Source: Psammoneis japonica
Lineage: Eukaryota
Length of the DNA: 64,000 bases
Direction: 5' to 3'
Assembly: GCA_008632985.1 (NCBI GenBank)
Contig: QPGO01000047.1
Location: 186,001 to 250,000, forward strand
Shown here: positions 1 to 64,000 of the stretch, piece after piece
Numbering within the stretch: position 1 is the stretch's first letter
How the letters are laid out: every line of letters begins with the position of its first letter
The notes under the pieces: model-generated
Told to the model about the DNA's origin: nothing
Seen by the model: the letters and a program-made list of their open reading frames with translations, nothing else
Database searches by the model: none
Made by a program: the position numbers and the translations under genes

Positions 1-82
1 GCGTTATAGACTGTAGCATGTCAGGTTGCATATCACATATGATCAAAGCATCCTTTCTTGAAGAGAACGGTAGGGTATCCAT
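1..82 (-). CDS. 5' end of an isochorismatase-like gene (second copy of the gene starting at 45234); runs off the window edge
   Basis: ATG at 82 on the minus strand reads MDTLPFSSRKDALIICDMQPDMLQSIT, identical to the N-terminus at 45234. Confidence 0.7.
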   Translation of the reverse strand, partial: MDTLPFSSRKDALIICDMQPDMLQSIT

Positions 83-942
83 GGTTGCTAGTTTGCAGCG
101 GCCATCCAACTCGCTTCTGCCATTGCGTTTACTTGCCGTGCCAATTGTCGCAACTTTGGAGCACGATTACCCAAACACGATCGTCGTGTCCCTCTCTGAT
201 GGTTTTTGCACTCACAGAGCTCTCGCCTCTCGCGCGAGTGGGAATGTGCATTCACGTCGTTACTTCGAGAGTCAGTCAACCATCGCTTGCGCAAACAATC
301 TCCTTTACAACGTGATTCATTCTTCCTTCTTGGCATGCGAACATCATCATGCCGAAAGAGTTCACACAACATCGATGCAAACGCATGGTGGTGTGCACGG
401 ATGAGAGAGGACGAGCCGCGCCGCTCGAATCTCGAGGCGCGCGCAGCAGAAATAACGCGCATGGCATGATGGGTGGTCGTGTCAGAGTAGCATTCGCAAA
501 ACACAAACATCACGATTGATTCAAGAAAGCACCTCATAATAATTGTCGTTCGATAAGGAGTCTGCAAGTTTTTCTTTTCTGACTGTCGGACATCGAAATC
601 GAGTGCGTTCCAAGAAAGTTGAGATTTTATTAGTGGCTCTCTGCTCTCTCTAGAGGACCAGGAATTGCGCAATACAACAGCAGTTTGGATAAAATGCGTT
701 TGTCTCCTTCCCATCCCGCCAACACGAACAAGAAGCAGCATATTGTTGTGGCGCTCGGTGGAAATGCCTTGCTAAAACGTGGAGAGCCACTCTCGGTATC
801 GGTACAGCGCAAGAACATTGCCGAGGGGATGCAACGTCTTGGTCCCATCTTGCAAAAGCACACTGCTACAATCGTACATGGCAATGGTCCTCAAGTTGGG
901 TTGTTGGCGCTCATGGGAGCCGCCTATCAAAAAGAGTCGGGT
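1..942. repeat. Arm 1 of a near-identical inverted duplication (partner about 44386-45315)
   Basis: The reverse complement of 1-25 is found at 45291-45315. ORFs 18..404/88..741 mirror 44912..45298/44593..45228. Similarity ends within the carbamate kinase CDS. Confidence 0.95.
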
Positions 943-1683
943 ATTGAACAGATGGAGCTTGATGTGTTGGACGCGGAGACCGAAGGCATGATTGGGTACT
1001 TGATTGAACAGGAGCTGCATCCCTACATTGCTAGAGAGCGGGGAGTTGTTACACTCTTGTCCCAAATTGTGGTGGATCCCAATGACCCTGCCTTTGGCAA
1101 TCCCACCAAGTTTATTGGTCCCATTTATACAAAAGAGGAAGCGAAGAAGATCAAAGGAACTCTCAAAAAGGACGGAGAGTACTATCGACGAGTTGTTGCA
1201 TCACCACTTCCGGTGAGACTCATTGACCAGCAAATGCATGCCGTAAAACTCTTGACCGCGGCGAATGCCATTGTTATATGCGCTGGAGGAGGTGGTATAC
1301 CCGTTGTTGAAGATCCAGAGACAAAGCAGCTAAAGGGTGTTGAGGCTGTCATTGATAAAGACCGAGCTGCAGCAATGATGGGCCGCAGTCTCAAGGCTGA
1401 TGGTCTGCTCATTTTGACCGACGTGTCGGGAGTGGCAATTCATTTTGGTTCTTCAGACGAGAAGTGGATCAAGTCCGTTTCTCCCGAGCGGCTGCGAGAA
1501 ATGGCGGATCAGTTCCCAGCAGGATCCATGGGTCCAAAGGTGGAAAGCGCCATTGAGTTTGTCGCACAGAGCGGCGGGTGGAGTGCGATTGCGTCATTGA
1601 AGCATGTCGACAAGATGATGGCGGGTATGGCTGGCACCTTTGTGACGAACGATCATGGTCCTGACCACATAGAATATTATTGA
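685..1683 (+). CDS. arcC: Carbamate kinase, intronless (ATG start probably at 694)
   Basis: Motifs [49 protein letters not shown]. Confidence 0.95.
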
Positions 1684-2453
1684 TGACAACACGTTCAACG
1701 TAACGAGGAAAGGAGATACGCTATTGACTTTTAGACGATGCATTCTCGAGCGTAATTCATACCATACAGTATTATAACATAGCTAAGATAGATCACAAAA
1801 TATTGAGGTCGGGCTTGTCGGTGAGTTGTAGTTGCATCTATGATACTTGGAGTACCTAAGCTCTAGCAAGAGAAATAGCTAAGGCGCAACCGCTCGGACT
1901 TCCTAGACGAGTTGAGAATACGATGATTGCCATTCCAACGGTAGTGATAGTATCAACAATGACAGCTTCCGTTACAGTATCAACAACTCTGCGTGTAGTA
2001 GAGAGAGTCAGGTTCGGATTCTCCTCCATCTACGCTGTCTACTCTAGCTACTAGAGAGTACTTCTACTGTAGCTAGAGAGAGCTACTACTACCCCTACTC
2101 TAGAGTAGTAGAGGGCCCTACTACTCTCTCTAGCTAGAGAGAGAGTAGAGTAGACTATGGACGGGCCGAGAAGATTTGGGAGGTTGAAGCCGCGGATGTG
2201 ATGCGTATCCATCCAAAATGACATTGATGACGTATGCATACGAACCATCGACGTTGGATTCCTGTAGAAAAGACCATTTGTCTGTGTCAAAAAGGGAACC
2301 ACGAGACGTGAAATTTCAGTGACACCCAGTGTCACATTTTGACACCTCTCGCAGCCACGAGCCTAAGATCGAAGATCGCAACCGAGTTGCATCACCACAC
2401 AAAATCTTTTTAGAAGTCGTTTGGCGCAAGGGTTTTAGGCTTCAAGAATCACC

Positions 2454-4473
2454 ATGGCTCCTAACGTTGAAGACGATTGCTCACCTATGCTTGATCCCAT
2501 TGATCAGCAAACATGGTGGAAACAAGGCGATCCTGCGGGGTCGCCGTTGCTCGACCCCGTCGTTGCCCATGGCACGGCAGAGGGATTGCAAACATTTTGC
2601 GAAATTACGAACTTAAACATGGCTCTCCCTTCTTGGGCAACGATTGATCCGCACAAGTTGGGAGAGGAAGAAGGCGAGCCATACCACGTCCATAACTGTG
2701 TTGGAGGGAACTGGAGCTCTGCCCACTCCACCATTGAGATCCCTCATCCGCTCGACAAGAGCAAGTTTCCGATCTTCAGCATTCCCGACACTCAGATGAA
2801 TGAACTCCAGCCTTTCTTGGACAGCTTGAGGAAGGTTCCCAAGAGCGGAGTTCATAATCCGCTCAAGAACAATCACCGATACTTGCAATATGGCGAGATA
2901 TCCCGTAAGGTACGTTTCTGTTTTCCTTTCATGTTTTCTGTTTTAAGCGCATTGGCACTTACATAACTATTCTGTCGTCGTTTGGCTTGTTGTAGGCGGG
3001 AGACGCTCTTTCCACTCCTGCGGTGGCTGAGTTTTTTGCTCAGCTAATTATGAAGTGCGTGCCCAAATCTCATGGGCAAGCCTTGGGCGAGGTATGGTCC
3101 GATGCTATTTTTGTAGTGTTGAGTCGCTCTTGCTTTTCTTCACTCTTCGATCAAACTAATACTTATACGCGTCATGTAACCCTCTAGGTAAAAGTGACGG
3201 GAGCCTTCCTCAACAACTTTGCAGGTGACAACGTTCGCCGTTTGGCCAAATCCTTTGGTGTCCCTGGAGACCACGTCGGACAGATGTCTGTTGGCCACCG
3301 TTGGCCTTACGGTCCTGTCGCCATTGTTACCCCCTTTAACTTTCCCCTCGAGATTCCTGTGTTGCAGCTCATGGGTTGCCTTTTCATGGGGAATAAGCCC
3401 GTGCTCAAACCAAGCGAGCCGTGTGCTATTGTTATGGAGCAGTTCCTCCGTCTCTTACACCATTGCGGGATGGATCCAAACGACGTGGACCTATTGAACG
3501 GACGAGGACCGGTGACCCAGGAGCTCATTACCAAGACGCCAGTCCGTTTGACACAGTTTACGGGTTCCTCTAACGTCGCAGAGCTACTTTCTCGTGAGAC
3601 TCATGGCAAGGTCATGATGGAGGATGCTGGATTCGATTGGAAGATTCTTGGACCCGACGTGGCGGACGTCGACTATGTGGCGTGGCAGTGTGAGTGCAGC
3701 TCTCGGATTGTATACCTAAAATCTGTTTCGCGTCGTTCTGATTCTCATAAGCGTCTCTATCTTTTGCTGTCGACACAGGTGACCAAGATGCTTATGCCAC
3801 GTCTGGCCAAAAGTGCTCTGCGCAGTCGATCATGTTTATGCATGAAAACTGGAGGAACACCGGTTTGCTCGACAAGATCAAAGCTAACGCTGCAAAGAGG
3901 AGTCTGGCTGATTTGACGGTTGGACCGGTCCTAACGGTGACAACCAAGCGAATCACGGATCACGTGGATCGTCTGCTGCAGATCCCAGGAGCGACTTTGT
4001 TGTTTGGCGGAAAGGAATTGGAGGGCCACAACATTCCTGAGCAGTACGGAGCGGTTGAACCAACTGCCGTATTTGTGCCCTTGGCGGAAATGCTCAAAGA
4101 AGAGCACTTCGGAGTGTGTACCACTGAACTCTTCGCGCCATTTCAGGTCATTACCGAGTACAACGACTCCACACTTGACGTTGTGTTGCAGTCCCTCGAA
4201 CGCATTTCGCACCACTTGACTGCGGCTTTGGTTAGCAATGACGTTGCTTTCCAAAACAAAGTGCTAGCCAACTCGGTCAACGGAACGACGTATACTGGAA
4301 GGCGTGCCCGTACCACCGGCGCACCTCAGAATCATTGGTTTGGCCCCGCCGGGGACCCACGTGGATGCGGAATCGGTACCCCGGAAGCAATTCAACTCGT
4401 TTGGTCTTGTCACCGCGAGATCATTTACGATAGCCTTGTTCCGTCGGATTGGACGCAGCCCAAGGCGACGTAG
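2454..4473 (+). CDS. ALDH12A1: Delta-1-pyrroline-5-carboxylate dehydrogenase, plant-type ALDH12. Exons about 2454-2909, 2996-3091, 3188-3689, 3779-4473.
   Basis: Motifs RWPYGPVAIVTPFNFPLEIP, FTGSS, EDAGFDWKILGPD, CDQDAYA-SGQKCSAQS, NGTTYTGRRARTTGAPQNHWFGP. Three GT-AG introns restore a continuous frame. Confidence 0.92.
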
Positions 4474-4715
4474 AGGCTACGATGAGTTTTTTGGACTATG
4501 TTTGTCGTTCATGTTGGGTAGAGAACCTTGCGGATTTTTACATATACTTTCTTGCTCGAAAAGCATCGCTATTTGCCATTCATTGTTTCGACCATTTATT
4601 TAGCTAGATATAATTTTTGATTATATACTTTGATCAATTAGATGAAAATTTATGAACGCATATTGTCTTTCATATAGCATTGATTATATTGCGAGTTAAC
4701 CAAAGATTGAAGACG

Positions 4716-6053
4716 CTATTCACAGAAACTTGACTCGAGCCTTCGCTTTTTCCAGGCCACTTCGATTTCCAATGCGTGAAGGTCACTCTTCAACTGTTTG
4801 ATCTTCTCTGTTGCCGCGGCAATGTCTTGCTCCATGACGCCACGCAAAAAGAGTGACAAGACGTTCGGGTCTTCTCGTAGCACACCGTAGACATTTCCAA
4901 GTGAATGTAAGCAATCTTTTGGGGTCGTGCGTTCGAGGGGAAAGGCACTTACAGCGGCCGACTGAAAAGGGAGGAAATGAGTAACTTTATCCCGAGTTTC
5001 CAATGCCTGTGGCGCTTCTTTGAGAATAGCCTCCCACGGCCATCGACCCTCGAGGGCAATGTGAAAGGGCAATCGACCTTCACGGGTGCACGTTTGGGCT
5101 GCGCGAGGATTTGCAGAGACAATCACGTCAATCATTTCTTCAACTAGTCCTTTGGGAATATAAGAAGGCATTTCTTGTTCAATCAGCAAGTGCAAGGGAA
5201 GGCGTCCGTGTTCGTCCTTGGTATTGAAGAGCTCTGGCGATTCTTTGGCGAAGCGCTTCAGTGCAGGCACAATATTACAAAGTTCATGGCCGTTATTGAG
5301 TCGTTCCCAAAAGAATCGAGAGCTAGTAACAAGTCTTCGAATGAAACTATGCACCGGCGTACAACAGCTGGCCTTATGAACTCGATCCGAAGCCGCAATG
5401 TAAAGTTGAAATTTTCGCCACAACAAATCATCTCCCTCCAACTGAAAGTTGTAAATATATCCTGAATTCAAGAGGAGACTCTCCAGTGGACAGCCCGTCT
5501 CTTTAGAGAACCTTCCAACTGCTCCTTGCGGAAATATCTCCAGAAATAGCTCCACTTGTTCCGGTGTGCATTTGTCATAATTCAAAAAGCAAAGTGGATT
5601 CCTGTTGAGGGGCACAAAGGCCGACTTGCATGGGCTTACAGGCGCTACCGTCTTTTCCAGGAGAAGTAACAAGACCTTTGCAGGATAGGGTGGGTCCCTT
5701 GCTGCACATGCAAGTCTCAGCGGAGTGTAATACTCCTCGTCATCCGAATCCTCTCCATCATCGTCGGTCCAATACTTGTGATAAAGTAGTGCCCTCTCTG
5801 CATCAACAAGTGCTTCGATCGCTTGAATAGGTGCACGGTGATGAAAAAGAACGTCGTGTAGGACAGCGTGGTGATCAACAGGGTCGCCAAGAACATCGTA
5901 CCCACGCTCGTTGATGCGAACTTCGTATGGATGAGTTTTTGAGCGAGCAATAACCGCATCCCAATCACATTCTCGGAAGCGTATGAGATAAGGAATTGAT
6001 CCCTTCTTCGGGACATAACCTGCAATGTCTTGGAGCGCCGCAAGTTGATTCAT
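4716..6053 (-). CDS. Ankyrin-like repeat protein with C-terminal coiled coil (start 6053 or 6149)
   Basis: Long ORF with degenerate ankyrin motifs (TPLRLAC, GRLPLHLL, GRLPFHIAL) and an FLPFQSAA...YGVLREDP tail typical of an expanded diatom family. Confidence 0.7.
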   Translation of the reverse strand: MNQLAALQDIAGYVPKKGSIPYLIRFRECDWDAVIARSKTHPYEVRINERGYDVLGDPVDHHAVLHDVLFHHRAPIQAIEALVDAERALLYHKYWTDDDGEDSDDEEYYTPLRLACAARDPPYPAKVLLLLLEKTVAPVSPCKSAFVPLNRNPLCFLNYDKCTPEQVELFLEIFPQGAVGRFSKETGCPLESLLLNSGYIYNFQLEGDDLLWRKFQLYIAASDRVHKASCCTPVHSFIRRLVTSSRFFWERLNNGHELCNIVPALKRFAKESPELFNTKDEHGRLPLHLLIEQEMPSYIPKGLVEEMIDVIVSANPRAAQTCTREGRLPFHIALEGRWPWEAILKEAPQALETRDKVTHFLPFQSAAVSAFPLERTTPKDCLHSLGNVYGVLREDPNVLSLFLRGVMEQDIAAATEKIKQLKSDLHALEIEVAWKKRRLESSFCE

Positions 6054-6884
6054 GGTGAGATAGGCTTTTTCTTGATGTTTTGCAGTTTGTGGTTTGTGAT
6101 GGTTTTTTTGTGACGAGAGGAAGTTGGCGCGACCAATGCTGAAGGCCATATGAGGCTACGACTAGCATAAACGTACCTGTTATACCGGTCAGACATTTTG
6201 TATTGGATTTTATGTATCCCTTTATTTAACGATAACGGTTCTTGCCAAAACAAATAGCAGGTTTTACATGTGTTAGATATACAAATGTCTCACAAAAGTC
6301 CATACTTTTCAACTATATTTAGATGTTTTTGTAGATGTTACACATTCAACCGTCGATACTCCGTTTGTCAACTCCGTCTTTGAATATTACTTCATATATG
6401 CTCGTATGTTTGATTAAATGGCGTGGCGGGCGTGGGCATGACCTTCATTTGAATTCGTACTTAAGAAGAGTCATTCTATGTATTGCCTCAGCATTTTGTT
6501 CGTTAAGTGCGTAGAACAGTACAAATCTTACACAAAAAGTCATATGCAGTCATTCAACATTCTTGTATATACGTCATTAATAAATCATATTAATGTTTTT
6601 TATATGTCAATGATTATATCATATTGCATTTTATGCTAGTCGTAGCCCCATACATACTACCTGGGCAGACAGTGTCTTCTTCTAATGACTCCGGTGACGT
6701 CATGGATTTGAACTGTCGGATTTAGCAACATTTATACGTAAAAAACATAGGACGTGGACAAGCAATGATCTGCCACGACCCTCAACAGTACATTTTCTAC
6801 ACAGACTTCCGTTTTGTCGGGTCATTGAAAAAGTCATTTTCTAATACTGATTCCTTCGTGTAGGAGGTACGTGGTGACGTTGGA

Positions 6885-6960
6885 GTGCAACGCGATGCAA
6901 CGGCGTGCAATGCGTTGCACGGCGTTGCACGGCGTTGCACGGCGTTGCACGGCGTTGCAC
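6885..6960. repeat. 10-bp tandem array (GGCGTTGCAC, about 5 copies) preceded by inverted copies
   Basis: 6911-6960 is tgcgttgcac plus 4x ggcgttgcac. GTGCAACGC at 6885 is the reverse complement of the unit core. Confidence 0.9.
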
Positions 6961-7033
6961 AAAACCCGCCACAAACGCGCCAAAAGAAATCGCAACACCA
7001 CACCCAGCACCCAGCACCCATCGCTATCCAACC

Positions 7034-7671
7034 ATGAACTTTAGCGCCGAATTCCTTTCCCTCTCCGAGGACAAGAGGCAGCTCTTGCTGGAGATAACCG
7101 AGTTTCTCGCAGGGCGGAGTAACAACCCGGTGCTGAAATACTCAACGCAACGCATTGAAGCCACGCGTGATCACTTTCGTCACGCCCAAGAGTAAGCTTC
7201 GCATGACACTACCTGCTGCTTGTTTCTATCCTACTGATTCATTCTAACATCTTGATATTTGCTGTTCTCCATGGAAGGGCGAGCGAAGCAAAAGGAAGGC
7301 GGCTCAATGCTGCCTTGACGAACGCCAACGATGAGGTGGCCGAGACGGAGGCTGAAATTGAGGCTGACGAACGCAAGTTGTCTCGCCTCCAATCGAGGCT
7401 TGATTCGTTGCGCGAGACACTCGACGTCCGTAAAAATCGCGCTACTTCAGCCGCTGGAGCGTACGAGGATTGGAAACAAGAACATATCGAGTTGAATCTC
7501 GAGTGGAAGAAGAATCTCTTTTATCTGGGTAACCGCCCTGCCGGCGCGGAGACGAAGCCCTTGCTTGCCTTCGTCACTCCGATGGACTGTGGCCTCACAG
7601 CGAGGCTCTTCTACTTGGGTTTGGGCCACGACATGCTCCGTACTGTACCTACACGCAGTTCGCATAAATAG
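7034..7671 (+). CDS. Hypothetical coiled-coil protein. Exons 7034-7191 and 7278-7671.
   Basis: GTAAGC donor at 7192, CTAAC branch-like site and AG at 7276-7277 join two ORFs in frame; heptad-rich segment. Confidence 0.55.
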
Positions 7672-8351
7672 GCCTCCTTCTTCGCACTCGTCGGACACCC
7701 ACACAACTCTGACAAAGACTGCGTCTTCCCGACGGCCGTGTTTGGAAAACCGAACAGACCTTTCATGCTCATTATGTTTTTAGTTTGTTGGCTGGCTAGC
7801 AATAGTCGAAAGGACTTAGCCTCGATACTAGGTGTCTGGCAACTTGTAAAAACACCACGAAGGAGATCTAATAGAAACCTGGTTTCCGACATGCGCAGAT
7901 AAGCTTCATGACATGTGGAAGTTTCTGGCTGGGCTCGTCTGCTCACCCCATTCCGAACTACGGCGGCCCTTTGTGGAATCTTGCTTTCCCGGTACTCTTC
8001 GATAGCACGCCCTTGGCGAAGACTCTGCAGTGTCTTGTGACAGTGCCGGCAAAACTCGGTTCTCCACTAGAGAGAGAGAGAGAGAGAAAGTAAGATAGAT
8101 TAACCGAAAATATGATAGAACCTTGGAAATCAAAACATTGATGAGTCCCAAAGCCGTGAGACACGATACTTGTTTGGTGCATGGCATCGCTGACGAGAGA
8201 TGATGACACTTCCATCTGAATCAAATACAGGAGTAGAGATTGTATACTATGCCAATGAAGTGTTAAAGTCGCGAGTCCAAGCAAAAGACAACACGCAGAT
8301 CGAACCCCAGCCAATCACCAATCATGGGCACTCGCCAAGAAGCCGACGCTT

Positions 8352-9272
8352 TCACTTTCCGATATCGTCCAAGTTGAATTTCGTTGTTTGATAAATTTCA
8401 TTGATCCAGTTACCATAAAGCAAATGGCCGTGACAACGCCATCGGTTTCGCGGTGTCTGAGTCGGATCGTCATTTGGAAAATAGTTGACGGGTAGGACAA
8501 TTTCTTTCTCGGCATTGACATCTCTGGTGTACTCTTGCTCCAATGTCAGTGCATCGTACTCGAAATGATTAAAGATGAAGAAGCAATTTCGAGCCTCATC
8601 GTGGACTAGACAAGGCCCGACCTTGTCGGATGAGAGAAGAGTGACGAGACCGGAAGCGGCGTCGATTTCTTCTTGAAGGATGCAAGTCCATCGACTGACG
8701 GGAATAAGCAGCTCATCGCAAAATCCACGCAATACTGGTGATGACGGAACGCATACATCATGCCAATAGCATCCAAAAGCTTTTGCCGACAGCTTGTGCT
8801 TTTGCACATTTGGGTGAAAGTAATTCAGCATGGCCATGGCGCCCCAGCATATGGCAAACGTTGAGTGAACATTGGTTTGAGTCCATTCAAAAACTTCGCA
8901 CAATTCATCCCAATAATGGCAATCATCGAAATTCAAATGTTCGATAGGAGCTCCAGTGATAATAGCGCCATCAAACTTTTCCTTCTTCACGTCCACAAAG
9001 GGTTTGTAAAAGGCCTCCATGTGTTCTGGCGGCGTGTTTTTACACTGATGAAAACTCATTCGTATCAACGTCAGTTCAATCTGAAGAGGCGTTGCTCCAA
9101 TCAACCTTGCAAACTGTGTTTCGGTTTGTATCTTTTTGGGCATGAGGTTCAACAAACCAATCCGAAGCGGACGAATGTCCTGGTGTTTGGCGTCGTACTC
9201 GGACATGACAACGACGCCTTCGGACTTGAGAATATCAAAAGCAGGGAGATCTTTTGGAATTGTAATGGGCAT
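8352..9272 (-). CDS. metA: Homoserine O-acyltransferase of the MetA (HTS) family, probably acetyl-CoA dependent; intronless
   Basis: Motifs [59 protein letters not shown]. Confidence 0.93.
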
Positions 9273-9515
9273 GATGGTTAGTCTTTTGTCTGGTTGTTGG
9301 TTGTGTCGAGTGATATAACAAAGAGAGAACAAAGAACTGTGGTGTCAACTCAGCGACGTTGCCCTGGTACATGTTCTACGCAATTTCGAAATTTCATCGA
9401 CATTTTGAAAGAATTCTTTTTTGTTCTTGTCCAAGATCCATGGTTGAGTCGAAGCAGTCGGAAAGGTCGAGTTGACTCATTTATTTTTCGAGCGACGCAC
9501 GTACGAACTGGCGAC

Positions 9516-10279
9516 GAATGGAGTGGCGTACTTTCAAAAATTCGGTGCGCATACCTGATCTACACAAAATATACGTACGTAAAAATGTACTACAAAATTC
9601 GTAGAGATGTTTATTTGAATTCACTTCACACACAAACATCACGGCAACGACGCCGCGACATCGGCAATGGACGCACACAACAACGACAGCGGACTGGGAG
9701 GTTATGATGCACCGAGACAACAACTGATATGATAAGAAATGAGATATCAATGTCAAATGACAATGATCGAGTTGTTTTGGGAGCTGGTTGAGCCATTGGT
9801 GACGAAGGGTTTTTGGCACGTACAACTTGGTACTGAAATCACGTAGAGGTTTTGGCCGCGGTGGGACTGTTGTTTTTCACTTTTTTTGGGGTGTATTTTG
9901 TGTTTTCTCGGTCGATCGCATTGATGAAGCACTGAAGTGAGCACGCGACAACAGATTTTGACGAAAAGTTGGATTTTCATTCATTATGGAGGATTAGCAC
10001 GGGGTTTTTAACACGGTGAAGCACGGGGGGACGATTTTTTCACCAGATTTGCAAGATCCTGTATCCCATCCAATTCGCATGCGTAATATTAGTGGATTGA
10101 TGTATTTTTTATACGCAAGAAGCGCAATAACGTCGATATACCCGACATGATAGACTTCCCGTGCTGTTGTCGTAATGAAGTGAAATCTTGTTGTGTTCGG
10201 TGCGTAGAGTCTAGTACTATTTGTCCGTATGTAGACGAGTACTGCGCACCGCAATTTTGGAAAGTACGCCACTCCATTC
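9516..10279. mobile_element. Putative non-autonomous TIR element (MITE-like), about 760 bp
   Basis: About 36-bp imperfect terminal inverted repeats (9516-9551 and 10243-10279), non-coding interior, no clear target-site duplication. Confidence 0.5.
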
Positions 10280-10416
10280 AGGTAAAGCGCTTTGGCTGCC
10301 GCGCCGCGGTAGAATACCGCATCGAACCACCAACACAATCAGCTATGAAATACTCATTGTCTTTATCTACTAGAAGCAAACGTCGCATCTCTATCTAGAG
10401 GGTGTTGCTGTCTATC

Positions 10417-11982
10417 ATGGCTGTGCTTATCATTGCTCTTGTGGTTGTGGCTTTTACGGCCATGATTTTGGCAAAGAAGAAAAAGATGCAGCAAGCCGCT
10501 GCGACTTCTCCAGTTGACGGCATTCCAATTGCACCGAATGCAAGCTTACTTTTTGGGCACATGAGCGAACTGAACAAGGACGGAGATTTCCGCAAGGGTC
10601 AGAAATGTGTTTTGGTGGATAGTGCAAACAAGGACGGCTTTGTCTCGTTTTGGTTTCTCAACACTCCGGCGGTTTCAGTGTTGCTCGGGAAAGACGCAAG
10701 GGCTATTCTGAATGCCTCGTCCTACCGGGAACCCATTTCCTTTCTCGAGGTGCACAATGACGTATTCCTCGGATCATATGCGCTTACAGCATTGATGGGA
10801 AAAGATTGGAAATACTATAGAACTGTTGTTCATCGATCCTTTACACCTGCCGCTTTGAAAAGCTCGCAAGAGGCAATCAATGTGATTGGCAACACTCTCG
10901 CAAAGTCTCTTTTGAAGGCTTGCAGCAAAGGTGGAACGTACAAGGCAGCCGTACTTCCAATTATGAAAATGGCAACCATTGACGTGTTTGGCTTGTCGGC
11001 GCTCGGTGTCGATTTTGCGTGTTGTGCCAACTTGCAGCCCTCGCCGATTGCTTGCGCCTTTGACTTTTTGACCGACGAGTACACGCGTCGCCTCTCACGA
11101 CCGTGGGACCCATCGACGAGGCTTTACTGGCTCCCAACAGCGGCGAATCGTCGACATTTGAGGGAGAGAAAACGTATTCGGTCCTTTATTGCGGATTTAG
11201 TAGCTGAAAAGAGAAAGAATATAACAGAGTCCGACAAGAAGAATGACCTCATGACTAGTTTGCTGAGAGCAAACGCTGAAAAGGGAGGAGACATGTCGGA
11301 TCAAGTCTTGTCTGATACTCTCATGGTCCTCTTGTTTGGTGGATACGATACCACCTCCATAACACTTGCCTATGCTCTGCACTTGCTTGCTACTCATCCA
11401 GAGGTGGAAGAGCAGTGTGTTGCCGAAGTCAAATCGGTACTGACCAACGACAGTTCCGTCCAAGACCCAATCTCTCAACTACCATTTACACGAGCTGTCA
11501 TTTTGGAAACACTGCGTCTTTATCCAGCCGCGCCAGTCACTACAAGAAACTTGGAAAAGCCGCTCGAGTTGCGACCCGGAGTCGTTCTTCCCGCCAAAAC
11601 AATGTGTTACATTGCCATTTGGTCCATTCAACGTGACCCACGAAATTACCCACTACCCAACGATTTTCGGCCGGATCGATGGGTAAAGAAATCAAAGGAT
11701 GGACTTTGGGTAGAGCGCTTTCCAAATGGCGAAAGTGACGAGGACGGAGGAGCGATTCCTGCGGCCAACCGAGATGCCTTTTGTGCGTTTTCAGGGGGAG
11801 CTAGAAACTGTGTCGGACGAGTGCTTGCCATGCAAGAGGCTGTTACGTTATTGGCATTTCTTCTGCGTGACTTGAAGTTTGAATGTATCCCAGACTATCA
11901 GCTGGAACCGACGCAGTCAAGTTTTGTACAAAAGCCTTCCGATGATCTGCCAATGGTTATTAGTGCTAGGAAAGGATGTTGA
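10417..11982 (+). CDS. Cytochrome P450, membrane anchored
   Basis: N-terminal TM helix, I-helix FGGYDTT, ETLR, PDRW, heme motif FSGGARNCVG. Confidence 0.95.
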   Translation: MAVLIIALVVVAFTAMILAKKKKMQQAAATSPVDGIPIAPNASLLFGHMSELNKDGDFRKGQKCVLVDSANKDGFVSFWFLNTPAVSVLLGKDARAILNASSYREPISFLEVHNDVFLGSYALTALMGKDWKYYRTVVHRSFTPAALKSSQEAINVIGNTLAKSLLKACSKGGTYKAAVLPIMKMATIDVFGLSALGVDFACCANLQPSPIACAFDFLTDEYTRRLSRPWDPSTRLYWLPTAANRRHLRERKRIRSFIADLVAEKRKNITESDKKNDLMTSLLRANAEKGGDMSDQVLSDTLMVLLFGGYDTTSITLAYALHLLATHPEVEEQCVAEVKSVLTNDSSVQDPISQLPFTRAVILETLRLYPAAPVTTRNLEKPLELRPGVVLPAKTMCYIAIWSIQRDPRNYPLPNDFRPDRWVKKSKDGLWVERFPNGESDEDGGAIPAANRDAFCAFSGGARNCVGRVLAMQEAVTLLAFLLRDLKFECIPDYQLEPTQSSFVQKPSDDLPMVISARKGC

Positions 11983-13537
11983 GTAGGAACCGGCTTGATT
12001 AGGTTTCTTCAACGAGCATAGACTTACATTTGATGAGACTACACGTGTCGTCCTTCTGTCGAAGCAAAGCAGCGGCTAAGAGCGGATAGTAGCGACTAAC
12101 GGCAGCTAGCTAGCGGCGGCCTTGCAGCTTGTCCGCGACGAAGCGGCGGTTCCGACCTGAATCCATCCTAAATATGTGAAGGTTGGACGTCAACACAAGG
12201 GCTTCTGTACAGAAGCAGATGCACCAGACGCTCTAAAGGACACAAAGACTTCTGAACGGAAGAATCAGAAACTCGTAAGAGAGAGCTTCAAGAGACACCA
12301 AAGACGACGGAAGGCAGAGGAAAGATCAATAAGCATCGCCCCTATACATCTCTGAGAAGATTTCTTCATTTTGATTCCTAGGGTAGGTGCTTGTCGACTC
12401 AGCATAGACCCGCATGCTCGAATATCACGTCGCTTCATTGACTCAAGATTTTCCCTGCAGAGTCTGTGAAAAGGGACACACAATCTTCTCTGTTCCAAGG
12501 CAGCCCCAACTTTTTGGATGCCACTTGGGGTCTCCAAGGTAAAGCCATGCTTTCGTGTCTAGTCTGATTCTGCATGCCCAAGCAATAAGTTGCCAGTACT
12601 TGAGCATCTCCATTCAGATGAGAAAATGGTTTGAGGCGTTCTCAGCAGCATGGAGGGGGAGTGCCAAGCCGCGCGCAACTGGAACAGGGATCTGCTTTGT
12701 CAAGTCGTGCTGCTTTTTTGGTGGCTGCATTGAGATCGGTGGCCTATACCATCATTGCGAGTGCATGAGGCATTCATCCACAGTTTCGACGTTCAAAAGC
12801 CCAGGCGCCCTTTTCAGGATATTGTGCGACGCTCCTTCGAAAGGTAACGTTATCAAGATCGCACATCTCAACCTGAATTCTGGAGCCACTTGACATCTTT
12901 TACGGAGCGCACGAAACCAGTCATTGGTTGCTATGAGCCCGTCGTGGGCATGCCGGCATCGTCAACTGCTAGATGCAGCATGGTCGCATACTGCAACTTC
13001 AAATACCAAGTTGATCATTTCAAGGATCACGAGGCTTCGTGATAATTTGCTTCCGTGGAATGCTGTGAGCTCAAGCTTCGGTAATGAATAGAGTAGATAG
13101 TAGGACGGGGATTGAACTGAAGGGAAGATTTTGGTGCAGTACTGCGAACCAGGAGCTTACCAGTAATGATACGGAGCAAGTGACACGCTCGCTCTGTTCT
13201 CAGTGCATAGTACACTCGTTTTATTAGAGGACAAGATGAGGATTTTTGTACAACGTCATCATGCGTCGCCTCCCGCAACGACAGAGAAAATGTTTTGTAG
13301 CGCTTTTTGCTTCTCTTCGCAGGAGGTGTTTGGAGTCAACTTCTCTACAGTAGGAAAGTACATATGCTGTAGACCATTCATGACAATGGCACAATTCTAA
13401 CAAAAGAAGAGTCAAAGGCATTCTACCAACAGCAGAAGCCCAGTCCTTCCTCGCAGCACATATTTGCTGCACAGCCTACACTCTCGTGAAAACCCTTATT
13501 CTTCAAAATTTATGGCTACTGCTAAAAAGCATGCTTT

Positions 13538-14301
13538 CTAAAGCTCGTCCTTTGCTTTCTTAAGGTAGGCAACCATAGTGTCAGCATCCGAAACTTCAAA
13601 AGGATCCGGTCCAGAATTTTGCGTAACCGCGCCGCCCTCGATAAAGAGTTTCTCGATCTTTCCGTCATTAATGACAGCAGAGTAACGCCAAGAACGCTCA
13701 CCAAATCCACGCTCAGTGTCCCAGACACAGGACATTCCCATGCCACGAGTAAAGGCAGCAGCACCATCGGGGATCAACTTGACATTCTTGAAGCCATTGG
13801 CACCCACGGTCTTGTCTTCGGGAAGACTTCAAGAAGAGAGCGAAAATAACATTGTGAGTACAATCGCGAAACCAGATGGTCGAGATAGATATTACCGGTC
13901 CGAAACTGCTCCACGTACCCTTGCTTGAGACCCCACTGACGCATGACAAAGGCATCATTGACAGAGAGACAGTAGATCTCGTCAACGCCCAATCCCTTGA
14001 TTTCCTCGTACGCCTTTTCGTATCCGGGCAAGTGAGTGGATGAGCACGTGGGCGTAAAGGCACCGGGAAGAGCAAACAGAACAACGCGCTTGCCCTTGAA
14101 GTAGTCATCCGAGGTCACAGCCTTCCAGTCAAAAGGATTCTCCGAGTTTGGGTCATCGATACGAACTCGAGTCTGGAAGGTCACATTGGGCACAGAGTCG
14201 CCCTCCTTGAGTGGAGTAGTCCAAGCTTTGTCCATTTCGGCAGCAACAGTGTTGAAGGGTAAGAGAAAGAGAGCGGTTAGTGTGATCAGTGCAGCGAGCA
14301 T
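13538..14301 (-). CDS. Type II peroxiredoxin (Prx5 family) with signal peptide and C-terminal KDEL. Intron 13827-13918.
   Basis: Motifs [27 protein letters not shown]. The GT-AG intron joins QG|LPEDK. The protein ends ...KAKDEL*. Confidence 0.93.
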
Positions 14302-15190
14302 TGTGTAACAAAATCTGAAGCATCTCCTGCGGATGCGAATCGAAAGGCCTCGAAGCCTGCTGCGTCAGCGCTTCACCTTCCACACAACAAGATCGTGCGA
14401 CACGAGAAAGATCGTGTTCATTCAGAGATGCTGGGATCGGCATCCATCCTTCACCACCACGGAAAATGTGACGGGTGACGTCATCGGAGGTCATTTTGAA
14501 AAATTTGCACGTCAGCACGCACGATTGATGCGCGCAAAAAATTTGATGGCGCTCTCAAGAATTTCAAAATCTTTGTTTCTGTTACTGATGTATAAACCAT
14601 GCTTTATGACCGAATATCGGTTATACTAAGACGTTAGCGCAACTCCGATTATATGACAAATAAACATACAGGATCTTAGAAGGCTTTATCAACTTTTTTT
14701 TAAATGTCCTCAGTCGTGGAATACGCTATTTCAAAAAACAGATCTGAAAAATGGCATACCCTCACATTTTCCGCATGCACATGGCATTTCCAGAACAAAC
14801 ATGCATTGGGAAGGCAACTCCGTTGTATCCTACAACGTCAATGGCAACTCCAACCAACGACAATCCAAGCACATAACAATCTGTATTGTATTGTACACAA
14901 CGTCGGTGGCGTTTTAACTGCTGCCTGAGCTGTGAGGTGAAGAACACAACAAGTGTGACGAACAACTGAGTCTTGAGTTACTTGGAAATCTGCGCTCAAT
15001 CACCATAGTTGCAGTCAAGGATCTCACGGTCGTGATTTTGCAAGGTGAAATCGTCGATAATATAGTTCCGAGAATCTCTTACAACTGGAACGAGCTGCGA
15101 GGAGGATACTGGATCGCCATACAATCTTACCATAGCATTTCCGTCTCGATCATCTGCAACACGCCACCTCCACCGGAGTTTTAATTTACG

Positions 15191-17128
15191 ATGGTGAACG
15201 CACCTCATTCTTCATGGGATCACCATTCTTATTCGACAAGAAATGAACAAGGCGATGAAAACGAAGGTGCAGCTATGGAAACCGCAACGAGTAAGGTGAA
15301 CGTTTACAGCACCAGCACGACGGTTGAAGTTGAAGCGGCCGCTGCGTTGATGAGCCTTCCGACCTTTGGGAGTACTTCCGCATCCTCCTCCAAACGAACC
15401 TTTTCTTCGCTTGCTCAGCAACAGGAAGATCATAATATGGCTTACGAATCGATGGAGCATCCTTCAGAAGCACCGTATTACTACGCGTCACAAGAATATT
15501 CATCTCAGCAGCCATACCATAATGGACATGCGTATCCTTCACAAGCATCACAAGATCATCCATCAAGTACGCCAAGATTTCAGTTTGCAGACGAAACTAC
15601 TTCACAAGGAAGCTATGCTTATGGATCGAGGCTCTCTTCCTATGGTAGTACGTCAGATTCATCGAGTCACATTGCTGCATCTAGGAGTAGTACTCCGAGA
15701 TTTCAATTTGGAGACAATGAACAGCAAGTCCTGCAATCGACCTATGCTTCTCGTCGGAAAGCTTCCTACTGCAACAGTTCCGATTCCAGTGTTGGATCTG
15801 GATCGTATCATCACGGAGAAGCTGCCGTGGTCCCTCCTTCTAACAACGCACCGCGATTTTTGTTTGCAGGTGAATCGTCGTCCAAGTCTCGTAGGTTGGA
15901 TCAACATTTGGGATCCTACCGTAGCACAAAATCTTACAGCTCCGATTCTTCAAGTGTTTCGAGTACGGATTCCAACAGTATGTTCGAATCATCACTAAGT
16001 GGGCCATGGTTTCCGGGAACGACATCGTTGGCACTCGAGGAGGACGAAGAAGTATTGAGCCCCTTGCATGTCTTTATGCGCAAGCACTGCGTCGAAGCCT
16101 TTTCTGCTACGGCTGAAGATGTTGCAACACCACGGTACGGCAAGTCCCACGGCGGAAAGATTGTGGTAGGTCAAGTTGGAATCCGCTGCTGTCATTGCAA
16201 GTCTCGCCCCATCAAAGAGCGTCCGGAACGTGCCGTTTGCTTTCCATCTTCCCTCAAGAACATTTATCATTCGATCGAAACTTGGCAACGTCGGCATTCC
16301 GGTTTCTGCACCGATATGCCTCCGGCTATCAAGCAGGAATTGAATCAACTGATGCAAAACTCGAGGTCATCTGCAGGTGGTAGGAGACAGTATTGGCAGG
16401 ATGCCGCCAAACGTCTTGGTCTTGCTGATACTCCTTGTGGTGTGAGATTTATTAGGCCTCCCGGACTCGCTGTTGATGATTCCAATTCGTCCTCTCTCAA
16501 TGCTGCGTCTCGGGAATCGTCTTCGTCGCGTCTGTCTTCAGTACAAGACTCGACAATGATAGACAAGGCCTTTATTTGCCAGCCTCTGGTCACAGAAGAA
16601 GATCGCCCACTTGTGACGGAACATTTGTTCTTGTTAATGTCACAAATGGAGTCTTGTCGTTTCTCCGAGGAGGATCGTACGGGTGGACGGTCAAAGGTAA
16701 AAGCACAAGATGTGGGATTTCCCGGGATGCAGTGTCGGCATTGTCGTGGCAAGGCGGGCTTTGGACGATACTTTCCTCAGTCAGCGCAAGCACTAGCTTT
16801 GGCCAACAGCGATCGGAATATATGCAATCATGTTCTCAAGTGCCGGAAATGCCCCAGCGACACCAAAGAACTGTTGTTACTGCTGCAAGAGCGACAGCAG
16901 GGAACGTCGGGACCAATGAAAAAGAACAAGCGTGGTTCTAGGAAGCAGTTCTTTGCCCGTGTCTGGGAACGTCTTCACGGTCCAAGTCAAGAACACGACG
17001 CATCGTCAGTGACATCACAAGAAAACTGCCATGAATCGACCACTAGTCTCAGCAGCGCAGCTTCCTCCATGGTGGCAGCAACAGCTCAAAGTTTTGCAAA
17101 CACGTGGTTCGTGACAGATGATTGTTGA
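15191..17128 (+). CDS. Uncharacterised Ser-rich protein with two Cys/His (putative Zn-binding) domains of a diatom-expanded family
   Basis: 645-aa ORF with GQVGIRCCHC...H..C and GFPGMQCRHC...HVLKC..CP motifs. Confidence 0.75.
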   Translation: MVNAPHSSWDHHSYSTRNEQGDENEGAAMETATSKVNVYSTSTTVEVEAAAALMSLPTFGSTSASSSKRTFSSLAQQQEDHNMAYESMEHPSEAPYYYASQEYSSQQPYHNGHAYPSQASQDHPSSTPRFQFADETTSQGSYAYGSRLSSYGSTSDSSSHIAASRSSTPRFQFGDNEQQVLQSTYASRRKASYCNSSDSSVGSGSYHHGEAAVVPPSNNAPRFLFAGESSSKSRRLDQHLGSYRSTKSYSSDSSSVSSTDSNSMFESSLSGPWFPGTTSLALEEDEEVLSPLHVFMRKHCVEAFSATAEDVATPRYGKSHGGKIVVGQVGIRCCHCKSRPIKERPERAVCFPSSLKNIYHSIETWQRRHSGFCTDMPPAIKQELNQLMQNSRSSAGGRRQYWQDAAKRLGLADTPCGVRFIRPPGLAVDDSNSSSLNAASRESSSSRLSSVQDSTMIDKAFICQPLVTEEDRPLVTEHLFLLMSQMESCRFSEEDRTGGRSKVKAQDVGFPGMQCRHCRGKAGFGRYFPQSAQALALANSDRNICNHVLKCRKCPSDTKELLLLLQERQQGTSGPMKKNKRGSRKQFFARVWERLHGPSQEHDASSVTSQENCHESTTSLSSAASSMVAATAQSFANTWFVTDDC

Positions 17129-17489
17129 ACATGCGACGCACAGGCTAGAGATGCTTCTAAATGACATCTAATCGCAAGTAATGACAATCTTGCTACGCTG
17201 TGGTTTCGTCATTTCACGCTGCTGGCAAAAATGACCGTCGTCGCACAAAGGCGGCTCGGACAGTCATCAGGTAGTCACATGCCTCGTCAGACCTTTTCAT
17301 TTTCCCCGCAGCATCTGAAGTGCTAGAAAGTCGTTCTTGGAGATGTGGTCTACGACTTGCACATGCATTGATGGAGCGATGGACACCTGTGGCACCAAGG
17401 ATGCGAACTGTGATAAAGACAGACACATTTGATTTGCACTTAAATTAAGCAGGACACCCATTGCATCTAACAACTAATGACTCGGAACT

Positions 17490-18479
17490 TCACACACACT
17501 GCACCCAACAACTAACCCAATTCACCGCATGATTCGGATCGGGACACAAGGAACGTCCCCGACTCTTGATGTCTTGCTCACCCGTGCTCGCACCCAGATC
17601 AAAAGCTCCTCCACGAGTTTTGAACTCTCGTCCACCAATGTTCTGGATGCAAAACAATTTTGGCGTCTGAAACGGCATCGTCTCGCATTTTTCATGCAGA
17701 GCACGAGCCTGAGTTTGAACAAGTGTGACAAAGCTGTTTGTAGATTCTTGAATTGTCGTCGTCATGCATTCTTTCCAAATGCGAGCCTGAATTCGTGCCT
17801 TCATGATGAAGGTCTTCAACGAGTTGTTGATGATCTTGTGCAAGCTCGAAGCGGTTTCACAAACAGTCTTGGTGGTCTTCAAAGAGAGCTCTTGGAATGT
17901 TGTGTGCAACTTCGACGTGGTCTCAATGGCACAGTTTGACAAAATCTTGTTGCAAGTGTCGGAAAACGTCGGGATGGTCATCATTGCGGCGGGCGCGTGC
18001 TCTCGAAGGATTTTTTGAAAACGGCCGGACAAATCAATTTCGTGCTCAAAGGACAAGTCAAAGGAGGACTGGCAGACAGAGCTCGTGGCTTTCAGAGCTT
18101 CAACTGGCATGTCGTCCGCAGGGGTGCAGTTGCGAGTGGCATTGTGAAGAAGGGTGGAGTTGCAGTCCTTGTGGTCAAAAGACACACAATGGATGCTCAA
18201 CCTGATTTGAGCTTCAATGGGCATGCTCGCAGGTGTTTTGTTGCAGAGGATGTTCTGGAGGTGGACAAAGGAGTCGTCATGGCTTTCGATCATCGCAAAC
18301 ATCGTGGTCGTAGCCAAAGCAATGCGAAGCATGTCTTGGCTTGCTTTTGCAGCAATCAATGCATGCTGCACTGTCACATCAAAGACAGCTGAGAGCGGGC
18401 CAGCAAAGGGACCAGCGCTCATGGCACCGGCAGCAATGCCAAGGGAGATGACAGCAAGATTCTTCATGGAAGCAATCAT
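17490..18479 (-). pseudogene. 329-codon tyrosine-free ORF within a TpA-depleted island; probably a mutated gene or element copy
   Basis: No Tyr in 329 aa, enriched in Cys/His; TA nearly absent while CpG is retained. Confidence 0.45.
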
Positions 18480-18870
18480 GGTGATGTCTTGACTGTGTCA
18501 CTTTCCTGTTCAAAGAAAAGATTGTGAGAGAATCGAGAGCAGAAACTGAGGCATCCATCGACAGGAAGCATCAACGTCAAGCACCAGACATGCAGATTTC
18601 TGCATGAAACACACCAAAAACACAACTCCCCCGCATCAATTGTGTCACCCAAGAGAGGCGAAGATGGTGTTGTCACCTTTTACAACATTCAACATTGGTC
18701 TGGACATGAGGTGTGATTCTCCTGAAATGAACTGGGACTGCAGAACAACGGCAGGTTTTGGTGTTTTGCTTTCAGCCGATGTTGTGATGAGGTTAGGGAG
18801 ATTTGGAAGTGACAGCGATTTAGCTCGTGTTTTCTTCGGCAGTGACATCATTTCTTGACACAGCCCCTTT
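17530..18870. other. TpA-depleted tract 1 (CpG retained)
   Basis: Only a handful of TA dinucleotides in about 1.3 kb; the flanking genes have normal TA content. Confidence 0.85.
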
Positions 18871-19485
18871 TTTCTAGTGACCGCCGCGCTTCTTTCGCTT
18901 CGTGGCCCATTCATACAATGCACGAGGTGCAGTCAATGAAACGACCGGCATTATTTCATGGCAGGTTCCCTGCGTCACACTTCTACCAAACTGTACAGGA
19001 ACAGGCTCTAAAACATTGAGCAAGAGGTGACATCAAAGCAAAACCAAGTCAGAATCAACGCCGTGAGCCAACCTACCAGCAGTCCATAGTCCACAATAAC
19101 TGCTTTTGCCAAATCTCGTGGTGTATCCGAATTGACGCCGCTACATCAAATATGACATCATCGTGTTGAAATCGTGGAATGGAGAGTCAACCGACGAACG
19201 TACTAACCACTCTTTCTGCTATTCAACGTGTTGACGTTTCCTAAAGGAAATATCACTGCGAGGAAAACAGCTGTTCGCTCAATAGTCCAATATCTAGCTT
19301 TATTTAGGGCGAGCAAGGGAGAGTTGTAACTAGTATCTTTTTGTGTTGGTCTAGAGGTATAATTGCACTTTTCACCAAGAATCGTAGGAAGGAGATGCAG
19401 TACTGCACGACCCCTGAACGACAAACTCGAGGGAACAACCAGATTCATTGCATTGATCAACAGAAAGTCTAGTTCACGACAACGA

Positions 19486-20478
19486 TCAAAACAGTTTTGC
19501 GTCTTTGCTCTTGTTTTTCTTCCTTCGTTTTGCCAAGGCCTTGTTGATTGCGTTCTGTCCGCCTTTGCGCTTGAGCTGCTCATACTTGAGCTCTGTTGTT
19601 ATTTGTTTCACCTTGTTGCGCTTCGGATAGTAACCCTGCTGGTGGTACTTTTCTTGAACAACTTTCTGAACTTGCTGCTGCAACTCTGTCTGTTGTAGCG
19701 TCGCTCTCTGTTGAATCAATCGTTGCAAAGTCGCTTCATCTTGCTCCAACGTCGTTTGCTGCAATTCAGCTCGATGTGCTTGACGTCGTCGCTGTCCCCG
19801 CCTTCCGGTCAATTTTCGAAGCGCAATCCGTTGTTTAATTCTCTTTATTTCTTCTTGATGCTTTTCTTTCATAAATTCATAGTTATGATTGGTGGATTTT
19901 GTGTTACCATCAGAACTAAATCTCGGATCGCGAGCCTTGTATCTTCCGCTTCCAATCTCCACTCCAATGCCTGATGAGTTCAATAGAGGCGCACCACGCT
20001 GATAAAAATCACGTCGTAACGAGCTTGCCACTGTTGGAGCATGCTTGGACCTCTTCTTCGTTTTTGTCCCCTTTTCTGCAAGGTTCTTGTCCGACTTGTG
20101 CAATTGTTCTCGTGCCTTTTCGATCGCCTCCTTTTTTCGTCGACGTTTGTCGTGTAAAGCCTTTGTTAACTTCATACTACCTTCTGTGCGTCGTTTCTCT
20201 AGTCGTTCCTGCAGAGTCATGTGTTGTTCAACGTCATCTTCATTGTCGTATTCTTCGTCTTGTTGACTGCTACTGCCTCTGCTACTCTCGCTCGCTTCAT
20301 CATCGTCGCTGCTGCTACTACTGTCGAGAGAAACGCTGTCGTCTGACGGAAGGTCTTCCAAGCTGCGAATTTTAGCGACTGCAGAGGGTGATTCCTCTGA
20401 GGAGGTTAATGACACGGAAGAATCATCACCGGAGGAGGACGAAGAGGAGGAGGCTGGCTCTGCCGCTGCGTTGCTCAT
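19486..20478 (-). CDS. RRP36: rRNA biogenesis protein RRP36-like (DUF947)
   Basis: KKRSKHAPT, RDPRF, acidic N-terminus, basic coiled-coil C-terminus. Confidence 0.75.
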   Translation of the reverse strand: MSNAAAEPASSSSSSSGDDSSVSLTSSEESPSAVAKIRSLEDLPSDDSVSLDSSSSSDDDEASESSRGSSSQQDEEYDNEDDVEQHMTLQERLEKRRTEGSMKLTKALHDKRRRKKEAIEKAREQLHKSDKNLAEKGTKTKKRSKHAPTVASSLRRDFYQRGAPLLNSSGIGVEIGSGRYKARDPRFSSDGNTKSTNHNYEFMKEKHQEEIKRIKQRIALRKLTGRRGQRRRQAHRAELQQTTLEQDEATLQRLIQQRATLQQTELQQQVQKVVQEKYHQQGYYPKRNKVKQITTELKYEQLKRKGGQNAINKALAKRRKKNKSKDAKLF

Positions 20479-21286
20479 GGTCGTGACACGCATTCCGCTT
20501 TCTGAGTCTCTCGCCCACTCGCGCTCTATCGGTAAGAGCGCGAGTGCGAGTGGCGAGAGCACTCGTGTCCTGCCTTCGTCCGTCGGCAGCACTTTTTTTC
20601 ACTACAATTCTACGTGATTTTGGAATTTCAATGTAGATATAAGAATCTGTATTGGTACACATTTCAACAAAGTTGATTTGCTTCTCGCCATGATGACAAT
20701 TGAGACCGAATGCAGCGCGATTGATTTTCTTCTCGTCATGATGACAGCCCGACCGTGACTTCGCTTTGCCTTTTGGGGTCTGCAGCCACTGCACCGTTCG
20801 TGACGGGCCACAAGCTGGATGAAGTGTGCTGTAGCGGCGCCGCCACCACAACAGCATCACATCTCCAACAAACCTTGGTGCCAAACATGACGCTGCATCC
20901 ATCCAAGGAACACCCACACGTCGCAAGCAACAAGCGTTCTTCTTCAAGTTCATTGGCATTACAAGCAAAGCAAGAAAGCACCATGTCTGCAACAACAACA
21001 CTCAACACTGCCGAGTGAATGACACAAAATCAAGTCGAGTTGTTTGCCAAGTTCAGAACTCAATTTTGTCTGCCAACTCAATGGATTTGCGGATGATGTC
21101 TGGCGGAGGCCTCTCGTCACGGTCCAAGCTGTGTCGTCGTGATCCTACCCAAAAGTCACGATTTTGTCCGGATCTTGTTTCCAATGCTTTCCAGCACGTC
21201 TGCTGCCGTGATCCTGCCGGCACGAGGCAGCTTGTGCTCCAGTGTCGCTTTTTTCGGCACCCATTTGCCATTCCACCCATGCGAAC

Positions 21287-21830
21287 TTGTCAAGCTCATT
21301 GTTCGTGAACAGTTGGAAGACCTCAAGACTCGTCATTACAAGATCTTGCAGCTGCTGATGGGCACTCTTCACATGCTCAGTTCCCCAGCGCTGATTTTTG
21401 CGAGAAGGTCCTCGATGTTGCCACGGACGTTGCTGATTTTTGTGTCGACGCTCAATCGCGAGGTTGCGGCCGAGACTGCTCAAGAGCAGGACTCTGTCGC
21501 ACCATGGCGGAAGCCAAGAGCATGGCCTGCCAGAACATGCTGATTTGGGCCGTTCACAGATGCGCTGTGCGATTTCCCAATTTTGCCGAGTCGGTTGTTT
21601 TTGCTCTCATGGACTTTTTGGCTGCGGATGGTTCCACGCAGGTTGCTCTTTTTGTCAGAGCCATTGTCGAACAGCACATCGCACTGCGAGGATCCATCTC
21701 GCCCAAGTTGTTGGGTTTCATCAATGACAGTTCTTCGAGCAATGTAGTGTGTGTTTGTCTCTGGATCTTGGGTGAATGCTTGGATGCTGTGCAGAGGAAA
21801 TTGATGTGGAGGCCTTTGAAACTGTTTCCG
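21287..21830 (+). pseudogene. COPB1: Decayed fragment of coatomer beta (COPB1), copy 1
   Basis: VKLIVREQLEDLK..., AVHRCAVRFPNFAESVVFALMDFL, FVRAIVEQ, CLWILGEC; frameshifted. Confidence 0.75.
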
Positions 21831-23229
21831 GAAAGAAGCATGTTTTTTTTTTTAATTGCTTGACACATCCGTCGGCTTGGGATGCGTTGACACTGCCGTG
21901 TGGCTTCTGATGCATTGGAAGGCTCTGCCATCGTTGTTTTCGGTGGATCCTGCAAACTGCTGAGGCAAGTGGTGTCTTCGCAATGCCAACAAAATCATGG
22001 GAACCGCACTGATCGGTTCCCGTCATTGAGTGTGATCAGGTCAATGTTGTCGCTGCGTTGTCAACCATGGAAGCATTTTGCAGCGAATGTGGTCGAAGCA
22101 GATTTGATTTATTTGCAACAGAAGCAGACCGGGGCTCCTCCCTTTGGCCAACTGGGCTTGCTCTTCGACCCATTGCCAAGGAGCCAGGGAAAGTGGACGT
22201 TTTCGCTCCACTTCTAGCTTGCCTTGATCGTGTCAGGGAAGTGCGAAAGTTGCAATGGATCATGCCAAGGGGGAATTCGGGCGACTCATTGCGTCTGGGA
22301 AAGGTGTGGAGGAGATTGAAGGAGAAGTTGACCGTGGAAGGGAGGAAGTGCTCAAGTTGGCGGGACCCGAAGCGCCTGTTGGCATGGGAACGCGAGAAAG
22401 AGTTCTGATGTCTTTCGACATTTCTGACTTTAATTTGTTGACGGATGGTTGGTGTGGCAAACTGCGGTTCAACACGGTGGCTCAGCGATGAGATTCGAAT
22501 CTGATTCGCTTGGCCTTTGCACTTGCCATGAAGCATGACGACAACGTAGAGGAAGGAGATGATTTCTTTTTCGATTGGAAAGCCAGCACGGACATTGTTG
22601 GTCAGGAGAGCCCTTTGCCCTCTTGGCATTCGTACATTTCTGCATTGGCAGGCCCTCCAATGCACTTTGGACAGAGACGTCTCCTCATGGCGGACATGCT
22701 CGATGCAGAAAAAAGCATGTCCATCTGCCGTGCACACTCATTCCAAGAAGCATCAGAACAGAAGGCGGAGGATGCATGCTTGGCGACATCTGTTCAAGGA
22801 TCTTCGCCCCATTGGCCTGCCGCAGCAAAGGAGAAGACACAAAGCAGGCCCAAACAGTGACAGAAAAGACCCACGACCTTGCTCGCTGGGCAATGGATCA
22901 ACCAGAAACTGCTGCAATTCTCGCTTCAAAGGCGATTCGTGCAAAGTGCATTGAAAATGTCCTTCTTGATGCCTCGAGTTTCACAATCAAGTTGCATTCT
23001 TTCCAGCTGCCACACGAAATTTTTCGAGCATTGAGGCTTTTGCTCTCTTGTGGTTTCGATCTGAGGGGACATCTGGGTGGAATGGATCTACTTAGCCTGA
23101 CTGCAACAAGAGCTGCTGCATGGTCAGTTGGTCTTTGTTCTTGACAACTAGCAGCAGAGAGTGGCCACTGTCAATCTGCATTGAACAACAGGCAAGTCCG
23201 CAACTGTCACAGTCTAAAAAGGGTGCCAC

Positions 23230-25230
23230 ACTGGTCCGCCGGTGGTGACGTTCTTGGCCTTCGATCGATTGATTGCGAGTGCAAGCTGTGCCACGAACGA
23301 TGAAAAGTGCGGTTCAAACTAGTTTGCGACGACACGGAGAAGTGTTGGACAAATTTTTGTGTTTGTTTAAAATGTTTGCATTGCACAAGACTCTGCTCAT
23401 CTTGATCGAATGAAAGCAACGATAGATTGCCCAACTGAAATAAAATGGCAAAGTGTCTCCATGCGATTCCGTCTTGAACAGTTTCCTCGGCTTCAATTTT
23501 CCTTTTCCACTTGCCTCTGCTTTCAAAAAGAAGGCGCCTCTTCAGATTTTTGCTTCAGAAACAACTCGTTTTGCATGTCTGTAAAACGAGCATGAGTTTG
23601 AGTGCCACATGGATCTCTTGTTTTTGTTCACATGTTGTTCGAGAACAAAGACATGCTTCGGAATCAGCTTGATGAACATGTGCATCCAATGCAAGCTTGA
23701 ATTCGAGACCCAGCATGATCAATCAAACATTCCTGCACAAAGCACTTCCATGGTCGCACCTCTCATGTTGATGGCAAAGGCCTGCTTTGTCGAAAAAGCG
23801 AGCCAGAAAAACAAGTCACAGCCGCATCCGCATGAAAATGCTCGGCAATCCTCCCCAGTCGAACATCTTGTTGGAATGATCGTCGCAAGATTGCACTGAC
23901 GACATCCCCTCCCCCCATTGAGCACCTTACAATGTGCTGCAATCCGGATCGTCATCAAAGATGTCAATGAAAACCTGAATGTGACCTGAGCCGAGCTGGT
24001 CCATTGGGTGGTCCTCGGTCGTCTGTTTCTCGCGTCCGTCGCCCAATTTCATGTCGTAGAACGGGTCAAGGTCATCGTCAAAACAGACCCTTAAAATCTT
24101 TGCCCTCCATGTCTTGTTTGAATGGCGACAATGCACGCACTGGCTCTTCTTGAATTTGGACGTTGGCTCCTTCCAAGGCTTCTTGACACAGTCGTCGCTG
24201 TGGCCCGACAGATCGTCCTCGGTTGATGGCAAAAACAATCCCGTAACGTGCACGCGAATGAGACAGGCCAGCACCACTGCCAACATGAGACGGAAGAGAA
24301 ATCCCATGAGGCCACTGACATCAAAATTCTTGAAAGCCATGCCGATGTGAAACACGACAACAGCAGTGGTCAAATCGAAGTGCTTCAAGACGGCTGCTGC
24401 GCTCGCAAAGTCGACACGCTTGACACATTCCTTGGACATGCCAACAACGAGTCCCACACACTTCAATGAGATGGTTTTGGACTTGATGGCAATGAAATGG
24501 AGTTGGCTCCAGATGGGAGACCCGATGATGGAGGACCAAATCGATTTGACAGTGACGTTTGGAAACCACTGCTGCTTGATGTGCAAAAAGTCCTCCGTGA
24601 GCCCCAACAACCCCTGGTGCAATCCACAGACAAACGTTGAGAATGTCGTGATGGAAACAACATCGAGATCTTGCAGTGAGGCGCAATGGCCAACCCAAAG
24701 AGCAAAACGAAGCCAATCGCTCGTGCTCTTGCGTTGAGTCACAACTGCAATCAAGTCACAGTGGCTGACATTGATCACGGCGTTCATAAAGAGGACAGAG
24801 GACATCATGGTGATGATGGAGATGCAATGTCTTTGTTGCTTGTACCTTCAAAGAAATTGTGACAGCTTGAATCGATGCCTTTCGAAAGGTGCTCGGACAG
24901 TCTTCAGTGCAAAGACACGTAGAATGTACGAGGAATCCCGGCAAAAAGAAAGTCTTGGCACCGTTTCACCATGCGGCATGCCAATGTCGGGCTGGATAAA
25001 TGCATTGCCTGAAACCGACCTCTAACATCATGGTCACTGCCGGCAAACATGTTGGTGTTGCGATCAATTCGCGGTTGCTTTTTTGACGCTTCGATGGATG
25101 TTTGTGTGGGTGGGTCAGGAAAGTTCAACATTTCCTCTCATGTCCTTTCGTCTCCCAAATGTTTCCCATTTAGCAGAGGCAATTGTAAAGCGATGTCTGG
25201 TTTCGTAGGATGAGCTTTTTATTTAGGAAT
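23230..25230. repeat. TpA-stripped copy of the segment at about 47750-49760 (same orientation)
   Basis: Colinear alignment over about 2 kb, including flanks. Confidence 0.95.
23927..24808 (-). pseudogene. Hypermutated paralog of ORF 48437..49318; frame still open
   Basis: Same 293-aa length; substitutions dominated by Y>C, Y>H, I>V, I>T. Confidence 0.8.
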
Positions 25231-26239
25231 CTTTCTTCGTGCACACTTCATCACAACCTCCTCCAAGGATCAACTGGCAGACTGTCTGAGGCACTTGAAG
25301 CTTTACGTCCTTTGGTCATGGGTTGGTGAGTGTGAAGGGCAATTCCTCTTCATAAATGACAGCTGCCGGAATCAGCTGAAATCGATCTGATTGGTTGATT
25401 GAACTTACAAGACACAATGAGAGGGAGTGTGAAGATTGTCAAATCGTCATTGCGGTCATTGTGACTCGCCGTTACAAAGACGACTCACGTCAGCAAAAAA
25501 AACGTCACTCGCCTCAAGTGATTCAGAAGAGGGGACGTTGAGAGTCTCCTCTCCTCACAATCTCAATCTAGTCGCTGCAACACTGGCACCTGAGAATCGC
25601 CCCAACACCCTTTGCATCTCATTGCACTCTGTTTCTGACAATGCTCTGGATGTTGTGCTGACACGCTCACTGATGAAAAGAGTCATTTTGCCCTCAAACC
25701 AGTGGTGAGAGCGAGTGTGGGGGGTGATGGTTGACTGGCGCCAGCAATGAAAATTGTGCCAGCAATGGGCACCAGCAACAACTTTCCCTGCCAGTGACAT
25801 GTTGATGGCAACCAGGAACAGCATTGCAGATTTTTCATGCCAGTGGTTTTCTCGTGAGCTGTGTGTGCCTTTTTTAAAACAGCAAGAATGCAGCCAGCAG
25901 CTGCGCCCCAAGTCGCAGTGGCTCCACCTGCTCAGCACCCCCGTGCTGCGGCAAGCACTGCATCCACTGCTGATTGCAACAAGAGCCAATCTGTTGGTTG
26001 ATTGATGAGACCCACCTCAATGTTGATGCGAGTCTGTTCAGAATTTTGTGTTGCAAAATTCATGGAGCCCAAGTTCAGAAGTGTGGCCAGTCACTCTCAC
26101 TGCCCCCGTTCCTTGTCCTCTTTTGGGCATTGTTTGACTGTCACATTCTTGAATGGTGCATTGGCAGGAAGCTGCACATTTGGGCACAATGATCAATCCA
26201 ACAGTGCCCGATGGGAAAATCCAGATCAGCTGTCAATCT

Positions 26240-26930
26240 AAAGAACCTTCCATCCATCGAAGCTTCCTGTTGAGTCACAATGACAGGTGTGCTAGCTGAG
26301 ATTGCTTCCAGTTGGACAAGAATCAAAACATGGATCCACCAACTTTTTGTGCAAGGGACCAATGTTGGCAACTTTCATCTTCCATGCAAAGTGTCCTGCA
26401 GCCACCATGGCGATCACTGACAAAAGGACCAATGGCGCAAGGAAGCAGCAGCAAGGTGATTGGTCTCTGACACTCTCCAACAGTCTTGTGAGTGATGCCA
26501 TCAGCCTCACAATGAACCCAATCAAGAGGGTCAGTCATGGTCCAGAGCACAAAAACCACAATTGTCACAACAAAAAGAGGCAACATTGGCCCCGTCATTT
26601 GTTGTGGTCCAACCCTGCAACACTTGAGTTGAAGGACTTTGAAGGACCTGCATCATCTTGGCAAACAAAGCTCCATGTGCCGTGGTGTGTTGCAGTGCAA
26701 TGAGCCATGGAGTTGCCATGCACGCCTTGTTCAGCTGGGTTTTGTTCCAGCCTGCTCTTTCATCAAAGGAAAAGGCGAACATTGCCAAGGCCACCAGCAA
26801 GGAACCATGAGAGACAAACCCACAGCACAGAGAAGGTGCTCAGATGGCTCTGCTCAATGCTGCCAACAAGCAACAGAGGCTCCACAGTGCCATTTTCTGC
26901 ACAAAAGGAGGCTCGCCTGAAGTGTCACTC
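26240..26930 (-). pseudogene. Decayed class C (7tm_3, GABA-B-like) GPCR fragment
   Basis: FDERAGW...ACMATPWL...GALFAKM and VLWTMTDPLDW...VGEC, spread across frames. Confidence 0.6.
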
Positions 26931-27024
26931 TGTTGGTTGCCTTGTTTTCCAGATGGGCAAAAGGCAGTCAGTGATGGTTGTGTTTCCTTGCCACGGACAA
27001 ACACTCCATGCCATCCATGGGTGC

Positions 27025-28320
27025 CCCGCACTGTGAGAATCCATCTCAACAAAATTGTTGGCTTTTGTTGATGGCATTTCTTCCAGCAATGCAGTGCATG
27101 CTTGCCTCTGGGGATCTTGGGTGAATGCTCAAATGCTGTGCGGAGGAAACCAATGTGGAGGCCTTTGAAACCATTTCTGATTGCTTGGATCCAACACCAT
27201 TCTTTGTGATTGCCAAGGAAGACAATCATGAAGAGAAGCACAAAGAAGGAGAGGTGTCCAAAATTGTTTTGAAGAATGTTGTGTCAGCAAACAGCACCAA
27301 TGCAAGACCCAAACCATCTGCTCCAAACAGCCATTTGTCCGGACAAGTCAGACAATGCTCCTCATCTGCGCAAGATGGTGATCGGCAGCTGTGTCTTCAT
27401 GGGAACCATTCTCCAGCTTCCTGCCTGACCAAGTTGTGTTTGAGGACTGTGGATTTTCTCAAATGGATGTGTTGGTGATTGAGAAAATGATGTCCAATGC
27501 ACTGCTTGTCATGTGCAGTGCAGCAAAAATGGCTGAGGCCAGCATTTCAGCTCAGTGTCCTGCTGTTGCTGATTGTTCAGAACACATTGCACCATTCTGC
27601 TGTGCACTGTTGATGGGCTCCAAGGCTTGCATTTTGCTCAAGGATGCTCTCCGCAACAATGGCAAAGCATGTTTGCCCAGTTTTTTAAGACACTCAGGTG
27701 CAAAGAAACCAAAGATGCTTTGGCTGATGATGAGGATGGTGCAGGCAAATTGGCCATGGCACAGCTTGACGGCTTGATTCACTTTTGTCAGCTGTGTTCC
27801 ATGGCCATGCAGGATGGTGATGTTGACCTTGATGATGTCACCATCCTTGATTGTGACATTGTCTTTAAGATTCTGACAGCCATCAATTGTGCTCCCAACA
27901 CACCAGCCAACTTGATGGTGGAGCTTGCCATGATGGGTGACATGAAGACTGTCAAACACCCACAGTGTCAAAACATTGGCCCTCTTGATCGGATCACGTG
28001 TGCTGTGCTTCCATTGAGGTCTCCTCCACCAAGATGGCTCACAAGGCGACACAAGAGAAGGGATGCATCAGCATCTCAGCGACATTTGCATGGGCATTGT
28101 GGATTGCACTTGCCCACAACTTGTGCAGATGAGGCCTTTTCATCCACCATCAGGGCCAAGTTTGAACAGGAAAACAAGGTGGCTGCATTTCATTCTTGAT
28201 TCCCAACTTCTTGTTGGATTTTGTCAACCACATTGTCAAGTTGATCAACATGCATTGCCCCACTCTTCTTGATGTGTCAAAAATGGGAAGCTTCCCCATG
28301 CCACCAACCTCTGTGCAAGA
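27025..28320 (+). pseudogene. COPB1: Decayed coatomer beta (COPB1), copy 2, C-terminal half
   Basis: AQLDGLIHFCQL, DCDIVFKIL, VELAMMGDMKTVKHPQ, AKFEQENKVA, ATNLCAR. Overlaps copy 1 in sequence (27025-27175 vs 21678-21825). Confidence 0.75.
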
Positions 28321-31300
28321 AGGCAAGACAGTGCTTTTCCTTGATGCACTTGCCAACTGTTTCCCAGTTTTGTGCTGGACATTGCACAACATGTGTTTCA
28401 GTCATGAGCACTGTCTGTTGATGCCTGAAGAAAGAAACTTTTCATGAAACCGTCGGCACTGAGAAGTTGCCATTTGACGCATTCAGCACCATTGCAACCA
28501 CAAGATCGAGCGTGCCAGTGTGGGATTGGTCCTCGCTTGTGCTCACACCTTTGGCATGCTGGTGTGTCATGTCTGCTTTCTGATTCAACCTGAATTTGCA
28601 GTTTTGAATCATCAACCAAAACAAGCATGCTTTTGTTGTTTTTGAAGTGTCTTTGACAAAGAAGCTCTCATTGATCTTTCAGTCAAGAAGAAGGGCGGCA
28701 ATGACAGCAATTGGCTGGGTGTGCATGCATTGATCATCGTGAGACACAAGGCATTGCTTGGGAGATTGCATCACTGGCATTCAGAGATCAATGCCTGAAT
28801 CCAGGTGTTGGAACAAACAATTGGAATGGAGAACAAAAAGAGCACTCTGAACTAAAAAACACCACTTCTTCAGCCTTGTGCTGCTGTGTCAACCAGACCT
28901 GGCCTGCTGCGCTCTCTGCTGGGCTTCTGTCCCTTGTTTTGGTTTCCCTGGTTGCTGCCAGAGGGTTGATTGCTTCCTTGCAGCCAACAGTTGATGGCCA
29001 TGAAATGAAAAGGCCTGCAAGGCTGAGCATCTTGAGGATCAAGCATCTGACAACAGATGTGGTTGGCAACAACATTGAAAAGCTGCATGAATGACAAAGT
29101 TCTGTGCATTCATTCTAGACACCATGGAATGTTTTCCTTCATTTGTCACCACAGAGAGGAGCCGCTGTCCTTTCCAATGCATGAACAAAGCCAAACTGTG
29201 ACATCAACACTCACCTGGCCATCTCCATTCTTCCACAATTTGTTCTCCATGTCCAAAATGAGCAAGGGTTTGGTTCACTGACTGCCATGGGTCTTGATCA
29301 AATGCAGAGTTGTTGTTTTGCATTGAAGCACCAATCATGCCTGGCTCACATTTTGTTCCGGAAAACACAAGTGATGGGGTGGGACCCACTGTTGCTTGAA
29401 CCTTGGTGTTTCAACAAAGACTGGCTGCTGCATCGTTTGAAGAGTTGAGTGGTGGAACCAGGGCACAAAGGGTGCATTTCTGTGTTGACAAGTGATGAAG
29501 ATGAAAAGCAACATCAGCAAACATTCTTGAATGAAAAGAAACATGGGCACAAAATTGACTTGTGTTGGGGGTGCATTTGAATGCAGTGCAACACAGTGAG
29601 TGCACCACACAGCATTTTGGATTGCACGACAAACTTGCACAATGTTGGCAAGTCTTTGATGTGCACAAAAGCTGTTTTGTAGTGTGAAATGGAGTCAAGA
29701 GATGCCCCCATGCATGCTCAATTTCCAGGGGTGTAAAACAAGCAGTTCATGAGTCCAGTGGTGACTCACGATCCTCGCGGATCTGCGTGCAACACACACC
29801 CAGCATCAGACAAAACAAAAATGCTGCCCGTTGCTTGACCAAGCCCAAGCAAGCATCTGAAGGAAACAGGATGGGCTGCTTTCTCCTCGTTCTGTGCAAA
29901 AACAGCAACAACATCTGCCAGATCAATGTCTTCATCTGGCATCTCCACATTCTCCAAATCTTGACCCTCTCCTTCCAGAGCAATGCCATGTTGCAACAGC
30001 CCATCATCTGAAGGTTCCTCTGAATCATGCATTGGTTCTTCCACATCTGCTGGATCATTCAAGGCATTGTCAGGTGCCTTGTCTGCTGCTGGAGCGACTT
30101 CTTTGGCAACAGCATTGTTGTCAATGGCAACAGCAGAATCAGCCAAGGGCTCCTCTTTGCACTCTCCTTCCAGCACAATGTTGTGATGCAATGACTTGAC
30201 ATCCACAGGATCCTCTGAATCATCTGTCAGCACATCCAAGGCATTGTCTGGCTCCTCACATGCTTGGACAATTGCGCCCACTAGAGCAACTTCCTCCACT
30301 GCAACAAGATCAGCAGCAGCAGCAGCAATGACAGGATCAGCAATTGGTCCCTCAACCACTGCATCTGCTGGAGTGACAATGACCTTTGACCAGCTCAGCT
30401 GCCACTTGAGTCTGCACCCATCCATGCCAATGATCACACCTTGGATGCATTTGATGCTCACAAATGTGTCAGTCTTGTTTCCACTTGTGCTCAAGCAGCA
30501 CAGCAGCCAATTGCTCATCATTCAGGGTGGGAATGCAATGCAGGCATCAAAGAATGCATTTGGCCACCCCACCAGTGGGGGCTGGAGGAAGGTCGCCAAC
30601 AAAGACATTCTTGATCAGTTCTTCATCGGCAGCCACTCTGATTCCCACTGACAACACTGCCAAGCCAGCCTGTCTTGCTGCTTGTCAATTCTTCTCAAAG
30701 CAAAGTCCAGCTTTGGATCTGACAGCACTGGAATCTTGGTTGCACATTTTGGATCTTGAAGAACTTTTGGAGCAGCCATGCCTGTTGGGATGGCACAGTC
30801 ACAAACACTGTGCACAGGTTCTTCAGCCCGGCAGTGGTCTCCATCTGGTGCTCCTGCGGCAAAAGCATTTGCACTTCAACAACAGCAGCCAAGTGACCAC
30901 AAACCACAAGGGAACACAGATGACACAATGCACAGTCCATGCAACTGATGCAACCACAAGAGCATCCAAAACAGCATTGCCCACTTGATCCCAAAGAAGT
31001 GTGGCAAGGTCATCAATTCCCACAACTTGGCAGCACAAGAAACAGACAGCGGTGCCAATCAACTTCAGGGAGCAGCATGGGAGCACCGCAGCAAATGCAG
31101 CAAGGAAAGCTGTGCAGACTGCAAGGACAAAGGGCACCAGTTCTTCAATCATGCAGCAAATTGTGTCCACGGCAATGCACGAGAAAATCCATGCTTCCCA
31201 AAGCAAACCACTGACGACTCAGCCGTGGTTTTTGGTTTGCCGTGAAACACATGCAGCAGGAGATTGACAAAGAGCATGATCAGTGCATTGTGTGCAATCA

Positions 31301-34300
31301 TGGTGGGGGCAATGGCATCAGAAAAAACAGATTGTCAACAGTGTGCTTCAATGCAAGCAAAACTTGAAATGGTGCAGCAAGCAAGACGTTGCTCATTGTT
31401 TGTGACTGGTGTTGTTCATGAACATGCAGAAACTGCTCTGGAAGAGCCCGCAGAAAAGCCAACAGTCAGCCACACTTTTCAAGTTGTGGTTGGATGTTGT
31501 GGCACATTTGCACTTGGTTGCTTGCAGGCTTCAAGCTGGAAACAAGAATCAGAGGCCAGGAGTGATGTTGGATGCACCCACAATGAATGTCATCCATTTT
31601 AGAGCCGTTCTCTTCAATGAAATTCAGTGTTGCCACAACAGAGCCCATTCTTCTCAGGCCCACCACAAACATGCAGCCTGCAGATTTTGGCGCTTGCTGC
31701 AGTGACACGCCACACCTCAAACTGGTTGAATGATCCTCCCGATCACACCATGGTTGGCTGACAATGAATGCATTCTTGATTGAAAACATCAACAGGGCAA
31801 GACTGTCCTTGTCAATGAGGAGCAGCCTTGCCAAGTCTGAGCTTGACAGAGATGGTCCTACAATCCAACAATGCAAGAGCCAAGCTGAGAACATCTTTGG
31901 ATTTCTTTTTGCTTTGTTGTGGCAACACAAGTGCCAACGGCGCACTCAGAAGCAAGTCACCAAGAAGCACAGTTGATCTTTTCAAACCACACGATTCAAA
32001 TGAAATGACAAATTTGGCAATGCCACACTTGTGGCTGAAAATGAGCATCAATGTGCAACAAAATGTCCTTTGAAGCCCAGATGACAGTGACCACCTGCTC
32101 AGCTGGTTTTTGAAAATTGCAACACCTGTGGAAGGCACAATTGCATGTGTGCAAAGTTCGTTGCTTCTTGTCAGTCAACATTTTCACCAAGGAGTTTTCT
32201 GAGGGGCTTGCAGCAAGCTGCTCCCAAAGAGCCAATTTCAACCTCCAAGACTGGCTCAATTGATGTTCCAAGTTTTGCAGCACTGTCACCTGCTGAGCAG
32301 AAAATGGAGCTGCTTGATTTGCTCCAACAAGCAGAGAGTGCTTTTGCGCTTGCCATTGATGTGCAAGCAACAACGGTCAATGGAGGTGTTTGTCCTGTGC
32401 TGTTTTGAGTCTCTCTCTCTCTCTCTCTCTTGGGCAGAAGATGGTGCATTCACAAGGGCTGCAGAGTTTCTCTGTTTTGTGCAAAAGACCACACAAAGGC
32501 CTGTTCCAGCTCCAGGTGATGCACGCAGGCTCAATTCCCATCACTGGCCCATTTTTGCATTTGGCGCAATGAACTCCTTCAAAATCGGTTTTTTCCAAAA
32601 TTGAATGGCGAGTGTGAGTGTGCACAAAACTGTTGTTTTTTGTGCACACTTGCCTTTCAATTTTCAAAACAATTGAATTTGAGGAATTTAATGTGCTGAA
32701 CTGCACAGAAAACCAGCCTCTTGTTTGATGAATTGCTCATCACCTGGGGCTGGAACAGGCCCACAGACAACAAGGTGCAGCAGCATGCATGCTTTGCTGC
32801 AAGCTTCACCATGACTGTCAAACACACAAAAATGACAGTTGTCAAAGATTGTTGTTGAGGAGCAGTGTGCGCACAACCTCTTGTTTCTCATTCTCCACCA
32901 CCAACAACCCCACGCAGCAGATGCTCCCCACTCTCAACATCTTCATCATTGACAAATGCAAGAGTTCTCACCTGCCTGCATCTCCTTCTCTGTGATTGGA
33001 TTTTTCCATGTGCAGCACATTTCCCATTGCTTGATCAGCTTCTGTTGTCATGGTGGTGCAGAAAGTGATGCATGATGCCATGTGTGACATGTGTGGTGGA
33101 TGCTGGGCTGAACCCGACAATGCCAGATGGGTGAATCAAGTCCAAAATGATGTCGTTCATGCTGAAAGTGTCAAGCCAGGGAAAATTAAATTGAGCCATG
33201 ATGTCCATTGCGCGGACCTTTCCAACTTGGAAGCCATTGACTGATTCTTCATTTGAGCACCAACCACAAGAGGCATGGTCAAGCTTCGAGACTGACAACG
33301 CGGTGCACTGATTTCTGAATTCCAAAGCACCTGCTCTCTGACAACAACTCCACCAGAACATGCCATTTGGGTTGCACACAGTTTTGTTGGCATCACTGTT
33401 TGCAACAAAACTCTGCCACATGTTGTTGTCATGGTGGGTGTGATGCGTGATGCATGAGATGCAGTGGATGATGTGGCACCCACTGAACCCGACAAGGCCA
33501 GATGGATGATTCAAGTCCAACCAATCAACTCAAATCAATTGTGACATCAGCTCGTGCTGAAAAACTTGGCAGGTGCAACCCAACCTTGACGTCCATTGTG
33601 TGGGCCTTTCCTGCTCCAGCAACAAAACAGCCCCAACACTGTGCAAGCTCACGCTTTTCATCCTTGCTTGCCCATCAACATGGAAAGCAACACAAGTTTG
33701 TTCTCACTTCTTGTTTGACAGGTGCTTTGTGAAGCAGGGGGGAAGTCAGTGCTGACCAGTTGCTCTTTTGTCTGTGATTGCATGGAAAGCCAATGGCTGT
33801 GCAAACACTCAACACTGGCACGGCGGGCTGGCGGTTGACGCTGGTGCTTTCTAAAAAGAATGTGTTGGACTGGGATGAGGAGTTTCTGCTTTTGATGCTC
33901 GTTGGGTGTGGCCCACCTGCGCAAATGTAACGTTCTTCTTGTGCATCAATTGATGAATTGATCCAGAATCCTTGAGTCAGGGCTGGGTTGAAAAATGACT
34001 TGCAGCTCCCTGCCCCCCCCCCCCCAACTTTTGCAGCCAAACACCTTGCCAAACCTTTGTGTTTGGACCATCAGAGATGGACATCTCAACCTGTCTGTTC
34101 TTTGTGTTTTTTGCTTGTTTTGCCCTGTCATGCAACAAAAAAAAACTCACAAACTTGTTGTCTCCTTGTGTCTCTCAACAGATTGTCGCATGCAATGGTG
34201 ATGCAGAAGAAGAAGCTCATTGGATGGAGATGCTTTTGAGAACTCGGGAATTGCACTTTTGGACCAAGCTTGCACTTGCATGGATTGGTCTCTTGGAGGA

Positions 34301-37300
34301 ATTGAAGGCTTGTTTGACAGAGTGGGAAACAGTCAAGTTGACACAAAAACAAGCTCTGGCACTTTTCATGGATGCTGTCAAGACACGATTGCATGGGTGA
34401 GGGCCACAAGCAGAAGAATCCCGCCTTGCACTCTGGAAAGTTGAGTCCAGAAATGAAAGCCTGTGTGGATGCCATTGTGAAGGCGATGGGCAAGTCACAG
34501 AACTGTCCAGTTGTCAGTGCCTCTCTGAAAGAGACTGTCACTTGTGGCTTTCATGGAAGCAAGAAGAGTGCACTCTTTGAGATTGAAAGTAAATTGGGTG
34601 TGGACGTGACGAAAGAATCCAAAAACAAGGCTGAGTGAAAAATTCTTTTTCGACCTGGCACTTTGTTTGTGATTCTTTTTTTTTGCAAACACAACAATCC
34701 CGAGTGCAGAAAGTGGAAGTTTGTTTCAGTGCAAGAGATTCATCAATTTTGGTGGAAATTGTCAGAGATGAGTGGAGCTTTAGATTTGCAAGATGAGTGG
34801 CAACTGCAGAGAACTTCCTGCTCCCTCCATCCGGAGGTGAGGTTGTGGGGGGGCATGTGGCAAAGACGGGTGTGCCCATTCCTGTCACAGTGTGTGCTGT
34901 TCTTGGCTGAGCAAGTGCATTGGATGCATTCTTGGAAGCAAGCATTTGCAAAGAAATGCCATCCATTGTTTTCATGCATGTTCTCTTTGTTGCATTCCAC
35001 AGCTTCATGCCCACCTGCTCCTCCCGTGTCTGGCCAGGTGGGGATGATGTGGGGTGTCCCCTGCATTGAAATTGCTTGCATTCAACTGGAGGTCTGCCAC
35101 AATGTCTGCAGCCACGGATTTTGATTGACAGAGTTTTGGGAAAATCTCTCACTCTGTCAGAAGCAGCCACAAGAGTTGCATCCACTCTGGCAGCCACAGC
35201 AAAATGCGTGCTTTTCCTTGGGACGGGCCATCAGGGCTGAATTTTGGAAAGTCTCGATGACACAAGTCCAGCAGAAAGCAACTGTGTCTTCCATCTTTGT
35301 GCAATTGTGCGATTGGCTCCAATGCATTTTTGCACTCCTGCTGCAATGCAATGACCATTTGACTGGCAACTCTGCACATGCAATCGTCTTGCTGCAATCT
35401 AAACCTGTTGAGCATTTCTCCAAAAAAAAAAAACAGCACCATCTTCTTTTGCTGCACTTGTGGCAACTAAAATGTTGCACATGATTGTGATTGCCATGTT
35501 GCAAAAATGGCACTCCTCCAGAAAACTGCTGTCTTTTGCAACACACATGATGTGAAGTGGTCGTGTGACACCCATGTGAGGAACAAGGCTTCTTTCCTGC
35601 AATTGCACTGCATCACGTCCTTGGCATTGTTGTGCTGCAAATGGTTGGGATCGCTTCACATTCCACCACCAGTGTGTGATCTTGAGTGCACTTGTAACTC
35701 TCAGGTAGAATTGCATGCACCAAAGTGCTGTTGTCAGTCCATGTGGCCATGCACTGGTCAAAGATTCATGCATGAACACAGATTGAAGATTTGATGATGA
35801 CACCACAATGACTTTTGAGAGAAGCACTTGTGTTGGGCCCTGTGAGGACTTTTTGCAAGAACCAGCATGGTGCAATCACCACCTTTGTAAAAATGTGCAG
35901 GACATGTGCCAAGAAACTCCAACTTTGCTTTTTGGTTGCTCTGGTTGCAATCAAAACAGCACCAAAAGACAAAAGCAATTCAACACAAAAACTTGCAGAT
36001 CACACTCCAAAATGCATGATGGATTTTTGGGAGAAAAAACTGGGTTGAAATTGATGCATCAGCCTTGTCAATCACAAAGCAAAGTGCACTTAATTGTCCA
36101 TTCGCAACCAAGGCACAACTCATGCAGGAATGTGCAGAAAATGCACTGGGCTCCTCATTCTGCACTTTTTCAATGATCTGGATGTGATCAAGTGCTGCTG
36201 AAAAATCAAAGACTGACATCATGACATTTTCTTGCCAAATGGCTCAAAATCTGCTCGCCAATCTGCTTCTGCTCACCTGAAAACTGCTCATTTGCAAGAA
36301 AACGAGCTCCCAGTGCAAGAAAATCTTGGTGGTCGTGCAAGCTGTTGCACGAGCATGACCCTGTGCAGAACAAGTTGTTTGTGCTTTCCCTCATTCTTTG
36401 GAGCAACATGCAGACTGCATGGAGATTGCCTGCACCGGCAGAAAGCCAGCAGAAGCAAGTGAAAAATCCACTTCATTTTTCTCGCAACATGGCCAAAATC
36501 TGCTTTGCTCACCCAACATGATGTGCCAGTTTTTGAGTTTTTTGGTGGCACTTGATGCAATTGAAATGGTGCCAAAATGCCCAGACCAATTGACCACCGA
36601 CATCACTTTTGCGGAAAATGGCAAACCACATGACAGAGCTTTGGGAGAAAAAACTGGGTTGAAATTGATGGCTGTGTTGAACTTGTCAAACAGAACACAA
36701 AGCACACTGTTTTGCCCAAAAAGCACACTTGCAATTGAAAAGCACACTTGAGACTGAATGCTCCCACACACAGAAATCCACACAGTCATCTGGCACATTG
36801 GAAAAGGTGCACTTGAATTGCACTTGAGCACACTTGTTTGTCTTTCCTCCATTTTTAAAATGGAGTTTCGTGCAACTGCTTCTGTGCTCCAGAGGAAAAG
36901 GCTTGCACTTTGGCATGTGCGCATGGCAGCGCTTGTTGCAGCGATGCAGATGCTGATCCAGCTCTTGCTGGAGGCCCATCCAACCAGCAGCAGCACATGT
37001 TCAACAAGATTTGTGTCGACAAGGCTGACAAGGCAGTTTTTTGATCAAATCTTTCGCCACCACGGGCAAAAGCTCATTTTCATTTTGAGCATTTGCGCCA
37101 TTCCACAGCAGAGCAGCTGTCACAAACAAGGATGAAATGGTGAAAGGGTGCTGTTTGCCATGACATGTGGCGATGCTTCATCGCAGCAATCTCTCAGAAA
37201 AAATGAGAAATGAGGGCCCTGCTTGTGTGTGCACAGTGCGAGCAAGACAGGGTGCAATGGCGCACACCATCCACACCCACAACAAAGAAAGACAAGTGGT

Positions 37301-38349
37301 CAATGCTCCCCACAAGCCTGGTCTGTCCAATTTTTTCCATTTTCTGTCCATGTGCAATTGCACGTGCCCTTGACAAAAAATCTTGCAGTTTGATTTCCAG
37401 ACTTGATTTGTTGCATTTTCAAAATTCTCAGCATTCTCACTGCCAACACCAATCAATCAAGTTGCCACAAAAACAAAAAACAAAAGCAATGGAACAAGAA
37501 CAAAACAAACTGCCAGAATTGCCATTTTGTTGACTCGACACCTGGGTGATCCTTTGAAGGATTCATGTTGTTGTCTGGCAATCACAAGGGCCAGCATGTT
37601 GCTTGTTGCACTGGTTCATCAATGTCTTGCTCACGTGCAAGTGTCAATTCAGGCCTTGTTTGCTGCCGGTGATGCTTCTTTTCAACTTGCAGCCCTGGAC
37701 AAAGATGGACACAAAAATCGGATCACACTTTTGGATCATGTGGCACATTGCATTCTTGATCTTCAAGCACAGCATCAGCAAGCAGAAAATGCACAAGAAG
37801 AGTTGCCATCCTTTTTTGCTTCAGCTCAACTCTTGGATCAGTGCATTGCCAAGAGCTGACAAAACAACAGCAACAGCAAGACAACAAGGACCAAGGTTGC
37901 ACCGCATCCTCCACACATTCTACAACGCAGCGATGCATGGTGCAGTGAGTCTCATTTGCATGCAGCAGTGTGTGTTGTGGTTCAACAATGAGCCTGTGTT
38001 GGCATCAGCCAATTGCAGACCAGCTGACAAATTGAGAAAAGATGCCAAGATCTTTGCATGCTTGCATCTTGTGGCTGTGTTGTCAAGGGTCAAAGCACGC
38101 CAGTGCAGTCAATGGTCAGAAGAGTCAAGGGGCAGGCATTGGGAGAAATGAAAAACTTTGGCAACAATGCCTCATCACAAATCTTTGAGCAACAGTTGCA
38201 GCAGCAAGCAGCAGTGCACGAATGATCCGGGTGCAGTTCATGATGCCTTTGATTTTGACCAAGAACCAGAGCACCCCAGAATTTGTGCCCTGAGTTGGAG
38301 GATTGACCCTGAACAGAGCTTGAGTGACTGACAGAGTCGAAGTGATGGG

Positions 38350-40600
38350 CAAATGCAGACAAGCTGCAAGGATGATTCATCTGATGAACCACAAAGCATT
38401 GACTGCACCATGTGCATGCCTGAGAATGTGCTTGCCATGGTGCAAGAAAGAGCAACCATTTGCTTGCTGTTTTGAAATGAGTCCACTGAACAGCAAACTC
38501 AGACAAGCAAGATTGAGCTGTCAGAGCTTGACGTCAAAGCCATCCCCACTTTGTTGGGTTGCATGCTGGTGCTTGGATGCATGTGTGATTCCTTGCATTG
38601 CTTGCTTGTGGTTTCATTGTGAGCAATCATGTTTTGTGTTGGTTTTCTGATCATGTGCGTGCCTCCCCCCATGCAGCTTCTGCACCAGACACCCCTGAGG
38701 ATTGCTGCAAGCCTCTGGGGCATGTGAGCTGCATGAAAACACAAGCAGGGACATGATGCAAATGAACATGGAATTAATTTGTGCACACAAGTTTTGAGGG
38801 AAATCTGTGCGCTGAATCTGAGTCACATTTGGTGCTGACTCAGTCATCTCACAGGGACATCACAGCTGGCTCACTGATGTTGAATGCAGTCTTGAGTCAG
38901 CTTCACAGTGCAGTGTCTCATGGGCCACAATGGCATGTGTGTTGCTTTGGCAGCAGTGCAAAGACAGGTGGGCACCATCTTCTGAACTGGGGTGGTGTCT
39001 GGAGCTGATCTTTGAAGAGGGAGTCCACGATCATCTCAAGCAAAGATGTGCTGCTCTCATGATGGCAATGCTGAACCGTGCATGACAAATCTGCATGCTT
39101 TGGAGCATGGTCTCTGCCACTTGTCAGATGTCTTTCCAGATGTCTGATGCAGATGGCTTTCACCTTGCATGTTGTGCACTTGTGGGCTGCTGTGATGAAT
39201 TGTGTGGGAGCATGCAAGAGCCCTTGTTGCTTCAAAGTTCTGCTTTGCAAACTCTGATGGACATTGGACAGACAATCCTGCAAATTTGATTGGCAGAGTG
39301 GCAAGGACCAGTCTTGGGTCATCACCCCCCACCAGGGTCTCACCTGTGAGTGCTGGCAGGAATTGGCACTTGATCATTTCTTCCACATTGGCAAAAGAGT
39401 CACCACAGGCTTGTGCCACACATTGAGCACATTGCCGCTTGTGTTGCAGAGACTTCTGCAGGCCAGTGCATGCTGTCTGGGGGTGGCCGATCACTGTCTC
39501 AGCAAGTCCCTGGATGACCGAGGTCCACTCCTTGGTTGTCTCTGCCATCCATTCATCAAAGGCTTCTACATTCTCCTGCAAAACCTCCCAGGAGGTGGCC
39601 ACCAGTTTCAGCGGTGAAGCTGAGGTCTCTAAAACATTTCCTTGCACTCTCCAGGTTGCATTCTGGGACAACAAGAATGTTCTTGGAGTTGTCAGCAGGG
39701 CAGCATTCATGCCTTGGCCCTGTGGCTTGCCGTGTCAGGAAGAAGTTCTGCAGGTCTCGTGAAATGTTCCTGCTGCAGTGGAGCCATTGGCGCGCCATTG
39801 CTGGCTGGTGGTGAGTTGTCAAGAAGTGTCCACGTGTTGACAACGTTGCCACTGCTTTCTGTTGAGGAACCTTGTGCATTGACGCTCATGCTGCACGTGT
39901 TGTTGCAGCTCCTTCTTTGCATCTTGCCATGCTTTGCCCCCACTTGCACACTGTCTTTCTGCAGCACTGCTCTTCTGTTGTGCAGAGGGTCTCTGTCTCA
40001 TCCCCTTGGGCCTTCCCTGAGATGAGCACCTGGAGACAAGAGCATTGATTCTGCAGCACAATGGCCACGGCAATCCAACAATGAGGCCAAGTCACAGACA
40101 CGGCATTGAGAAGAGTTCACATCAAACATGGTGACTTGGAGCCACATTGTCTGAAGCTCAACAAGCTCTCAAGAGCTTTGGTCTGTTGTCATGTGTTTTT
40201 GCCAGAGAGTTTGCACCACCCCAATGCCTCCACACAGTGATGTGGATTTGGAGGACAAACAATGCACAATGGCAGCTCTGAAGTTGTGGATTGTTCCTTT
40301 TGCCTGTGAGCAGGCAATTTGCAGTCTGAAAGCTTTTGTGGCTCGTTTGCTTTGTTTGTTGGCTGGCGCCACAACAATGGTGCCAGAAACTGTGCATTGC
40401 ACCACTCTGCAAATCCACTGCACTCTCAGTTTGTGGAGTGCAAAAATTTAACTGCATTTGCCTTGTTCCATCACAAGTGACGAAACTCATGAGCCATTTT
40501 GGCTCATTTTGACTGTTCAACCCAGTCAAACAACCTGCTGTGTGGCCCTGCCTGTGAGGAACTTGTTGCATTTCTCTGTTCAGCTCATCTCATCATTCTT
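38350..40600 (-). mobile_element. Decayed non-LTR retrotransposon (RT C-terminal region plus probable RLE endonuclease region)
   Basis: SKNILVVPECNLE...GGHLLGGFAG, PQTACTGLQKSLQH, FLPAL...LATLPIKFAGL, ILRGVW; many frameshifts. Confidence 0.7.
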
Positions 40601-41510
40601 TCACTGTGGACCAGTGGGGTTCTTGCTGCACTTTCTGTTTCTGCCATTTGTGGTGCTGTGTGGTGGAAATGTGCACAGGAGGATCTGGCTGGCACCACAA
40701 TTTCTTTAAAAAAGGTGTGCCACACAATGTGTTTCTGTGCTTGCCCACATTTCTGGCACATGATGGGCTTGACAAAAGACAATCAACATGAGCTCAGCAT
40801 CAACAGCAGCACACACTGGGATCCAGCGCACACCTGCTTTTGCATGGCCACATCCATGCTCACAACAAGCCATGTGCAGGGGTCATCATAATTCTGAAAA
40901 TGGAATTTTGAAGTGTTCATGCACAAAAGCATGTCACTCACACAAAAGTTGTCAGGCAAAGTGTCAATGGTTTCAGGGGAAAATGATTCCTTGAGGCCTC
41001 GGCCAAGCGGAGAAGCACGGCAGAAGCACGAGAAAAAAATCGGCCCAAACCCTGATTTTTGTGTTTTTTCTGCATAAATTTCTACATGATTTTTGTGCCA
41101 GTGCACATGGCTTGTGCCAATGCAACCAGAGACCAGTTTTTGTGAGCCTCCTTGTGCTGTCTCAGAGGCAGGTTGAGTGGAATGGCTGAGAGTGAGCGTG
41201 CAAACACTTCGCTGAAGCTCCTCTTTTTGTGCGACACTGTCTGAAATCTTGGCATGTCTTTTGTGCAACTTCTCACCTTTTTAGCTGGGCCTGAGTGGCT
41301 CCATCTGCTGGGTCATCATCTGGCTTCATTGGAGGTTCCAACTCAAGATCAGATGAGTGTGCCCTGAAGTCACCTGAGTCAGTGTGCTCCCATCCCCATG
41401 CAGCTGGCACACACAGTGCAGCACCGTAGTAGTTTCATCGCGGCGTCTGTCGTCCATACCGCGCCACAAAAGATGCCGGCAAGAGAGATAATAAGAGAAA
41501 ACGATGATGG

Positions 41511-42587
41511 ATGATGGCGCCGCGATCCGTTCCTGAATTGCTGCATTGCCTTTTCGGTTCTGTTCCTCTCTTGGTGTTGTCGTTACAAGCCAAACATATT
41601 TACAGTACAATCGGAAGAGGGAGTCATGTTTCCCGTGTGCGGTGTTTTGGTGCAACAAGAAGAAGAACATTGTCGGGAGGCAAGATGAACACATCGGTAT
41701 GCGACCACACGGAAAGACATGCGCTATCTGGATCCACCCATGTGGTGGTGGCTGGTGTTGGTCTTGGACTAGCAGCATTTCGAGTCACCAGTTGGTCGCT
41801 GGCTTTTAACAAGCTGAATTCTTCCAACAAGCAGAATACCACCCAATGTGAATCACCGACGAAAAGGCGACCAGTTCAATTCGGATTGTCCATTCAACAA
41901 AAGCGATCTTTCAGTGCCATCTCCAATCCTGGTGAGTCGCCAGCACAGCATAAAGACTGTCCCATTTGTCAAAAGTACAGTCAAGGTCCATGTGGAGAGC
42001 TCTTTACGCAATGGCTGAAATGCACAGACGATCACCCCGGTATGAGTAACGACAAGCCGGACGAAGAAGATCACATTGAAAAGTGTCTGCACTTGGCCAC
42101 ACCACTTGCGCAGTGTTTGAACAAGCATCAAGACTATTACGAATCGATAAATGTGTATGATCAGCAATACGAAGATGACACGGATGGTATAGATCCCAAC
42201 GAATTGCAAGAGGCGTGGGCAGAAATGATTCAAGAGCTCGAATCAAATCATACCCAGCCGACTCCATTCCCTTCTTCTGACATTTGTCCAAAACTAGAGA
42301 TTCGTCCAAGTGATGGAACAGGAATGGCAGCGTTTGCACTGGAGAGCAAGGAATGTCAACCGCTCGTCATGGCTTACATCAAAGATGACACGGGAAAGCT
42401 CTTGGCAGCAGGATCACAAGACGACCTTTGGGACTATGCCGTGGATGGAGAGTTGTGGGGCGTATTGAGGCTTCAGATATCACCGCAAACTCCGTCCAGA
42501 ACCGTTACAGCCTTTGCCCTGTATAGCACTAATGAAGAGAAAAGCGGCGATAGACTGTATTCGTACTCGCTACAGGTCAAATCATGA
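41511..42587 (+). CDS. Protein with a GCK/CHCH-like (twin Cx9C-like) domain; start uncertain
   Basis: CPICQKYSQGPCGELFTQWLKC...KCLHLATPLAQCLNKHQDYY. Confidence 0.7.
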   Translation: MMAPRSVPELLHCLFGSVPLLVLSLQAKHIYSTIGRGSHVSRVRCFGATRRRTLSGGKMNTSVCDHTERHALSGSTHVVVAGVGLGLAAFRVTSWSLAFNKLNSSNKQNTTQCESPTKRRPVQFGLSIQQKRSFSAISNPGESPAQHKDCPICQKYSQGPCGELFTQWLKCTDDHPGMSNDKPDEEDHIEKCLHLATPLAQCLNKHQDYYESINVYDQQYEDDTDGIDPNELQEAWAEMIQELESNHTQPTPFPSSDICPKLEIRPSDGTGMAAFALESKECQPLVMAYIKDDTGKLLAAGSQDDLWDYAVDGELWGVLRLQISPQTPSRTVTAFALYSTNEEKSGDRLYSYSLQVKS

Positions 42588-43328
42588 CTTGTTATTCAGT
42601 TGACGAAGGTATTCAGCATTATCTAGCGAGGTGATTCTTCACCTCAGAAAGAGGATATACGGAGCTTGGTATCGCCAGACAAATAAACTAATGTATTTCG
42701 AACCTTTCGTTTCTCTCTAGAGGGTATTTAGTAAAGGTACTTTAGAATTGGCTTTCTTCTGTTGCTCCGCCGCAGTTCGGTAGAACAAGTGAACACGACG
42801 AAGCCTTTGGGCGTATCGTAATGGTCCATCACATATCGACCACACGCCTTGGGGCATACCGTAACGAACCTCCAGTGTGGATCCTTCCTGAAAGAAAGAT
42901 AGAGATGCGGTACAAAAATAGAAACGACGACATCAAGGAACGCAACAACGACGCAAGCGCTACGACCGCCATCGTAGTCTATTGACGTACGTACGGAATA
43001 ACTTAAACGCAAGTTAAGATAGCTATTGTACTTTCAGTCTTTCTACATCTATTGGACAAGTTTCAAAGAGTGTTTCAAAAGATTGAGACACACCAATGTC
43101 AAAAGTCGATAGAAATTGGTTGTGTAGTCCCTTGCAAACCCTCTAGTTGATACTAAAGAGACTATCATTGCGCTAGAGTAGTAGTCATTCAAATATTTGA
43201 TAAATCCTCAGAAGAGCGTATCATTCTCTACAACATGTTTCTGCGCCTTGTATGTCTCATCGCGCAAAAGGGAATGGAATAGGTCGTCTACAAGCAATCA
43301 TTCTCAAAGTAAACGTCAACTAGGTAAC

Positions 43329-44225
43329 ATCTACACCATTTGTATTCGAGCGTCTCCCTTGCTGTCCGTATCGCTGCCTCGGCTGGTAGCACTACCATCA
43401 ACGCACTGTCCTTCTTCTTCCGGCCCAACCTAAGCGTCATCGGCAATGGCACAACTCGTATCCTTGTCTTCGTTCTGCACCATGGCCATTTCAATGTTCA
43501 TCTCTTCATTGTCCATTTAGTTATACTCATCATTGTCACCTCCGACAATGTATCCGCTCTCGGTGTATTCATCGAATTTCTTTCCCATGAAGCGGGCATT
43601 CCAATTCAACAAGGAGGCGACCGCCATGCCCACCAAGCTACCGTATGCAACCAAGGACGATGCAGAGTCAGAGAAGGTGTTCGTCACAACACTACCCATA
43701 ACATAAAGGTAAAGAAAAAATGTAAACATTTGAGGGATATAAATGTGAGTACCCTTCACCATATTCGAGGCGACAAGTATGCGACGAGCTTGCGCTTACC
43801 TTGCTTGCTTTTGCACGTGCACCAAAGATACTTTATCAATCCACGACTTTGCCTTGTACTTGACCGCGGCCGAGGTTGGTTGGTAGAGCATTTCTTTGGT
43901 GGGATTGTTTAGGGCATAGGAACAAGCCTTGATCATCATCATGGCTGCAAAGACAATGTAAAGGGTCGAATAAAGTCTGACAAAGACAATGGCAACCAGA
44001 GAGAGCGAGGGGAACAAGAGGAGTATCAAGTGCAATCCCAAATAACGAATGACCGCACTCATTCCCAACAAGCTCAAGAGGAAGGATAGCATGTTGGTGG
44101 CATGCCCGAAGAGTCCCATAAAATTGGTAAAGGCGGCGGTGGCGTCTTGCGACATGTCATGGTCTCCGGATTGTGGCAACTCATACCTTCACGACAATGA
44201 CAAAGATCGGCAAAGTAGTCTGTTC
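43329..44225 (-). pseudogene. 5'-truncated NTT/TLC-family (ATP/ADP transporter-like MFS) pseudogene
   Basis: [29 protein letters not shown]; an insertion breaks the following IFGAR motif; in-frame stops downstream; N-terminal half absent. Confidence 0.7.
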
Positions 44226-44382
44226 TTCGGTCACCCCATGCATGTGAATACAGATGTATATGGTAAACTGCAGCAACAGCATGCAGAGTGCACCAACAAG
44301 CGGTGCTCTGAAACAGGGATCGCACGCTTATTCTCCGTCTGAACGAAATGACTACCCATCTACACGATACATAAATCTCCCT

Positions 44383-44649
44383 TCATCCCGACTCCTTCTG
44401 ATAGGCGGCTCCCATTAGCGCCAACAACCCAACTTGAGGACCGTTACCATATACAATTGTAGCAGTGTGCTTTTGCAAGATGGGACCAAGACGTTGCACC
44501 CCCTCGGCAATGTTCTTTGTCTTGCGCTGTACCGACACCGAGAGTGGCTCTCCACGGTTTAGCAAGGCATTTTCACCGAGCACCACAACAATATGCTGCT
44601 TCTTATTCGTGTTGGCGGGATGGGAAGGAGACAAATGCATTTTCTTCAA
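44383..44649 (-). pseudogene. Truncated carbamate kinase copy (first about 88 codons)
   Basis: Near-identical to 685-942 but ALGGN>VLGEN, HGNG>YGNG, a 2-codon insertion and a stop at the duplication breakpoint. Confidence 0.9.
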
Positions 44650-45315
44650 CCTCCTGTTGTATTGCGCAATTCCTGGTCCTCTAGAGAGCCACTAATAAAA
44701 TCTCAACTTTCTTGGAACGCACTCGATTTCGATGTCCGACAGTCAGAAAAGAAAAACTTGCAGACTCCTTATCGAACGACAATTATTATGAGGTGCTTTC
44801 TTGAATCAATCGTGATGTTTGTGTTTTGCGAATGCTACTCTGACACGACCACCCATCATGCCATGCGCGTTATTTCTGCTGCGCGCGCCTCGAGCAGCGG
44901 CTCGTCCTCTCTCATCCGTGCACACCACCATGCGTTTGCATCGATGTTGTGTGAACTCTTTCGGCATGATGATGTTCGCATGCCAAGAAGGAAGAATGAA
45001 TCACGTTGTAAAGGAGATTGTTTGCGCAAGCGATGGTTGACTGACTCTCGAAGTAACGACGTGAATGCACATTCCCACTCGCGCGAGAGGCGAGAGCTCT
45101 GTGAGTGCAAAAACCATCAGAGAGGGACACGACGATCGTGTTTGGGTAATCGTGCTCCAAAGTTGCGACAATTGGCACGGCAAGTAAACGCAATGGCAGA
45201 AGCGAGTTGGCTGGCCGCTGCAAACTAGCAACCATGGATACCTTACCGTTCTCTTCAAGAAAGGATGCTTTGATCATATGTGATATGCAACCTGACATGC
45301 TACAGTCTATAACGC
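44386..45315. repeat. Arm 2 of the inverted duplication (partner 1-942; may extend beyond the window start)
   Basis: Direct sequence comparison. Confidence 0.95.
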
Positions 45316-47029
45316 CAGAAGGAAAGCGGCAAGCTCTGTTGGAACTGGTTCGGACGTGCGTTCAAGTAGCTCACGCTGCCCACTGGACAATCATATACAC
45401 TGGCTTGCAGTTCCCCGCCGGTTATGAGGGACTTGACTCAAATCATAAGATCTATGGAGGTTTGAAACGATTATACGAAAAACAAAGTCAGTGTCATGGT
45501 TTACAACAGGCAGCGCGTCGTCGGAAGTAGAATCAAGCTTGATTGTTGACGCGAGCAACGCGGTTACGATTTGGAGGCAAGGACATATGCCGCCCATGCA
45601 GAAAATTCTGGCGGCTTTGGAACAAGAGAACGTTACTCATGTTACTCTAGTGGGAATAAAGGCCTCGTTTTCGATTCAAATCACGTGTCAAATGCTGTGC
45701 GATGTGAGCGGTATCCAACAAGTGTCGGTCGTGCAAGAGTGTATCCAAGACGACAACGAAGATCGTTTAAACGCGGTCATGCAGCACGTCATTCCCCTGT
45801 ATGCGTCCGTCATTTCCATGGAAGAAATGATTGATTCTGCGGTAGGGCTTGAAAACTACTTCTACAACGAGAATGGCAGTGACAAGAGCGTCAAGTTCTG
45901 CTGCAGTGTGGGGCGGGGCGGACATGGGCCACTCTATATGAAACGTTTGCTGATGCAAGAAGACTGGTACGAGTACCCACAGCAAGAATGGTACAATAGC
46001 GCATCCATGATTTCGTCGCATGAAAGGCAGTACTATTGCCCGCTGGGTAAGCGTGTCATAGACCTGTGCGACGAACCGCAGTTTAGCAAAGTATCCACGT
46101 TCATCAAGGGAAGAGAATGGCTCGACGAAAAGGAAAAGGTGCACAGCCTTGCATATGATGCCATGCCACCGACATGGTTTCTAAATGAACATGGCAGCAT
46201 TGTTGAAAGCCAACTCGTGACAGAGGACACATCGGACAATGAGACGAACGGTCCTTTCTTTTTGAAGGAGTGTGACAAGAATGGCGGCCGTGCTGTAGAA
46301 TGCTTCTCTACCCTGTCGGAATGCCGAGCTGCAGCAGCCACGAGTCAATCACCAAGCATCAGAAAAGCATCGATTACACACGTCATTCAACAGCACGTTT
46401 TGAACCCCCGCCTTGTCGGAAACGGCCAAAAGTGTCATTTAAAGTTTTACAGTCTTTTGCTCCAGCAATCGAACGGGGAATGGGAGCTCTATACCAACCG
46501 TGATACCTACTTGTCGATTTCACCCAATTCGTGGAGTCCGCTTGATCTTTCGCCAGAAACTCAAGTCACGATTCAGCGTCACGAGCGACTACGACTATCG
46601 TGTAAACATGAGGTGAAGGGTTGGTCCTTGGAGAAATGTCAAGCAGTCCTCGCGAGCGTTGTGTCGAGAGCTATTGAGCAAGGCAAGCTCTGTGCTCGGA
46701 GGCAAACTGATACTTCCATGTGCAAACCGCAGTTTGAGATCTTTTCTGCCGATTTGATGATGGATGTCGACGACAAGGTCTGGTTGATTGAGTTCAACTT
46801 TTCTCCGGTGCTGTTTGATCCTGAAATCGATCAAGACCTGACCACCAAAGGTCTCCAGTCATACATGGAGCTATACAAGCGCCACGGAAAGGACGCCGTT
46901 GTAAATGATGGATCCATGATGAAGGACGCGCTTGCTTTGGCATTGAAACACGAACTGCCACGAAACACACTCTGGGAGGAAGTTGCGATACCAGCAACGA
47001 CGTCATTACATTCGTCCATCTTCGTCTAG
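45234..47029 (+). CDS. Isochorismatase-like domain fused to a tubulin-tyrosine-ligase-like ATP-grasp domain; 1-nt frameshift near 45480
   Basis: N-terminus: ALIICDMQPD, VTHVTLVGI, VVQECI. C-terminus: FFLKE...GGRAV, VIQQHVLNPRL...KCHLK, FEIFSADLMMD...WLIEFNFSP. Confidence 0.75.
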
Positions 47030-47749
47030 CTAGTGGAGCAGATCGACTTGCAAGTTCTCTACCATGATTGTCCGCTATTCTATCTGGTCGAAATCTGGGA
47101 TTGTCAAACGCAACACTGATGTAACCCCCGTAGTTTGCTTCTGAAAAAGACCTTGACATGTGATTGCTTTCGCAAATTTCCATTTCTGGCGAAGGCTGTA
47201 CAAGTATCTTTGAAACGGATATTCAAGTCAAACGAGTGTCCGATGTGAGTTAGTACTAAAAGGCTGCGAGTGTTGCTGTTCTTGAGTCCGCTCCGAAGTG
47301 CGTCATCTCTGACTCATTATTTTCAATCTTCAGACACTGGGCGTGTGAGTGTGACATTGAGTGGAGCCAATCACCTTGCTTTATTGTACACATTTTCACG
47401 TCCTTGTTGGCAAGGTTGGATGTCAATGTCGATTCTCTTGGCACCCCACGGCTGAACGACTTTGTTCCTGATGAATGGCCTCGTCTCTGTTCCGGCTCCT
47501 CTTTCCAAAGATTTTGATGCCAAGAAGATTAGAGATCAATTCGAAGAACTTGGAGATGATCTAAACTGTGACATTGGACTAGAAGATGTTCACGATGAAG
47601 CTGATCCTTGTGTATTTTCTGCTCCATAATTCCTTGGTCTTTGTTTTTGATAACTAGTTGTAGAGGGTGGTTATGTGCAGTGTTACACTGTTGTTCTTAT
47701 GGTTGAGATAGAGCCTGTTGCTAACAAGAGAGAAAGTCCGGGGGGAACT

Positions 47750-49760
47750 AGTCCGCCGGTAGTAGCGTATCGATCGATTGCGAGTGCAAGCTGTGACACG
47801 AACGACGAATAGTGCTTTTTATCTAGTTTACGACAAGACGGAGTGTTGATTAAATTTTTTTGTTTGTTTAATCTTTTTATTGTACAAGACTCTACTCATC
47901 TTGATTGAATGAAACCAAAATAGATTGCCCAACTGAATTAGAATGGCAAAGCGTCTCCTGCAGAGGGAGCAAGAGTTTCTCGTGTTGAATAGTTTCCTCG
48001 ACTTCAACTTTCCTTTCTCGATTATTAAACAGCCGCCCCTCTACTTTCGAAAAAGAAGGCACCACCTTCATACCGGTACGAATTTGGGTTTGAGTGCCGC
48101 ATGAATCTCTTATTCTCGTTCACATGCTGTTCGGAAACAGTAACATGCTTCGGAATCAGCTCAAATTAAATGTATATCCAATACGAGCTTGAATTCAAGA
48201 CCCAACGCAATCAACCAAACTCTCATTCAACAATATAAAGATGGTTGCCCTCTGATCTCGATAGCAAAGGCCTTTTTTCGGAAAAAGAGAGCCCGAGTTG
48301 AACACAGAATTCAACACGCAAACTCGTCACACCGCATCCACATGTGACACTCGGCAATCCTCCCCTATCGAACATCTTGTTGGAATAATCGTCACAAGAT
48401 TGCACTAACGATATCCCCTTCTCCCCATTGAGCACCTTACAATATGTTGCAATCCGGATCGTCGTCAAAGATGTCAATAAAAACCTGAAAGTGACCTGAG
48501 CCGAGCTGGTCCGTTAGGTGGTCCTCGGTGGTCTGCTTCTCGCGTCCGTCGCCCAATTTCACGTCGTAGAACGGGTCAAGGTCATCATCAAAATGGACCC
48601 TTAAAATCTTTGCTCTCCACGTCTTGTTTGAATGGCGATAATACACGTACTGTCCCTTCTTGAATTTGGACGTTGGCTCCTTCCAAGGCTTCTTGACACG
48701 GTCGTCGCGATGGCCCGACAGATCGTCCTCGGTTGATGGTAAAAACGATCCCGCCAAGTGCATGCGAATGAGAATAGCCAGAGTCACTACCAATATGAGA
48801 CGCAAGAGAAATCCCATGAGGCTACTGACATCAAAATTCTTGAAAGCCATGCCGATATGAAACACGACAACCGCAGCAGTCAAATCGAAGCGCTTCAAGA
48901 CGGCTGCTGCGCTCGCAAAGTCGACACGCTTGATGCATTCCTGGGAAATGCCAACAGCGAGTCCCATACACTTCAATAAGATGGTTTTGGACTTGATGGC
49001 AACGAAATGGAGTTGGCTCCAGATGGGAGACCCGATGATGGAGGACCAAATCGATTTGATAGTAACGTTCGGAAACCACTGCTGCTTGATATGCAAAAAG
49101 TCCTCCGTGAGCCCCAACACCCCTTGGTACAATCCATAGATAAACGTCGAGAATATCGTGATAGAAACAACATCGAGATCTTGTAGTAAGGCGCAATAGC
49201 CGACCCAAAGAGCAAAACGAAGCCAATCGCTCGCGCTCTTGCGTTGAATCATAACTGTAATCAAGTCATAGTGGCTGACATTGATAACGGCGTTCATAAA
49301 GAGGATAGAGGACATCATGGTGATGATGGTGATGCAATGTCTTTGTTGCTTGTACCTTCAAAGAAATTGTGACGGCTTGAATCGATGCCTTTCGAAAGGC
49401 GCTCGGACAGTCGTCAGTACAAAGACACGTAGAATGTACGAGGAATCCCGGCAAAAAGAAAGTCTTGGCACCGTTTCACCATACGGTATACTAATATCGG
49501 GCTGGATATATGTATTGGCCGAAACCGACCTCTAACATCATGGTCACTACCGGTAAACTTGTTCCGACATGGTGGTGTTGCGATCAATTCGGTTGCTTTT
49601 TGACGCTTTGATGGATGTTTTTGGGTCAGGAAAGAAGTTCAACATTTGCCATTATGTCTTTTCGTCTCCCACGTATCTTATATTTAATGACTTGAAGTGG
49701 ATGCAATTGTGTGACGATGTCTGTTTCGTAGGATGAGCTTTTTATTTAGGGGACTCTTTC
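47750..49760. repeat. TpA-intact copy of the segment at about 23230-25230
   Basis: Colinear alignment; normal TA content. Confidence 0.95.
48437..49318 (-). CDS. Hypothetical membrane protein with a C-terminal SH3/Tudor-like barrel; 5' end uncertain
   Basis: Hydrophobic segments, then FKKGQYVYY...AKILRVHFDDDLDPFYDVKLGDGREKQT. Confidence 0.6.
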   Translation of the reverse strand: MMSSILFMNAVINVSHYDLITVMIQRKSASDWLRFALWVGYCALLQDLDVVSITIFSTFIYGLYQGVLGLTEDFLHIKQQWFPNVTIKSIWSSIIGSPIWSQLHFVAIKSKTILLKCMGLAVGISQECIKRVDFASAAAVLKRFDLTAAVVVFHIGMAFKNFDVSSLMGFLLRLILVVTLAILIRMHLAGSFLPSTEDDLSGHRDDRVKKPWKEPTSKFKKGQYVYYRHSNKTWRAKILRVHFDDDLDPFYDVKLGDGREKQTTEDHLTDQLGSGHFQVFIDIFDDDPDCNIL

Positions 49761-50410
49761 TTCATACACACTGTTTCTAACCTCTCACTCTTCTCTCACT
49801 GGCGATGCCCCACACCCACGATGGCGATCAATCAATGAGGTGCGGCTGTCATCAGAGCGGCATTGACAATATACTGTAAATGATGTTCGCACACGTCCTG
49901 TTCAGAATGCCAGGGTTGTAGGTGCGTTGCCAATTCCAAGAGACAGGGCGTTCTGACAGTGCTTTTCCGGCAGGAAAACACCTGGAGATGGGTGCATTTC
50001 CAAAAGTCCAATGCAAATTGTGCGCATGTCTGTCCCACACATGCCGAAAGGATTCGTGGGCCTGTGCAATCAACATCATGGCATTGTCTGTTGTCTGACG
50101 ACAGGCTCTCCCGGTGTCTCACGAGATTTGTCTTGCGACGAATGGAAACAAGAGGCAAGTCGAGATCAGTCATCAACTCGACAAATGATGCGTTCAATTT
50201 TGTCTGCATTGGCATCACAGGCACCCCATTCGTTGATGACTGTCCTGTCTTTTGGCTGTTTCTGGAATGAGCTGAAAGGGGACATTTCTGATCTTGTGGA
50301 CCGAAGCTTTTGTGCTTGTTTGAGTGAAAGACTCTCAAGGAACGAGTTTGAGGTCGTTTTCAAGGCAAAAATGGCGACATTGTGCAGTGGAACATGCATT
50401 CTCTGATTTC

Positions 50411-50535
50411 GCTGGCTTGCAGTCCGCCGCTGGTTTTGAGGGACTTGACTCCAATCATCTGTGGAGGCAAAAACGACTGTGCGACAAAACAAAGTCAGTG
50501 TCGAGGTTTGCACAGGAAGCGTGTCATCTGAAGTG
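50411..50535 (+). pseudogene. Decayed fragment of the isochorismatase-TTL gene (homologous to about 45399-45530)
   Basis: Shared strings ctggcttgcagt, gagggacttgactc, acaaagtcagtgtc; the TA sites are converted. Confidence 0.85.
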
Positions 50536-51899
50536 TCATGGTGCGAGCGACAGTGGCTGACAGTGTGTGACAGCATGGTGTCAGGTGTCACCGGCACATT
50601 CCTGGTGCAGTCGAGTTGAACAAAGAACAAAGCAGCTTCCTCGTGATGGGACGAAATGTCATTGCTTGCCAGAGATGTTGTTTGGCAACAGCATGACAAG
50701 AACCAATCGCAGCCATGCTTCATTGCAATGGCACTGGCCTGCAATGCTGGGACAAGTGTGCCATGTTGAATGCAACAACAAGCATTTGTTGCAGGATCTT
50801 CTCTCAAGAACAAGCACATTGTTTTGATGCACATTCCAGCAGTGTTCACGGCGCGAAATTGCGCGACATTGTTTGAGATTGTCCAACTTGCAAGTTGATT
50901 GGCAAAGCTGACAAGCAAAAAGAGGAAGAGAATGCACTCAAGAACCACAGGCGTCAGAGCAAGCAACCTTCATGATGGCACATGAATCATGCAATTTCCT
51001 TCAGCATGGGACTTTCATGTTTGGAATTGCATGCGAGCGGTGCTTGAAAGAGTGGAAGCAGTGCTGGTCCAAAATCAAGAATGCCACAACTCTGTTCAAG
51101 AGCAAGATGTGCACATCATGATGACTTTGTTGCTCATTTCATTGGAGCACCAAGAATCAGCCTTTTCCTTCCAGAATGCCCAATATCTGAAGCACTGATT
51201 TGACAGATGAGATCAGGGTTGAAATCCCTCGTGATTCTTGCTTTGGCACTTTGACTGATGTGTTGATGGACAGTTTCAAGGAGCACACCACTCTCTTGAT
51301 GCTGGTGCTTGTCATTCTCTTCTCACACTTGATGGTCCAAACACAGCATGACAAGCAAAGATTGGAGTGCCTTTCAAAGCACACAGCACTTTGAACAACA
51401 TCTTTTGACCAACAAATGGAGTGGCAGTCAACTCGATGCACAGTTTTCCACAAAAATCCTTGGACATTGTTTTTGTGCAAATCAAAATTGCAAACGTCAT
51501 CAACGAGTGCCATTTCGATGCGTGCACTCTTCTTCAAGATGTGGCTTGGCAAGCAAGGTGATTGGTGCACAGTTGTTTTTGACAGAGGATGATTGCTCTT
51601 GCAAGATTTGGTCTTCATGACTGGGCATTGCTGACGAACTTGAAAACGCACTGAAAGAGAAAAAGCATTGCACGTCGCCACAAAGCCCGAATCTTCCCAA
51701 CCCCGGCCCACTTCCTGCACAGCACTCAATCATGATTTGCTTTGTCTTTGAAGGCCAGGACATGAATTGTGGGAGGATGCAGTGCCTGTCATTCAAAACT
51801 TAATTTCCAATGAGCGAATTTGATGTGTTGGGCTCTTTGTCAAAACTGCGCAAAAGTCATTGCTGTGTCTGTTTCGAATCTGACCTTGCTGCGATCGCC

Positions 51900-52135
51900 T
51901 TCCTCATTGTCACGCCTCAGATTTGTTGCACAAAAGAGGGTTCTCAAGATTCCGTCAATGCTGCTGAGCGAACATTGGGTCCCATTGACATTTTGGCAGG
52001 CAACCATGGAATCGGATGGCTGCTGAAAAGCCACTTTATGAAACAGATGTGGAGCAATGTCGGCGCTCCATGGCAACAGACCTCGATGGCCCCTTTCACC
52101 TAACAAGGTTTGTGTCACTGGACATGGTCCCAGAG
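51900..52135 (+). pseudogene. Decayed short-chain dehydrogenase/reductase fragment
   Basis: AERTLGPIDILAGNHGIG followed by SMATDLDGPFHLTR. Confidence 0.6.
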
Positions 52136-54739
52136 ATTTGGTTGATGTGTTGGTCTGCACATCTTCAACTGCAGCTGCTAAGGAGCAGAACCAATGGTTG
52201 GATGCAATGGGTCAAAGGCACCTCAACAAAGAAATGAACCTCTCAGACTTGGAAATTCACTGGGGCCACAAGACTTTTGCACTTGAACTTGCAGCTCTGC
52301 ATTGCCTCTTGATCATTGGAGCACAGATGCAGCCACTGCATGGCGAAGCAAGGACGGGCTGAAACTGCATTGGGGAAAGCGTCGCTGTCTCTCAAACAGA
52401 CTCAAAAGTTCTTGTGACAACAAACGGAATGCTGCACAAGGCACAAGCCAGAAATGGGGCAGAAAAGGCACATTCTCCTGTTGTCTGTTGTTCCCTTTTG
52501 TGCTTCAAAAGACTTGGTGGGTGCTGCACTCACCTTTAAATCGCTGCACAAATCCAAATGGTTTTAGAAACAATGCAAATGCTGTGTCCACAAGTGTTTT
52601 GTAGAATGGCGTCAGCCCAAGGAGACTCCGTCCATCATGTCCGACAGTGGGTTCACCCAGGTTGACATCTTGATGCTGCAGGCCACGATCAAAGGTGGCA
52701 ACATCACATCTCTTCAATCACAAGAAGTGCGAGTCCTGCGGATGTGCTGCACTGGTTGACGGATTCCAAAACAGAACACAACATGGCCCTTCAACATCCT
52801 TGAACATGGCAGTCGGTGGTCTCACTTTGTGTCGTGTTGCAGATGACATTGTTGAAAAAACAAAAAGAGCACAAGGTCTTTGTTTGCCTTGCATTTGCCG
52901 CATGCTCAATGGCAGCCCAGGGATGTTTTCGTTTCATGTTCACCACTGTCAAGCACAAGGAGCACATCGCTCATTTGCTGTCCTTCGATTTGTCTCCATT
53001 TGGTCACTGAGTTGCTGGTGCATCTCTTTCAGTTGTGCTCCTGTGGAATTCAAAGGCTGTCGGCAGACTCGCTGCCACCATGCCAATTTTGTGGTGTTGT
53101 TTCCCGCACTCCTTTCCTGATTGACAGTTTGTTTGAGCTTTTGTTTGTGACTCCATTTCTGAAACAGGACCATTTAGATGGCAATGCCTGTCAAGCCACA
53201 CATGAGAAAATGAACAAGCCTCCCATGTCCATGAAGGACGGCCTTGCGTTTGAGTCAATCCCTCAGAACCATTGGCAACACTGGCCGCCGTGTCGCAGTT
53301 GGCATCCGCAGTGGCTTTGATTGCTTTCTTCCACTCAGTGCTGACAAAACCATCTGCATGCTTTTCGAGAAGATGCAAGAATGAGAGAGGCACAGAGTGC
53401 TCCAGAGTCAGAAAAGGTTGCAAGACCACCTCGGATGAATCTGGACACTCAGCCAACCAAAGAGAGTCGGCATCAGCCATTTGGCTTTGCTGTTTCTTTT
53501 GTGCCTGTCCCAGCTTCTGACTGCCGTTCATGCCAGTGTGCACTCTCCACGGGCAACTCCCGACAAACAGGTTCTTCCCCGCACTTGCTGGAAAGTGCAT
53601 GAGTTTGGCACCGGAGTGGGCATCCAACACCTTGAATTCGTTGGTGCTGTCTGCAAGGACGCGCATTGGAAGTTTGAGTCAAACAGCTTGGTCGACGATC
53701 TCCACTTGGATGGAAGGAGTCTTTTCCACCACAAGAGAGCCAGCTGGGTTTGCGGTGCAGGCAAATGCCATGGAAGACTCCAGAAAGCAAAGGCAAAACA
53801 AAAAGCTGGGCATGGTTGGTGCTCAGCTCAAATTTGACATCCCGGCAAAGCTGAGTGCCACAAAGCAGATTGTTTCTGTGGGTTCATTTCTCACTTGGAA
53901 TCTTCATTAAAACGCTCCACTGCATGGCTTAAAAATGACAAACAAGACGGAACATCAGTGACACAAGCCTGCAAGTTCCAGGGCAATCAGAGCATGCAAA
54001 GAACAACACACTCCACATGCAGGTCAAGACCGCGACGAGAAATGTGACAATGATCATGACCCACACGCTCCATTCAAAAGGCTCCAAGAAGGACCAAATG
54101 TCAAGTTTTGAATCACTCTCCTAATTGCCGACCGCACATTTCCATCAATCACCCTCTCTGGAAAGCTCGCTCTGGAGTTGATTCTTTGAACGTCCTCCCG
54201 CAGCAATGTCATAAGTTTGAAGCGTCCATTGGAGCACTTCATCTGCACTCATGTTCCCCATTTCTGCTCTTATGTCAGTCACGAAAATGCACCAAAGGGA
54301 GCCAAACGTGAACCTCAAGGCCCTCGAAGAGCATCACACAACAGACCTGTTCTATTGTCCACACCTGCTGCATGCCGCTCACACACACTCTGGCGGTGCG
54401 AGATGCTGCAGACTAGTCAAAGGCGGGTGTTCTGAAACTGGGCAGTTCCTGAGCGATGCATGCCATCTTTTGTATGCTGAATTTGTGGATGAGAAAGAAT
54501 GCCAGAGAAAGAATGCCAGGAAGGGCCATCTGATGGGCATCTTGGAAGAAAATAGCATGGGTGTTCTTTTAACGGTGCTTGTGCCGATTGCATTCATGCG
54601 AAACAAGATTCGGTCAAACCATGGAGAAGTGAAAGTGCATCGTCATGGCAGTGCGTACCGCTAGAGACTCGTCGTTCTGCGAAATAAACAGTAGCATAAA
54701 AAAGAACCTATCCATTCTGATATGATTCTATTTTAAAGA

Positions 54740-55930
54740 CTAAGGCATTTGCAATGAGATTCCAGCCTCAGCCAAATCCTGCTGGCATGCTTTTTCCAAC
54801 TTTGGCACGACCAGCTTCTGCTCCTCGGCCGTCAATAGTTCGAATCGAATCCCGTCGTCCTCATCGTCAACTTGTCTTGCCAACAATGTAAAAGGCTTGA
54901 GCATTTGTACAAGTGAGTATGCTTTTCCGTCCTTAAAGTTGAATCCACTAGTCTCAATGCAACCCATTCGTTGTTCAAATCCTTTCCAATGCATCAAACT
55001 CCTTGGCCGGGTCCTCGTCCAAAATGTCATTCATCATCTCCTGCATCCCTTCTACATCGTCCTTGGCTTCCCCCATACCAGGGATATTGAACAATGCAAG
55101 AATATCGTCATCAATGTCAAAATTATCGTCATTCATTGTCTTCTGATATTCTTCTTCCCCTAGCTCTTCTCTCATGAACTTGTGAAAGTCATCCATACTT
55201 TCATCTGAATCATCCATTAGATTTTCGAGGTCGACCGTCTGGAAAAACTTATCCTGCCAACCATCCGTATACTTTCCAATATCTCCCGAGATTGTCAAGA
55301 CACGAGGAGTACGCTTGAGTTTCAAGTCGTCGCCTAGAGTCTTTTGCAACTGACTCGCCATGATTTGCATCAATTCGACATTCTCCTCGTCGTCGGGTGA
55401 CAGATACACTACCGAGCCATCGGCTTCTTTAATGGCAATAGCCGCCGAGTGCTCACTCGGAATTCCCACAGCATAATTCACTCCATCCAACTCCACCATA
55501 AATCTCAATTTGCAGTCAATATAACTCCGTCCATCCACAAAGGGTACGTTTATGTTTTTCAGTTCAGCGTCGTCTGCTGTTTCCAACGAAAGGTCCAACA
55601 ACGTCTTGGATGGTCGACCGCTTGCACTCGTGCTACTCACGGGTCTCTTGTCAGAGACGTCGACGACGACGATGACTCTTGGTCGTCTGATACATTCTCA
55701 AACTCCACGTCCACCACGTCGGACGACGACGACGACTCGAGCATAATAATCCGCGTACTAGTACTGCTTCTTCTTTTTGGAGACGCTTGACGAGTAGTTA
55801 CGATCCAACCGTGGCTACTACAAGGTGGCGACGAAACAAATGCACCCGTCGCCACAACAACAATACATGACAATAAAAGCATTGCAGTAGAAGTAAAGGG
55901 CTGACAATAACGGCGGCGTGAATTTCTCAT
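54740..55930 (-). CDS. DUF3727-like, probably plastid-targeted protein, split by small frameshifts (near 55640 and 54940-54990)
   Basis: Signal peptide plus TG-AFVS cleavage-like motif and Ser/Arg-rich transit peptide; LKRTPRVLTISG, YSLVQMLKPFTLLAR, FELLTAEE resemble cyanobacterial/plant DUF3727. Confidence 0.6.
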
Positions 55931-56000
55931 GGTGGACGGCTGTATTAGTGTGATGTGTGGATGTGCTGTGTGCTGTGTGCAATCCGAAACCCGGATGGAA

Positions 56001-56083
56001 TCGCGAGGTCTAATACTTTTTTGCGAGGTCTAATGTTTTTTCGCGAGGTCCAACGGTTTTTGTCTGGACCTCAGACCTCGCAA
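56001..56083. promoter_or_regulatory. Three GCGAGGTC motifs at exact 20-bp spacing plus one inverted copy, in a divergent promoter
   Basis: Units start at 56001, 56021 and 56041; inverted GACCTCGC at about 56074-56081. Confidence 0.45.
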
Positions 56084-56259
56084 CTTACAGTACGTACGGT
56101 CATGCGTTTCGCATCAAAGAGAGCTCAAAGCCCTACAGTACTTGAACAACGCTGTTTGTTGCGGTGCGTGTTTGTTTGAACGGTGATTGCGGATTGCGGC
56201 GCTATACTCGTTTGCTGGCTTGAGTTAAGAATTAAAAGGCCCTTGACTACGCCGTAAGG

Positions 56260-58676
56260 ATGGTGAACGTGACGAAATCCAACTTTATCGAGGTACAAAA
56301 GAAAAAATACAATATGCTTGCTTTTTCACATGAAATTTTCAAAAAGTACGAGTGAGATGCCATACCTTTGCCCTAACATCCAAGCGTACCGTTCCTATCG
56401 TATATTATAGCAATCCAATGACTTGATCAAGCATTTACCGACTGCTGCCTTTGTCGCTCTGGATGAGGAAATGACGGGAATCAGTTTGCCATGGTCGAAA
56501 CGTCCGAGTAAGGATGATACTCCCTCCAAGCGATTTGAATCCACCAGAGGAGCCCCAGAGCGATACTCAATTATTCAGGCGAGTTTTTTATGTTTTTAAT
56601 TCCCAAATCTATGTTACAAAGAAACGACTGTCGCTCACAAAGCATACTTCTGTGTAAACTTAGGTTGGAATTGCTCTCTTCCACGAGCATCCAGCATATG
56701 ATCCGTTGAATTCCAACTCTGCGGAGTTTCTTGTGAGACGCTACAACTTTTACGTCTTTCCACCGTCCATCAACAACCGAAGTGGTCGAGAGGTAACCAT
56801 GAATCCATCGACAGTTGCCTTTCTCAACAAGAACAACATGAGCTTTGATCGTTGGACCAAGGAAGGCATACCCTATGTGGAGACGGGACGAGCCGAGACG
56901 TTAATGGCCAAGCATAAAGAGGAATTGATTCAGTTGCAACAAGAGGCCGAGGGACAAGAGTCACCCATATCCAATGGCAAGAATCGTCGCAAGGTGGTAC
57001 TGACACGACTTGATGATATCAGTTTTCATGCACGTGCCATGGCCAATCTCCGTGAATGGATCGATTCCTCCAACCGAGCCGCCGCAAGAGCAGCACAACG
57101 ACAAGGCGATGCTGCTGCTGCTCTGGACCCGTCCATGTCCTTTTTGTTGCCCCAGTGCAACTCGTTTCTCCGTCGTGCCCTCTACGAGTCGATTCAAGCC
57201 GAATACCCCGCCTTGATTTTGGAACGAGGTGGAACGGACGCTCCGAATCAAATTCGGGTTTGGCGGTTGAACCCGGAGCAGCAAGAACAACGTCTTATCC
57301 GACTTGCCAAGGAAAAGTGGGAAAACTTGATGCTGGAACAAGTTGGCTTTTGGCGTGTCTTTTACGCGCTCTCCAATGCCTGTCGAGGTCTACACGAGGA
57401 GAATTCTGTCGCGCTCGTTTCGGAAGCAAGCGAGATTGATTTGGAACGGGATGTATCCGTAACACGGACTGGACGCCAGGTTCCAATTGTGGTTCATAAC
57501 GGATGGATGGATTTGATGTTTATGTTTACGCACTTTCATTGCCAAAAGCTACCCGACTCGTACGAGGAAACCAAGAGACTTGTTCACGAGTACTTTCCCG
57601 TCGTTTACGATACCAAAGTCCTTTCGAGCGAGTACTGCTTGGATTTTAGGGTTCGGAGCGATAGTACAACATTGCTAAAACTGCATGAAACGCTGATTGT
57701 ACAAGACATATTGAACTCGAATCCAATCATTGTTTTAGACAATCAAGGAAATGGCGAAGCTCCCCTGTCGACACAAGAGCATGAGGCCGAGTATGATGCT
57801 TTCATGACGGGTGCCATTTTTGCGACCTTGTGCAAGAACATCCTTGATATGAAGGGTGAACGTTTTAGAGCCAATTATCATGTTGATTTAGATGCATCGG
57901 ACGAGTCGCAAACGAATGCTAAGGATGACGATGATGACGATGACGACAATTCAGAAGCATCGAACGAATCGGACGTTTCTTTCGTACAAGACGGTTCTTC
58001 CAAACGCGGCTTTGGTAGCTTGGTCCATCTGCTGGCGCCGACGCATGACCAAGACGTTAGGCGCTACTTTGGACGCAACAAGGTCAGTACAGCATTACTT
58101 GTGTGTTCTCAAACGTTTTACGAAAAGTCACCCGTCTTTAGCTTATCCCTTGTGTATATCCTTTCTTGCCAAATCTAGATATTCTTCTTCAATGGCTTGT
58201 ACACAATGGATCTTGAAGAACCTGCAATGGATCCGTTGAAATTGGGCATGTCAAAAGAGTTCACCTATCGTGTTTGCGGCATTGATACGACTGTCTCCAC
58301 AAGAGACATTACTGGTTGTTTGTCTGGCATTGGAGACTACGAGCTCGTTTGGGTTGATGACACTACATTTATGATTGCTGCAAAGACAGATGAAGGTGAA
58401 GCAGGAGAGAGTAGGATGGCACTACGTCGCAATGCGCGGGCCATTTTGGGGGCGCTTCGTGCTCGCTTTTCTGGCCAAACGATAATCACATTGGACGAGC
58501 ACTTGAAACGCGTTGCTGCGCAAGAGGCGGCCGAAGCGAGATTCGGTAAGGGTATTCATAGTCGGTTGGCCGCGTGGGTGTTCAAGACGTGGCACACGGT
58601 TTTCGGGAGGAAGAAGCGTCCGATTACCGAGGATGGCGAGAGTCAGCGCCCAAATAAGAGACAACGCGTGTCATAG
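56260..58676 (+). CDS. PARN: Poly(A)-specific ribonuclease PARN-like (CAF1 family, DEDDh). Exons 56260-56292, 56411-56578, 56664-58082, 58179-58676.
   Basis: FVALDEEMTGI, YSIIQVGI, VVHNGWMDL, VYDTK, HEAEYDAFMTG; the second intron has a GC donor. Confidence 0.85.
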
Positions 58677-58809
58677 GTTGTCTATGAGAAGGTGTACATG
58701 ATACGGGGTTTGGAGATGGAAGCAAAAGGAATGTGGGGGCTAGCGAGGGATGACTAGAACTTTAATAAGTTAGCAGCCGCAAAATCTGCCTAATAGAACC
58801 TTCAGGAGT

Positions 58810-58974
58810 AGTGCGACCGGTGACATGATCTTTGCATTCGCCTGCTGCGCAACAGAAAGATACAGCATAATCGACGCGGCGCCACAAGAAGGACAGTGCG
58901 ACAGGATATCTGATCTTTGCATTCGCCTGCTGCGCCATAGAAAATTACAGCATAATCGACGTGCGTCACAAGAA
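58810..58974. repeat. 85-bp tandem duplication between convergent 3' ends
   Basis: tgatctttgcattcgcctgctgcgc and tacagcataatcgacg each occur twice, about 85 bp apart. Confidence 0.85.
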
Positions 58975-59113
58975 CAAAAGTGGATCTTCATCTGTCGGTG
59001 CGATTCGTCGAAAACTCGAGTCTGCACCGATATGTGATACTACCGTACAGCTCTCCTGTACAAATACTCCTGCATCTACTGACGAGGTTTCTTTACAAGC
59101 TTCGTGCTCTTGA

Positions 59114-60817
59114 CTAGTTTCCAATGTATACTCTGATGATATCCGCGATAGAGGCATAGGTACCAATGACGAGAAACACAAGTCCAGCCAAGAACAAAAG
59201 GTAGCACTTGATCAATTGTGGCCAGTGTAACTTCCAAGAATTCGGTGCAGGAATACAAATCCATTGCGACTCGACCAAATCGTCGTTTCCATAGTCCAAC
59301 CGTTTAATCCAGGCGAGCTCCAAAAGGGGTGGGATCAGTAGAGCCGTTGACGAGCCAGCCAGGGCACCTGCTAGCGAGATTAGGGCTTGTACATTTGGTA
59401 CAATGACTGCCACCAAGTAGGTCAACATGACCAGCAGTGCTCGCAAGAGTGGGGAGTCTCCCGGCATGGTCATCTTTGGAAGTTGTGTGGCTATTGAAAA
59501 GACGTTCAAAGATGAGGTACGCGAGTTTGCACTTGAGTCAATCTCGTCGCTTTCAGCGTCACCATTCAACTGTCCATAGTGGTGTTCCGATGCTGGGGTC
59601 ATCTCTGAGGGCGATACCGGTCTATGCTCTTCAAGTGGCGGTAGCGGCTCAAACGCCGATAGATCATTGTCCTCATCCGTAGTCCCGTCAGGTCGATTGA
59701 AATAGTGCAGTAGCTTTCTTGATAGCCAAGGCCCGATGAGTTCCAATGCAGGAAAGAGTTGAAGTGGATAGGTCAATAGTACAGACAAGCTCACGGCCGT
59801 ATTTGCCACCATGAGCCACCCCGCAATTGAAGGATCGTCTCGGTATGTTTCAACAAGAAAGGCAGTTACACTTCCATTGGTCACCTTTCCAAATACCCAA
59901 ACACAAGTACACGATACAGCGGCCAGAACAAAAGCAACAAACGTCATGGCTGAAACAAACACTTTTTGGAAGTGCTGCGGTTCTTTCATGGCAGACTCAA
60001 CCGGTAAAATTAGGCAAATGCCTTCATAGGAATAGAGAATTGCACATATTGCCAAAGGAGAAGAGGAAAGGTGGATAGTAGGAGTCTCCTCCGGTCTGTC
60101 ACTCCATTTCTCTCCAACCACAACACCCAAGCAGCCAAAGCCGAGAAAGAGCAATAGGGTTGCAACAGCAACAACTGGTGCCAATGCTTTGAGATTAGGA
60201 AGACAGCTCAGCATCATGACTGCCGGAAGAACCATTGTAATGACAAAACCATGGCCGATATTGTTCACCTCGAGGCGTGTCAGAACAGCAAGCAAGTTTT
60301 CTCCGACAAAGGATAAAAACACGGTACAAACAGCCAGTTGCGTGACGCAGATACAAGCTCTAATGTACGCCTGAAATTTTGTTCCATCCGCCCAATGTCC
60401 GACATCAGGATACGTAATGTTGGTAGATATGGACGTTGCGGTGCCCTCTTCTTCTCCGTCGTTTTGTTCCGGGTTATCGTCCGCTTGGGTTTGTTCAATG
60501 TATCTCTTTATCTTGACGACGGTCCAGCAGTTGTACGACGTCCAGTACGACATGGCAAATATTGCAATGAAGCCTCCCGGTATTCCCAACTGACCCACAG
60601 CCCACGGAAGACTAAGACACCCCGGGCCGAGGTAGCCCTTGAGCAAGTGAAGAAAGGTCTCGGTGCACGTGGTTTGGTGAAGCTCGTCTTCATCGTTCTC
60701 TGCAGAAGTCACGCTGGTTCGTCTGCTTGTTGATAATTCACCCGTGGCGCTATTGTATTCTCTCATAATATCAATAGAAAGAGGGCGCGCCTCGTCATTG
60801 GGGTCATCAATGGACAC
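59114..60817 (-). CDS. Amino acid transporter, AAAP/SLC36-like; 5' end uncertain
   Basis: FLHLLKGYLGPGCLSLPWA, YSYEGICLILPVESAMKEP, LTYPLQLFP; about 11 TM segments. Confidence 0.9.
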   Translation of the reverse strand: MSIDDPNDEARPLSIDIMREYNSATGELSTSRRTSVTSAENDEDELHQTTCTETFLHLLKGYLGPGCLSLPWAVGQLGIPGGFIAIFAMSYWTSYNCWTVVKIKRYIEQTQADDNPEQNDGEEEGTATSISTNITYPDVGHWADGTKFQAYIRACICVTQLAVCTVFLSFVGENLLAVLTRLEVNNIGHGFVITMVLPAVMMLSCLPNLKALAPVVAVATLLLFLGFGCLGVVVGEKWSDRPEETPTIHLSSSPLAICAILYSYEGICLILPVESAMKEPQHFQKVFVSAMTFVAFVLAAVSCTCVWVFGKVTNGSVTAFLVETYRDDPSIAGWLMVANTAVSLSVLLTYPLQLFPALELIGPWLSRKLLHYFNRPDGTTDEDNDLSAFEPLPPLEEHRPVSPSEMTPASEHHYGQLNGDAESDEIDSSANSRTSSLNVFSIATQLPKMTMPGDSPLLRALLVMLTYLVAVIVPNVQALISLAGALAGSSTALLIPPLLELAWIKRLDYGNDDLVESQWICIPAPNSWKLHWPQLIKCYLLFLAGLVFLVIGTYASIADIIRVYIGN

Positions 60818-61499
60818 AAGGGAAAGGGAGAGAGGAGAGAGAACTAAGGTACATCAGCAACAACACGAGCTTTCCGCAAACCCTGCGGCGGCATCATACC
60901 GGTACTGTAGCATCTCGCATCGCATCGCAACTGCGCGAGGTCCGGTGGGTTCGGTCCTCGAGCTATACTCTCCATCGTTTTGCTTTGAATGTTTTTTGAC
61001 ACCTGTGGACAAACGGGACACTGCGTAGCCAGGGTGTACTTCAGTACTCAGTGCTTCGTGGACAAGTGTACCAAGGCGTACCAACGTGTATCAAGTGCTT
61101 CACGAACGATGGGGAGTGAAAAACTTGCGCGAAAAATCGCGCACGCTGAGCAGGTAAGTCAGACGGGACTCATTCAGTCACGTCTGCACGAATTTCCTCA
61201 AAACAACACCCACCATGCACCATGAGAATCGGAGCGGCGTTTTAGACTGTTGCCAATCCTTTCAACAATATCAACACTATCTACTAGTCTTGACTATCGT
61301 AAAGAATCAACTTATGTTGCTTGTTTGAAGGTTTTCAGCCAATTGTAAGATGAAAACATGGATTTTGTAATTGCACCACGATTGATTCGACACTCATCAT
61401 TTTCGCTCTTCACTGCATGTCGCGATCGAATCGTATTGCGCCTTTGTTTCATTATGTCACTCATTTTCTTTGTAATGGTCATCTTTGTCACTCATGCAC

Positions 61500-62900
61500 A
61501 GAGGCTTGTGATGAAGCATCTTGCAGAATGGGAGGTGCGGCACGCGGCACTGTTGTCGTCCAGACAATGTGCAGTGGCTGTCATGATGGTGGACACTGCA
61601 GAAGGGCACGTGGACATGATGAGTTGGCTCATTGAGAAGGCATTGCTCGCACTGCTGCTGTCAAGCTGGGAAACAACCAATCAACAGCTGATTTTGTTGG
61701 TTGCGCTTCTGTCCTTCTGTGAAAGCTCTTTGACTCCTGCTTCGATGGATCGCTTGTGCGTCCATCTCAACGACTGCGCCGCTGGTCGTGAGCTAGAACT
61801 GCTGACTGTTGCAAGGGACCACGCGTGGAGGGAAGCTGGTCGATGATTTCCTGGCCCCATCTTCGAAAAATGCCAGAGATCTGCACACGAAACTGGCAGT
61901 GTCATTGACTCTTCGCCACTTTCGAATCAGATGGCCCCGGATGGCAGCAGGTCAGCGGAAGAAGGAATGTGTCCTTTTCAGGTGCTGGAGCGGCGTTCAC
62001 AAATGCAACTCGCTTGACCTTCATGCAGTTTGAGCCCGTGCTGCTTGAGTTCCTGTCCATTGAACATTGGCCACACTGAGTCGGTCGACAACATTGATGT
62101 CGATGTTGACAGGCTGCTTTGCGTTGCACTGGCTTCGCATCTGCAATCCCCTTGGCCTTGCCTTTTCGATGTAGCATGACTGCTCTACAAGGAACCAGGC
62201 CTTTTGCTGACTACAAACAAAAGCCTCCAACGCTGCTTCAGTCGTGCTTGAGACCTGCCAGTCTTCATTGTGCAATGTGCTGGTTCGATCTCCCTGCTGC
62301 ACTCGGCTTGTCCGACAAATTGACGCAATGAATGGAACTCGAAGCCCGCCCCTTGATTTGGCAAAGGAACTCGTGTGCCTGTGGAAGGAGTCTTTTAAAA
62401 GAACAAGCACTGCTGTCGATGCAAGTGAAGATCTCCCACCTCCGCTTGGCATGGAATCAGTGCGGTTGCAAGCGGTGACAGCAGGGTGCATGCTTCCCTT
62501 TGGCAGAAAATCCCTCCCACCGAAGCTCGCCCCAATGATTCGATCTCTCGTGACAGCCCTGATGAATGAGTCAAGTGGATCTCGACAGGGATGGAAATTT
62601 CTTCATGTGCTGCTCAGATGTTGAAGCTTCCATCTGTTGGAGACCATCTGAGAGTGAGGCACAGAGTGATGGAGAACATCTGCGTCCTTGTGGAACATGA
62701 GAAATCATCCACTGGCCTTGATGTCCGTGCCAAAGGCTTCATTGTTGCGGCCGCACATGTTCTTGAGTGACAAGTCCATCATCTTCCAAGTCACTGCACC
62801 ATGAATGCCCTCCTTCAATTTGGGCGAGAATGAAGCTGTTGAACAGGTGCAGTGCAATCAATCTGCCACAGACGCATTTTGGGGGTTGTGTCGAAATCGC
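61500..62900 (+). pseudogene. Decayed BTAF1/Mot1 N-terminal HEAT-region fragment
   Basis: WEVRHAALL and LPPKLAPMIRSLVTALMNE resemble Mot1 WEVRHGGLL and LPxKLNPxIRxLM motifs; broken frames. Confidence 0.55.
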
Positions 62901-63874
62901 CATGACGCAATGCCGATTTGTTCGCTCGCTTGACAGACTTCACAGTCCAATCTCTCGTGCTTGTCACTTTTGGGTGCCCCAGTGTCCGATGCCTTTCCCT
63001 GGCAGCGTTTGAGTCATCATTGTGAACTCAAAAAAGGGTTGAGGATTTCGGTGAAGCATCTCAGAGATGCTCAAAATGACACATGCATGCCAGCGAGTTG
63101 CACCTTGCTGCAATCGATCATCAAATCTGCTGGGATGTGAGTTCGCGAGTTTGTCAAGCTTCTTCTGTCCATTGTGATGTCTCTCATGACTGATTCATTA
63201 GTTGATTGCCCGACAATGGCTGCTTGGAGTTTTGCTGACTTCGGCACGATTGCCCCTTTGGTGCGAAGGGACCAGTCATGTGTTGTTGGAGCAACGGACG
63301 CCAACGATTCCACCACAAAGGTGAGAGGGCAAGAGCCAGCACACACCACCGAGACATTGTTCCTTCACATGAATGCAAACAAAAGGATCCAGCAGGGGCT
63401 GGCTTCGATGATGGAGGAGGAATCCGATGGCAGCATTGTTGTGCATGCCGGCAACCCCACGTTGAGACTTGCACTTTACGACCATGTCGGACGAAGAGCA
63501 AGAACCACACGATGAATTTGGAAATGCACTGGCCCTGATCTAGGTGACGATTCCTCCTCTTCTTCTTCGGATGAACATGATGAGCATCCACAAGCTCCTG
63601 ACGATGCGTCCGACGTCTCTGAAGAAGGCTGTGGCGGTGGTGCCATGGTGATCCCCTCGGATCATCAAGAAGAAGCAGAAGCAGAACCTGTGGGTGTGAT
63701 TGTCTTGCACAAAGACAAGGAGCATTGTCCTTCTGCCAATGAGGTTATGGCGAAGAAGTGCGGACGGCTGTTTTAGATGAAGATGCCATGGATCTTGACG
63801 TGCCCTTGGTGGAGCCCATTCAGACAAAGAAAAACGCCGTTGCTGCTGCTGGTGGTGGTGGAGTTTCGGATGTG

Positions 63875-64000
63875 TCTTGCCATTCGCGAAGCCGTCTTGG
63901 GTTCAAATCATCTGGACATGGCTGCCAGTTGCAACAACATTGCTTTGGTTCTCGAACATCAGGGCAAGCACGAGGAGGCCTTGATGGAGCATCTCAAGGC
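63875..64000 (+). pseudogene. Decayed kinesin-light-chain-like TPR repeat
   Basis: LAIREAVLGSNHLDMAASCNNIALVLEHQGKHEEALMEH; consensus Tyr positions read as C or H. Confidence 0.7.

What the first reader, a model, noticed from the sequence alone, without database searches (positions are those of the whole stretch)
20670..41420. Region-targeted TpA>TpG/CpA hypermutation: a candidate RIP-like genome-defence system of opposite polarity
Seen: over about 20 kb, and in three other tracts, TA is almost eliminated (about 30 by eye in 25.7-41.3 kb, versus many per kb in the neighbouring genes) while TG/CA dominate. The tracts contain only decayed duplicates and TE remains. Established: fungal RIP creates TA (CA>TA) and 5mC decay removes CG; neither removes TA. 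Inference: an A:T>G:C process specific to TpA acts near saturation on silenced or duplicated DNA. Candidate mechanisms are a TadA/ADAT-like DNA adenine deaminase (TadA prefers a 5' T/U), error-prone Pol-eta-type synthesis (WA>WG signature) recruited to methylated chromatin, or a mutagenic modified T or A. I know of no description of this in diatoms but cannot verify novelty.
Basis: partly seen in the sequence, partly recalled or inferred. Interest (0 to 1): 0.95.

Follow-up and report, generated by a model that had tools for sequence, protein, structure and literature searches.

The report
TA-erasing hypermutation tracts in a diatom
Four blocks of non-genic DNA in this diatom-like genome have had nearly every TA dinucleotide changed to TG or CA, which is the footprint of a targeted mutation process reported only once before, in an unrelated alga.

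Summary
Four tracts (17513-18681, 20656-41282, 49919-54122, 61473-64000) hold 101 TA where 1152 are expected. TG and CA are 1.5-1.9 times expectation and the edges are sharp to within tens of bases.

Three duplicates whose other copy lies in normal DNA, plus a coatomer-beta pseudogene compared with diatom proteins, show the direction. TA became TG or CA: 69 of 101 sites in the main pair, and 0 of 11 conserved tyrosines kept. A>G is 0.38 per A at TpA against 0.04-0.06 in other contexts.

TG and CA outcomes are interleaved. Two tract copies were hit independently after they duplicated, so the change happened in place, on both strands. CpG decay is a second, separable process.

Contigs of a public run match 7 kb of the tract exactly. 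That run may be the assembly's own source.

The residual TA density needs continuing removal at roughly 80 times the background rate.

The kind is not wholly new. A 2026 preprint shows TpA-only A:T>G:C hypermutation of integrated viruses in Bigelowiella natans. I found no report in diatoms. Here the identifiable targets are host duplicates and the tracts are saturated. The enzyme is unknown; adenine deamination is the leading guess.

The parts
17513..18681 (.). Tract 1: TA-depleted island of 1.17 kb between two genes
   Evidence: 3 TA (obs/exp 0.039), CG obs/exp 0.76. Edges.
20656..25875 (.). Tract 2a: TA-depleted with CG largely kept, so the younger or unmethylated part
   Evidence: 41 TA (0.122), CG 0.76, GC 0.493 against 0.474 outside. 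It starts about 60 bp from the RRP36 ORF end at 20598.
25876..41282 (.). Tract 2b (core): TA and CG both nearly gone
   Evidence: 33 TA (0.031), CG 0.208, TG 1.88, CA 1.84. X1 contigs match 7,009 bp of it exactly.
49919..54122 (.). Tract 3
   Evidence: 12 TA (0.042), CG 0.47. There is no TA for 1265 bp after 49919.
61473..64000 (.). Tract 4, which runs off the window end
   Evidence: 11 TA (0.075), CG 0.64, GC 0.516.
23264..25247 (.). Hypermutated copy of a 2-kb element, inside tract 2a
   Evidence: 83% identical to 47769-49772. TA fate. Its 306-codon frame is 85% identical, with Tyr changed to Cys or His.
47769..49772 (.). Unmutated copy of the same 2-kb element in normal DNA, used as the reference state
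   Evidence: TA obs/exp 0.50-0.62 and CG about 1.0-1.1. It has many near-copies among X1 contigs (summed word depth 739-1054 in its bins).
21072..21788 (+). Coatomer-beta pseudogene fragment A (residues 232-487 of a diatom homologue)
   Evidence: tblastn with P0001; Adaptin_N E 7e-10. Conserved Tyr kept 0/5, Arg kept 8/11.
27013..28294 (+). Coatomer-beta pseudogene fragment B (residues 447-909)
   Evidence: tblastn; Coatamer_beta_C E 7e-7. Conserved Tyr kept 0/6, Arg kept 1/9.
50412..50534 (+). Decayed copy, in tract 3, of the DNA at 45400-45528 (start of the TTL-family gene)
   Evidence: 79% identity. In alignment A3, 0 of 7 reference TA are kept: 5 became TG, 1 became TT and 1 lies in a deletion (read by eye).
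44387..45315 (-). Control: duplicate of 1-941 (95% identical, inverted), both copies in normal DNA and not hypermutated
   Evidence: 27 of 33 TA-involving columns keep TA in both copies.

Best explanation
SHOWN. The tracts are ordinary diatom DNA: host pseudogenes, duplicated fragments and unidentifiable sequence. A mutation process rewrote them where they lie. It converts the palindromic dinucleotide TpA to TpG or CpA, a transition at either base pair, and leaves other contexts at background rates. It hits both strands about equally and without strand runs. It stops within tens of bases of neighbouring genes. It acted after the duplications. A second process, CpG to TpG/CpA decay of the kind caused by cytosine methylation, overlaps it but has a different extent.

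INFERRED. Removal of TpA is continuing or recurrent, at roughly 40-90 times the background substitution rate per TA. It is directed at a chromatin or silencing state rather than at sequence homology. It is the same kind of process as the TpA-only hypermutation seen in real time in Bigelowiella natans.

MY GUESS AT THE CHEMISTRY. Enzymatic deamination of adenine to hypoxanthine in DNA, at A preceded by T, by a TadA/ADAT2-like or other deaminase (about 0.4). A mutagenic modification of T at TpA is next (about 0.2).
For: - Direction and context. In the main pair, 101 reference TA became TG 37 and CA 32, with 16 kept; every other dinucleotide is kept at 65-79%. A>G per A is 0.383 at TpA against 0.039-0.064 elsewhere.
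- Within the shared 306-codon frame, TA falls from 35 to 6, and TA-type changes are 29 of 76 differences.
- Outgroup polarity. 0 of 11 Tyr conserved in at least 70% of 60 diatom coatomer-beta proteins are kept (5 Cys, 2 His, 2 Arg, 2 other). Overall retention is 84/175 and 129/276.
- Third mini-pair: 0 of 7 TA kept.
- In place and after duplication. The two pseudogene copies show 6 TG-against-CA discordant dinucleotides in 149 aligned bp, against 0.71 expected; 0 of 2000 shuffles reach 6.
- No strand runs: 39 runs against 30.4 expected. TG and CA counts are near equal in most 1-kb bins.
- Sufficiency. Converting 97% of TA and 80% of CG to TG/CA in the window's non-tract DNA reproduces the core profile: CA 1.88 against 1.84, TG 1.84 against 1.88, GC 0.468 against 0.475. 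Where CG is kept, GC rises as predicted (0.493 and 0.516 against 0.474).
- Continuing. The core's TA frequency of 0.0021 would be regenerated by only about 1.1-1.2% neutral divergence. At steady state it needs removal at 81-95 times background. The young pair independently gives 39-79 times.
- Flank preference. Among surviving TA, TAT is 0.23 and TAA 2.10 times the average. ATAC is 0/224 and TTAA 19/46 (chi-square 83.7, p 5e-18).
- Real sequence. Six X1 contigs (7,009 bp) match the tract with no difference.
- Precedent. In B. natans, 230 of 231 de novo mutations in two integrated viral regions are A>G or T>C, all at TpA. The genome has 124 clusters depleted in TpA and enriched in CpA+TpG (abstract, Results and Discussion read).
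Against: - No enzyme, modification or chromatin state can be examined, because no genome is held and the window encodes no candidate.
- X1 comes from one sample and one study and may be the assembly's source, so platform independence is not shown.
- All polarised comparisons rest on three duplicates and one pseudogene in a single 64-kb window.
- The steady-state argument assumes roughly context-free background rates.
- Unlike in B. natans, no viral or transposon domain was found: 0 of 293 ORFs. So sameness of kind rests on the mutation signature alone.
- In 489 kb of other diatom-like metagenome loci no such tract occurs. The process may therefore be confined to a lineage, or repeats may simply be missing from such contigs.
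- The multi-copy element at 47769-49772 lies 150 bp from tract 3 and is unmutated. I cannot explain what exempts it.
Confidence: 0.85

Rival explanations
1. By-product of an epigenetic thymine modification. A TET/JBP-type hydroxylase marks T at TpA in silent DNA (5-hydroxymethyluracil or a base-J-like base). The modified or further oxidised base mispairs with G, so TA decays to CA/TG much as methylated CG decays to TG/CA.
For: TpA is a palindrome, as expected for a mark kept on both strands. The loss is symmetric, limited to domains, and lies beside methylation-type CpG decay. In dinoflagellates 5hmU replaces T preferentially in TA and TC and sits on transposons (PMC11572971, Discussion passage).
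Against: TC is not depleted: 121 of 165 kept, like other dinucleotides. No mutagenic outcome of 5hmU was reported in the passages I read. No such enzyme or base is known to me in diatoms, and the 'hydroxymethyluracil' plus 'diatom' search found none. From recall, 5hmU pairs well with A.
Confidence: 0.2
2. Error-prone repair synthesis. Repeated patch repair in methylated DNA by a Pol-eta-type polymerase writes G opposite T at WA motifs, as in the second phase of antibody hypermutation.
For: A>G at TA is part of the WA>WG signature (recalled). The tracts also carry CpG decay, which would supply T:G mismatches.
Against: ApA is not raised: 14/330 = 0.042 against 0.039-0.064 for CpA and GpA. TA loss is near complete in tracts 1 and 2a, where CG is still at 0.76, so it does not follow CpG decay.
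Confidence: 0.05
3. Editing outside the chromosome. The sequences were hyper-edited as RNA or cDNA (ADAR-like) and then integrated, so the sharp edges are insertion junctions.
For: The edges are sharp to within tens of bases. ADAR favours a U before the edited A (stated in the preprint's Discussion).
Against: Editing of one strand gives one outcome per copy. Here TG and CA alternate within each copy (39 runs against 30.4 expected). Two adjacent copies differ by independent hits. The 20.6-kb tract is a mosaic of pieces with different CpG decay.
Confidence: 0.03
4. Sequencing, base-calling or assembly artefact at modified TpA sites.
For: Only one sample and study holds the sequence, and it may be the assembly's source. 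The platform is not on record.
Against: Exact contigs of 848-1611 bp cover 7,009 bp of the tract with no difference. A base that reads wrongly on each strand would give all-CA and all-TG read families, not one sequence with interleaved outcomes. The tracts also carry indels and transversions relative to their duplicates. Protein-level decay is consistent with real age.
Confidence: 0.03
5. Selection against TA, or foreign DNA that was TA-free on arrival.
For: TA is mildly under-represented everywhere (0.58 in non-tract DNA).
Against: The tracts hold pseudogenes and copies of the host's own TA-containing sequences, and their TA sites are specifically converted. No known constraint takes TA to 0.03 in decayed DNA.
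Confidence: 0.02

Closest known systems
TpA-targeted local hypermutation in Bigelowiella natans (Mettrop et al., bioRxiv 10.64898/2026.01.13.699255; abstract, Results and Discussion read)
   Same: Only TpA is hit, giving TpG or CpA. The effect is confined to blocks, with the rest of the genome normal. The long-term footprint is TpA depletion with CpA+TpG gain in clusters of kilobases. Many affected sequences cannot be annotated.
   Different: A different supergroup branch (rhizarian against diatom-like stramenopile). There the proven targets are a single-copy integrated giant virus and a virophage that still hold 3.3% and 9.2% TpA. Here the identifiable targets are host duplicates, and TA is down to 0.2% of dinucleotides. 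Here it is overlaid by CpG decay. Real-time mutation was shown there, whereas here there is only the footprint. The preprint does not mention diatoms. Its supplementary tables could not be opened, so flanking preferences cannot be compared.
Repeat-induced point mutation (RIP) of Neurospora and other fungi (features recalled; named as the comparison in the preprint's Discussion)
   Same: Near-saturating transitions at one dinucleotide, on both strands, in delimited blocks of non-genic or duplicated DNA.
   Different: RIP is C>T, mostly at CpA. It creates TpA and stop codons and lowers GC. Here A:T>G:C destroys TpA, removes TAA and TAG, and raises GC unless CpG decay offsets it. RIP is triggered by homology, whereas a 95%-identical 941-bp pair here is untouched.
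Methylation-driven CpG decay
   Same: A palindromic dinucleotide is lost to TG/CA inside silent domains by a continuing process. It is present in these very tracts.
   Different: It acts on CG, not TA, and its extent differs: CG obs/exp is 0.76 in tracts 1 and 2a, where TA is already 0.04-0.12.
Adenosine deaminases acting on polynucleotides (TadA/ADAT2-3, ADAR; DNA editing by amphioxus and trypanosome ADAT2 as cited in the preprint)
   Same: A becomes I, which is read as G, with a preference for a preceding U or T.
   Different: Their known natural substrates are tRNA, double-stranded RNA or, rarely, DNA in special settings. None is known to clear TpA from chromosomal blocks. No enzyme could be examined here.
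5-hydroxymethyluracil in dinoflagellate DNA (PMC11572971, passages)
   Same: A modification in another alveolate-stramenopile-rhizarian alga that prefers T in TpA and lies on transposons.
   Different: It also prefers TpC, which is unaffected here. No mutational footprint was reported in the passages read.

Membership tests
TpA-targeted local hypermutation (Bigelowiella natans type) | Excess mutations are A>G/T>C and fall on TpA | tested here: met
   A>G is 64/167 at TpA against 42/877 in the other three contexts. 69 of 101 reference TA became TG or CA.
TpA-targeted local hypermutation (Bigelowiella natans type) | [quoted passage not shown] | tested here: met
   In 15 consecutive 1-kb bins (26001-41000) TA is 0.01-0.07 and TG and CA are each 1.61-2.05. 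My obs/exp is computed per dinucleotide, not on the pooled CpA+TpG.
TpA-targeted local hypermutation (Bigelowiella natans type) | Confined to blocks, with neighbouring DNA normal | tested here: met
   TA spacing jumps from 10-30 bp to over 170 bp at 17513, 20656, 49919 and 61473.
TpA-targeted local hypermutation (Bigelowiella natans type) | Targets are integrated viral or other foreign sequences | tested here: not met
   0 of 143 ORFs of 90 aa or more and 0 of 150 ORFs of 55-89 aa have a virus or transposon Pfam domain; I scanned 150 of the 203 shorter ORFs. Two viral-contig scans found nothing. What can be identified is host coatomer-beta and host duplicates. Decay may hide foreign origin.
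TpA-targeted local hypermutation (Bigelowiella natans type) | De novo mutations seen in real time at about 1000 times the background rate | not testable with these tools
   This needs mutation-accumulation lines or strain resequencing. The footprint implies about 40-95 times background per TA, averaged over time.
Repeat-induced point mutation (RIP) | C>T transitions (CpA>TpA) with TpA gain and GC loss (recalled definition) | tested here: not met
   Opposite polarity. TA is lost. C>T at CpA is 11/266, which is background. GC is unchanged or raised.
Repeat-induced point mutation (RIP) | Every duplicate of a few hundred bp or more with high identity is mutated (recalled definition) | tested here: not met
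   The pair 1-941 / 44387-45315 (95% identical) keeps TA in 27 of 33 TA-involving columns. The multi-copy element at 47769-49772 has normal TA.
Methylation-driven CpG decay | CG lost to TG/CA in the same blocks | tested here: met
   CG obs/exp is 0.21-0.76 in the tracts against 1.00 outside. C>T at CpG is 26/220 against 39/638 in other contexts. This explains the CG loss only, not the TA loss.
Pol-eta type WA>WG hypermutation | A>G raised at ApA as well as TpA (recalled definition) | tested here: not met
   ApA 14/330 = 0.042, which is no higher than CpA (0.064) or GpA (0.039).
RNA or cDNA hyper-editing before integration (ADAR or APOBEC style) | One strand polarity of changes within a copy | tested here: not met
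   TG and CA outcomes are interleaved (34 TG, 30 CA; 39 runs against 30.4 expected).
ADAT2/TadA-like DNA adenine deaminase system | A deaminase with the HxE-PCxxC motif that acts on DNA and is present in the organism | not testable with these tools
   No genome is held. Only the preference for a preceding T is consistent with it.

The most novel reading that the evidence does not exclude
Diatoms and chlorarachniophytes share an old, chromatin-directed DNA-editing immunity. It continuously deaminates adenine at TpA in any block the cell has marked as silent, whether virus, transposon or the cell's own redundant duplicates. It erases all tyrosine codons and two of the three stop codons and leaves TA-free DNA as a permanent scar. 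Its domain is set independently of CpG methylation, and it prefers ATA/TAT over TTAA. If so, TA-free tracts would be a genome-wide map of what the cell treats as non-self. The responsible enzyme would be a natural, programmable adenine editor of double-stranded DNA.
Probability: 0.3. Interest if true: 0.92.

Novelty: new member of a known kind. Interest (0 to 1): 0.78.

Why it matters
Local hypermutation that removes TpA has one precedent, a 2026 preprint on a rhizarian alga, and its mechanism is unknown.

A second case in a diatom-like genome shows the process is not a curiosity of one species. It is far more saturated, and the identifiable targets are the host's own sequences.

The case also argues that targeting follows a silencing state rather than viral origin. 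It places the question in a group where gene knock-outs, methylomes and chromatin maps are routine.

It adds features that any mechanism must explain:
- strict TpA specificity with an ATA/TAT preference over TTAA;
- equal action on both strands;
- edges within tens of bases of active genes;
- independence from CpG decay;
- continuing activity at roughly 80 times the background rate.

A practical consequence is that TA-free DNA lacks TAA and TAG. Such tracts give long false reading frames (5.0 against 3.0 ORFs of 90 aa or more per kb) and will mislead gene prediction.

Tried and rejected
- Whole genome: none is held. Genome-wide TA/CG scans and a search for deaminase, TET/JBP or polymerase genes were therefore impossible.
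- Homologue searches. The 208-aa coatomer fragment and the 306-aa frame of the 2-kb element found nothing. The library-wide HMMER search with the frame at 29769-30521 gave one repetitive, spurious hit.
- Metagenome scan with the 306-aa frame: nothing.
- Viral-contig scans with the frames at 48437-49318 and 17514-18497: nothing.
- Pfam on tract ORFs. The only hits at or above Pfam's own cut-offs are the two coatomer-beta domains; three weaker hits fall below them. The 53 shorter ORFs of tracts 3-4 were not scanned.
- tblastn of 83 non-tract ORFs against the tracts: only the known 2-kb pair.
- tRNA and Rfam scans of the window: none.
- Expression. No RNA holder is listed. Run X2, which carries a spliced joint, shows next to no cover over 34.6-41.3 kb. 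The tool warns that missing cover is no evidence, so I draw nothing about silence from it.
- Strand runs of TG/CA outcomes, as expected for processive single-strand editing or a read-strand artefact: not found.
- Earlier notes of this scan: none for this genome or sequence. The word search gave only phage cases.
- Literature. Searches found nothing on TA-depleted tracts in diatoms. A 2025 diatom transposon preprint (10.1101/2025.10.24.684338) has 0 occurrences of RIP, hypermut-, dinucleotide or TpA.
- Leads not tested: diatom DNMT4 related to fungal RID (PMC9998398 passages) and stramenopile-only deaminase-SAM-Tudor proteins (PMC3239186 passages).

Full report
WHAT IS THERE

A per-kilobase dinucleotide table of the window shows that TA obs/exp drops from 0.42-0.84 in genic DNA to much lower values in four blocks:
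- 0.01-0.07 in every bin from 26 to 41 kb;
- 0.07-0.18 from 21 to 26 kb;
- 0.00-0.09 from 50 to 54 kb;
- 0.07-0.08 from 62 to 64 kb;
- 0.14-0.24 at 17-19 kb.

The list of TA-free gaps and the positions around each edge put the tracts at 17513-18681, 20656-41282, 49919-54122 and 61473 to the window end.

Together they cover 28,528 bp and hold 101 TA where the non-tract frequency predicts 1152. The longest TA-free run is 1393 bp, log10 P about -24. TG and CA rise to 1.7-1.9 times expectation.

CG is also low, but unevenly: 0.21 in 25876-41282, 0.47 in tract 3, 0.64 in tract 4 and 0.76 in tracts 1 and 2a.

The edges are abrupt. TA spacing changes from 10-30 bp to more than 170 bp at single positions, about 60 bp from the RRP36 frame and about 230 bp from the next gene.

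As an outside control I fetched 80 diatom-like coatomer-beta loci from metagenomes (489,158 bp, of which 24 loci of 6 kb or more total 307,537 bp). None has a 1-kb window with TA obs/exp below 0.15 or a TA-free run over 501 bp.

WHOSE DNA IS IT

No whole genome is held. The flanks carry ordinary eukaryotic genes in long open frames: amino-acid kinase, homoserine O-succinyltransferase, P450, RRP36, a TTL family member, CAF1 and an amino-acid transporter.

A coatomer-beta fragment inside the tract finds 99 proteins. Every hit that carries an organism name is a diatom, among them Triceratium, Odontella, Eucampia, Attheya, Cyclotella, Thalassiosira and Skeletonema. I therefore call the organism diatom-like and go no further.

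DIRECTION OF CHANGE

A self-comparison found a 2-kb element present twice: once in tract 2a (23264-25247) and once in normal DNA (47769-49772).

- Taking the normal copy as reference, 101 TA became TG 37 times and CA 32 times and stayed TA 16 times. All fifteen other dinucleotides are kept at 65-79%.
- Per adenine, folded over both strands, A>G is 64/167 at TpA against 14/330, 17/264 and 11/283 after A, C and G.
- In the shared 306-codon frame, TA falls from 35 to 6. TA-type changes are 29 of 76 differences, against 33 other non-CpG substitutions.
- The two translations are 247/292 identical, with Tyr replaced by Cys or His.

A second, independent polarisation uses diatom proteins as the outgroup. 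tblastn maps two coatomer-beta pseudogene fragments at 21072-21788 and 27013-28294. At positions conserved in at least 70% of 60 homologues, 0 of 11 Tyr are kept (5 Cys, 2 His, 2 Arg, 2 other), against 84/175 and 129/276 for all residues. Arg is kept 8/11 in fragment A but 1/9 in fragment B, which matches the CpG difference.

A third small pair is 45400-45528 in normal DNA against 50412-50534 in tract 3. It keeps 0 of 7 TA: 5 became TG, 1 became TT and 1 lies in a deletion (read off the alignment by eye).

A control pair lying wholly in normal DNA (1-941 and 44387-45315, 95% identical) keeps TA in 27 of 33 TA-involving columns.

WHERE AND WHEN IT HAPPENED

TG and CA outcomes alternate along the copy: 39 runs against 30.4 expected. 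The two dinucleotides are near equal in most 1-kb bins. This excludes editing of a single RNA or cDNA strand. It also excludes an artefact in which each read strand miscalls in one direction.

The two coatomer fragments overlap by about 150 bp of homologous sequence. There they differ by 6 TG-against-CA dinucleotides in 149 bp, against 0.71 expected; 0 of 2000 shuffles reach 6. One further site is TA in one copy and CA in the other. So the hits are independent, came after the duplication, and happened in place.

IS THE SIMPLE MODEL ENOUGH

I converted 97% of TA and 80% of CG to TG/CA in the window's own non-tract DNA. This reproduces the core's full dinucleotide profile and its GC content. Where CG is still present, GC is higher (0.493 and 0.516 against 0.474), as TA>TG/CA alone predicts. 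Two separable processes therefore suffice.

ONGOING OR A PAST BURST

From the core's dinucleotide frequencies, ordinary mutation would create TA at 0.17-0.20 per dinucleotide position per unit of neutral divergence. The observed 0.0021 would be regenerated by only about 1.1-1.2% divergence. Yet the same DNA has lost 80% of its CG and half of its conserved coatomer residues.

At steady state, removal must run at 81-95 times the background rate. The young pair independently gives 39-79 times. I infer continuing or recurrent activity. This rests on roughly context-free background rates.

FLANKING PREFERENCE

Surviving TA are not random. Relative survival is 0.23 for TAT, 0.72 for TAC, 1.38 for TAG and 2.10 for TAA. 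ATAC is 0/224, ATAG 1/166, ATAT 1/117 and TTAA 19/46 (chi-square 83.7, p 5e-18).

The young pair points the same way: TAC 20/39, TAT 25/63, TAA 11/36, TAG 8/29.

IS THE SEQUENCE REAL

One sample of one study holds the stretch. Six contigs of run X1 (848-1611 bp, 7,009 bp in all) match the tract with no other letters or gaps. Two further contigs match the normal DNA with 0 and 3 differences.

X1 may be the data the window was assembled from, and its platform is not on record, so independence is not shown. The interleaved outcomes, and the real indels and transversions relative to the duplicates, still argue against any artefact I can think of.

WHAT THE TRACTS CONTAIN

Everything identifiable is a decayed copy of host sequence: coatomer-beta twice, the 2-kb element, and the TTL-gene start.

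No transposon or virus domain was found in 143 frames of 90 aa or more, or in 150 of the 203 frames of 55-89 aa. Two viral-contig scans found nothing.

Many X1 contigs at 85-95% likeness lie on parts of the tract and on the unmutated element, so some of this DNA is multi-copy.

COMPARISON WITH WHAT IS KNOWN

Five searches on diatoms, TpA, RIP and hypermutation found nothing relevant. A phrase search then found a preprint, 10.64898/2026.01.13.699255. I read its abstract, Results and Discussion.

In mutation-accumulation lines of Bigelowiella natans, two integrated viral regions mutate at about 6e-7 per site per generation, against 3.5e-10 elsewhere. Of the 231 mutations there, 230 are A>G or T>C, and all of those lie on TpA. 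This was seen in 11 of 15 lines.

That genome holds 124 clusters depleted in TpA and enriched in CpA+TpG, and 324 low-TpA coding sequences enriched in transposon domains. The authors propose an ADAT2-like DNA adenine deaminase from prediction only.

The preprint does not mention diatoms or stramenopiles, and a follow-up search found no other paper.

The signature in this window meets that description on three tested features. It fails one, foreign origin of the targets, and one is untestable, real-time mutation.

It is not RIP: the polarity is opposite and a high-identity duplicate is spared. It is not the Pol-eta WA signature, because ApA is not raised. CpG decay explains only the CG part.

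MECHANISM

Shown: the signature, its symmetry, its confinement, and its order relative to duplication.

Inferred: continuing activity, and targeting by a silencing state rather than by homology or CpG methylation. TA loss is complete next to the RRP36 gene, where CG is kept.

Guessed: the chemistry.
- Adenine deamination fits the preceding-T rule and the precedent.
- A mutagenic thymine modification at TpA, as 5hmU in dinoflagellates prefers TA and TC, is the main rival. However, TC is untouched here.
- Stramenopile-only deaminase-SAM-Tudor proteins and diatom DNMT4 are leads I could not test.

CONSEQUENCE FOR CODING SEQUENCE

Unlike RIP, this process cannot create in-frame stop codons, and it removes TAA and TAG. 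It disables proteins by replacing every Tyr and some Ile, Leu and Val codons. It also leaves long false frames: 5.0 against 3.0 per kb.

VERDICT

The kind is known from one recent preprint in another lineage. This is a new and more extreme member of it, with host duplicates as its visible targets.

Noticed in passing
window 1-941 and 44387-45315: An inverted duplicate of about 940 bp at 95% identity, with both copies in normal, gene-bearing DNA. It shows no TA loss. It served as my control, but its origin and the genes it overlaps were not studied.
   Followed up: partly
window 21072-21788 and 27013-28294: The two coatomer-beta pseudogene fragments lie in the same orientation 5.2 kb apart and overlap by about 40 codons (residues 447-487). 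This looks like one pseudogene split by inserted DNA with a local duplication, or like two partial copies. Arg/CpG decay differs sharply between them (8/11 against 1/9 Arg kept).
   Followed up: partly
window 47769-49772: The unmutated 2-kb element carries a 293-codon ATG frame (48437-49318, minus strand) with no Pfam family and no database relative. X1 contigs pile up on it (summed word depth 739-1054), so it is multi-copy. It sits only about 150 bp from tract 3 yet keeps normal TA and CG.
   Followed up: partly
window 43691-43800: Run X2, labelled 'DNA?', has a contig that skips 108 bases with ends CT..AC, which is GT..AG on the minus strand. This looks like a spliced intron, so X2 is probably transcript data.
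   Followed up: no
window 41522-42587: An X2 contig and an X1 contig cover the GCK-domain gene with dozens of differences, and 58 letters replace 18 at 41634-41653. This could be a diverged allele or a paralogue.
   Followed up: no
window 17514-18497 (minus strand): A 328-codon open frame spans almost all of tract 1. In TA-free DNA only TGA can stop a frame, but a frame this long still suggests a recently disabled gene. It has no Pfam hit and no viral relative.
   Followed up: partly
window 58810-58982: A tandem direct repeat of about 88 bp at 83% identity in normal DNA, just downstream of the 3' end of the minus-strand amino-acid transporter ORF (59114-60853).
   Followed up: no
all four tracts: The tracts give more long stop-to-stop frames than genic DNA (143 of 90 aa or more in 28.5 kb, against 107 in 35.5 kb), because TAA and TAG are almost absent. 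Gene finders will over-call here.
   Followed up: yes

What the first reader, a model, noticed from the sequence alone, without database searches (positions are those of the whole stretch)
20670..27000. Two strata: TA loss precedes CpG loss
In 17.5-18.9, 20.7-25.1 and 61.5-64 kb, TA is gone but CpG is still common and homology is easy to read. From about 25.7 kb on, both TA and CG are scarce and ghosts are heavily degraded. Inference: TA conversion is fast and early, and CpG decay (5mC deamination) is slower. Both converge on TG/CA, giving an internal clock with younger material at the tract edges.
Basis: partly seen in the sequence, partly recalled or inferred. Interest (0 to 1): 0.7.

Follow-up and report, generated by a model that had tools for sequence, protein, structure and literature searches.

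The report
Two-speed erasure of TA and CG
In silenced repeats of a diatom-like alga, TA steps are rewritten to TG or CA several times faster than CG steps, so leftover CG roughly tells how long a copy has been under attack, but not how old the sequence is or where it sits in a tract.

Summary
Composition confirmed. TpA o/e is 0.04-0.13 in all named blocks; CpG o/e is 0.74, 0.79 and 0.64 in them and 0.21 beyond a step at about 25.6 kb.

The order holds: 0 of 149 and 0 of 57 CpG-poor windows keep TA, while many TA-erased windows keep CpG.

The clock holds only in a narrower form:
- CpG loss rises with each copy's own neutral branch length (rho 0.61, 19 segments; 0.71, 8 copies of one element).
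- Old copies outside tracts keep both dinucleotides.
- The states form a continuum, and slow TA contexts keep falling as CpG falls, so the two processes overlap in time.
- Edges are not generally younger.

Best reading: silencing starts both processes together; TA-to-TG/CA (preferring TAC/TAT) runs at about 100 times neutral, CpG decay at about 10-35 times. Higher dose rather than longer time is not excluded.

The TpA signature is in print for Bigelowiella natans; coupling to CpG was not found in my searches. This scan noted it before on other DNA of this genome.

The parts
17507..25247 (.). Duplicated mosaic unit of host-gene pieces (copies on C49 and C181, partial ones on C47, C3, C149). Type of mobile unit not identified.
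   Evidence: Continuous 88% match 17507-24366 to C49:105-112 kb and on to 25238; higher contig depth in run X1
17518..18789 (.). TA-erased, CpG partly lost tract (TpA o/e 0.04, CpG 0.74); 28 of 75 ancestral CG converted. The same stretch is TA-intact in other copies.
19486..20598 (-). Intact RRP36-family ORF between two erased tracts, not erased here or in the other copies seen (about 97% identical to the C49:408-415 kb and C142 copies)
   Evidence: PF06102 E 5e-19
20658..25600 (.). Shallow block: TpA o/e 0.13, CpG 0.79; 24 of 111 ancestral CG converted; neutral branch 0.7% transversions, 1.0% non-YpR transitions. Also erased in other copies that have no deep tract beside them.
21043..21835 (+). 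Beta-COP ghost 1 (two rearranged pieces of the gene on C88): 96% of parental TA lost, 13 of 35 CG converted, 8.6% neutral distance to parent
21846..23098 (+). Fragment of an ankyrin/RING gene (1526-aa open frame on C136)
23264..25247 (.). TA-erased copy of 47769-49772; TA conversions largely independent between copies
   Evidence: 83% identity
25601..41420 (.). Deep tract: TpA o/e 0.03, CpG 0.21; 192 of 232 ancestral CG converted; neutral branch 1.7% transversions, 3.2% non-YpR transitions. Step-like left edge, sharp right edge with no young fringe.
27021..28862 (+). Beta-COP ghost 2: all parental TA in the coding part lost, 53 of 56 CG converted, 7.4% neutral distance to the same parent
29071..31826 (.). 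Body of a multi-copy element that often lies beside beta-COP pieces; 31 copies of its first 0.84 kb used for the tree test. Class not identified.
   Evidence: no Pfam, Atlas or homologue hit for a 748-aa ORF of an intact copy
33308..34511 (+). Ghost overlapping an ORF with an ADP-ribosyltransferase-family domain on C77; 32 of 40 CG converted
35680..36850 (.). Small repeated element split by the next part; 22 of 24 CG converted at only 2.9% neutral branch, the clearest departure from a simple clock
36190..36554 (.). Inner, later-inserted small element; 10 of 13 CG converted, 16 of 16 TA converted
36973..37986 (+). Ghost of a P-loop ATPase gene (C77)
40874..41113 (.). Small repeat near the right end of the deep tract; 3 of 7 to 5 of 9 CG converted
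47769..49772 (.). TA-intact paralogue of 23264-25247, used as the before state
49923..54544 (.). Intermediate tract: TpA o/e 0.055, CpG 0.48; 45 of 88 CG converted
61476..64000 (.). TA-erased tract (CpG 0.64) that runs about 6.5 kb past the window; holds a ghost (61642-63324) of a SNF2-type helicase gene on C1

Best explanation
Repeated or duplicated DNA enters a silenced state copy by copy. From then on two mutation processes run side by side at different speeds. One changes the A of TpA to G on either strand (TA to TG or CA), at roughly 100 times the neutral transition rate, fastest in TAC and TAT and slowest in TAA and TAG; an adenine deaminase of the TadA/ADAT type is the likeliest agent (inferred). 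The other changes CG to TG or CA at roughly 10-35 times neutral, most simply by deamination of methylated C (inferred). TA therefore saturates while most CG remain. CG left over is a rough measure of time spent in the silenced state. It does not measure the age of the sequence or its position in a tract. The 20.7-25.6 kb block is a separately and more recently targeted unit that happens to abut an older tract.
For: Shown: direction against intact copies. Order: 0 of 149 CpG-poor 500-bp windows have TpA o/e above 0.35, among 975 windows; 0 of 57 among 233 windows of an unselected 120 kb. In one element, 8 erased copies run from TA 14/26, CG 4/33 at 0.4% neutral branch to TA 16/18, CG 19/24 at 3.1% (rho 0.71, p 0.047), while 23 intact copies have TA 21/499 and CG 23/693 converted. 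CG hazard over neutral non-YpR transitions is 35 (19-77) in 6 shallow copies, 35 (18-76) in 2 deep copies and 2.2 in intact copies. Window segments: rho 0.61, p 0.005, n=19. CG loss already exceeds background in the earliest copy (4/33 vs 23/693, p 0.03), and slow YTAR sites fall from 0.52 to 0.17 of intact level as CpG falls, so the processes overlap. TAY strand mutated 112 times against 41 for the TAR strand.
Against: The link to neutral divergence depends on the outgroups: rho 0.38 (p 0.11) with the longest branch per segment, median 0.46 with random picks; 11 of 19 segments come from one tract. Two pairs among the 8 erased copies are sister copies. The 35.7-36.85 kb element has 22 of 24 CG converted at 2.9% neutral, against 38 of 68 at 4.0% for 52.4-54.3 kb (p 0.001). 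Neutral branches were minimised over outgroup pairs, which inflates the 35-fold figure; block values counts are 9-37. Longer neutral branches could reflect a higher local mutation rate instead of more time. No methylation data; no enzyme shown.
Confidence: 0.6

Rival explanations
1. Dose, not time. Tracts differ in how strongly they are silenced. Deep tracts have higher rates for TA, CG and all other changes, so CpG loss marks intensity and is no clock.
For: Young-looking nested elements in the deep tract have lost most CG (22/24 and 10/13 at 2.3-2.9% neutral). The state changes in steps. CpG o/e is 0.29 more than 4 kb from a tract edge against about 0.5 nearer. 17.5-18.8 and 23.3-25.2 kb lie in one duplicated unit yet differ (28/75 vs 17/85, p 0.02).
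Against: The CG-to-neutral ratio is the same in shallow and deep copies of one element, so a dose model must raise transversions and non-YpR transitions in step. Tract length does not predict CpG (rho -0.13, n=23).
Confidence: 0.2
2. Strict sequence, the first reader's strata: a short burst removes TA when DNA arrives; methylation and CpG decay follow later and alone.
For: L-shaped joint distribution. In B. natans the TpA process was active in only 11 of 15 lines, so it can be episodic (10.64898/2026.01.13.699255).
Against: Half-erased copies exist and already show CG loss (L164). One-TAY and YTAR sites keep falling across all five CpG bins. Tract-level TpA and CpG o/e co-vary (rho 0.75, 47 of 54 tracts).
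Confidence: 0.08
3. One enzyme system drives both: CG loss is enzymatic cytosine deamination by the same or a partner deaminase, not passive 5mC decay.
For: CG decay is confined to TA-erased copies (2.2 times neutral outside, up to 35 inside). Trypanosome ADAT2 deaminates C in single-stranded DNA in vitro (PMC10661471, passage). An Emiliania huxleyi mutation-accumulation study found no excess of mutations at CpG (PMC7486954, passage).
Against: The two targets differ in geometry (5' T for A, 3' G for C). CG loss shows no clear flanking preference. The genome has 27 C5-methyltransferase domain matches, one DNMT3-like, and transposons are CG-methylated in diatoms (PMC9998398, passages). 10-35 times overlaps the recalled 10-15 times of passive decay in mammals.
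Confidence: 0.1
4. Artefact or selection: assembly error, or ordinary codon and base bias.
For: TpA is mildly under-represented in the genes too (o/e about 0.6).
Against: Run X1 contigs match base for base. GC content is flat at 0.47-0.52. Copies convert the same ancestral TA to different products (win vs L131 23 same, 12 different). Context and strand rules hold.
Confidence: 0.02

Closest known systems
TpA hypermutation of integrated NCLDV and virophage DNA in Bigelowiella natans (Mettrop et al., bioRxiv 10.64898/2026.01.13.699255; parts 1-3 of 5 read, whole text searched for terms, supplements closed)
   Same: TpA to TpG/CpA on both strands, regional, sparing neighbouring genes; TpA-poor, TpG/CpA-rich clusters; adenine deaminase proposed, not shown.
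   Different: Here targets are duplicated host-gene pieces and repeats, erasure is near complete, and CpG decays in the same tracts. The paper's main text has no occurrence of 'CpG', 'diatom' or 'trinucleotide'. There the rate was measured per generation; here it is inferred from copies.
Decay of methylated CpG used as a clock (primates: bioRxiv 10.1101/036434, passages read)
   Same: CG to TG/CA, strand-symmetric, rising with neutral divergence.
   Different: Here it runs only in TA-erased copies, reaches about 85% by 2-4% neutral divergence, and so dates silencing over a short range. Methylation not shown.
Repeat-induced point mutation (RIP) of ascomycetes (features recalled)
   Same: Duplicated DNA is hit by dinucleotide-specific transitions copy by copy, with sharp tract borders.
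   Different: RIP makes TpA from CpA; this process destroys TpA and makes CpA. Many repeat copies here are untouched.
TadA/ADAT2 adenosine deaminases and TadA-derived base editors (PMC8052359, PMC10661471; passages read)
   Same: A to G change with a 5' T/U and a preferred 3' C: UACG(A) for TadA editors on RNA, TAC > TAT > TAA, TAG here.
   Different: No preference for G at the next position here (TACA 32/36, TACG 22/25, TACC 19/25, TACT 16/29). No enzyme is linked to the tracts.

Membership tests
B. natans-type TpA hypermutation | A:T to G:C transitions concentrated at TpA, both strands | tested here: met
   273 of 318 ancestral TA converted to TG or CA in 15 segments; AT-to-GC changes at other sites not in excess over GC-to-AT (66:68 in the deep ghost)
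B. natans-type TpA hypermutation | Regional, neighbouring genes spared | tested here: met
B. natans-type TpA hypermutation | Target of viral origin | tested here: not met
   Identified contents are host-gene pieces and repeats; not every part was identified, and no virus library was searched
B. natans-type TpA hypermutation | De novo rate about 1000 times background | not testable with these tools
   Indirect lower-bound estimate about 126 times neutral non-YpR transitions
B. natans-type TpA hypermutation | ADAT2-like candidate present | tested here: inconclusive
   ADAT2-like and TadA-like ORFs exist but these are housekeeping families
5mC deamination clock | CG to TG/CA, symmetric | tested here: met
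   41 TG and 36 CA in the deep beta-COP ghost
5mC deamination clock | Loss rises with time, read as neutral divergence | tested here: inconclusive
   Positive on terminal branches, absent against the parent gene; time and dose not separated
5mC deamination clock | CG sites are methylated | not testable with these tools
   No methylation data; DNMT3-like gene present, DNMT5 not identified
Fungal RIP | C to T at CpA, gain of TpA | tested here: not met
   TpA lost, CpA gained
Fungal RIP | Triggered by duplication in the sexual cycle | not testable with these tools
   23 of 31 copies of one repeat are untouched

The most novel reading that the evidence does not exclude
A silencing-coupled genome defence in a diatom-like alga uses a TadA/ADAT-type deaminase on DNA (TAC > TAT > TAR) and drives CpG loss actively as well. 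Three nested rates (fast TA, CG, slow TA) would then date, for every repeat copy, when it was first recognised.
Probability: 0.25. Interest if true: 0.85.

Novelty: new variant of a known kind. Interest (0 to 1): 0.55.

Why it matters
A DNA-level A-to-G mutator has been measured in one rhizarian alga. A near-saturated version on repeats and duplicated genes in another lineage would make it a wider form of genome defence. Its coupling to CpG decay gives a short-range marker of when each copy was silenced. Raw identity misdates repeats in this genome: copies 80-88% identical can differ by only 1-3% at neutral sites. The TAC/TAT preference is a testable constraint on the enzyme.

Tried and rejected
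About eight of the 15 are copies of one unit or its close relatives.
- Head-to-head on the 156 parental bases shared by the two in-window ghosts: uninformative, both keep 1 of 8 CG.
- Tract length as a predictor of CpG loss: none.
- Strand-coordinated runs of TA conversion: none (113 same, 129 different).
- Flanking preference for CG loss: none clear.
- TACG preference: not seen.
- Wholly inherited erasure: rejected for 23.3-25.2 kb, where outcomes differ between copies; partly shared for 21.1-23.1 kb.
- Class of the repeats: no homologue, Pfam or Atlas hit for the 306-aa and 748-aa ORFs.
- Organism: one search gave only bacterial metA hits; 'diatom-like' is taken from earlier scan notes and is not established here.
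- No RNA holder listed. Allelic differences could not be told from paralogues in run contigs.
- DNMT5 not identified: 2 of 27 methyltransferase matches examined.
- Literature: searches found no report of TpA erasure in a diatom, or of coupled TpA and CpG loss. Subscription papers and bioRxiv supplements were not visible; the mutation table of Mettrop et al. may hold flanking-context data.
Full report
Setting. The window is G000:C49:186001-250000 of a 91-Mb eukaryotic assembly in 597 contigs. It holds ordinary genes and TA-poor tracts. 'Diatom-like' comes from earlier scan notes; I did not establish it.

Observation. TpA and CpG o/e are 0.036 and 0.74 at 17518-18789, 0.126 and 0.79 at 20658-25600, 0.032 and 0.21 at 25601-41400, 0.055 and 0.48 at 49923-54544, and 0.068 and 0.64 at 61476-64000. 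Genic DNA has 0.55-0.61 and 0.99-1.09; GC is flat. TG+CA rises from about 1.15 to 1.46-1.86. The CpG drop is a step near 25.6 kb. The deep state ends sharply at about 41.42 kb. Contigs of run X1 reproduce the deep tract without differences (possibly the source sample).

Anatomy. 17.5-25.2 kb is one duplicated unit with copies elsewhere. It contains an intact RRP36-family gene, a beta-COP fragment, an ankyrin/RING fragment and an erased copy of 47.8-49.8 kb. Erasure borders differ between copies: 17.5-18.8 kb is TA-intact in L128, L059, L063, L064 and L066. The 21-24.5 kb part is erased in copies that have no deep tract next to them. The shallow block is therefore a target of its own and not a fringe of the deep tract. 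The deep tract holds a second beta-COP ghost, a multi-copy element, further gene ghosts and small nested repeats.

Direction and order. Against intact copies both TA and CG go to TG or CA. Of 975 500-bp windows from the window and region-fetched loci, 149 have CpG o/e under 0.35; 148 of these have TpA under 0.15 and none is above 0.35. The 388 TA-erased windows split 148, 164 and 76 over low, middle and high CpG. Those loci were chosen by homology, so I repeated the count on an unselected 120 kb: 0 of 57 CpG-poor windows among 233 keep TA. The middle class is large, so the states are a continuum.

The clock, test 1 (as proposed). I counted neutral change as transversions plus transitions outside pyrimidine-purine steps, which neither process can reach. 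Against the intact beta-COP gene, 15 erased copies show no relation between CG conversion and neutral distance (rho 0.14, p 0.61). The two in-window ghosts have 13 of 35 and 53 of 56 CG converted (p 3e-9) at 8.6% and 7.4%. Distance to the parent is dominated by history that the copies share.

The clock, test 2 (each copy's own branch). With two outgroups per segment (48 triplets), a hand-picked set of 16 segments gave rho 0.81; it left out 21.1-21.8 and 51.1-52.2 kb and merged two halves of one element. A fixed rule (shortest branch, all 19 segments) gave 0.61, p 0.005; the longest branch gave 0.38, p 0.11; random picks gave a median of 0.46. I take 0.61 as the fair figure, and 11 of the 19 segments lie in one tract. 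Two segments (22.0 and 61.6 kb) use an outgroup that is itself erased, which lowers their CG counts. Pooled, the deep tract has 192 of 232 CG converted with 1.7% transversions and 3.2% non-YpR transitions; the 20.7-25.6 block has 24 of 111 with 0.7% and 1.0%. In 31 copies of one element (the 31 of 32 hits at least 500 bases long), 8 erased copies run from TA 14/26 and CG 4/33 at 0.4% to TA 16/18 and CG 19/24 at 3.1% (rho 0.71, p 0.047). The 23 intact copies have 21/499 TA and 23/693 CG converted, including two with 2.1% and 3.3% branches. Age alone therefore does nothing; the clock starts when a copy enters the erased state.

Rates. CG hazard per C is 35 times the neutral non-YpR transition rate in 6 shallow copies (19-77), 35 in 2 deep copies (18-76) and 2.2 in intact copies. 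TA is about 126 times, a lower bound because of saturation. Outgroup pairs were chosen to minimise the branch, which inflates these ratios; time spent before silencing deflates them. Block values worked out by hand are 9-37. In the least-erased copy TA runs about 6 times faster than CG (hand calculation). Passive decay in mammals is about 10-15 times (recalled), so passive 5mC deamination is not excluded.

Concurrent, not sequential. CG loss is above background in the half-erased copy (p 0.03). TA sites differ by context. Where one strand reads TAY and the other TAR, the TAY strand was mutated 112 times against 41 (p 8e-9); TAC beat TAT 34 to 14. In 229 erased 1-kb windows chosen on the fast class only, slow YTAR sites stand at 0.52, 0.43, 0.31, 0.27 and 0.17 of the intact level from the highest to the lowest CpG bin. 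TA erasure thus continues while CG decays; 'fast and early' is true of TAC and TAT. A word search of the scan's notes for this context rule returned nothing.

Against the clock. The 35.7-36.85 kb element has 22 of 24 CG converted at 2.9% neutral, against 38 of 68 at 4.0% for 52.4-54.3 kb (p 0.001). Two parts of one duplicated unit differ (p 0.02). More neutral change could come from a higher local rate. These data cannot separate time from dose.

Edges. But deep DNA abuts intact DNA directly at 41.42 kb, at both ends of the C88 tract and in several others, and tract length does not predict CpG (rho -0.13, 23 closed tracts).

Mechanism. Shown: spectrum, context, order, confinement to some copies. 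Inferred: adenine deamination on DNA and 5mC deamination. The genome has ADAT2-like and TadA-like ORFs and a DNMT3-like ORF, which shows only that candidates exist. TadA-derived editors favour UACG(A) (PMC8052359, passages); the TAC preference here fits, the following G does not.

Prior knowledge. Mettrop et al. (10.64898/2026.01.13.699255) measured TpA-only A:T to G:C hypermutation in B. natans viral inserts and do not mention CpG. Diatom transposons are CG-methylated through DNMT5 (PMC9998398, passages). My searches found no diatom report. Earlier scan notes describe the erasure and the TA-before-CG order on other pieces of this genome; they led me to the preprint and are not independent support.

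Verdict. A real two-speed process; a new variant of a known kind. The strata, the edge rule and the clock against the parent need to be replaced by a rough clock of time in the silenced state.

Noticed in passing
window 8352-9344 (-): Uninterrupted metA-type ORF whose best 120 hits shown are 66-71% identical, the named ones Rhodobacteraceae; probably horizontally acquired, yet not TA-erased.
   Followed up: partly
window 19486-20598; copies in L128, L130, L132, L055: An RRP36-family gene sits un-erased inside a multi-copy unit whose flanks are erased; repetition alone does not trigger erasure.
   Followed up: partly
G000, 16 matches to PF07718: Beta-COP pieces have been spread to many loci beside a multi-copy element of unknown class with a 748-aa ORF lacking any hit.
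   Followed up: partly
window 1-941 and 44387-45315: Inverted duplicate pair, 95% identical, TA-intact.
   Followed up: no
window 35695, 35706: Two TA steps survive at the left end of the small element in otherwise erased DNA.
   Followed up: no
window 24885-25132 and 25915-26791 vs L124 (C76): These two stretches lie about 75 bases apart in a deep tract on C76, so the 25.6-kb step may mark the junction of a newer insertion with an older relative.
   Followed up: no
G000 C297, C301, C10, C28: Several C5-methyltransferase domains occur in clusters, some with stops inside; possibly mobile or virus-derived.
   Followed up: no
L040 5-7.5 kb, L052, L126, C1:516-517.5 kb: 500-bp windows with neither TA nor CG (0/0), probably simple repeats or masked runs; those failing the base-count filter were left out.
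   Followed up: no
window 23264-25240 vs L131: CG sites lost in both copies (8; about 3 expected) go to the same product only half the time, hinting at site-specific hot spots.
   Followed up: no

Follow-up and report, generated by a model that had tools for sequence, protein, structure and literature searches.

Near-complete, strand-symmetric loss of TpA in blocks of a diatom contig, recorded by a before-and-after pair of paralogs

In a 64-kb stretch of one diatom contig (hereafter the window, to which all figures for blocks refer), a gene-sized segment was duplicated, and one copy, together with the 20.6-kb block around it, then lost about 80-95% of its TpA dinucleotides by transitions. Each TpA became TpG or CpA equally often; seen from one strand, A changed to G after T, on either strand. 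We think it probable that the window records regional, strand-symmetric A-to-G mutation at TpA, presumably by deamination of adenine in DNA through a putative enzyme and targeting cue, alongside methyl-CpG decay.

Results

The two copies of the duplicate, which we call A and B, are paralogs about 83% identical over about 2.15 kb (Table 1). Self-BLAST aligned positions 23264-25247 to 47769-49772 in 2047 columns, 83.3% of them identical; we found no homology past about 2.15 kb on either side, and no further paralog of the pair within the 64-kb window. An earlier note on this DNA had claimed near-saturating, strand-symmetric conversion of TA between the copies and had proposed a global alignment with tabulated substitutions. 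Over positions 23230-25250 of copy A this alignment matched at 1725 columns, mismatched at 219 and had gaps in 169, and 66 of the differences were transversions. The claim is supported at the DNA level: among 85 aligned TAs of copy B, 34 are TG in copy A, 27 are CA, 15 are kept, nine are something else, and none is CG, because one hit destroys the other strand's site. Conversion to CA or TG thus affects 61 of the 85 TAs and accounts for 61 of the 70 that changed. Only two TAs in copy A are not TA in copy B, and against the 61 changes stands a single TG-to-TA change in the other direction (binomial p = 2.7e-17), while the CA and TG outcomes, 27 and 34, are compatible with a 1:1 ratio (p = 0.44). 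The note's hand count, comparing 48961-49310 of B with 24451-24800 of A, was reproduced exactly (19 TAs: nine to CA, eight to TG, one to TC, one surviving); its estimate of about five changed CpGs and few other differences agrees with 5 changed CpGs and 26 mismatches in 350 columns, and both before-and-after examples that it quoted are present in the sequence.

Conversion extends beyond the open reading frame (ORF), as the note had also stated: of the 28 TAs in the left flank 20 were replaced by CA or TG, as were 28 of the ORF's 34 and 13 of the right flank's 23. In copy A, A changed to G at 65 of 179 sites after T (36%), compared with 2.7-6.4% after A, G or C. TpA was lost about 10 times faster per site than other transitions occurred, and about 7 times faster than CpG decayed in the same DNA. 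No indel separates the two ORFs, whereas the flanks align with 67 and 10 gap columns; dN/dS between the ORFs is 0.52. The ORF of copy A retains one Tyr where that of copy B has eight, four Tyr having become Cys and three His.

The C-terminal 55-65 residues of the copy B ORF form an unnamed Tudor/SH3-like repeat domain common to many other proteins. An exhaustive protein search with copy B found matches in 160 proteins at E <= 1e-3, confined in every case to residues ~154-287, and one relative had a weak Tudor-knot match; Pfam searches with copies A and B gave sub-threshold matches only, and a word-index search with the copy B protein gave no homologue. None of 150 relatives listed was free of Tyr, the lowest Tyr content being 0.85%, so no hypermutated relative was seen among them. 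Metagenome scans for relatives of copy B, using protein patterns and a 35-base stretch common to A and B, returned nothing.

A pairwise comparison alone gives no direction, and the table would look the same if the TA-poor state were ancestral and copy B had gained TA by C-to-T change at CpA and TpG, exactly the changes (CpA to TpA, TpG to TpA) that fungal repeat-induced point mutation (RIP) makes. The earlier note assumed the opposite polarity and named this reversal as what would refute it. Two outgroup tests, a domain profile and coatomer-beta orthologues, both favour TA as ancestral and support copy B as the ancestral-like and copy A as the derived member, a polarity read from conserved residues. 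In the first, a profile built from the C-terminal domain as it occurs 169 times in other proteins scored copy B at 87.4 bits and copy A at 59.0 bits, a difference that leans towards B because the profile hits were collected with B as the query; where the consensus has Tyr, Tyr and His, B agrees with it and A has His, Cys and Cys. In the second, we took the Tyr residues that are at least 80% conserved among 52 diatom orthologues of coatomer beta (COPB) and read the codons facing them, 12 placements with orthologue column 542 placed twice, in two COPB relics of the TA-poor block that also contains copy A. None of the 12 is still Tyr, five being TGY and two CAY, although some placements may be misaligned, since the relics align at only 29-43% identity. 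Other residues in the same relics were largely kept: 15 of 17 Phe placements still read Phe, and 14 of 15 Cys placements still read Cys. At orthologue column 450 the Tyr codon has become CAC in relic 1 and TGC in relic 2, so the hits were independent. Outgroups thus carry Tyr where copy B does, and the TA-poor copies carry His or Cys. Moreover, the TA ratio of copy B is that of normal segments, the block around copy A being the outlier, and TA counts are equal in a control duplicate described below. We regard the reversed polarity, tested in this way and unsupported, as scarcely credible, and read TA as ancestral in what follows.

The A/B pair is a small part of a depletion that runs in blocks. 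About 45% of the window, or some 28.6 of its 64 kb, lies in four sharply bounded TA-poor blocks, whose edges could be placed to within about 100-300 bases. Observed/expected TA is 0.036, 0.053, 0.039 and 0.068 in the four blocks (0.035-0.12 over their parts) and 0.55-0.59 in four normal segments. The surroundings of copy A (20657-25300) stand at 0.118, and the segment that holds copy B (41282-49919) at 0.589, as in all other normal segments. TA-free runs in block 2 reach 1393 bases (26293-27686). CpG is depleted as well, to 0.36-0.73 of expectation in blocks (parts 0.22-0.79, the lowest being 25301-41281 of block 2) against 0.98-1.10 in normal DNA. The share of CA plus TG among dinucleotides rises from 0.148 in normal DNA to 0.196-0.231 in blocks, and the share of TA, CG, CA and TG together hardly moves (0.2446 in normal DNA, 0.2407 and 0.2456 in blocks): the TA and CG lost in blocks equal the CA and TG gained. 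The younger part of block 2 has lost nearly all of its TA but only about 20% of its CpG, so the two losses differ in rate. We found no long terminal or inverted repeats bounding the blocks.

Table 1. Features of the 64-kb window discussed in the text (positions are those of the window)
Feature	Position	Strand	Remarks
Control inverted duplicate in normal DNA	1..941, partner 44387-45315		Not TA-depleted
Open ORF of no known family, in block 1	17490..18479	-	329 codons
TA-poor block 1	17514..18793		3 TAs vs 84 expected
RRP36 gene, in normal-TA island 18794-20656 between blocks 1 and 2	19486..20592	-	Pfam RRP36 E 5e-19
TA-poor block 2 (20.6 kb)	20657..41281		74 TAs vs 1397 expected
Coatomer-beta (COPB) relic 1	21072..21788	+	Residues 232-487 of diatom orthologue
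Copy A, TA-poor paralog inside block 2	23113..25260		Homology ends from more sensitive search
Copy A ORF	23927..24808	-	293 codons, still open
Coatomer-beta relic 2	27013..28294	+	Residues 447-909; in-frame stops, frame changes
Copy B, paralog with normal TA, ancestral-like	47619..49784		Homology ends from more sensitive search
Copy B ORF	48437..49318	-	293 codons
TA-poor block 3	49920..54121		11 TAs vs 285 expected; CpG observed/expected 0.47
TA-poor block 4, continues past window end	61474..64000		10 TAs vs 147 expected
EFTUD2 (U5 snRNP 116 kDa) N-terminus relic, in block 4	63516..64000	+	Two reading frames

The TAs that survive in blocks are not a random sample. Contexts of the form Y-TA-R make up 47 of the 98 survivors but 235 of 1439 TAs in normal DNA, and R-TA-Y contexts 4 of 98 against 470 of 1439; Y-TA-R is thus spared, TTAA most of all, and R-TA-Y almost wholly removed. 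Survival ratios run from 0 for ATAC/GTAT, 0.011 for ATAT and 0.029 for GTAC to 0.15 for CTAG, 0.20 for CTAA/TTAG and 0.51 for TTAA. The extra preference may concern the nucleotide 3' of the A or the one two positions 5' of it; a hand count of mixed contexts gave 19 hits with a 3' pyrimidine and 13 with a 3' purine, a difference that lies the expected way without being significant. Counts of CA and TG are roughly equal in four of five block parts, covering blocks 1-3, the imbalance lying in block 4 (CA 207, TG 286).

TpA is self-complementary, so sequence alone cannot separate T-to-C from A-to-G, and change of T to C at a T before A would yield an identical table. Such a change could follow from a modified thymine in TpA, of the 5-hydroxymethyluracil or base-J kind, that mispairs with G, or from an error-prone repair that writes T-to-C. 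We know of no such thymine modification in diatoms. Against it also stand the sparing of Y-TA-R and loss of R-TA-Y, which fit the preference of TadA-derived deaminases for YAY over YAR (PMC12528748), and a preprint on the alga Bigelowiella natans, whose authors favour deamination of A for a similar pattern (bioRxiv 10.64898/2026.01.13.699255). We consider either route to T-to-C quite improbable, and adenine deamination the better reading.

What can be recognised in the blocks is of host type. COPB relic 1 (Pfam Adaptin_N, E 7.2e-10; tblastn E 2e-34) has neighbouring ORFs in different frames and conserved Tyr replaced by Cys or His, and COPB relic 2 matches Coatomer_beta_C (Pfam E 7e-7; tblastn E 3e-31). 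The EFTUD2 relic matches PF16004 in two ORFs (E 1.6e-5 and 4.3e-6), with both scores below Pfam's cut-off. We searched 240 stop-to-stop ORFs of the blocks, 109 of at least 100 aa and 131 of 139 of 68-99 aa, the eight omitted lying inside copy A. Besides Adaptin_N, Coatomer_beta_C and EFTUD2, the matches were TPR and weak PAN_4 and 7tm_3; none of the 240 had a viral or transposon Pfam match, in DNA most of which is too decayed to name, and ORFs of block 3 had no Pfam match. The blocks are apparently dead DNA with decayed copies of housekeeping genes, coatomer beta twice and EFTUD2.

This content, with the equal CA and TG outcomes, bears on whether the depleted DNA arrived in its present state, either as RNA edited by an ADAR-type enzyme, reverse transcribed and inserted, or as foreign DNA natively without TA. 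The B. natans preprint (bioRxiv 10.64898/2026.01.13.699255) does cite a preference of ADAR for U preceding the A that is edited. Hyper-editing through a retro-copy would mark one strand and only a transcribed unit; here both strands are hit equally (27 CA, 34 TG), promoter and downstream flanks are converted, and depletion is continuous over 20.6 kb with several unrelated relics, which together argue against a single edited RNA copied back, as the earlier note had reasoned against one round of RNA editing or retrotranscription. The relics, moreover, are diatom housekeeping genes and not foreign. Either form of arrival would be extremely improbable, and we keep to mutation of resident DNA.

Nor does the TA-free sequence appear to be a fault of reading or assembly. 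A long-read base-caller that misread modified TpA and CpG, the true DNA keeping its TA, would err on either strand, giving equal CA and TG confined to modified domains. One DNA study, probably of the source sample, contains the stretch, and no RNA study is listed as containing it. Contigs from its run X1 match positions 25544-27236 (1693 bases) and 27415-29168 (1754 bases) of TA-free DNA exactly, with 0 differences at a word depth of about 65; a further exact contig, at word depth 62, covers 24947-25332 at the end of copy A, and exact contigs on TA-free DNA have word depths of 62-68 overall. Run X1 is probably the source sample of the assembly, hence not independent, and its library type is unrecorded, a point in favour of misreading; runs X2 and X3 have little or no coverage of the stretch. 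As far as one run shows, the TA-free sequence is no assembly error. Misreading is further at odds with the 169 gap columns and 66 transversions between A and B, with the TA still read at 15 of 85 sites in copy A and at 98 in the blocks, and with the frame changes and stops of the COPB relics, which mark real evolutionary decay. We hold such an artefact to be very unlikely and take the loss of TpA as real.

Which DNA is affected appears to be decided by location in a silenced domain rather than by duplication. The alternative is a homology trigger, a true analogue of RIP in which duplicated DNA would be detected as a repeat and mutated at TpA, with chromatin state following as a result. All identifiable pieces of the blocks are extra copies of host genes (copy A, the two COPB relics and the EFTUD2 relic), as a homology trigger would have it, and over 17.4-25.2 kb, block 1 included, many contigs 90-99% alike reach a summed depth of 230-790 against 62-68 for exact contigs, indicating that affected DNA is repeated in the genome. 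Copy B, however, the partner in the duplication, is untouched. A 0.94-kb inverted duplicate in normal DNA, 98% identical (902 matches, 20 mismatches), has 29 TAs in one arm and 31 in the other. The RRP36 island attracts look-alike contigs, yet its TA is normal (observed/expected 0.548, CpG 1.10), and the most depleted DNA, at 25.7-29.1 kb, draws only exact contigs of single-copy depth, though old copies could be less than 90% alike. We judge the homology trigger unlikely and targeting by place the better account. The blocks end a few hundred bases from working genes: block 3 starts upstream of the copy B ORF, about 600 bases from its start codon, and RRP36, lying between two depleted blocks with normal TA, indicates that depletion stops at working genes.

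Discussion

We propose that a putative adenine deaminase of the TadA/ADAT kind acts on chromosomal DNA in this diatom, converting adenine to hypoxanthine, which would be read as G. Its targets would be silenced chromatin with cytosine methylation, containing dead gene copies and probably further unwanted DNA; the additional loss of CpG to TpG and CpA in the same blocks would come from methyl-CpG decay. No deaminase was found among the named ORFs of the window. The outcome would be a mutational genome defence, like the TpA hypermutation of B. natans.

A more far-reaching form of this idea, which we advance tentatively and hold somewhat less probable than its opposite, is that diatoms have a mutational genome defence mirroring fungal RIP, in which a DNA adenine deaminase preferring T-A-Y would be sent to silenced, methylated or unwanted DNA and would erase TpA on both strands until all Tyr codons and all TAA and TAG stops were gone. 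Given that a rhizarian alga acquires this signature too, such a system would have an old origin and a wide distribution across the SAR supergroup, and its enzyme would be a natural adenine editor competent on double-stranded DNA.

TpA-erasing hypermutation has so far been documented once before, in a 2026 preprint on a chlorarachniophyte (bioRxiv 10.64898/2026.01.13.699255), and in the literature that we searched, mostly outside subscription journals, we found no published report of it in diatoms. A near-saturated trace in a diatom would mean that the process is no curiosity of one alga, and TpA erasure may be a generally used means by which SAR protists destroy DNA they do not need. A before-and-after pair and dated relics in the same block offer a natural calibration of its rate against CpG decay. 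Pair and relics also add the preference for R-TA-Y over Y-TA-R, which does not appear in the available part of the B. natans preprint, and give evidence of targeting by place rather than duplication. Since neither TAA nor TAG stops occur in TA-free DNA, gene finders will report long spurious ORFs there, and the proteins predicted from such DNA lack Tyr. The putative enzyme would also merit attention as a naturally occurring DNA adenine deaminase.

RIP of ascomycete fungi changes C to T mostly at CpA, creates TpA and hits both copies of a duplication. The diatom pattern is like RIP in that transitions in a dinucleotide context inactivate extra copies, on both strands and in long skewed blocks. 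It differs in that TpA is destroyed rather than created, the outgroups pointing to TA as ancestral and CA/TG as derived, and in that copy B of the pair is untouched, as are the two arms of the control duplicate.

Natural members of the TadA/ADAT family act on tRNA. TadA-derived DNA adenine deaminases prefer YA, and YAY over YAR (PMC12528748), and the blocks resemble the products of TadA/ADAT2-type deaminases and derived base editors in the change of A to G on DNA, the pyrimidine before the A and the order of YAY over YAR; this is a likeness of pattern to the TadA/ADAT-fold preference and no proof of an enzyme. Diatoms methylate transposons (PMC9998398), and the blocks are like silenced repeats under methyl-CpG decay in losing CpG to TpG and CpA (observed/expected 0.22-0.79, against about 1.0). 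That decay cannot remove TpA, which the blocks also lose.

The closest known system is that of B. natans, in which integrated viral regions undergo TpA-specific hypermutation (Mettrop et al., bioRxiv 10.64898/2026.01.13.699255). De novo changes of TpA to TpG or CpA there arise at about 6e-7 per site per generation in two regions, an inserted giant virus and a virophage, that are mildly depleted (Rho TpA 0.45). The host there is a rhizarian alga, here a diatom, a stramenopile; depletion here is near complete (0.035-0.12), and what can be recognised consists of dead copies of the host's own housekeeping genes. The mutations of B. natans were seen arising, whereas the diatom DNA holds a historical trace, one in which, unlike that of B. 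natans as far as the preprint's available part goes, CpG is also lost and a preference for R-TA-Y over Y-TA-R is visible. The two systems have in common a near-exclusive restriction of change to A-to-G/T-to-C at TpA, which yields TpG or CpA and affects either strand; discrete affected regions amid ordinary DNA, judged here in one 64-kb window; and a clustered, long-term trace of TpA depletion with a gain of CpA and TpG.

TA loss in one copy of a duplicated unit

Two paralogous copies of a unit of ~2.15 kb, the size of one gene, lie in the window: the TA-poor copy A and copy B, which has normal TA content. Self-BLAST aligned 23264-25247 with 47769-49772 at 83.3% identity; a more sensitive search extended the homology to the limits given in the table and found none past them on either side. 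Global alignment gave 1725 matches, 219 mismatches and 169 gap columns. Opposite the 85 aligned copy-B TAs, copy A has TG 34 times, CA 27 times, an unchanged TA 15 times, another dinucleotide 9 times and CG never; only 2 TAs are private to copy A. This asymmetry of loss (61 vs 1) is far beyond chance (p = 2.7e-17). An earlier note, from a hand alignment of 48961-49310 with about 24451-24800, had claimed strand-symmetric conversion reaching into non-coding flanks; our recount of that segment was identical (19 TAs: 9 CA, 8 TG, 1 TC, 1 kept; 5 changed CpGs), the CA/TG split over the full pair is compatible with 1:1 (p = 0.44), and the flanks are indeed converted (20/28 and 13/23 TAs, with 28/34 in the ORF portion). 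Per site, A-to-G change affected 36% of A's after T (65/179) and 2.7-6.4% after other bases; C-to-T change affected 11% of C's before G (25/222) and 3.4-5.8% elsewhere. Besides transitions, 66 transversions and several indels separate the copies. At the left edge of the duplicated unit, TAA in copy B (47627-47629) is aligned with TGG in copy A (23121-23123), through which a plus-strand ORF reads; the TAA may be the stop codon of a gene upstream in B.

TA-poor blocks

The pair is one minor element of a pattern organised in blocks. Over the whole window TA observed/expected is 0.35, with a bimodal distribution: four TA-poor, CpG-poor blocks alternate with normal segments, and the longest TA-free run is 1393 bases. 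The blocks have sharp boundaries, set a few hundred bases off the ORFs of working genes; RRP36 occupies an island of normal DNA that separates blocks 1 and 2, and block 3 starts ~600 bases upstream of the start codon in copy B. Together, TA, CG, CA and TG keep the same share of dinucleotides (0.2446 in normal DNA vs 0.2407 and 0.2456 in blocks); all TA and CG lost returns as CA and TG. CA equals TG in blocks 1-3; in block 4 there is an imbalance (207 CA vs 286 TG). Assuming simple exponential decay, TA would have been lost about seven times faster than CpG before levelling off. This block structure, together with strand symmetry, excludes ADAR editing followed by retro-copying; from the equal TG and CA outcomes, the earlier note had likewise argued against one round of RNA editing or retrotranscription.

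Features of the window, with TA observed/expected and CpG values
Feature	Position (strand)	TA	CpG
Four normal segments		0.589, 0.548, 0.589, 0.591	0.98-1.10
Block 1	17514-18793	0.036	0.73
RRP36 island	18794-20656		
Block 2	20657-41281	0.053	0.36
Block 2, part with copy A	20657-25300	0.118	0.79
Block 2, rest		0.035	0.22
Block 3	49920-54121	0.039	0.47
Block 4	61474 to window end	0.068	0.64
Copy A	23113-25260		
Copy B	47619-49784		
ORF of B protein	48437-49318 (-)		
Plus-strand ORF in copy A	22563-23141 (+)		
Coatomer-beta relics, block 2	21072-21788 and 27013-28294		
Control inverted duplicate	1-941 and 44387-45315		
Carbamate kinase	685-1683 (+)		
Homoserine O-succinyltransferase	8352-9332 (-)		
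Open 329-codon ORF, block 1	17490-18479 (-)		
Acidic 251-codon ORF	29766-30521 (-)		
TPR_10/TPR_12 match	63777-63998 (+)		

Contigs from one public run, probably of the same sample as the assembly and with library type not recorded, reproduce TA-free DNA exactly at 25544-27236 and 27415-29168 (0 differences, word depth ~65), and the copy A portion 24947-25332 also has an exact contig (depth 62). The two decayed coatomer-beta copies carry stops and frame changes. These features, with the indels and transversions between copies A and B, indicate evolutionary decay and not misreading. Over 17.4-25.2 kb there are many more contigs, 90-99% alike (800 placed; summed depth 230-790), and that part of the blocks therefore belongs to a multi-copy family in the genome.

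The DNA is diatom nuclear. The best relatives of the carbamate kinase (65-68% identity) are environmental sequences and diatoms such as Skeletonema, Thalassiosira and Cyclotella, and protein search with the coatomer relics retrieves diatom coatomer beta. Working genes are long ORFs, mostly without interruption, and include homoserine O-succinyltransferase, P450, peroxiredoxin, RRP36, a GCK-domain protein, a TTL-family protein, CAF1 nuclease and an amino-acid transporter. Carbamate kinase, whose diatom orthologues are numerous, and homoserine O-succinyltransferase are bacteria-typical enzymes, here ordinary nuclear genes with normal TA.

Among 240 stop-to-stop block ORFs scanned (all 109 with 100 residues or more, plus 131 of the 139 with 68-99 residues; the other 8 lie within copy A), none matched a viral or transposon family. 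Matches were Adaptin_N and Coatomer_beta_C, which are the two coatomer relics; the EFTUD2 N-terminus, as two fragments in different frames, both under the Pfam cut-off; TPR; and, weakly, PAN_4 and 7tm_3. The TPR match (E 3.5e-8) lies in a third reading frame, overlaps the EFTUD2 relic and is truncated by the window end. No terminal repeats bounding the blocks were found, and most of the 16 kb at 25.3-41.3 kb gave no nameable content in the ORF scan. As far as it is readable, what can be recognised consists of extra copies of host genes, now dead. Because TAA and TAG are gone, the blocks, including 25301-41281, carry long overlapping ORFs on both strands along their whole length; gene finders are expected to over-call genes here, predicting proteins without Tyr. 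Block 1 is an isolated island of 1.3 kb with normal genes on both sides; its ORF, of no known family and with many look-alike contigs in the run, may be a dead gene copy or a small mobile element. The acidic ORF, which lies within block 2, contains an internal repeat of ~195 bases, and look-alike contigs for it occur at high depth in that run and in a second one.

Direction of change

In copies A and B alike, a minus-strand ORF of 293 codons is still open, so the intact state is not readable from the ORF alone; TAA and TAG stops are impossible in TA-free DNA. An exhaustive protein search found 160 relatives of the B protein, every one matching the C-terminal domain (~60 residues) only. Against a profile of 169 domain instances, B scored 87.4 bits and A 59.0, a comparison weakened by the use of B as query in gathering the relatives. 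B retains the consensus Val-Tyr-Tyr and Val-His, for which A has Val-His-Cys and Val-Cys; the ORF protein has 8 Tyr in B and 1 in A, through four Tyr-to-Cys and three Tyr-to-His changes. The domain (residues ~205-271 of B) is present in 1-10 copies in the 160 other proteins; it has no Pfam model, one relative weakly matches Tudor-knot, and the partly hydrophobic N-terminal 200 residues retrieved zero relatives.

The coatomer test is free of that bias, the 52 diatom orthologues having been fetched with the decayed copy as query. At columns with at least 80% Tyr, the relics have no Tyr in 12 codon placements (10 distinct columns): 5 are TGY (Cys), 2 CAY (His) and 5 other, and conserved Phe is retained in 15/17 placements and Cys in 14/15. 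At orthologue column 450 one relic has CAC and the other has TGC, which are the alternative outcomes of a single TAC; the TA hits therefore postdate separation of the relics. The 71 bases common to both contain three TG/CA swaps. These two outgroup tests settle the direction of change, with TA ancestral and CA/TG derived, as assumed by the earlier note, which had named the reverse polarity as the case against it.

Chemistry and choice of target

TpA is its own complement. An activity converting A to G where T precedes, on either strand, would produce TG and CA equally. The first hit abolishes the T-A context on the other strand, which accounts for the lack of CG among the 85 TAs. Y-TA-R sites make up 47/98 surviving TAs in blocks vs 235/1439 TAs in normal DNA, and R-TA-Y sites 4/98 vs 470/1439; compared with normal DNA, TTAA survives at a ratio of 0.51 and ATAC/GTAT at 0. 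Within the A/B pair, by hand count from the context table, 5/11 Y-TA-R sites survive vs 10/74 others. The preferred context on the mutated strand is thus T-A-Y over T-A-R. A thymine modification mispairing with G would give the same substitution table. TadA-derived DNA adenine deaminases have the same context order, with a YA motif and YAY > YAR, early editors favouring YAC (PMC12528748); this resemblance points to a TadA/ADAT-fold adenine deaminase as the agent, but is not proof.

In this window, duplication alone does not decide what is mutated. Copy B is unaffected although it is the duplicate partner of copy A, and selection on B cannot account for the contrast because TA is normal in its non-coding flanks. 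A control inverted duplicate (902 matches, 20 mismatches, 26 gap columns; ~98% identity in aligned columns) has 29 and 31 TAs in its arms, both normal; it spans an ORF of 211-217 codons and the opening bases of the carbamate kinase ORF. The RRP36 island has look-alike contigs too, and its TA is still normal. A homology trigger might mark only some copies, and part of the blocks is multi-copy, but with these duplicates untouched we consider it unlikely. The simplest reading would be that the mutating process follows the chromosomal domain. The CpG loss suggests that this domain is cytosine-methylated and silent; diatoms methylate repeats, and many centric diatoms have DNMT4, which is related to RID, a factor in fungal RIP (PMC9998398).

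Relation to known systems

The hypermutation is real and directional, and the counts, outgroup polarity and flanks bear out the earlier note's observation and support its interpretation. We found no report of diatom TpA depletion or hypermutation in the open-access literature. Fungal RIP, whose chemistry runs the other way and which mutates both members of a duplication, is rejected: here TA is destroyed, and copy B is untouched. The nearest known parallel comes from Bigelowiella natans, in a 2026 preprint (bioRxiv 10.64898/2026.01.13.699255). There, 231/302 new nuclear single-base mutations in mutation-accumulation lines fell in an inserted giant-virus region and a separate virophage region; 230/231 were A-to-G or T-to-C, every AT-to-GC change was at TpA, and the rate was ~6e-7 per site per generation in a subset of lines. 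Windows poor in TpA and rich in CpA+TpG also form 124 clusters in that genome, and the authors propose an ADAT2-like DNA deaminase with a defence role; the Results and Discussion mention neither diatoms nor a wider context. For the diatom window, the sequence itself shows the mutation pattern with its direction, its arrangement in blocks and its independence from duplication; a deaminase, a chromatin cue and a defence role are inferred. Regional TpA-to-TpG/CpA hypermutation has thus been described once before, very recently, and the diatom is best filed as a further case: a stramenopile with the same mutation signature as the rhizarian B. natans but with deeper TA depletion (0.035-0.12 vs 0.45), host-derived content, coupled CpG loss and a wider context preference.

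Follow-up and report, generated by a model that had tools for sequence, protein, structure and literature searches.

The window (the whole 64,000-nucleotide stretch of Psammoneis japonica DNA analysed here) contained one large block of dead DNA from which the dinucleotide TA had nearly disappeared, further TA-poor tracts, and a duplicated gene segment with one copy inside the block. These features were:

17100-18900: tract E, short and partly stripped, with 20 surviving TAs, overlapping an open reading frame at 17490-18479 (minus strand)
19486-20592, minus strand: RRP36-like gene (RRP36 Pfam hit), left bound of tract B
20700-25699: tract B, the less advanced part of the same block as tract A, delimited by 300-bp counts, with 40 TAs left and CG mostly kept
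21309-21860, plus strand: second coatomer-beta relic (Pfam Adaptin_N, E 7e-10)
23264-25247: mutated copy of the duplicated gene segment, 83% identical to 47769-49772
23927-24808, minus strand: 293-aa open reading frame of the mutated copy, still open
25700-41300: tract A, stripped of TA and CG, with 35 TAs left, to which the main finding applies
27573-28196, plus strand: within tract A, remains of a coatomer-beta gene copy (Pfam Coatamer_beta_C, E 7e-7)
47769-49772: unmutated copy of the duplicated segment (TA observed/expected 0.50-0.58), taken as proxy for the ancestral state
49850-54400: tract C, TA-poor and independent, where 19 TAs survive with the same context bias
61480-64000: tract D, a TA-poor block running off the window, with 10 survivors

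The stripped block had sharp edges, near 20700 and 41350, where counts fell from 10-11 to 1-2 TAs per 300 bp, and the genes bordering it, RRP36-like on the left and a GCK-domain gene on the right, were untouched. Within tract A the observed/expected ratio of TpA was 0.03 (0.60 outside), that of CG 0.21, and those of CA and TG 1.84 and 1.88, respectively. Expressed per 10 kb, TG and CA together had gained 864, against a deficit of 394 TA plus 451 CG (sum 845). Among other dinucleotides, AA stood at 1.24 (1.08-1.11 outside), GA at 0.96 and AT at 0.87; AA, CA and GA were undepleted, the loss being restricted to the TpA dinucleotide. A Pfam scan of 139 frames of at least 90 codons from tracts A-D returned for tract A only the coatomer-beta relic and three hits below the Pfam cut-offs, and one frame spanning this relic displayed 16 stops, all of them TGA. 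The segment 21673-21831 resembled 27020-27180 (80% in bases, 95% in purine/pyrimidine code). No transposon or viral domains were found by Pfam within the 64-kb window, the tract giving coatomer-beta relics only. The stretch occurred in one run, in the form of contigs. Parts of the tract were multi-copy in run X1, with a summed depth of 70-1200 against about 65 for a single copy.

The direction of change, from TA to TG or CA, was visible in the duplicated segment. At the 85 TA sites of the normal copy, the tract copy had TG (30), CA (27), TA (17) or something else (11), which means that 57 of the 68 changed sites were transitions to TG or CA. Both outcomes were equally frequent and interspersed (36 runs, 29.4 expected). 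The encoded proteins were 84% identical and displayed Tyr to Cys/His changes. Likewise, among genomic copies from run X1, 11 of the 40 listed differences opposed TG or CA in the window to TA, and one was the reverse.

The surviving TAs of tract A were compared, as strand-collapsed NTAN counts, with a background of 1360 TAs outside the tracts. TTAA accounted for 10 of the 35 survivors against 3.1% of outside TAs, a 9-fold enrichment. It was followed by CTAA/TTAG (9/35 against 7.8%), CTAC/GTAG (6/35 against 13.4%), GTAA/TTAC (5/35 against 12.1%), CTAG (3/35 against 4.9%) and ATAA/TTAT (2/35 against 13.8%), and no survivor was seen in ATAC/GTAT (15.7% outside), ATAG/CTAT (11.9%), GTAC (9.1%) or ATAT (8.2%). 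This spectrum departed strongly from the background (chi-square 106.9, reached by none of 200000 multinomial draws; G = 70.4, 9 df). In each of the 35 survivors, a purine followed the A on one strand or both (background 66.9%, P = 8e-7); in 22, it did so on both (background 15.7%, binomial P = 4e-10). Survivor contexts also differed from the flanks of in-tract TG/CA. For the ancestral NTAN spectrum of the tract, neighbouring genes or these in-tract TG/CA flanks served as proxy; an odd ancestral composition as the source of the survivor contexts was rejected.

These counts largely matched the earlier note, which had put the TAs between 25700 and 41300 at roughly 30 (35 were counted). Its three quarters in TAA/TTA-type contexts corresponded to 26 of 35 (74%), its few CTAC, GTAG or CTAG sites to 9 of 35, and its statement that TAT/ATA was almost gone to 2 of 35 against 675 of 1360 (50%) outside. 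The seven sites it cited were all real, except that the last lies at 40707 and not 40706; they are TTAA (25875, 27686, 33187, 36856 and 40707) and CTAA (28853 and 35400).

A clear dependence on the base following the A was observed. The inside/outside ratio was 0.01 for TAT, 0.03 for TAC, 0.08 for TAG and 0.14 for TAA. Survival weights fitted by 3' base in tract A were A 1, G 0.48, C 0.17 and T 0.03 (residual G 6.1, 6 df, p 0.41), and the same rank order was found in the other tracts (tracts B-E: A 1, G 0.75, C 0.35, T 0.17; residual p 0.13). A kinetic model in which, strand by strand, the base 3' of an A determines how fast that A disappears, with both strands acting multiplicatively, fitted all five tracts; its shared rates were A 1 : G 2.5 (1.4-7.8) : C 5.4 (3.1-16) : T 8.6 (4.8-25), with a deviance of 87.0 (72 df, p 0.11) and a likelihood ratio of 124.6 (3 df) against a model devoid of context. 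Pooling the tracts left the multiplicative fit imperfect (G 13.6, 6 df, p 0.034), largely through an excess of CTAC/GTAG (24 seen, 15.3 fitted).

The footprint around the surviving TAs extended beyond this first base. Tested against in-tract TG/CA flanks with all tracts pooled, positions +1, +2 and +3 gave likelihood-ratio statistics of 67.6, 57.8 and 45.5 (3 df each), each position adding to the others. Of the survivor half-sites, 66% had A at +2, compared with 28% outside, and 79% had A or T at +3. Half-sites AA and GA were enriched 2.99- and 2.56-fold, TAGA thus being protected about as well as TAAA, and CT, TC, CC and TT were reduced to 0.23-0.30-fold. On each strand, the A is protected by a purine at +1, A at +2 and A or T at +3 on its 3' side, and exposed by a pyrimidine at +1. 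A +5 term appeared in tracts B-E and was absent from tract A.

The bias recurred in tracts B-E taken together (n = 89, G = 76.1 against background). Individually, it was found in tract B (NTAN Monte Carlo p 0.002), tract C (chi-square 33.9, Monte Carlo p 0.0006) and tract E (chi-square 38.5, Monte Carlo p 0.0002), and tract D went in the same direction, non-significantly when taken alone (n = 10, Monte Carlo p 0.09). The paralog pair allowed a direct check, small (84 sites) and of modest significance: TA was kept at 6 of 12 YTAR against 3 of 28 RTAY sites (Fisher p 0.012), and, counted per strand, A>G changes affected 43 of 93 As followed by a pyrimidine and 19 of 64 followed by a purine (p 0.046).

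CpG loss in the tract is a separate and slower process with little context dependence. CG survival by context spanned a narrow range (0.10-0.43), and tract B, with some 90% of its TA gone, still displayed 40 CG per kb against 56.9 outside. This loss is probably due to 5mC deamination in silenced DNA.

The flank rule is probably a property of the mutating process itself. TpA-directed A:T-to-G:C hypermutation would have swept the tract, converting TA to TG or CA, with the A of each strand hit separately at a rate depending on the bases 3' of it. T-A-T and T-A-C would be the fastest targets, T-A-G a slower one and T-A-A the slowest, slower still with A at +2 and A or T at +3. Since a TA would survive only if both its As escaped, near-saturation would leave Y-TA-R, above all TTAA and CTAA at T-run/A-run junctions. 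The claim that the mutator disfavours TA next to A/T runs was right in substance, yet its wording does not fit TAT/ATA, which is equally A/T-rich and the fastest target. As alternating TAT/ATA is the best target, it is polarity that protects (T-A-R-A-W on both strands) and not A/T-richness. We infer a single enzyme that reads some four bases of one strand (5'-T-A-Y-not A) as the agent.

Several other explanations were weighed. The same process and footprint could reflect thymine chemistry, with T modified in 5'-R-T-A-3' (e.g. by hydroxylation to 5hmU or 5fU, mispairing with G) and replaced by C, the rule then bearing on the base 5' of the T in the order A > G > C > T. The data are strand-symmetric, with equal and interspersed TG (30) and CA (27) outcomes, and because of this mirroring A>G at T-A-Y is indistinguishable from T>C at R-T-A. 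Moreover, enzymes that modify thymine are found among protists, and the 5hmU of dinoflagellates occurs preferentially at TpA. Yet the window gave no sign of T modification and the sole experimental report of TpA hypermutation, in the part of its text considered here, proposes A deamination, albeit without proof (bioRxiv 10.64898/2026.01.13.699255); we regard this version as improbable. DNA shape in place of base read-out is also rather unlikely. It supposes that TpA at a T-run/A-run junction is unusual, with a base hard to flip or unpair, and would be spared by any TpA-directed agent, which would agree with the 9-fold TTAA enrichment and the excess of A at +2 (66% against 28%) and of A/T at +3 (79%), but TAGA, which is no A-tract, is protected about like TAAA. 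The earlier note had left the choice between an enzyme's flanking-base preference and DNA shape; the data cannot separate them, although TAGA argues against a pure A-tract effect. A breathing model would account for TATA-like contexts, the easiest to open, being the best targets, but not for TAC (0.03), not easily opened and hit nearly as hard as TAT (0.01).

It is very unlikely that the survivors were newly made after the sweep, for instance through transitions (G>A or C>T) at the abundant TG/CA, or through errors of the slippage type where a T-run meets an A-run. Tract A itself has no ancestor for comparison and, of the 19 TAs in the mutated gene copy, 2 were not TA in the normal one, but the other 17 were ancestral. 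New TAs would moreover comprise 1.8-2.6 TTAA (10 seen) and 14.4-17.0 of 35 in ATA-containing classes (2 seen), and the spectra expected from transitions, transversions or any single change all differed from that of the survivors (Monte Carlo p 2.5e-5, 0 and 0 of 200000). Even if TAs arose and were then removed by context, the footprint would still report the mutator. Neither background nor new TAs, the survivors thus bear out the reading of a specificity footprint left by the mutating process. Selection for TAA/TAG stops or other functional motifs of live genes is scarcely credible, even though every survivor (35/35) reads as TAA or TAG on at least one strand: the base 5' of the surviving N-TAR matters as strongly as the 3' one, as its mirror image (seen/expected: A 2/17.6, C 15/12.1, G 11/17.6, T 29/9.7; chi-square 55.8, p 5e-12), an effect that stop-codon selection does not predict, and the frames of tract A yielded little beyond a relic with 16 TGA stops and the three sub-cut-off hits. 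Error-prone repair synthesis of the Pol-eta type, with its WA hotspots, is highly improbable. TA belongs to the WA motifs and A>G is common among Pol-eta errors, but the WA profile, put forward for comparison in the earlier note, was not found, since AA, the other WA motif, is undepleted (1.24 inside, 1.08-1.11 outside), and 57 of 68 changes at TA were transitions.

TpA-directed hypermutation of the tract can be compared with several known systems. Among the sources considered, this TpA-to-TpG/CpA process has so far been reported in a single 2026 preprint, for Bigelowiella natans, where living lines show an elevated de novo rate and the DNA affected is that of integrated giant viruses and virophages (Mettrop et al., bioRxiv 10.64898/2026.01.13.699255). 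According to the portions of that preprint considered here, both cases share changes that are almost only A>G/T>C (in B. natans always at TpA, giving TpG/CpA) and confined to regions beside normal genes, and the B. natans genome also contains TpA-poor, CpA+TpG-rich clusters enriched in transposon or foreign domains (bioRxiv 10.64898/2026.01.13.699255). In contrast to B. natans, a rhizarian alga, the present case comes from another lineage, is near-saturated (TpA observed/expected 0.03 against a Rho of 0.45 in the NCLDV region there), covers host-gene copies (the coatomer-beta relic and the duplicate of the 293-aa gene) and is accompanied by CpG decay. The main text of the preprint mentions no rule beyond TpA and no flank rule, the words 'flanking', 'trinucleotide', 'neighbouring' and 'logo' being absent from it (bioRxiv 10.64898/2026.01.13.699255).

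RIP, known from Neurospora and other ascomycetes, is likewise a regional hypermutation by transitions that nears saturation, depends on a dinucleotide context, kills repeated DNA and marks it with a compositional scar. Yet the RIP change is C to T, for the most part at CpA, with TpA as its product; here TpA was destroyed (0.03) and CpA/TpG created (CpA 1.84), in the direction shown by the paralog pair. RIP also makes stop codons, whereas the present process cannot make TAA or TAG. Furthermore, duplicated DNA in the window was not uniformly hit, since an inverted duplicate (1-941 and 44387-45315; 0.94 kb, 95% identical) remained untouched, with 29 and 31 TAs.

TadA and TadA-derived adenine base editors also act on an A preceded by T/U. 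The natural TadA target is U-A-C-G of a tRNA loop, the editors are engineered, Cas9-guided enzymes, and we know of no report of natural TadA sweeping chromosomal regions. ADAR editing of double-stranded RNA shares A>I and a 5' U preference; to our knowledge, ADARs act on RNA and occur only in animals. As quoted elsewhere, their preference is graded, 5' U > A > C > G with 3' G first (Eggington et al. 2011 in PMC4817773), whereas here the demand for a 5' T is almost absolute and a 3' G makes a poor target. A review describes TadA-8e variant A48E as editing A chiefly within 'YAC' (PMC13109818). In the TadA/ABE comparison proposed earlier, TAC, a good target here, agrees with 'YAC', but TAT is a better one: a 3' T does no worse than a 3' C, and the footprint extends out to +3. 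Eukaryotic TadA relatives of the ADAT2/ADAT3 type can deaminate A outside tRNA (PMC10354150, PMC4817773). Position -1 is 86% U in Fusarium A-to-I mRNA editing, which also shows base preferences at several downstream positions, yet favours UAG/UAA (+1 A ~ G > U > C), the reverse of the present order (PMC4817773), and the preferred contexts of BjADAT2 in E. coli DNA are GAA and TCG, also contrary to it (PMC10354150). Within the accounts given by these sources, ADARs, fungal ADAT-linked editing and BjADAT2 all differ from the 3' profile T>C>G>A, to which the 'YAC' of TadA comes nearest.

The process reads about three neighbouring bases, which narrows the search for the enzyme. The simplest candidate, put forward tentatively from the mutation pattern, is a TadA/ADAT-fold adenine deaminase acting on DNA. 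More speculatively, a single DNA adenine deaminase of eukaryotic algae might read 5'-T-A-Y-B, spare T-A-R-A-W and serve in genome defence against silenced, duplicated or foreign chromatin, being common to lineages as distant as the stramenopile studied here and the rhizarian of the preprint. As the rule spares TAA/TAG and destroys TAY, such a defence would kill genes by rewriting tyrosines and never by making a stop codon. If so, the flank rule would be the fingerprint of the enzyme, with which the process could be sought in further genomes and the enzyme pinned down by biochemistry.

The window was eukaryotic and gene-dense, and its long ORFs outside the TA-poor tracts corresponded to cytochrome P450, tubulin-tyrosine ligase, CAF1 nuclease, RRP36, an amino-acid transporter and homoserine O-succinyltransferase (Pfam). 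Although G+C was flat throughout (about 0.47), TpA density dropped blockwise, delimiting the following blocks.

TpA-collapsed blocks and the tract names used here
about 17100-18900, tract E
20700-41350, comprising tract B (20700-25699) and tract A (25700-41300)
49850-54400, tract C
61480 to window end, tract D

Tract A displayed observed/expected ratios of 0.03 for TA, 0.21 for CG, 1.84 for CA and 1.88 for TG, against 0.59-0.61 (TA) and about 1.0 (CG) outside the tracts. When outside DNA is taken as the ancestor, it lost 394 TA and 451 CG and gained 864 TG+CA per 10 kb; these losses and gains balance as TA>TG/CA plus CG>TG/CA. Among its frames of at least 90 codons, no recognisable live gene was found with Pfam. 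The 139 frames of that size from 20500-41500, 49800-54200 and 61300-64000 yielded, besides two coatomer-beta hits (see below), three hits below cut-off in tracts A-D (PAN_4, 7tm_3 and FRQ); transposon relics in tract A may have escaped this set of frames. The short, partly stripped tract E comes after the 3' end of a 645-codon frame (15191-17128) and overlaps a 329-codon ORF on the minus strand (17490-18479) belonging to no Pfam family; it may reflect the process spilling over into genes, or a dead gene.

The direction of change was read from repeats within the window (three blastn pairs and one weak inverted match in purine/pyrimidine code), of which one pair was informative. This gene-bearing segment occurs in two copies that are 83% identical, one in normal DNA (47769-49772) and the other inside the block (23264-25247). 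Where the normal copy has a TA (85 sites), the block copy reads TG at 30, CA at 27, TA at 17 and something else at 11; of the 19 TAs in the block copy itself, only 2 were not TA in the normal one. TG and CA outcomes showed no strand clustering along the pair (36 runs versus 29.4 expected). A 293-codon frame of the mutated copy (23927-24808, minus strand) remains open, and its product shares 235 of 279 residues (84%) with that of its counterpart (48437-49318, minus strand), with Tyr>Cys/His and similar changes. An Atlas search with this 293-aa duplicated gene gave no usable hit. The stretch was also found in one public DNA run, as contigs (hereafter run X1), and no RNA run was listed. Among the 40 differences listed of 209 between the window and the run X1 copies, 11 were TG or CA in the window versus TA elsewhere, 15 were TG or CA versus CG elsewhere, 1 was the reverse and 13 were of other kinds; none of these 40 fell on a surviving TA of tract A.

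Thirty-five TAs were left in tract A. Their strand-collapsed NTAN contexts are compared below with those of the 1360 TAs outside the tracts.

Contexts of surviving TAs (survivors in tract A; share outside the tracts)
TTAA: 10; 3.1%
CTAA/TTAG: 9; 7.8%
CTAC/GTAG: 6; 13.4%
GTAA/TTAC: 5; 12.1%
CTAG: 3; 4.9%
ATAA/TTAT: 2; 13.8%
ATAC/GTAT: 0; 15.7%
ATAG/CTAT: 0; 11.9%
GTAC: 0; 9.1%
ATAT: 0; 8.2%

This spectrum was far from background-like (chi-square 106.9, reached by none of 200000 multinomial draws), and the same bias was observed in the independent DNA of tracts B-E (pooled n=89; G 76.1, 9 df). There, TTAA (11 versus 2.8 expected) and CTAA/TTAG (19 versus 6.9) were enriched, while ATAC/GTAT (1 versus 14.0) and ATAG/CTAT (2 versus 10.6) were depleted. 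An earlier note, made from the sequence alone, had placed roughly three quarters of the tract A survivors in TAA/TTA contexts, and the count was indeed 26 of 35; the survivor positions it cited were right, 40706 being one base off. The observation was thus borne out, and its reading as a mutator's specificity footprint was right in substance but should be worded more sharply. The impression that TAs beside A-tracts are spared was real; TAGA is likewise spared, however, and A/T-rich TAT/ATA is the best target, so that A/T-richness as such is not what protects.

A survival model with two As per TA, one on each strand, in which survival is the product of weights set by the 3' base on the A's own strand, fitted the ten classes of tract A (residual G 6.1, 6 df, p 0.41) with weights of 1 for A, 0.48 for G, 0.17 for C and 0.03 for T. 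The less advanced tracts B-E displayed the same order with milder contrasts (A 1, G 0.75, C 0.35, T 0.17; residual p 0.13). When all tracts were pooled, a misfit persisted (p 0.034), mainly due to an excess of CTAC/GTAG. A first-order kinetic model with shared rates and one dose per tract fitted all 80 cells (deviance 87.0, 72 df, p 0.11), giving relative loss rates by 3' base of A 1, G 2.5 (1.4-7.8), C 5.4 (3.1-16) and T 8.6 (4.8-25). Inside/outside ratios were 0.01 for TAT, 0.03 for TAC, 0.08 for TAG and 0.14 for TAA. The paralog pair offered a small but direct check, independent of the choice of background: TA was kept at 6 of 12 YTAR versus 3 of 28 RTAY sites (p 0.012), and an A followed by a pyrimidine had changed in 43 of 93 cases, one followed by a purine in 19 of 64 (p 0.046).

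Since the flanks within the tracts are themselves mutated, survivors were also compared with the flanks of in-tract TG/CA. With these controls, positions +1, +2 and +3 were each informative (LRT 67.6, 57.8 and 45.5 on 3 df) and position +4 added no information. A significant term at +5 was recorded in tracts B-E, with T depleted among survivors (LRT 17.8, in-tract controls), and was absent from tract A. The protected half-site is R-A-W; half-sites following TA were enriched 2.99-fold for AA and 2.56-fold for GA, with CT, TC, CC and TT at 0.23-0.30. That DNA shape rather than base read-out sets this flank effect is unlikely, the behaviour of TAGA and TAC favouring read-out.

Several other origins of the survivor spectrum were considered. 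Newly made TAs do not account for it, as 17 of the 19 TAs of the mutated copy were ancestral in the paralog pair and the spectra expected from transitions, transversions or any single change were rejected (Monte Carlo p <= 2.5e-5). Retention of stop codons would fit the reading of all 35 tract A survivors as TAA or TAG on one strand or the other. Yet the 5' base of N-TAR survivors (A 2, C 15, G 11, T 29 versus 17.6, 12.1, 17.6 and 9.7 expected) weighed as much as the 3' base, as its mirror image, which two independent strands predict and stop selection does not; the lack of a recognisable live gene among the tract A frames of at least 90 codons also speaks against it. The in-tract control, the mass balance and the paralog pair all argue against an odd ancestral composition. 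WA mutagenesis of the Pol-eta type, a comparison suggested by the earlier note, was rejected, AA showing no depletion and transitions making up 57 of the 68 changes. The mirror-symmetric data do not separate chemistry on T from chemistry on A, the former being unlikely in our judgement.

CpG loss followed a different course and lagged behind. In tract B, about nine tenths of TA were gone while CG stood at 40 per kb versus 56.9 outside, and CG survival by context spanned a narrow range (0.10-0.43). With so weak a context effect, the idea that CpG survivors are another footprint left by this enzyme was rejected and CpG decay was treated as separate. We read it as a slower process, probably methyl-CpG deamination in silenced DNA. 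Within the one continuous TA-poor block, CpG amounted to 10-22 per 300 bp at 20700-25699 versus 0-6 at 25700-41300, pointing to a difference in age between the two parts or to methylation of only one of them.

Two relics of coatomer-beta were recognised in this block.

21309-21860, plus strand, coatomer-beta relic (Pfam Adaptin_N)
27573-28196, plus strand, coatomer-beta relic (Pfam Coatamer_beta_C)

Copies of a host housekeeping gene seem to have been swept together with repeats. None of 267 candidate full-length relatives of the coatomer relic reached E <= 1e-5, and no codon-level ancestor was at hand for tract A. Frame 1 at 26296-28444 (plus strand), running across the relic, had TGA for all 16 of its stops, as expected where TAA and TAG are erased and CGA decays to TGA. 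Segments 21673-21831 and 27020-27180 share 160 bases, at 80% in bases and 95% in purine/pyrimidine code. Parts of the block were multi-copy in the run X1 contigs: summed depth in tract A was about 70 at 25970-29304 and 37976-40643 and 670-1220 at 31973-32639, 36642-37308 and 40644-41300, making the tract a mosaic of single-copy and multi-copy parts. Both kinds of parts were equally stripped. An inverted duplicate of 0.94 kb (1-941 and 44387-45315, 95% identity) retained 29 TAs and 62 CGs in the first copy and 31 TAs and 57 CGs in the second without being hypermutated, so that repetition by itself is no trigger.

RIP creates TpA and hence acts in the opposite direction to the process described here, which erases it. 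The one known account of TpA-erasing hypermutation is a 2026 preprint on Bigelowiella natans (Mettrop et al.), whose TpA>TpG/CpA process, as far as its main text goes, matches the one seen here. In mutation-accumulation lines, two integrated viral regions gained 231 single-nucleotide mutations, of which 230 were A>G or T>C and all of these lay at TpA; the genome further contains clusters poor in TpA and rich in CpA+TpG, in which transposon domains are enriched. That main text gives no flanking rule. Among the papers listed by full-text literature searches, none described a loss of TpA from the repeats of diatoms, and this preprint was the one relevant entry. Among adenine deaminases, human ADARs are reported to prefer a 3' G, with a merely graded 5' preference, and ADAT-linked mRNA editing in Fusarium to display 86% U at -1 and to prefer UAG and UAA (PMC4817773). 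Amphioxus ADAT2 preferred GAA and TCG in E. coli DNA (PMC10354150), and a TadA-8e variant edits mainly at 'YAC' (review PMC13109818). From these published descriptions, the order T > C > G > A found here is the reverse of Fusarium mRNA editing and, among the profiles compared, agrees only with the TadA-8e variant, and in part.

The flank rule characterises a mutation process that is rare and has hardly been described, and it is useful chiefly as a fingerprint for tracking down the enzyme. Flank signatures of this kind identified the targets of APOBEC and AID. The rates (1 : 2.5 : 5.4 : 8.6), together with the effects at +2 and +3, provide a test for any candidate deaminase, as well as a test of identity with the Bigelowiella process, and YTAR/RTAY among remaining TAs is a more specific statistic for genome scans than TpA depletion alone. 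It further accounts for an effect on coding: tyrosine codons are the main targets, and stop codons survive longest. As TA>TG/CA never yields TAA or TAG, and TGA arises from TAA only, genes are disabled through missense changes rather than stops.

Follow-up and report, generated by a model that had tools for sequence, protein, structure and literature searches.

TpA loss and the fate of tyrosine codons in TA-poor tracts of a Psammoneis japonica contig

Gene remnants in one part of a diatom genome carry cysteine or histidine where their families might be expected to carry tyrosine, and they do so within DNA that is almost free of the dinucleotide TA. The question raised by this locus is whether TA has been lost inside such DNA or gained outside it, and what kind of process could be responsible. 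A preliminary description argued for loss, and proposed that proteins are inactivated by the removal of Tyr codons and of TAA/TAG stops instead of by the creation of stops. The window analyzed here is the whole 64,000-nucleotide stretch, positions 186001-250000 of contig C49, from an assembly of 91.4 Mb in 597 contigs.

Composition and extent of the TA-poor tracts

A two-state segmentation of the window yields four TA-poor tracts with sharp edges, covering 45% of its length. The observed/expected ratio (o/e) of TA is 0.04-0.07 in these tracts and 0.55-0.60 in the rest of the window (101 TA for 7,549 T in 28,902 tract bases versus 1,436 for 9,197 elsewhere, Fisher p = 7e-269). At the same time TG and CA are raised to 1.45-1.78 and CG is lowered to 0.35-0.74. 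The tracts, to which no strand applies, are:

17521-18793: TA-poor tract (TA o/e 0.036)
20662-41417: main TA-poor tract, 20.8 kb (TA o/e 0.053, CG 0.35, TG 1.78, CA 1.75)
49923-54270: TA-poor tract (TA o/e 0.044, CG o/e 0.48)
61476-64000: TA-poor tract with TPR motifs (TA o/e 0.068, CG o/e 0.64)

CpG loss is strong in the core of the main tract. The last tract extends about 6 kb past the end of the window (TA o/e 0.03-0.11 in the first 6 kb of locus L007), and the final 126 bases of the window (63875-64000) contain no TA. Tracts cross unrelated neighbors over up to 20 kb. When 83 tract ORFs of at least 112 aa were scanned with Pfam, two COPB1 fragments alone scored above the curated cut-off, and no viral family did. 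Upstream of the first tract, the last six TA before the edge (17414-17513) are all of the TAA type (five YTAA and one ATAA), which looks like partial editing of the edge with TAY going first.

One internal duplication pairs a TA-poor copy with a TA-normal one:

23264-25247, no strand: TA-poor “after” copy, partner of 47769-49772
47769-49772: TA-normal “before” copy, 83% identical to 23264-25247, with an ORF at 48437-49357 on the minus strand

The 84 TA of the “before” copy correspond to 31 TG, 28 CA and 15 retained TA in the “after” copy, which has two new TA; no Pfam family was found for ORF 48437-49357. An inverted duplication (1-941 versus 44387-45315, 95% identical) has 29 and 31 TA, both copies being TA-normal.

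Direction of the change in gene remnants

Two fragments of COPB1 lie in the main tract:

27021-28862, plus strand: COPB1 fragment that retains its intron and carries CDIV and NLCAR, 73-77% identical to the intact gene on contig C88
21288-21835, plus strand: second COPB1 fragment (Pfam Adaptin_N)

The intact gene has an 845-aa exon. Intact COPB1 is 72-82% identical to the 120 homologues listed, and those with a name come from diatoms. A DNA search with the window fragment gave 73 matches, from which 20 loci were taken, namely the intact gene plus 19 more; together with the window they yielded 11 copies classed as TA-poor and 12 as TA-normal on the basis of TA content. In the TA-poor copies, 22 of the 389 TA of the intact gene are kept, while 170 have become TG, 125 CA, 4 CG and 68 something else, versus 462 of 685 kept in the TA-normal copies, a contrast that is partly circular because the sorting used TA content. 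Outgroup tyrosines and their Cys/His products are free of this circularity. Counting as conserved the residues found in at least 90% of 18 aligned outgroup proteins, the TA-poor copies keep 3 of 62 Tyr (33 are now Cys, 17 His and 9 other, at 15 distinct sites), and the TA-normal copies keep 93 of 108. The other 19 residues are kept in 1197 of 1608 cases in the TA-poor copies (p = 3e-30 against Tyr, which overstates independence because the copies share ancestry). Within the window, fragment 27021-28862 has kept 2 of 60 TA, 8 of 99 CG and none of 8 conserved Tyr, its intron being covered and mutated, and fragment 21288-21835 has kept 2 of 23 TA and 1 of 4 conserved Tyr.

An alternation of Cys and His cannot fix the direction of change by itself, because an ancestral Arg codon (CGY) would yield the same pair through CpG decay. 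Here this origin is excluded, since the outgroups carry Tyr. NLCAR and CDIV were proposed to derive from NLYAR and YDIV, and both derivations hold: the Cys codons are TGT at 28312 and at 27852, and the corresponding columns, NLxA and HDxDI, have Y in 119 of 120 homologues (one without a match) and in 117 of 120 (three without a match).

Effects on reading frames can be followed in the same copies. The 195 changes in the COPB1 frame comprise 73 silent ones, 53 from Tyr to Cys or His and 69 other missense changes (33 Thr to Ala), with no stop among them. The terminal TAA became CAA in three copies and TGA in two, and is unchanged in one. Stops were gained by other routes in 12 of 2,691 codons of TA-poor copies versus 32 of 4,997 in TA-normal ones; as the latter carry stops too, these copies are dead fragments regardless. 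Two side observations concern the repeat itself. At least 20 places in the genome carry a copy of the 3' part of COPB1 together with as much as 3 kb of the sequence that follows it (27021-29300 and L029-L047). Behind the functional gene on C88 (L028), a TA-poor zone begins about 400 bases past the stop, with 1 TA in a 210-base stretch that has 11-18 in TA-normal copies, and functional COPB1 is spared directly beside a tract.

The other remnants are:

61509-63324, plus strand: partial dead BTAF1/Mot1-type copy (PF12054 match in an 1806-aa frame), with an intact copy on contig C1
63837-64000, plus strand: TPR pseudogene (Pfam TPR_10, E = 1e-8)
63930, 63969 and 63990, plus strand: TPR motifs SCNN (TGC), GKHEEA (CAC) and MEHLK (CAT)
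39057-39734, minus strand: remnant of a retroelement reverse transcriptase (RT) ORF with ACTGL, 33% identical to protein P0122 (RVT_1 match)
39470-39468, minus strand: Cys codon (TGC) of ACTGL

The BTAF1 ghost adjoins the TPR ghost on its upstream side. The 71 TA of the intact C1 gene are represented in it by 32 TG, 27 CA and 4 TA, and by comparison with that gene alone 1 of 13 Tyr is kept, 6 being Cys and 5 His. For the TPR repeats, the SYNN position is Y (TAC) in all 7 repeats of the largely TA-normal paralogue L004 (EY in 3), and 13 repeats taken from TA-poor DNA have TAC (4), TGC (7) or CAC (2) there. The nearest copy, L077, retains SYNN at the window's SCNN repeat, and SCNN was correctly traced to SYNN. 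The companion claim, that GKHEEA derives from GKYEEA, did not fare as well: the motif is present, but the GKx position is Phe in 16, Leu in 2, His in 2 and Tyr in none of 20 related repeats. Because CAC is one step from TAC, a GKY ancestor is nonetheless plausible. In the L004 array (contig C310), the middle kilobase has a TA o/e of 0.30 and the repeats include EY, EH and EC variants; this array is partly edited.

The RT remnant, which we take from its motifs to be of the non-LTR type, has 103 matches in the genome, and the best 12 loci are all TA-poor across the match. The column of the ACTGL cysteine, said to have been the tyrosine of AYxGL, is mostly Y in 150 RT proteins (Y 86, F 20, H 10, L 6, C 2, gap 26), in agreement with that claim. 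Related RT elements at 79 metagenome loci, about 56-62% identical in DNA to the copies of this genome, gave AYxGL 52 times (Y 42, F 5, H 3, C 2) and WxADD with Y 45, F 4 and H 2; in the best 12 genome copies WxADD was found seven times (Y 2, C 2, H 3). When the mutated RT ORF was used in a word-seeded search, one protein came back; its ACTGL match is query-biased and was not taken for a natural Cys. P0122, an RT protein from a metagenome, has C at both YADD and AYxGL, and C or H at 4 of 11 consensus-Tyr columns. In 129 RT proteins with at least five consensus-Tyr columns, none reaches 40% C/H and 6 reach 25%, so this protein-level screen showed no wide spread.

The central claim of the preliminary description is thereby borne out: outgroups and intact genes carry Tyr, hence TA was lost inside the tracts and not gained outside them. 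For COPB1 and RT, where naturally occurring Cys or His in functional homologues was looked for, the homologues carry Tyr, in RT for the most part; this residue disappears far faster than the other conserved ones in COPB1, and BTAF1 keeps it at 1 of 13 positions. The proposed consequence is confirmed in part. No change creates a stop, but TAA and TAG prove to be the most resistant TA contexts and not preferred targets, and inactivation through Tyr loss can be read, at the sequence level, for the retroelement RT motifs only, the COPB1 copies being already dead.

Target, trigger and candidate mechanisms

Rates were counted at sites with unchanged flanks and leave-one-out support, by comparing TA-poor with TA-normal COPB1 copies. 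A>G at TA occurs at 118 of 157 sites versus 25 of 476, yet it is not raised at AA (20/754 versus 29/1320, rate ratio 1.21, p = 0.55) or at CA (21/871 versus 48/1468), and is slightly raised at GA (32/745 versus 36/1476, p = 0.02), this excess coming from GAC. GAC>GGC itself (17/178 versus 6/340) is possibly a weak second target, or an effect of shared ancestry. Non-CpG C>T, C>A, A>T and transversions do not differ significantly; the equality of non-CpG C>T and of transversions means that the copies are of like age and that greater age is not what sets the TA-poor ones apart. CG>TG is found at 173 of 534 sites versus 44 of 1069. CA>TA is found at 5 of 859 versus 43 of 1455, a low value that would fit continued erasure.

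The products at 395 sites include 177 TG and 134 CA, with a strand term of 1.25 (1.02-1.61), so that strand balance is imperfect, with a slight TG excess. TG and CA nevertheless occur in similar numbers within single copies, which requires both strands. At 34 of 50 sites in COPB1 both products occur, TG in one copy and CA in another, and between the tract shared by the window and L007 and the 89% identical L077, converted sites agree at 33 positions and differ at 20. Of the 11 TA-poor COPB1 copies, 7 still have the intron, and it is mutated. The use of both strands, the mutated introns and the mixed outcomes together place the change on DNA, after duplication and on either strand.

The target extends to the base that follows. 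When strand competition is modeled, the rates relative to TAA are 3.4 for TAC (2.2-6.2), 1.5 for TAT (0.9-2.9) and 0.74 for TAG (0.43-1.45). TA survival, taken from 119.5 kb of TA-poor versus 163 kb of normal segments, in which survivors may include new TA, is 0.47 in TTAA, 0.27 in CTAA/TTAG and 0.18 in CTAG, down to 0.005 in GTAC and 0.003 in ATAT. Both methods place TAY above TAR and disagree on the order inside each pair. With TAY preferred, Tyr codons are the best substrate and TAA/TAG the worst, and the density remaining in TA-poor DNA is 17% of normal for TAA, 11% for TAG, 4% for TAC and 1% for TAT. Per kb over six frames, TAT falls from 22.8 to 0.33, TAC from 26.2 to 1.03, TAA from 17.2 to 2.97 and TAG from 18.8 to 2.05; TGA rises from 37.9 to 48.1, and all stops together fall by only 28%. 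We regard it as nearly certain that TpA was lost in the tracts through A:T to G:C changes, made in place, on either strand and separately in each copy, at the target 5'-T-A-Y-3'. The first change removes TpA on both strands, so that each site ends as TG or CA and the process saturates.

As 12 of the 23 COPB1 copies are untouched, and duplications of 2.4-6.1 kb at 90-96% identity stay at a TA o/e of 0.55-0.69, duplication alone is not the trigger. CG loss is confined to TA-poor COPB1 copies, among which it is correlated with the loss of TA (Spearman 0.84, n = 11). In Phaeodactylum tricornutum, transposable elements are described as targets of CG methylation (PMC9998398), and the tracts may likewise be a methylated, silenced compartment. 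Very probably, the process is targeted to a chromatin domain, most likely a CpG-methylated, transposon-rich compartment, and not by sequence pairing. A C5 DNA methyltransferase profile (PF00145) has 27 matches in the genome. Several copies of one such gene, at L058, L059 and L060 (contigs C301 and C297), are embedded in DNA with a TA o/e of 0.07-0.10 and are Tyr-poor; possibly they are carried by a mobile element.

For the chemistry, adenine deamination by an enzyme of the TadA/ADAT2 fold, acting on transiently single-stranded DNA, has in our view an even chance of being correct. Steered by the chromatin domain, the enzyme would convert adenine to hypoxanthine, to be read as G at replication. 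Retroelement proteins would be permanently ruined (RT YADD becoming CADD or HADD), along with gene fragments in the same domains. In tRNA, the edited A34 is preceded by U. The TadA-derived editor ABE7.10 favors 5' YAY (PMC10188366), but it edits CA as well as TA, which counts against deamination here, where CA is not raised. An endonuclease V homologue, also counting against it, is present in the genome and could repair hypoxanthine; the glycosylase MPG/AAG (PF02245) gave no match in the genome, which does not show its absence. Taken as a whole, this is the best explanation, and we put it slightly above even.

Profiles PF14437, PF00383 and PF02137 recovered one TadA-like protein with the RNA-type Asp (contig C38), one ADAT2-like protein and two A_deamin loci (contigs C40 and C79), besides deaminases of the dCMP, guanine and RibD types. 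No special deaminase was found in this set, which by motif reading is ordinary and has no fused chromatin reader. The ADAT2-like gene (contig C26) has HAE and PCIM-C followed by CRNDRFGG. The preprint on Bigelowiella natans discussed below names HxE-PCxxC and an Asn for its ADAT2 homologue; as this Asn is common in ordinary ADAT2, finding it says nothing about DNA activity. At L051 (contig C79), a deaminase-domain frame is fused to a putative domain that we take from its motifs to be a 2OG-Fe(II) oxygenase. Tet_JBP (PF12851) has no match in the genome, nor in 14 controls, which makes this result uninformative.

Several other processes have to be weighed against deamination. Most serious, though unlikely, is an error-prone polymerase of the Pol eta type that inserts G opposite T when it repairs damage to methylated DNA, for example the T:G mismatches left by 5mC deamination. 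It would account for the joint variation of CG and TA loss across copies, and in somatic hypermutation the mutation of A/T is the work of Pol eta, with a WA hotspot (PMC6423074). That hotspot however includes AA, where no rise was counted, transversions are not significantly raised, and the metagenome loci L125 and L166 differ at 22 of 51 TA sites but at 2 of 77 CG sites, showing TA loss without CpG decay. Only slightly less probable is a modified base, either a T in RTA oxidized or otherwise modified to pair with G, or 6mA that is then deaminated. As the change is symmetric, A>G at TAY is indistinguishable by sequence from T>C at RTA, and the latter fits equally well; a writer enzyme would also explain the strict dinucleotide and the restriction to domains. 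Against this stand the match of the TAY preference with a TadA-type active site and the fact that known eukaryotic 6mA occurs mainly at ApT, not TpA.

Fixation by reverse transcription of ADAR-like RNA editing in a UA context is very improbable. The two A_deamin loci, the many retroelement targets and the slight TG excess on the reference strand speak for it, yet it is largely refuted by both-strand changes within single, intron-bearing copies, and the tracts run across unrelated neighbors. We give just as little credence to an assembly or base-calling artifact, in which miscalls in long reads at a modified palindrome would produce strand-symmetric, random TG and CA. Contigs of sequencing run X1, which would derive from accurate short reads, contain 94% of 1,026 31-mers sampled from window 26500-36400, and six listed X1 contigs of 961-1754 bases have 0 differences to the main tract. 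X1 may be the assembly's own sample, in which case it is no independent strain, but the signature is also present in separate public metagenome assemblies, and it arose de novo in lines of Bigelowiella natans, as reported in the preprint discussed below. At 29592-29593, one X1 contig has TG where the assembly has CA, which we read as another allele, or a copy with another outcome. X1 contigs matching exactly between 27415 and 40099 have mean depths of 59-71, compared with 51 and 112 in two listed contigs of the flanks; these may be single-haplotype contigs, but depth is no measure of copy number. A further run, X2, skips a CT..AC stretch in the way an intron would be spliced out. It covers genes on the flanks but few tract bins, and its missing coverage was not used as evidence. 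Finally, the reverse direction, with ancestral tracts and RIP-like CA/TG>TA gain outside them, can be dismissed, for although a pairwise comparison cannot polarize the change and diatoms are reported to have a RID-related DNMT4 (PMC9998398), with C5-methyltransferase matches in this genome as well, the TA-bearing state is shared by outgroup COPB1 homologues and intact single-copy genes, and the TA-poor state breaks invariant Tyr.

Metagenome relatives and known systems

The pairwise signature appears in 3 of the 79 metagenome loci, many others having no close partner and so not being comparable. L125 and L166 are 96.9% identical with a background divergence of 1.4%, and their TA and CG counts, given above, make TA loss separable from CpG decay. 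L125 and L147 differ by TG or CA at 20 of 35 TA sites, as against 1 of 39 in a control pair of like identity (L099/L103). In the two pairs, both of which share L125, sites with no TAY side were changed in 3 cases and kept in 20, while those with one or two were changed in 32 and kept in 23 (p = 3e-4). As judged from these sequences, a second organism, the host behind the metagenome loci, shows the same TAY-biased TpA change. L119 (1500-4450) has a second half with TA o/e 0.13-0.27 in which TAG is over-represented among survivors (30/54), and L135 and L139 have smaller TA-poor patches; these three possibly represent further hosts. With less than even confidence, we suggest that diatoms, chlorarachniophytes and at least one environmental organism might share a natural adenine deaminase of DNA, built on the TadA/ADAT2 fold and directed to silenced chromatin. 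It would erase TAY until saturation and disable mobile elements through missense changes that leave no new stops, as an A-to-G counterpart to defense by RIP and APOBEC.

Such a process would have practical consequences. As TA-poor tracts keep long stop-poor frames, gene callers can be expected to annotate Tyr-poor ghost proteins as genes; L125, with its open 1178-aa frame containing WHADD and ACSGL (HADD at the RT motif), is a case, and P0122 may be another. A natural DNA adenine deaminase, if real, would be relevant to base-editor work. This saturated diatom provides dozens of before/after copy pairs and a TAY motif with which candidate enzymes can be tested, and the lineage is reported to have CRISPR tools (PMC9998398).

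Among known systems, repeat-induced point mutation (RIP) is alike in that dinucleotide-specific, saturating transitions on both strands ruin mobile elements in repeat DNA. Fungal RIP, an ascomycete process of RID/DNMT4-type enzymes, turns CpA/TpG into TpA, makes stops, and is triggered by duplication. The diatom process instead removes TpA without making stops, and leaves untouched 2-6 kb duplications at 90-96% identity; it resembles RIP in effect and departs from it on both defining points. The targeted mutational genome defenses known to us, RIP and APOBEC, change C to T. ABE7.10 shares A>G on DNA, the 5' and 3' pyrimidine preference (YAY) and the disfavoring of AAA, but is engineered, Cas9-guided and accepting of CA as well as TA (PMC10188366). 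Pol eta is likewise A:T-directed with TA among its hotspots, but includes AA, needs AID and mismatch repair, and does not saturate (PMC6423074).

The nearest parallel is the chlorarachniophyte B. natans, in which the signature has been described once, in a 2026 preprint (Mettrop et al., bioRxiv 10.64898/2026.01.13.699255), so that an A-to-G defense is on record from that preprint only, and without an enzyme. Our literature search, with most subscription journals outside its reach, found no report of TpA hypermutation in a diatom, and among the matches it listed no paper on a natural DNA adenine deaminase. The preprint reports 231 mutations that arose de novo in two viral inserts, nearly all TpA>TpG/CpA, as part of a hypermutation of integrated NCLDV and virophage DNA that continues, in some lines only, at roughly 6e-7 per site and generation; an adenine deaminase (ADAT2) is proposed there, not shown (10.64898/2026.01.13.699255). 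The two organisms are alike in that only TpA>TpG/CpA occurs, on both strands and confined to regions, and in that long-term TpA-poor coding sequences of B. natans are enriched in RT and DDE domains; the regions hit here include the best 12 RT loci and host-gene fragments, with intact COPB1 and BTAF1 spared. They differ in lineage and in stage, the change having been seen happening in B. natans and being known in the diatom from its end state only. The NCLDV region has an o/e of 0.45, whereas the diatom tracts are near saturation and fill almost half of the window. Further differences from the accessible B. natans account are that in the diatom host-gene fragments are hit, CpG decay is coupled and the TAY preference has been measured; the words “diatom,” “tyrosine,” “stop codon” and “CpG” do not appear in the main text of the preprint as accessible (10.64898/2026.01.13.699255). 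What the present analysis adds to this comparison is outgroup polarization, the TAY motif, a homology-independent trigger and a second organism.
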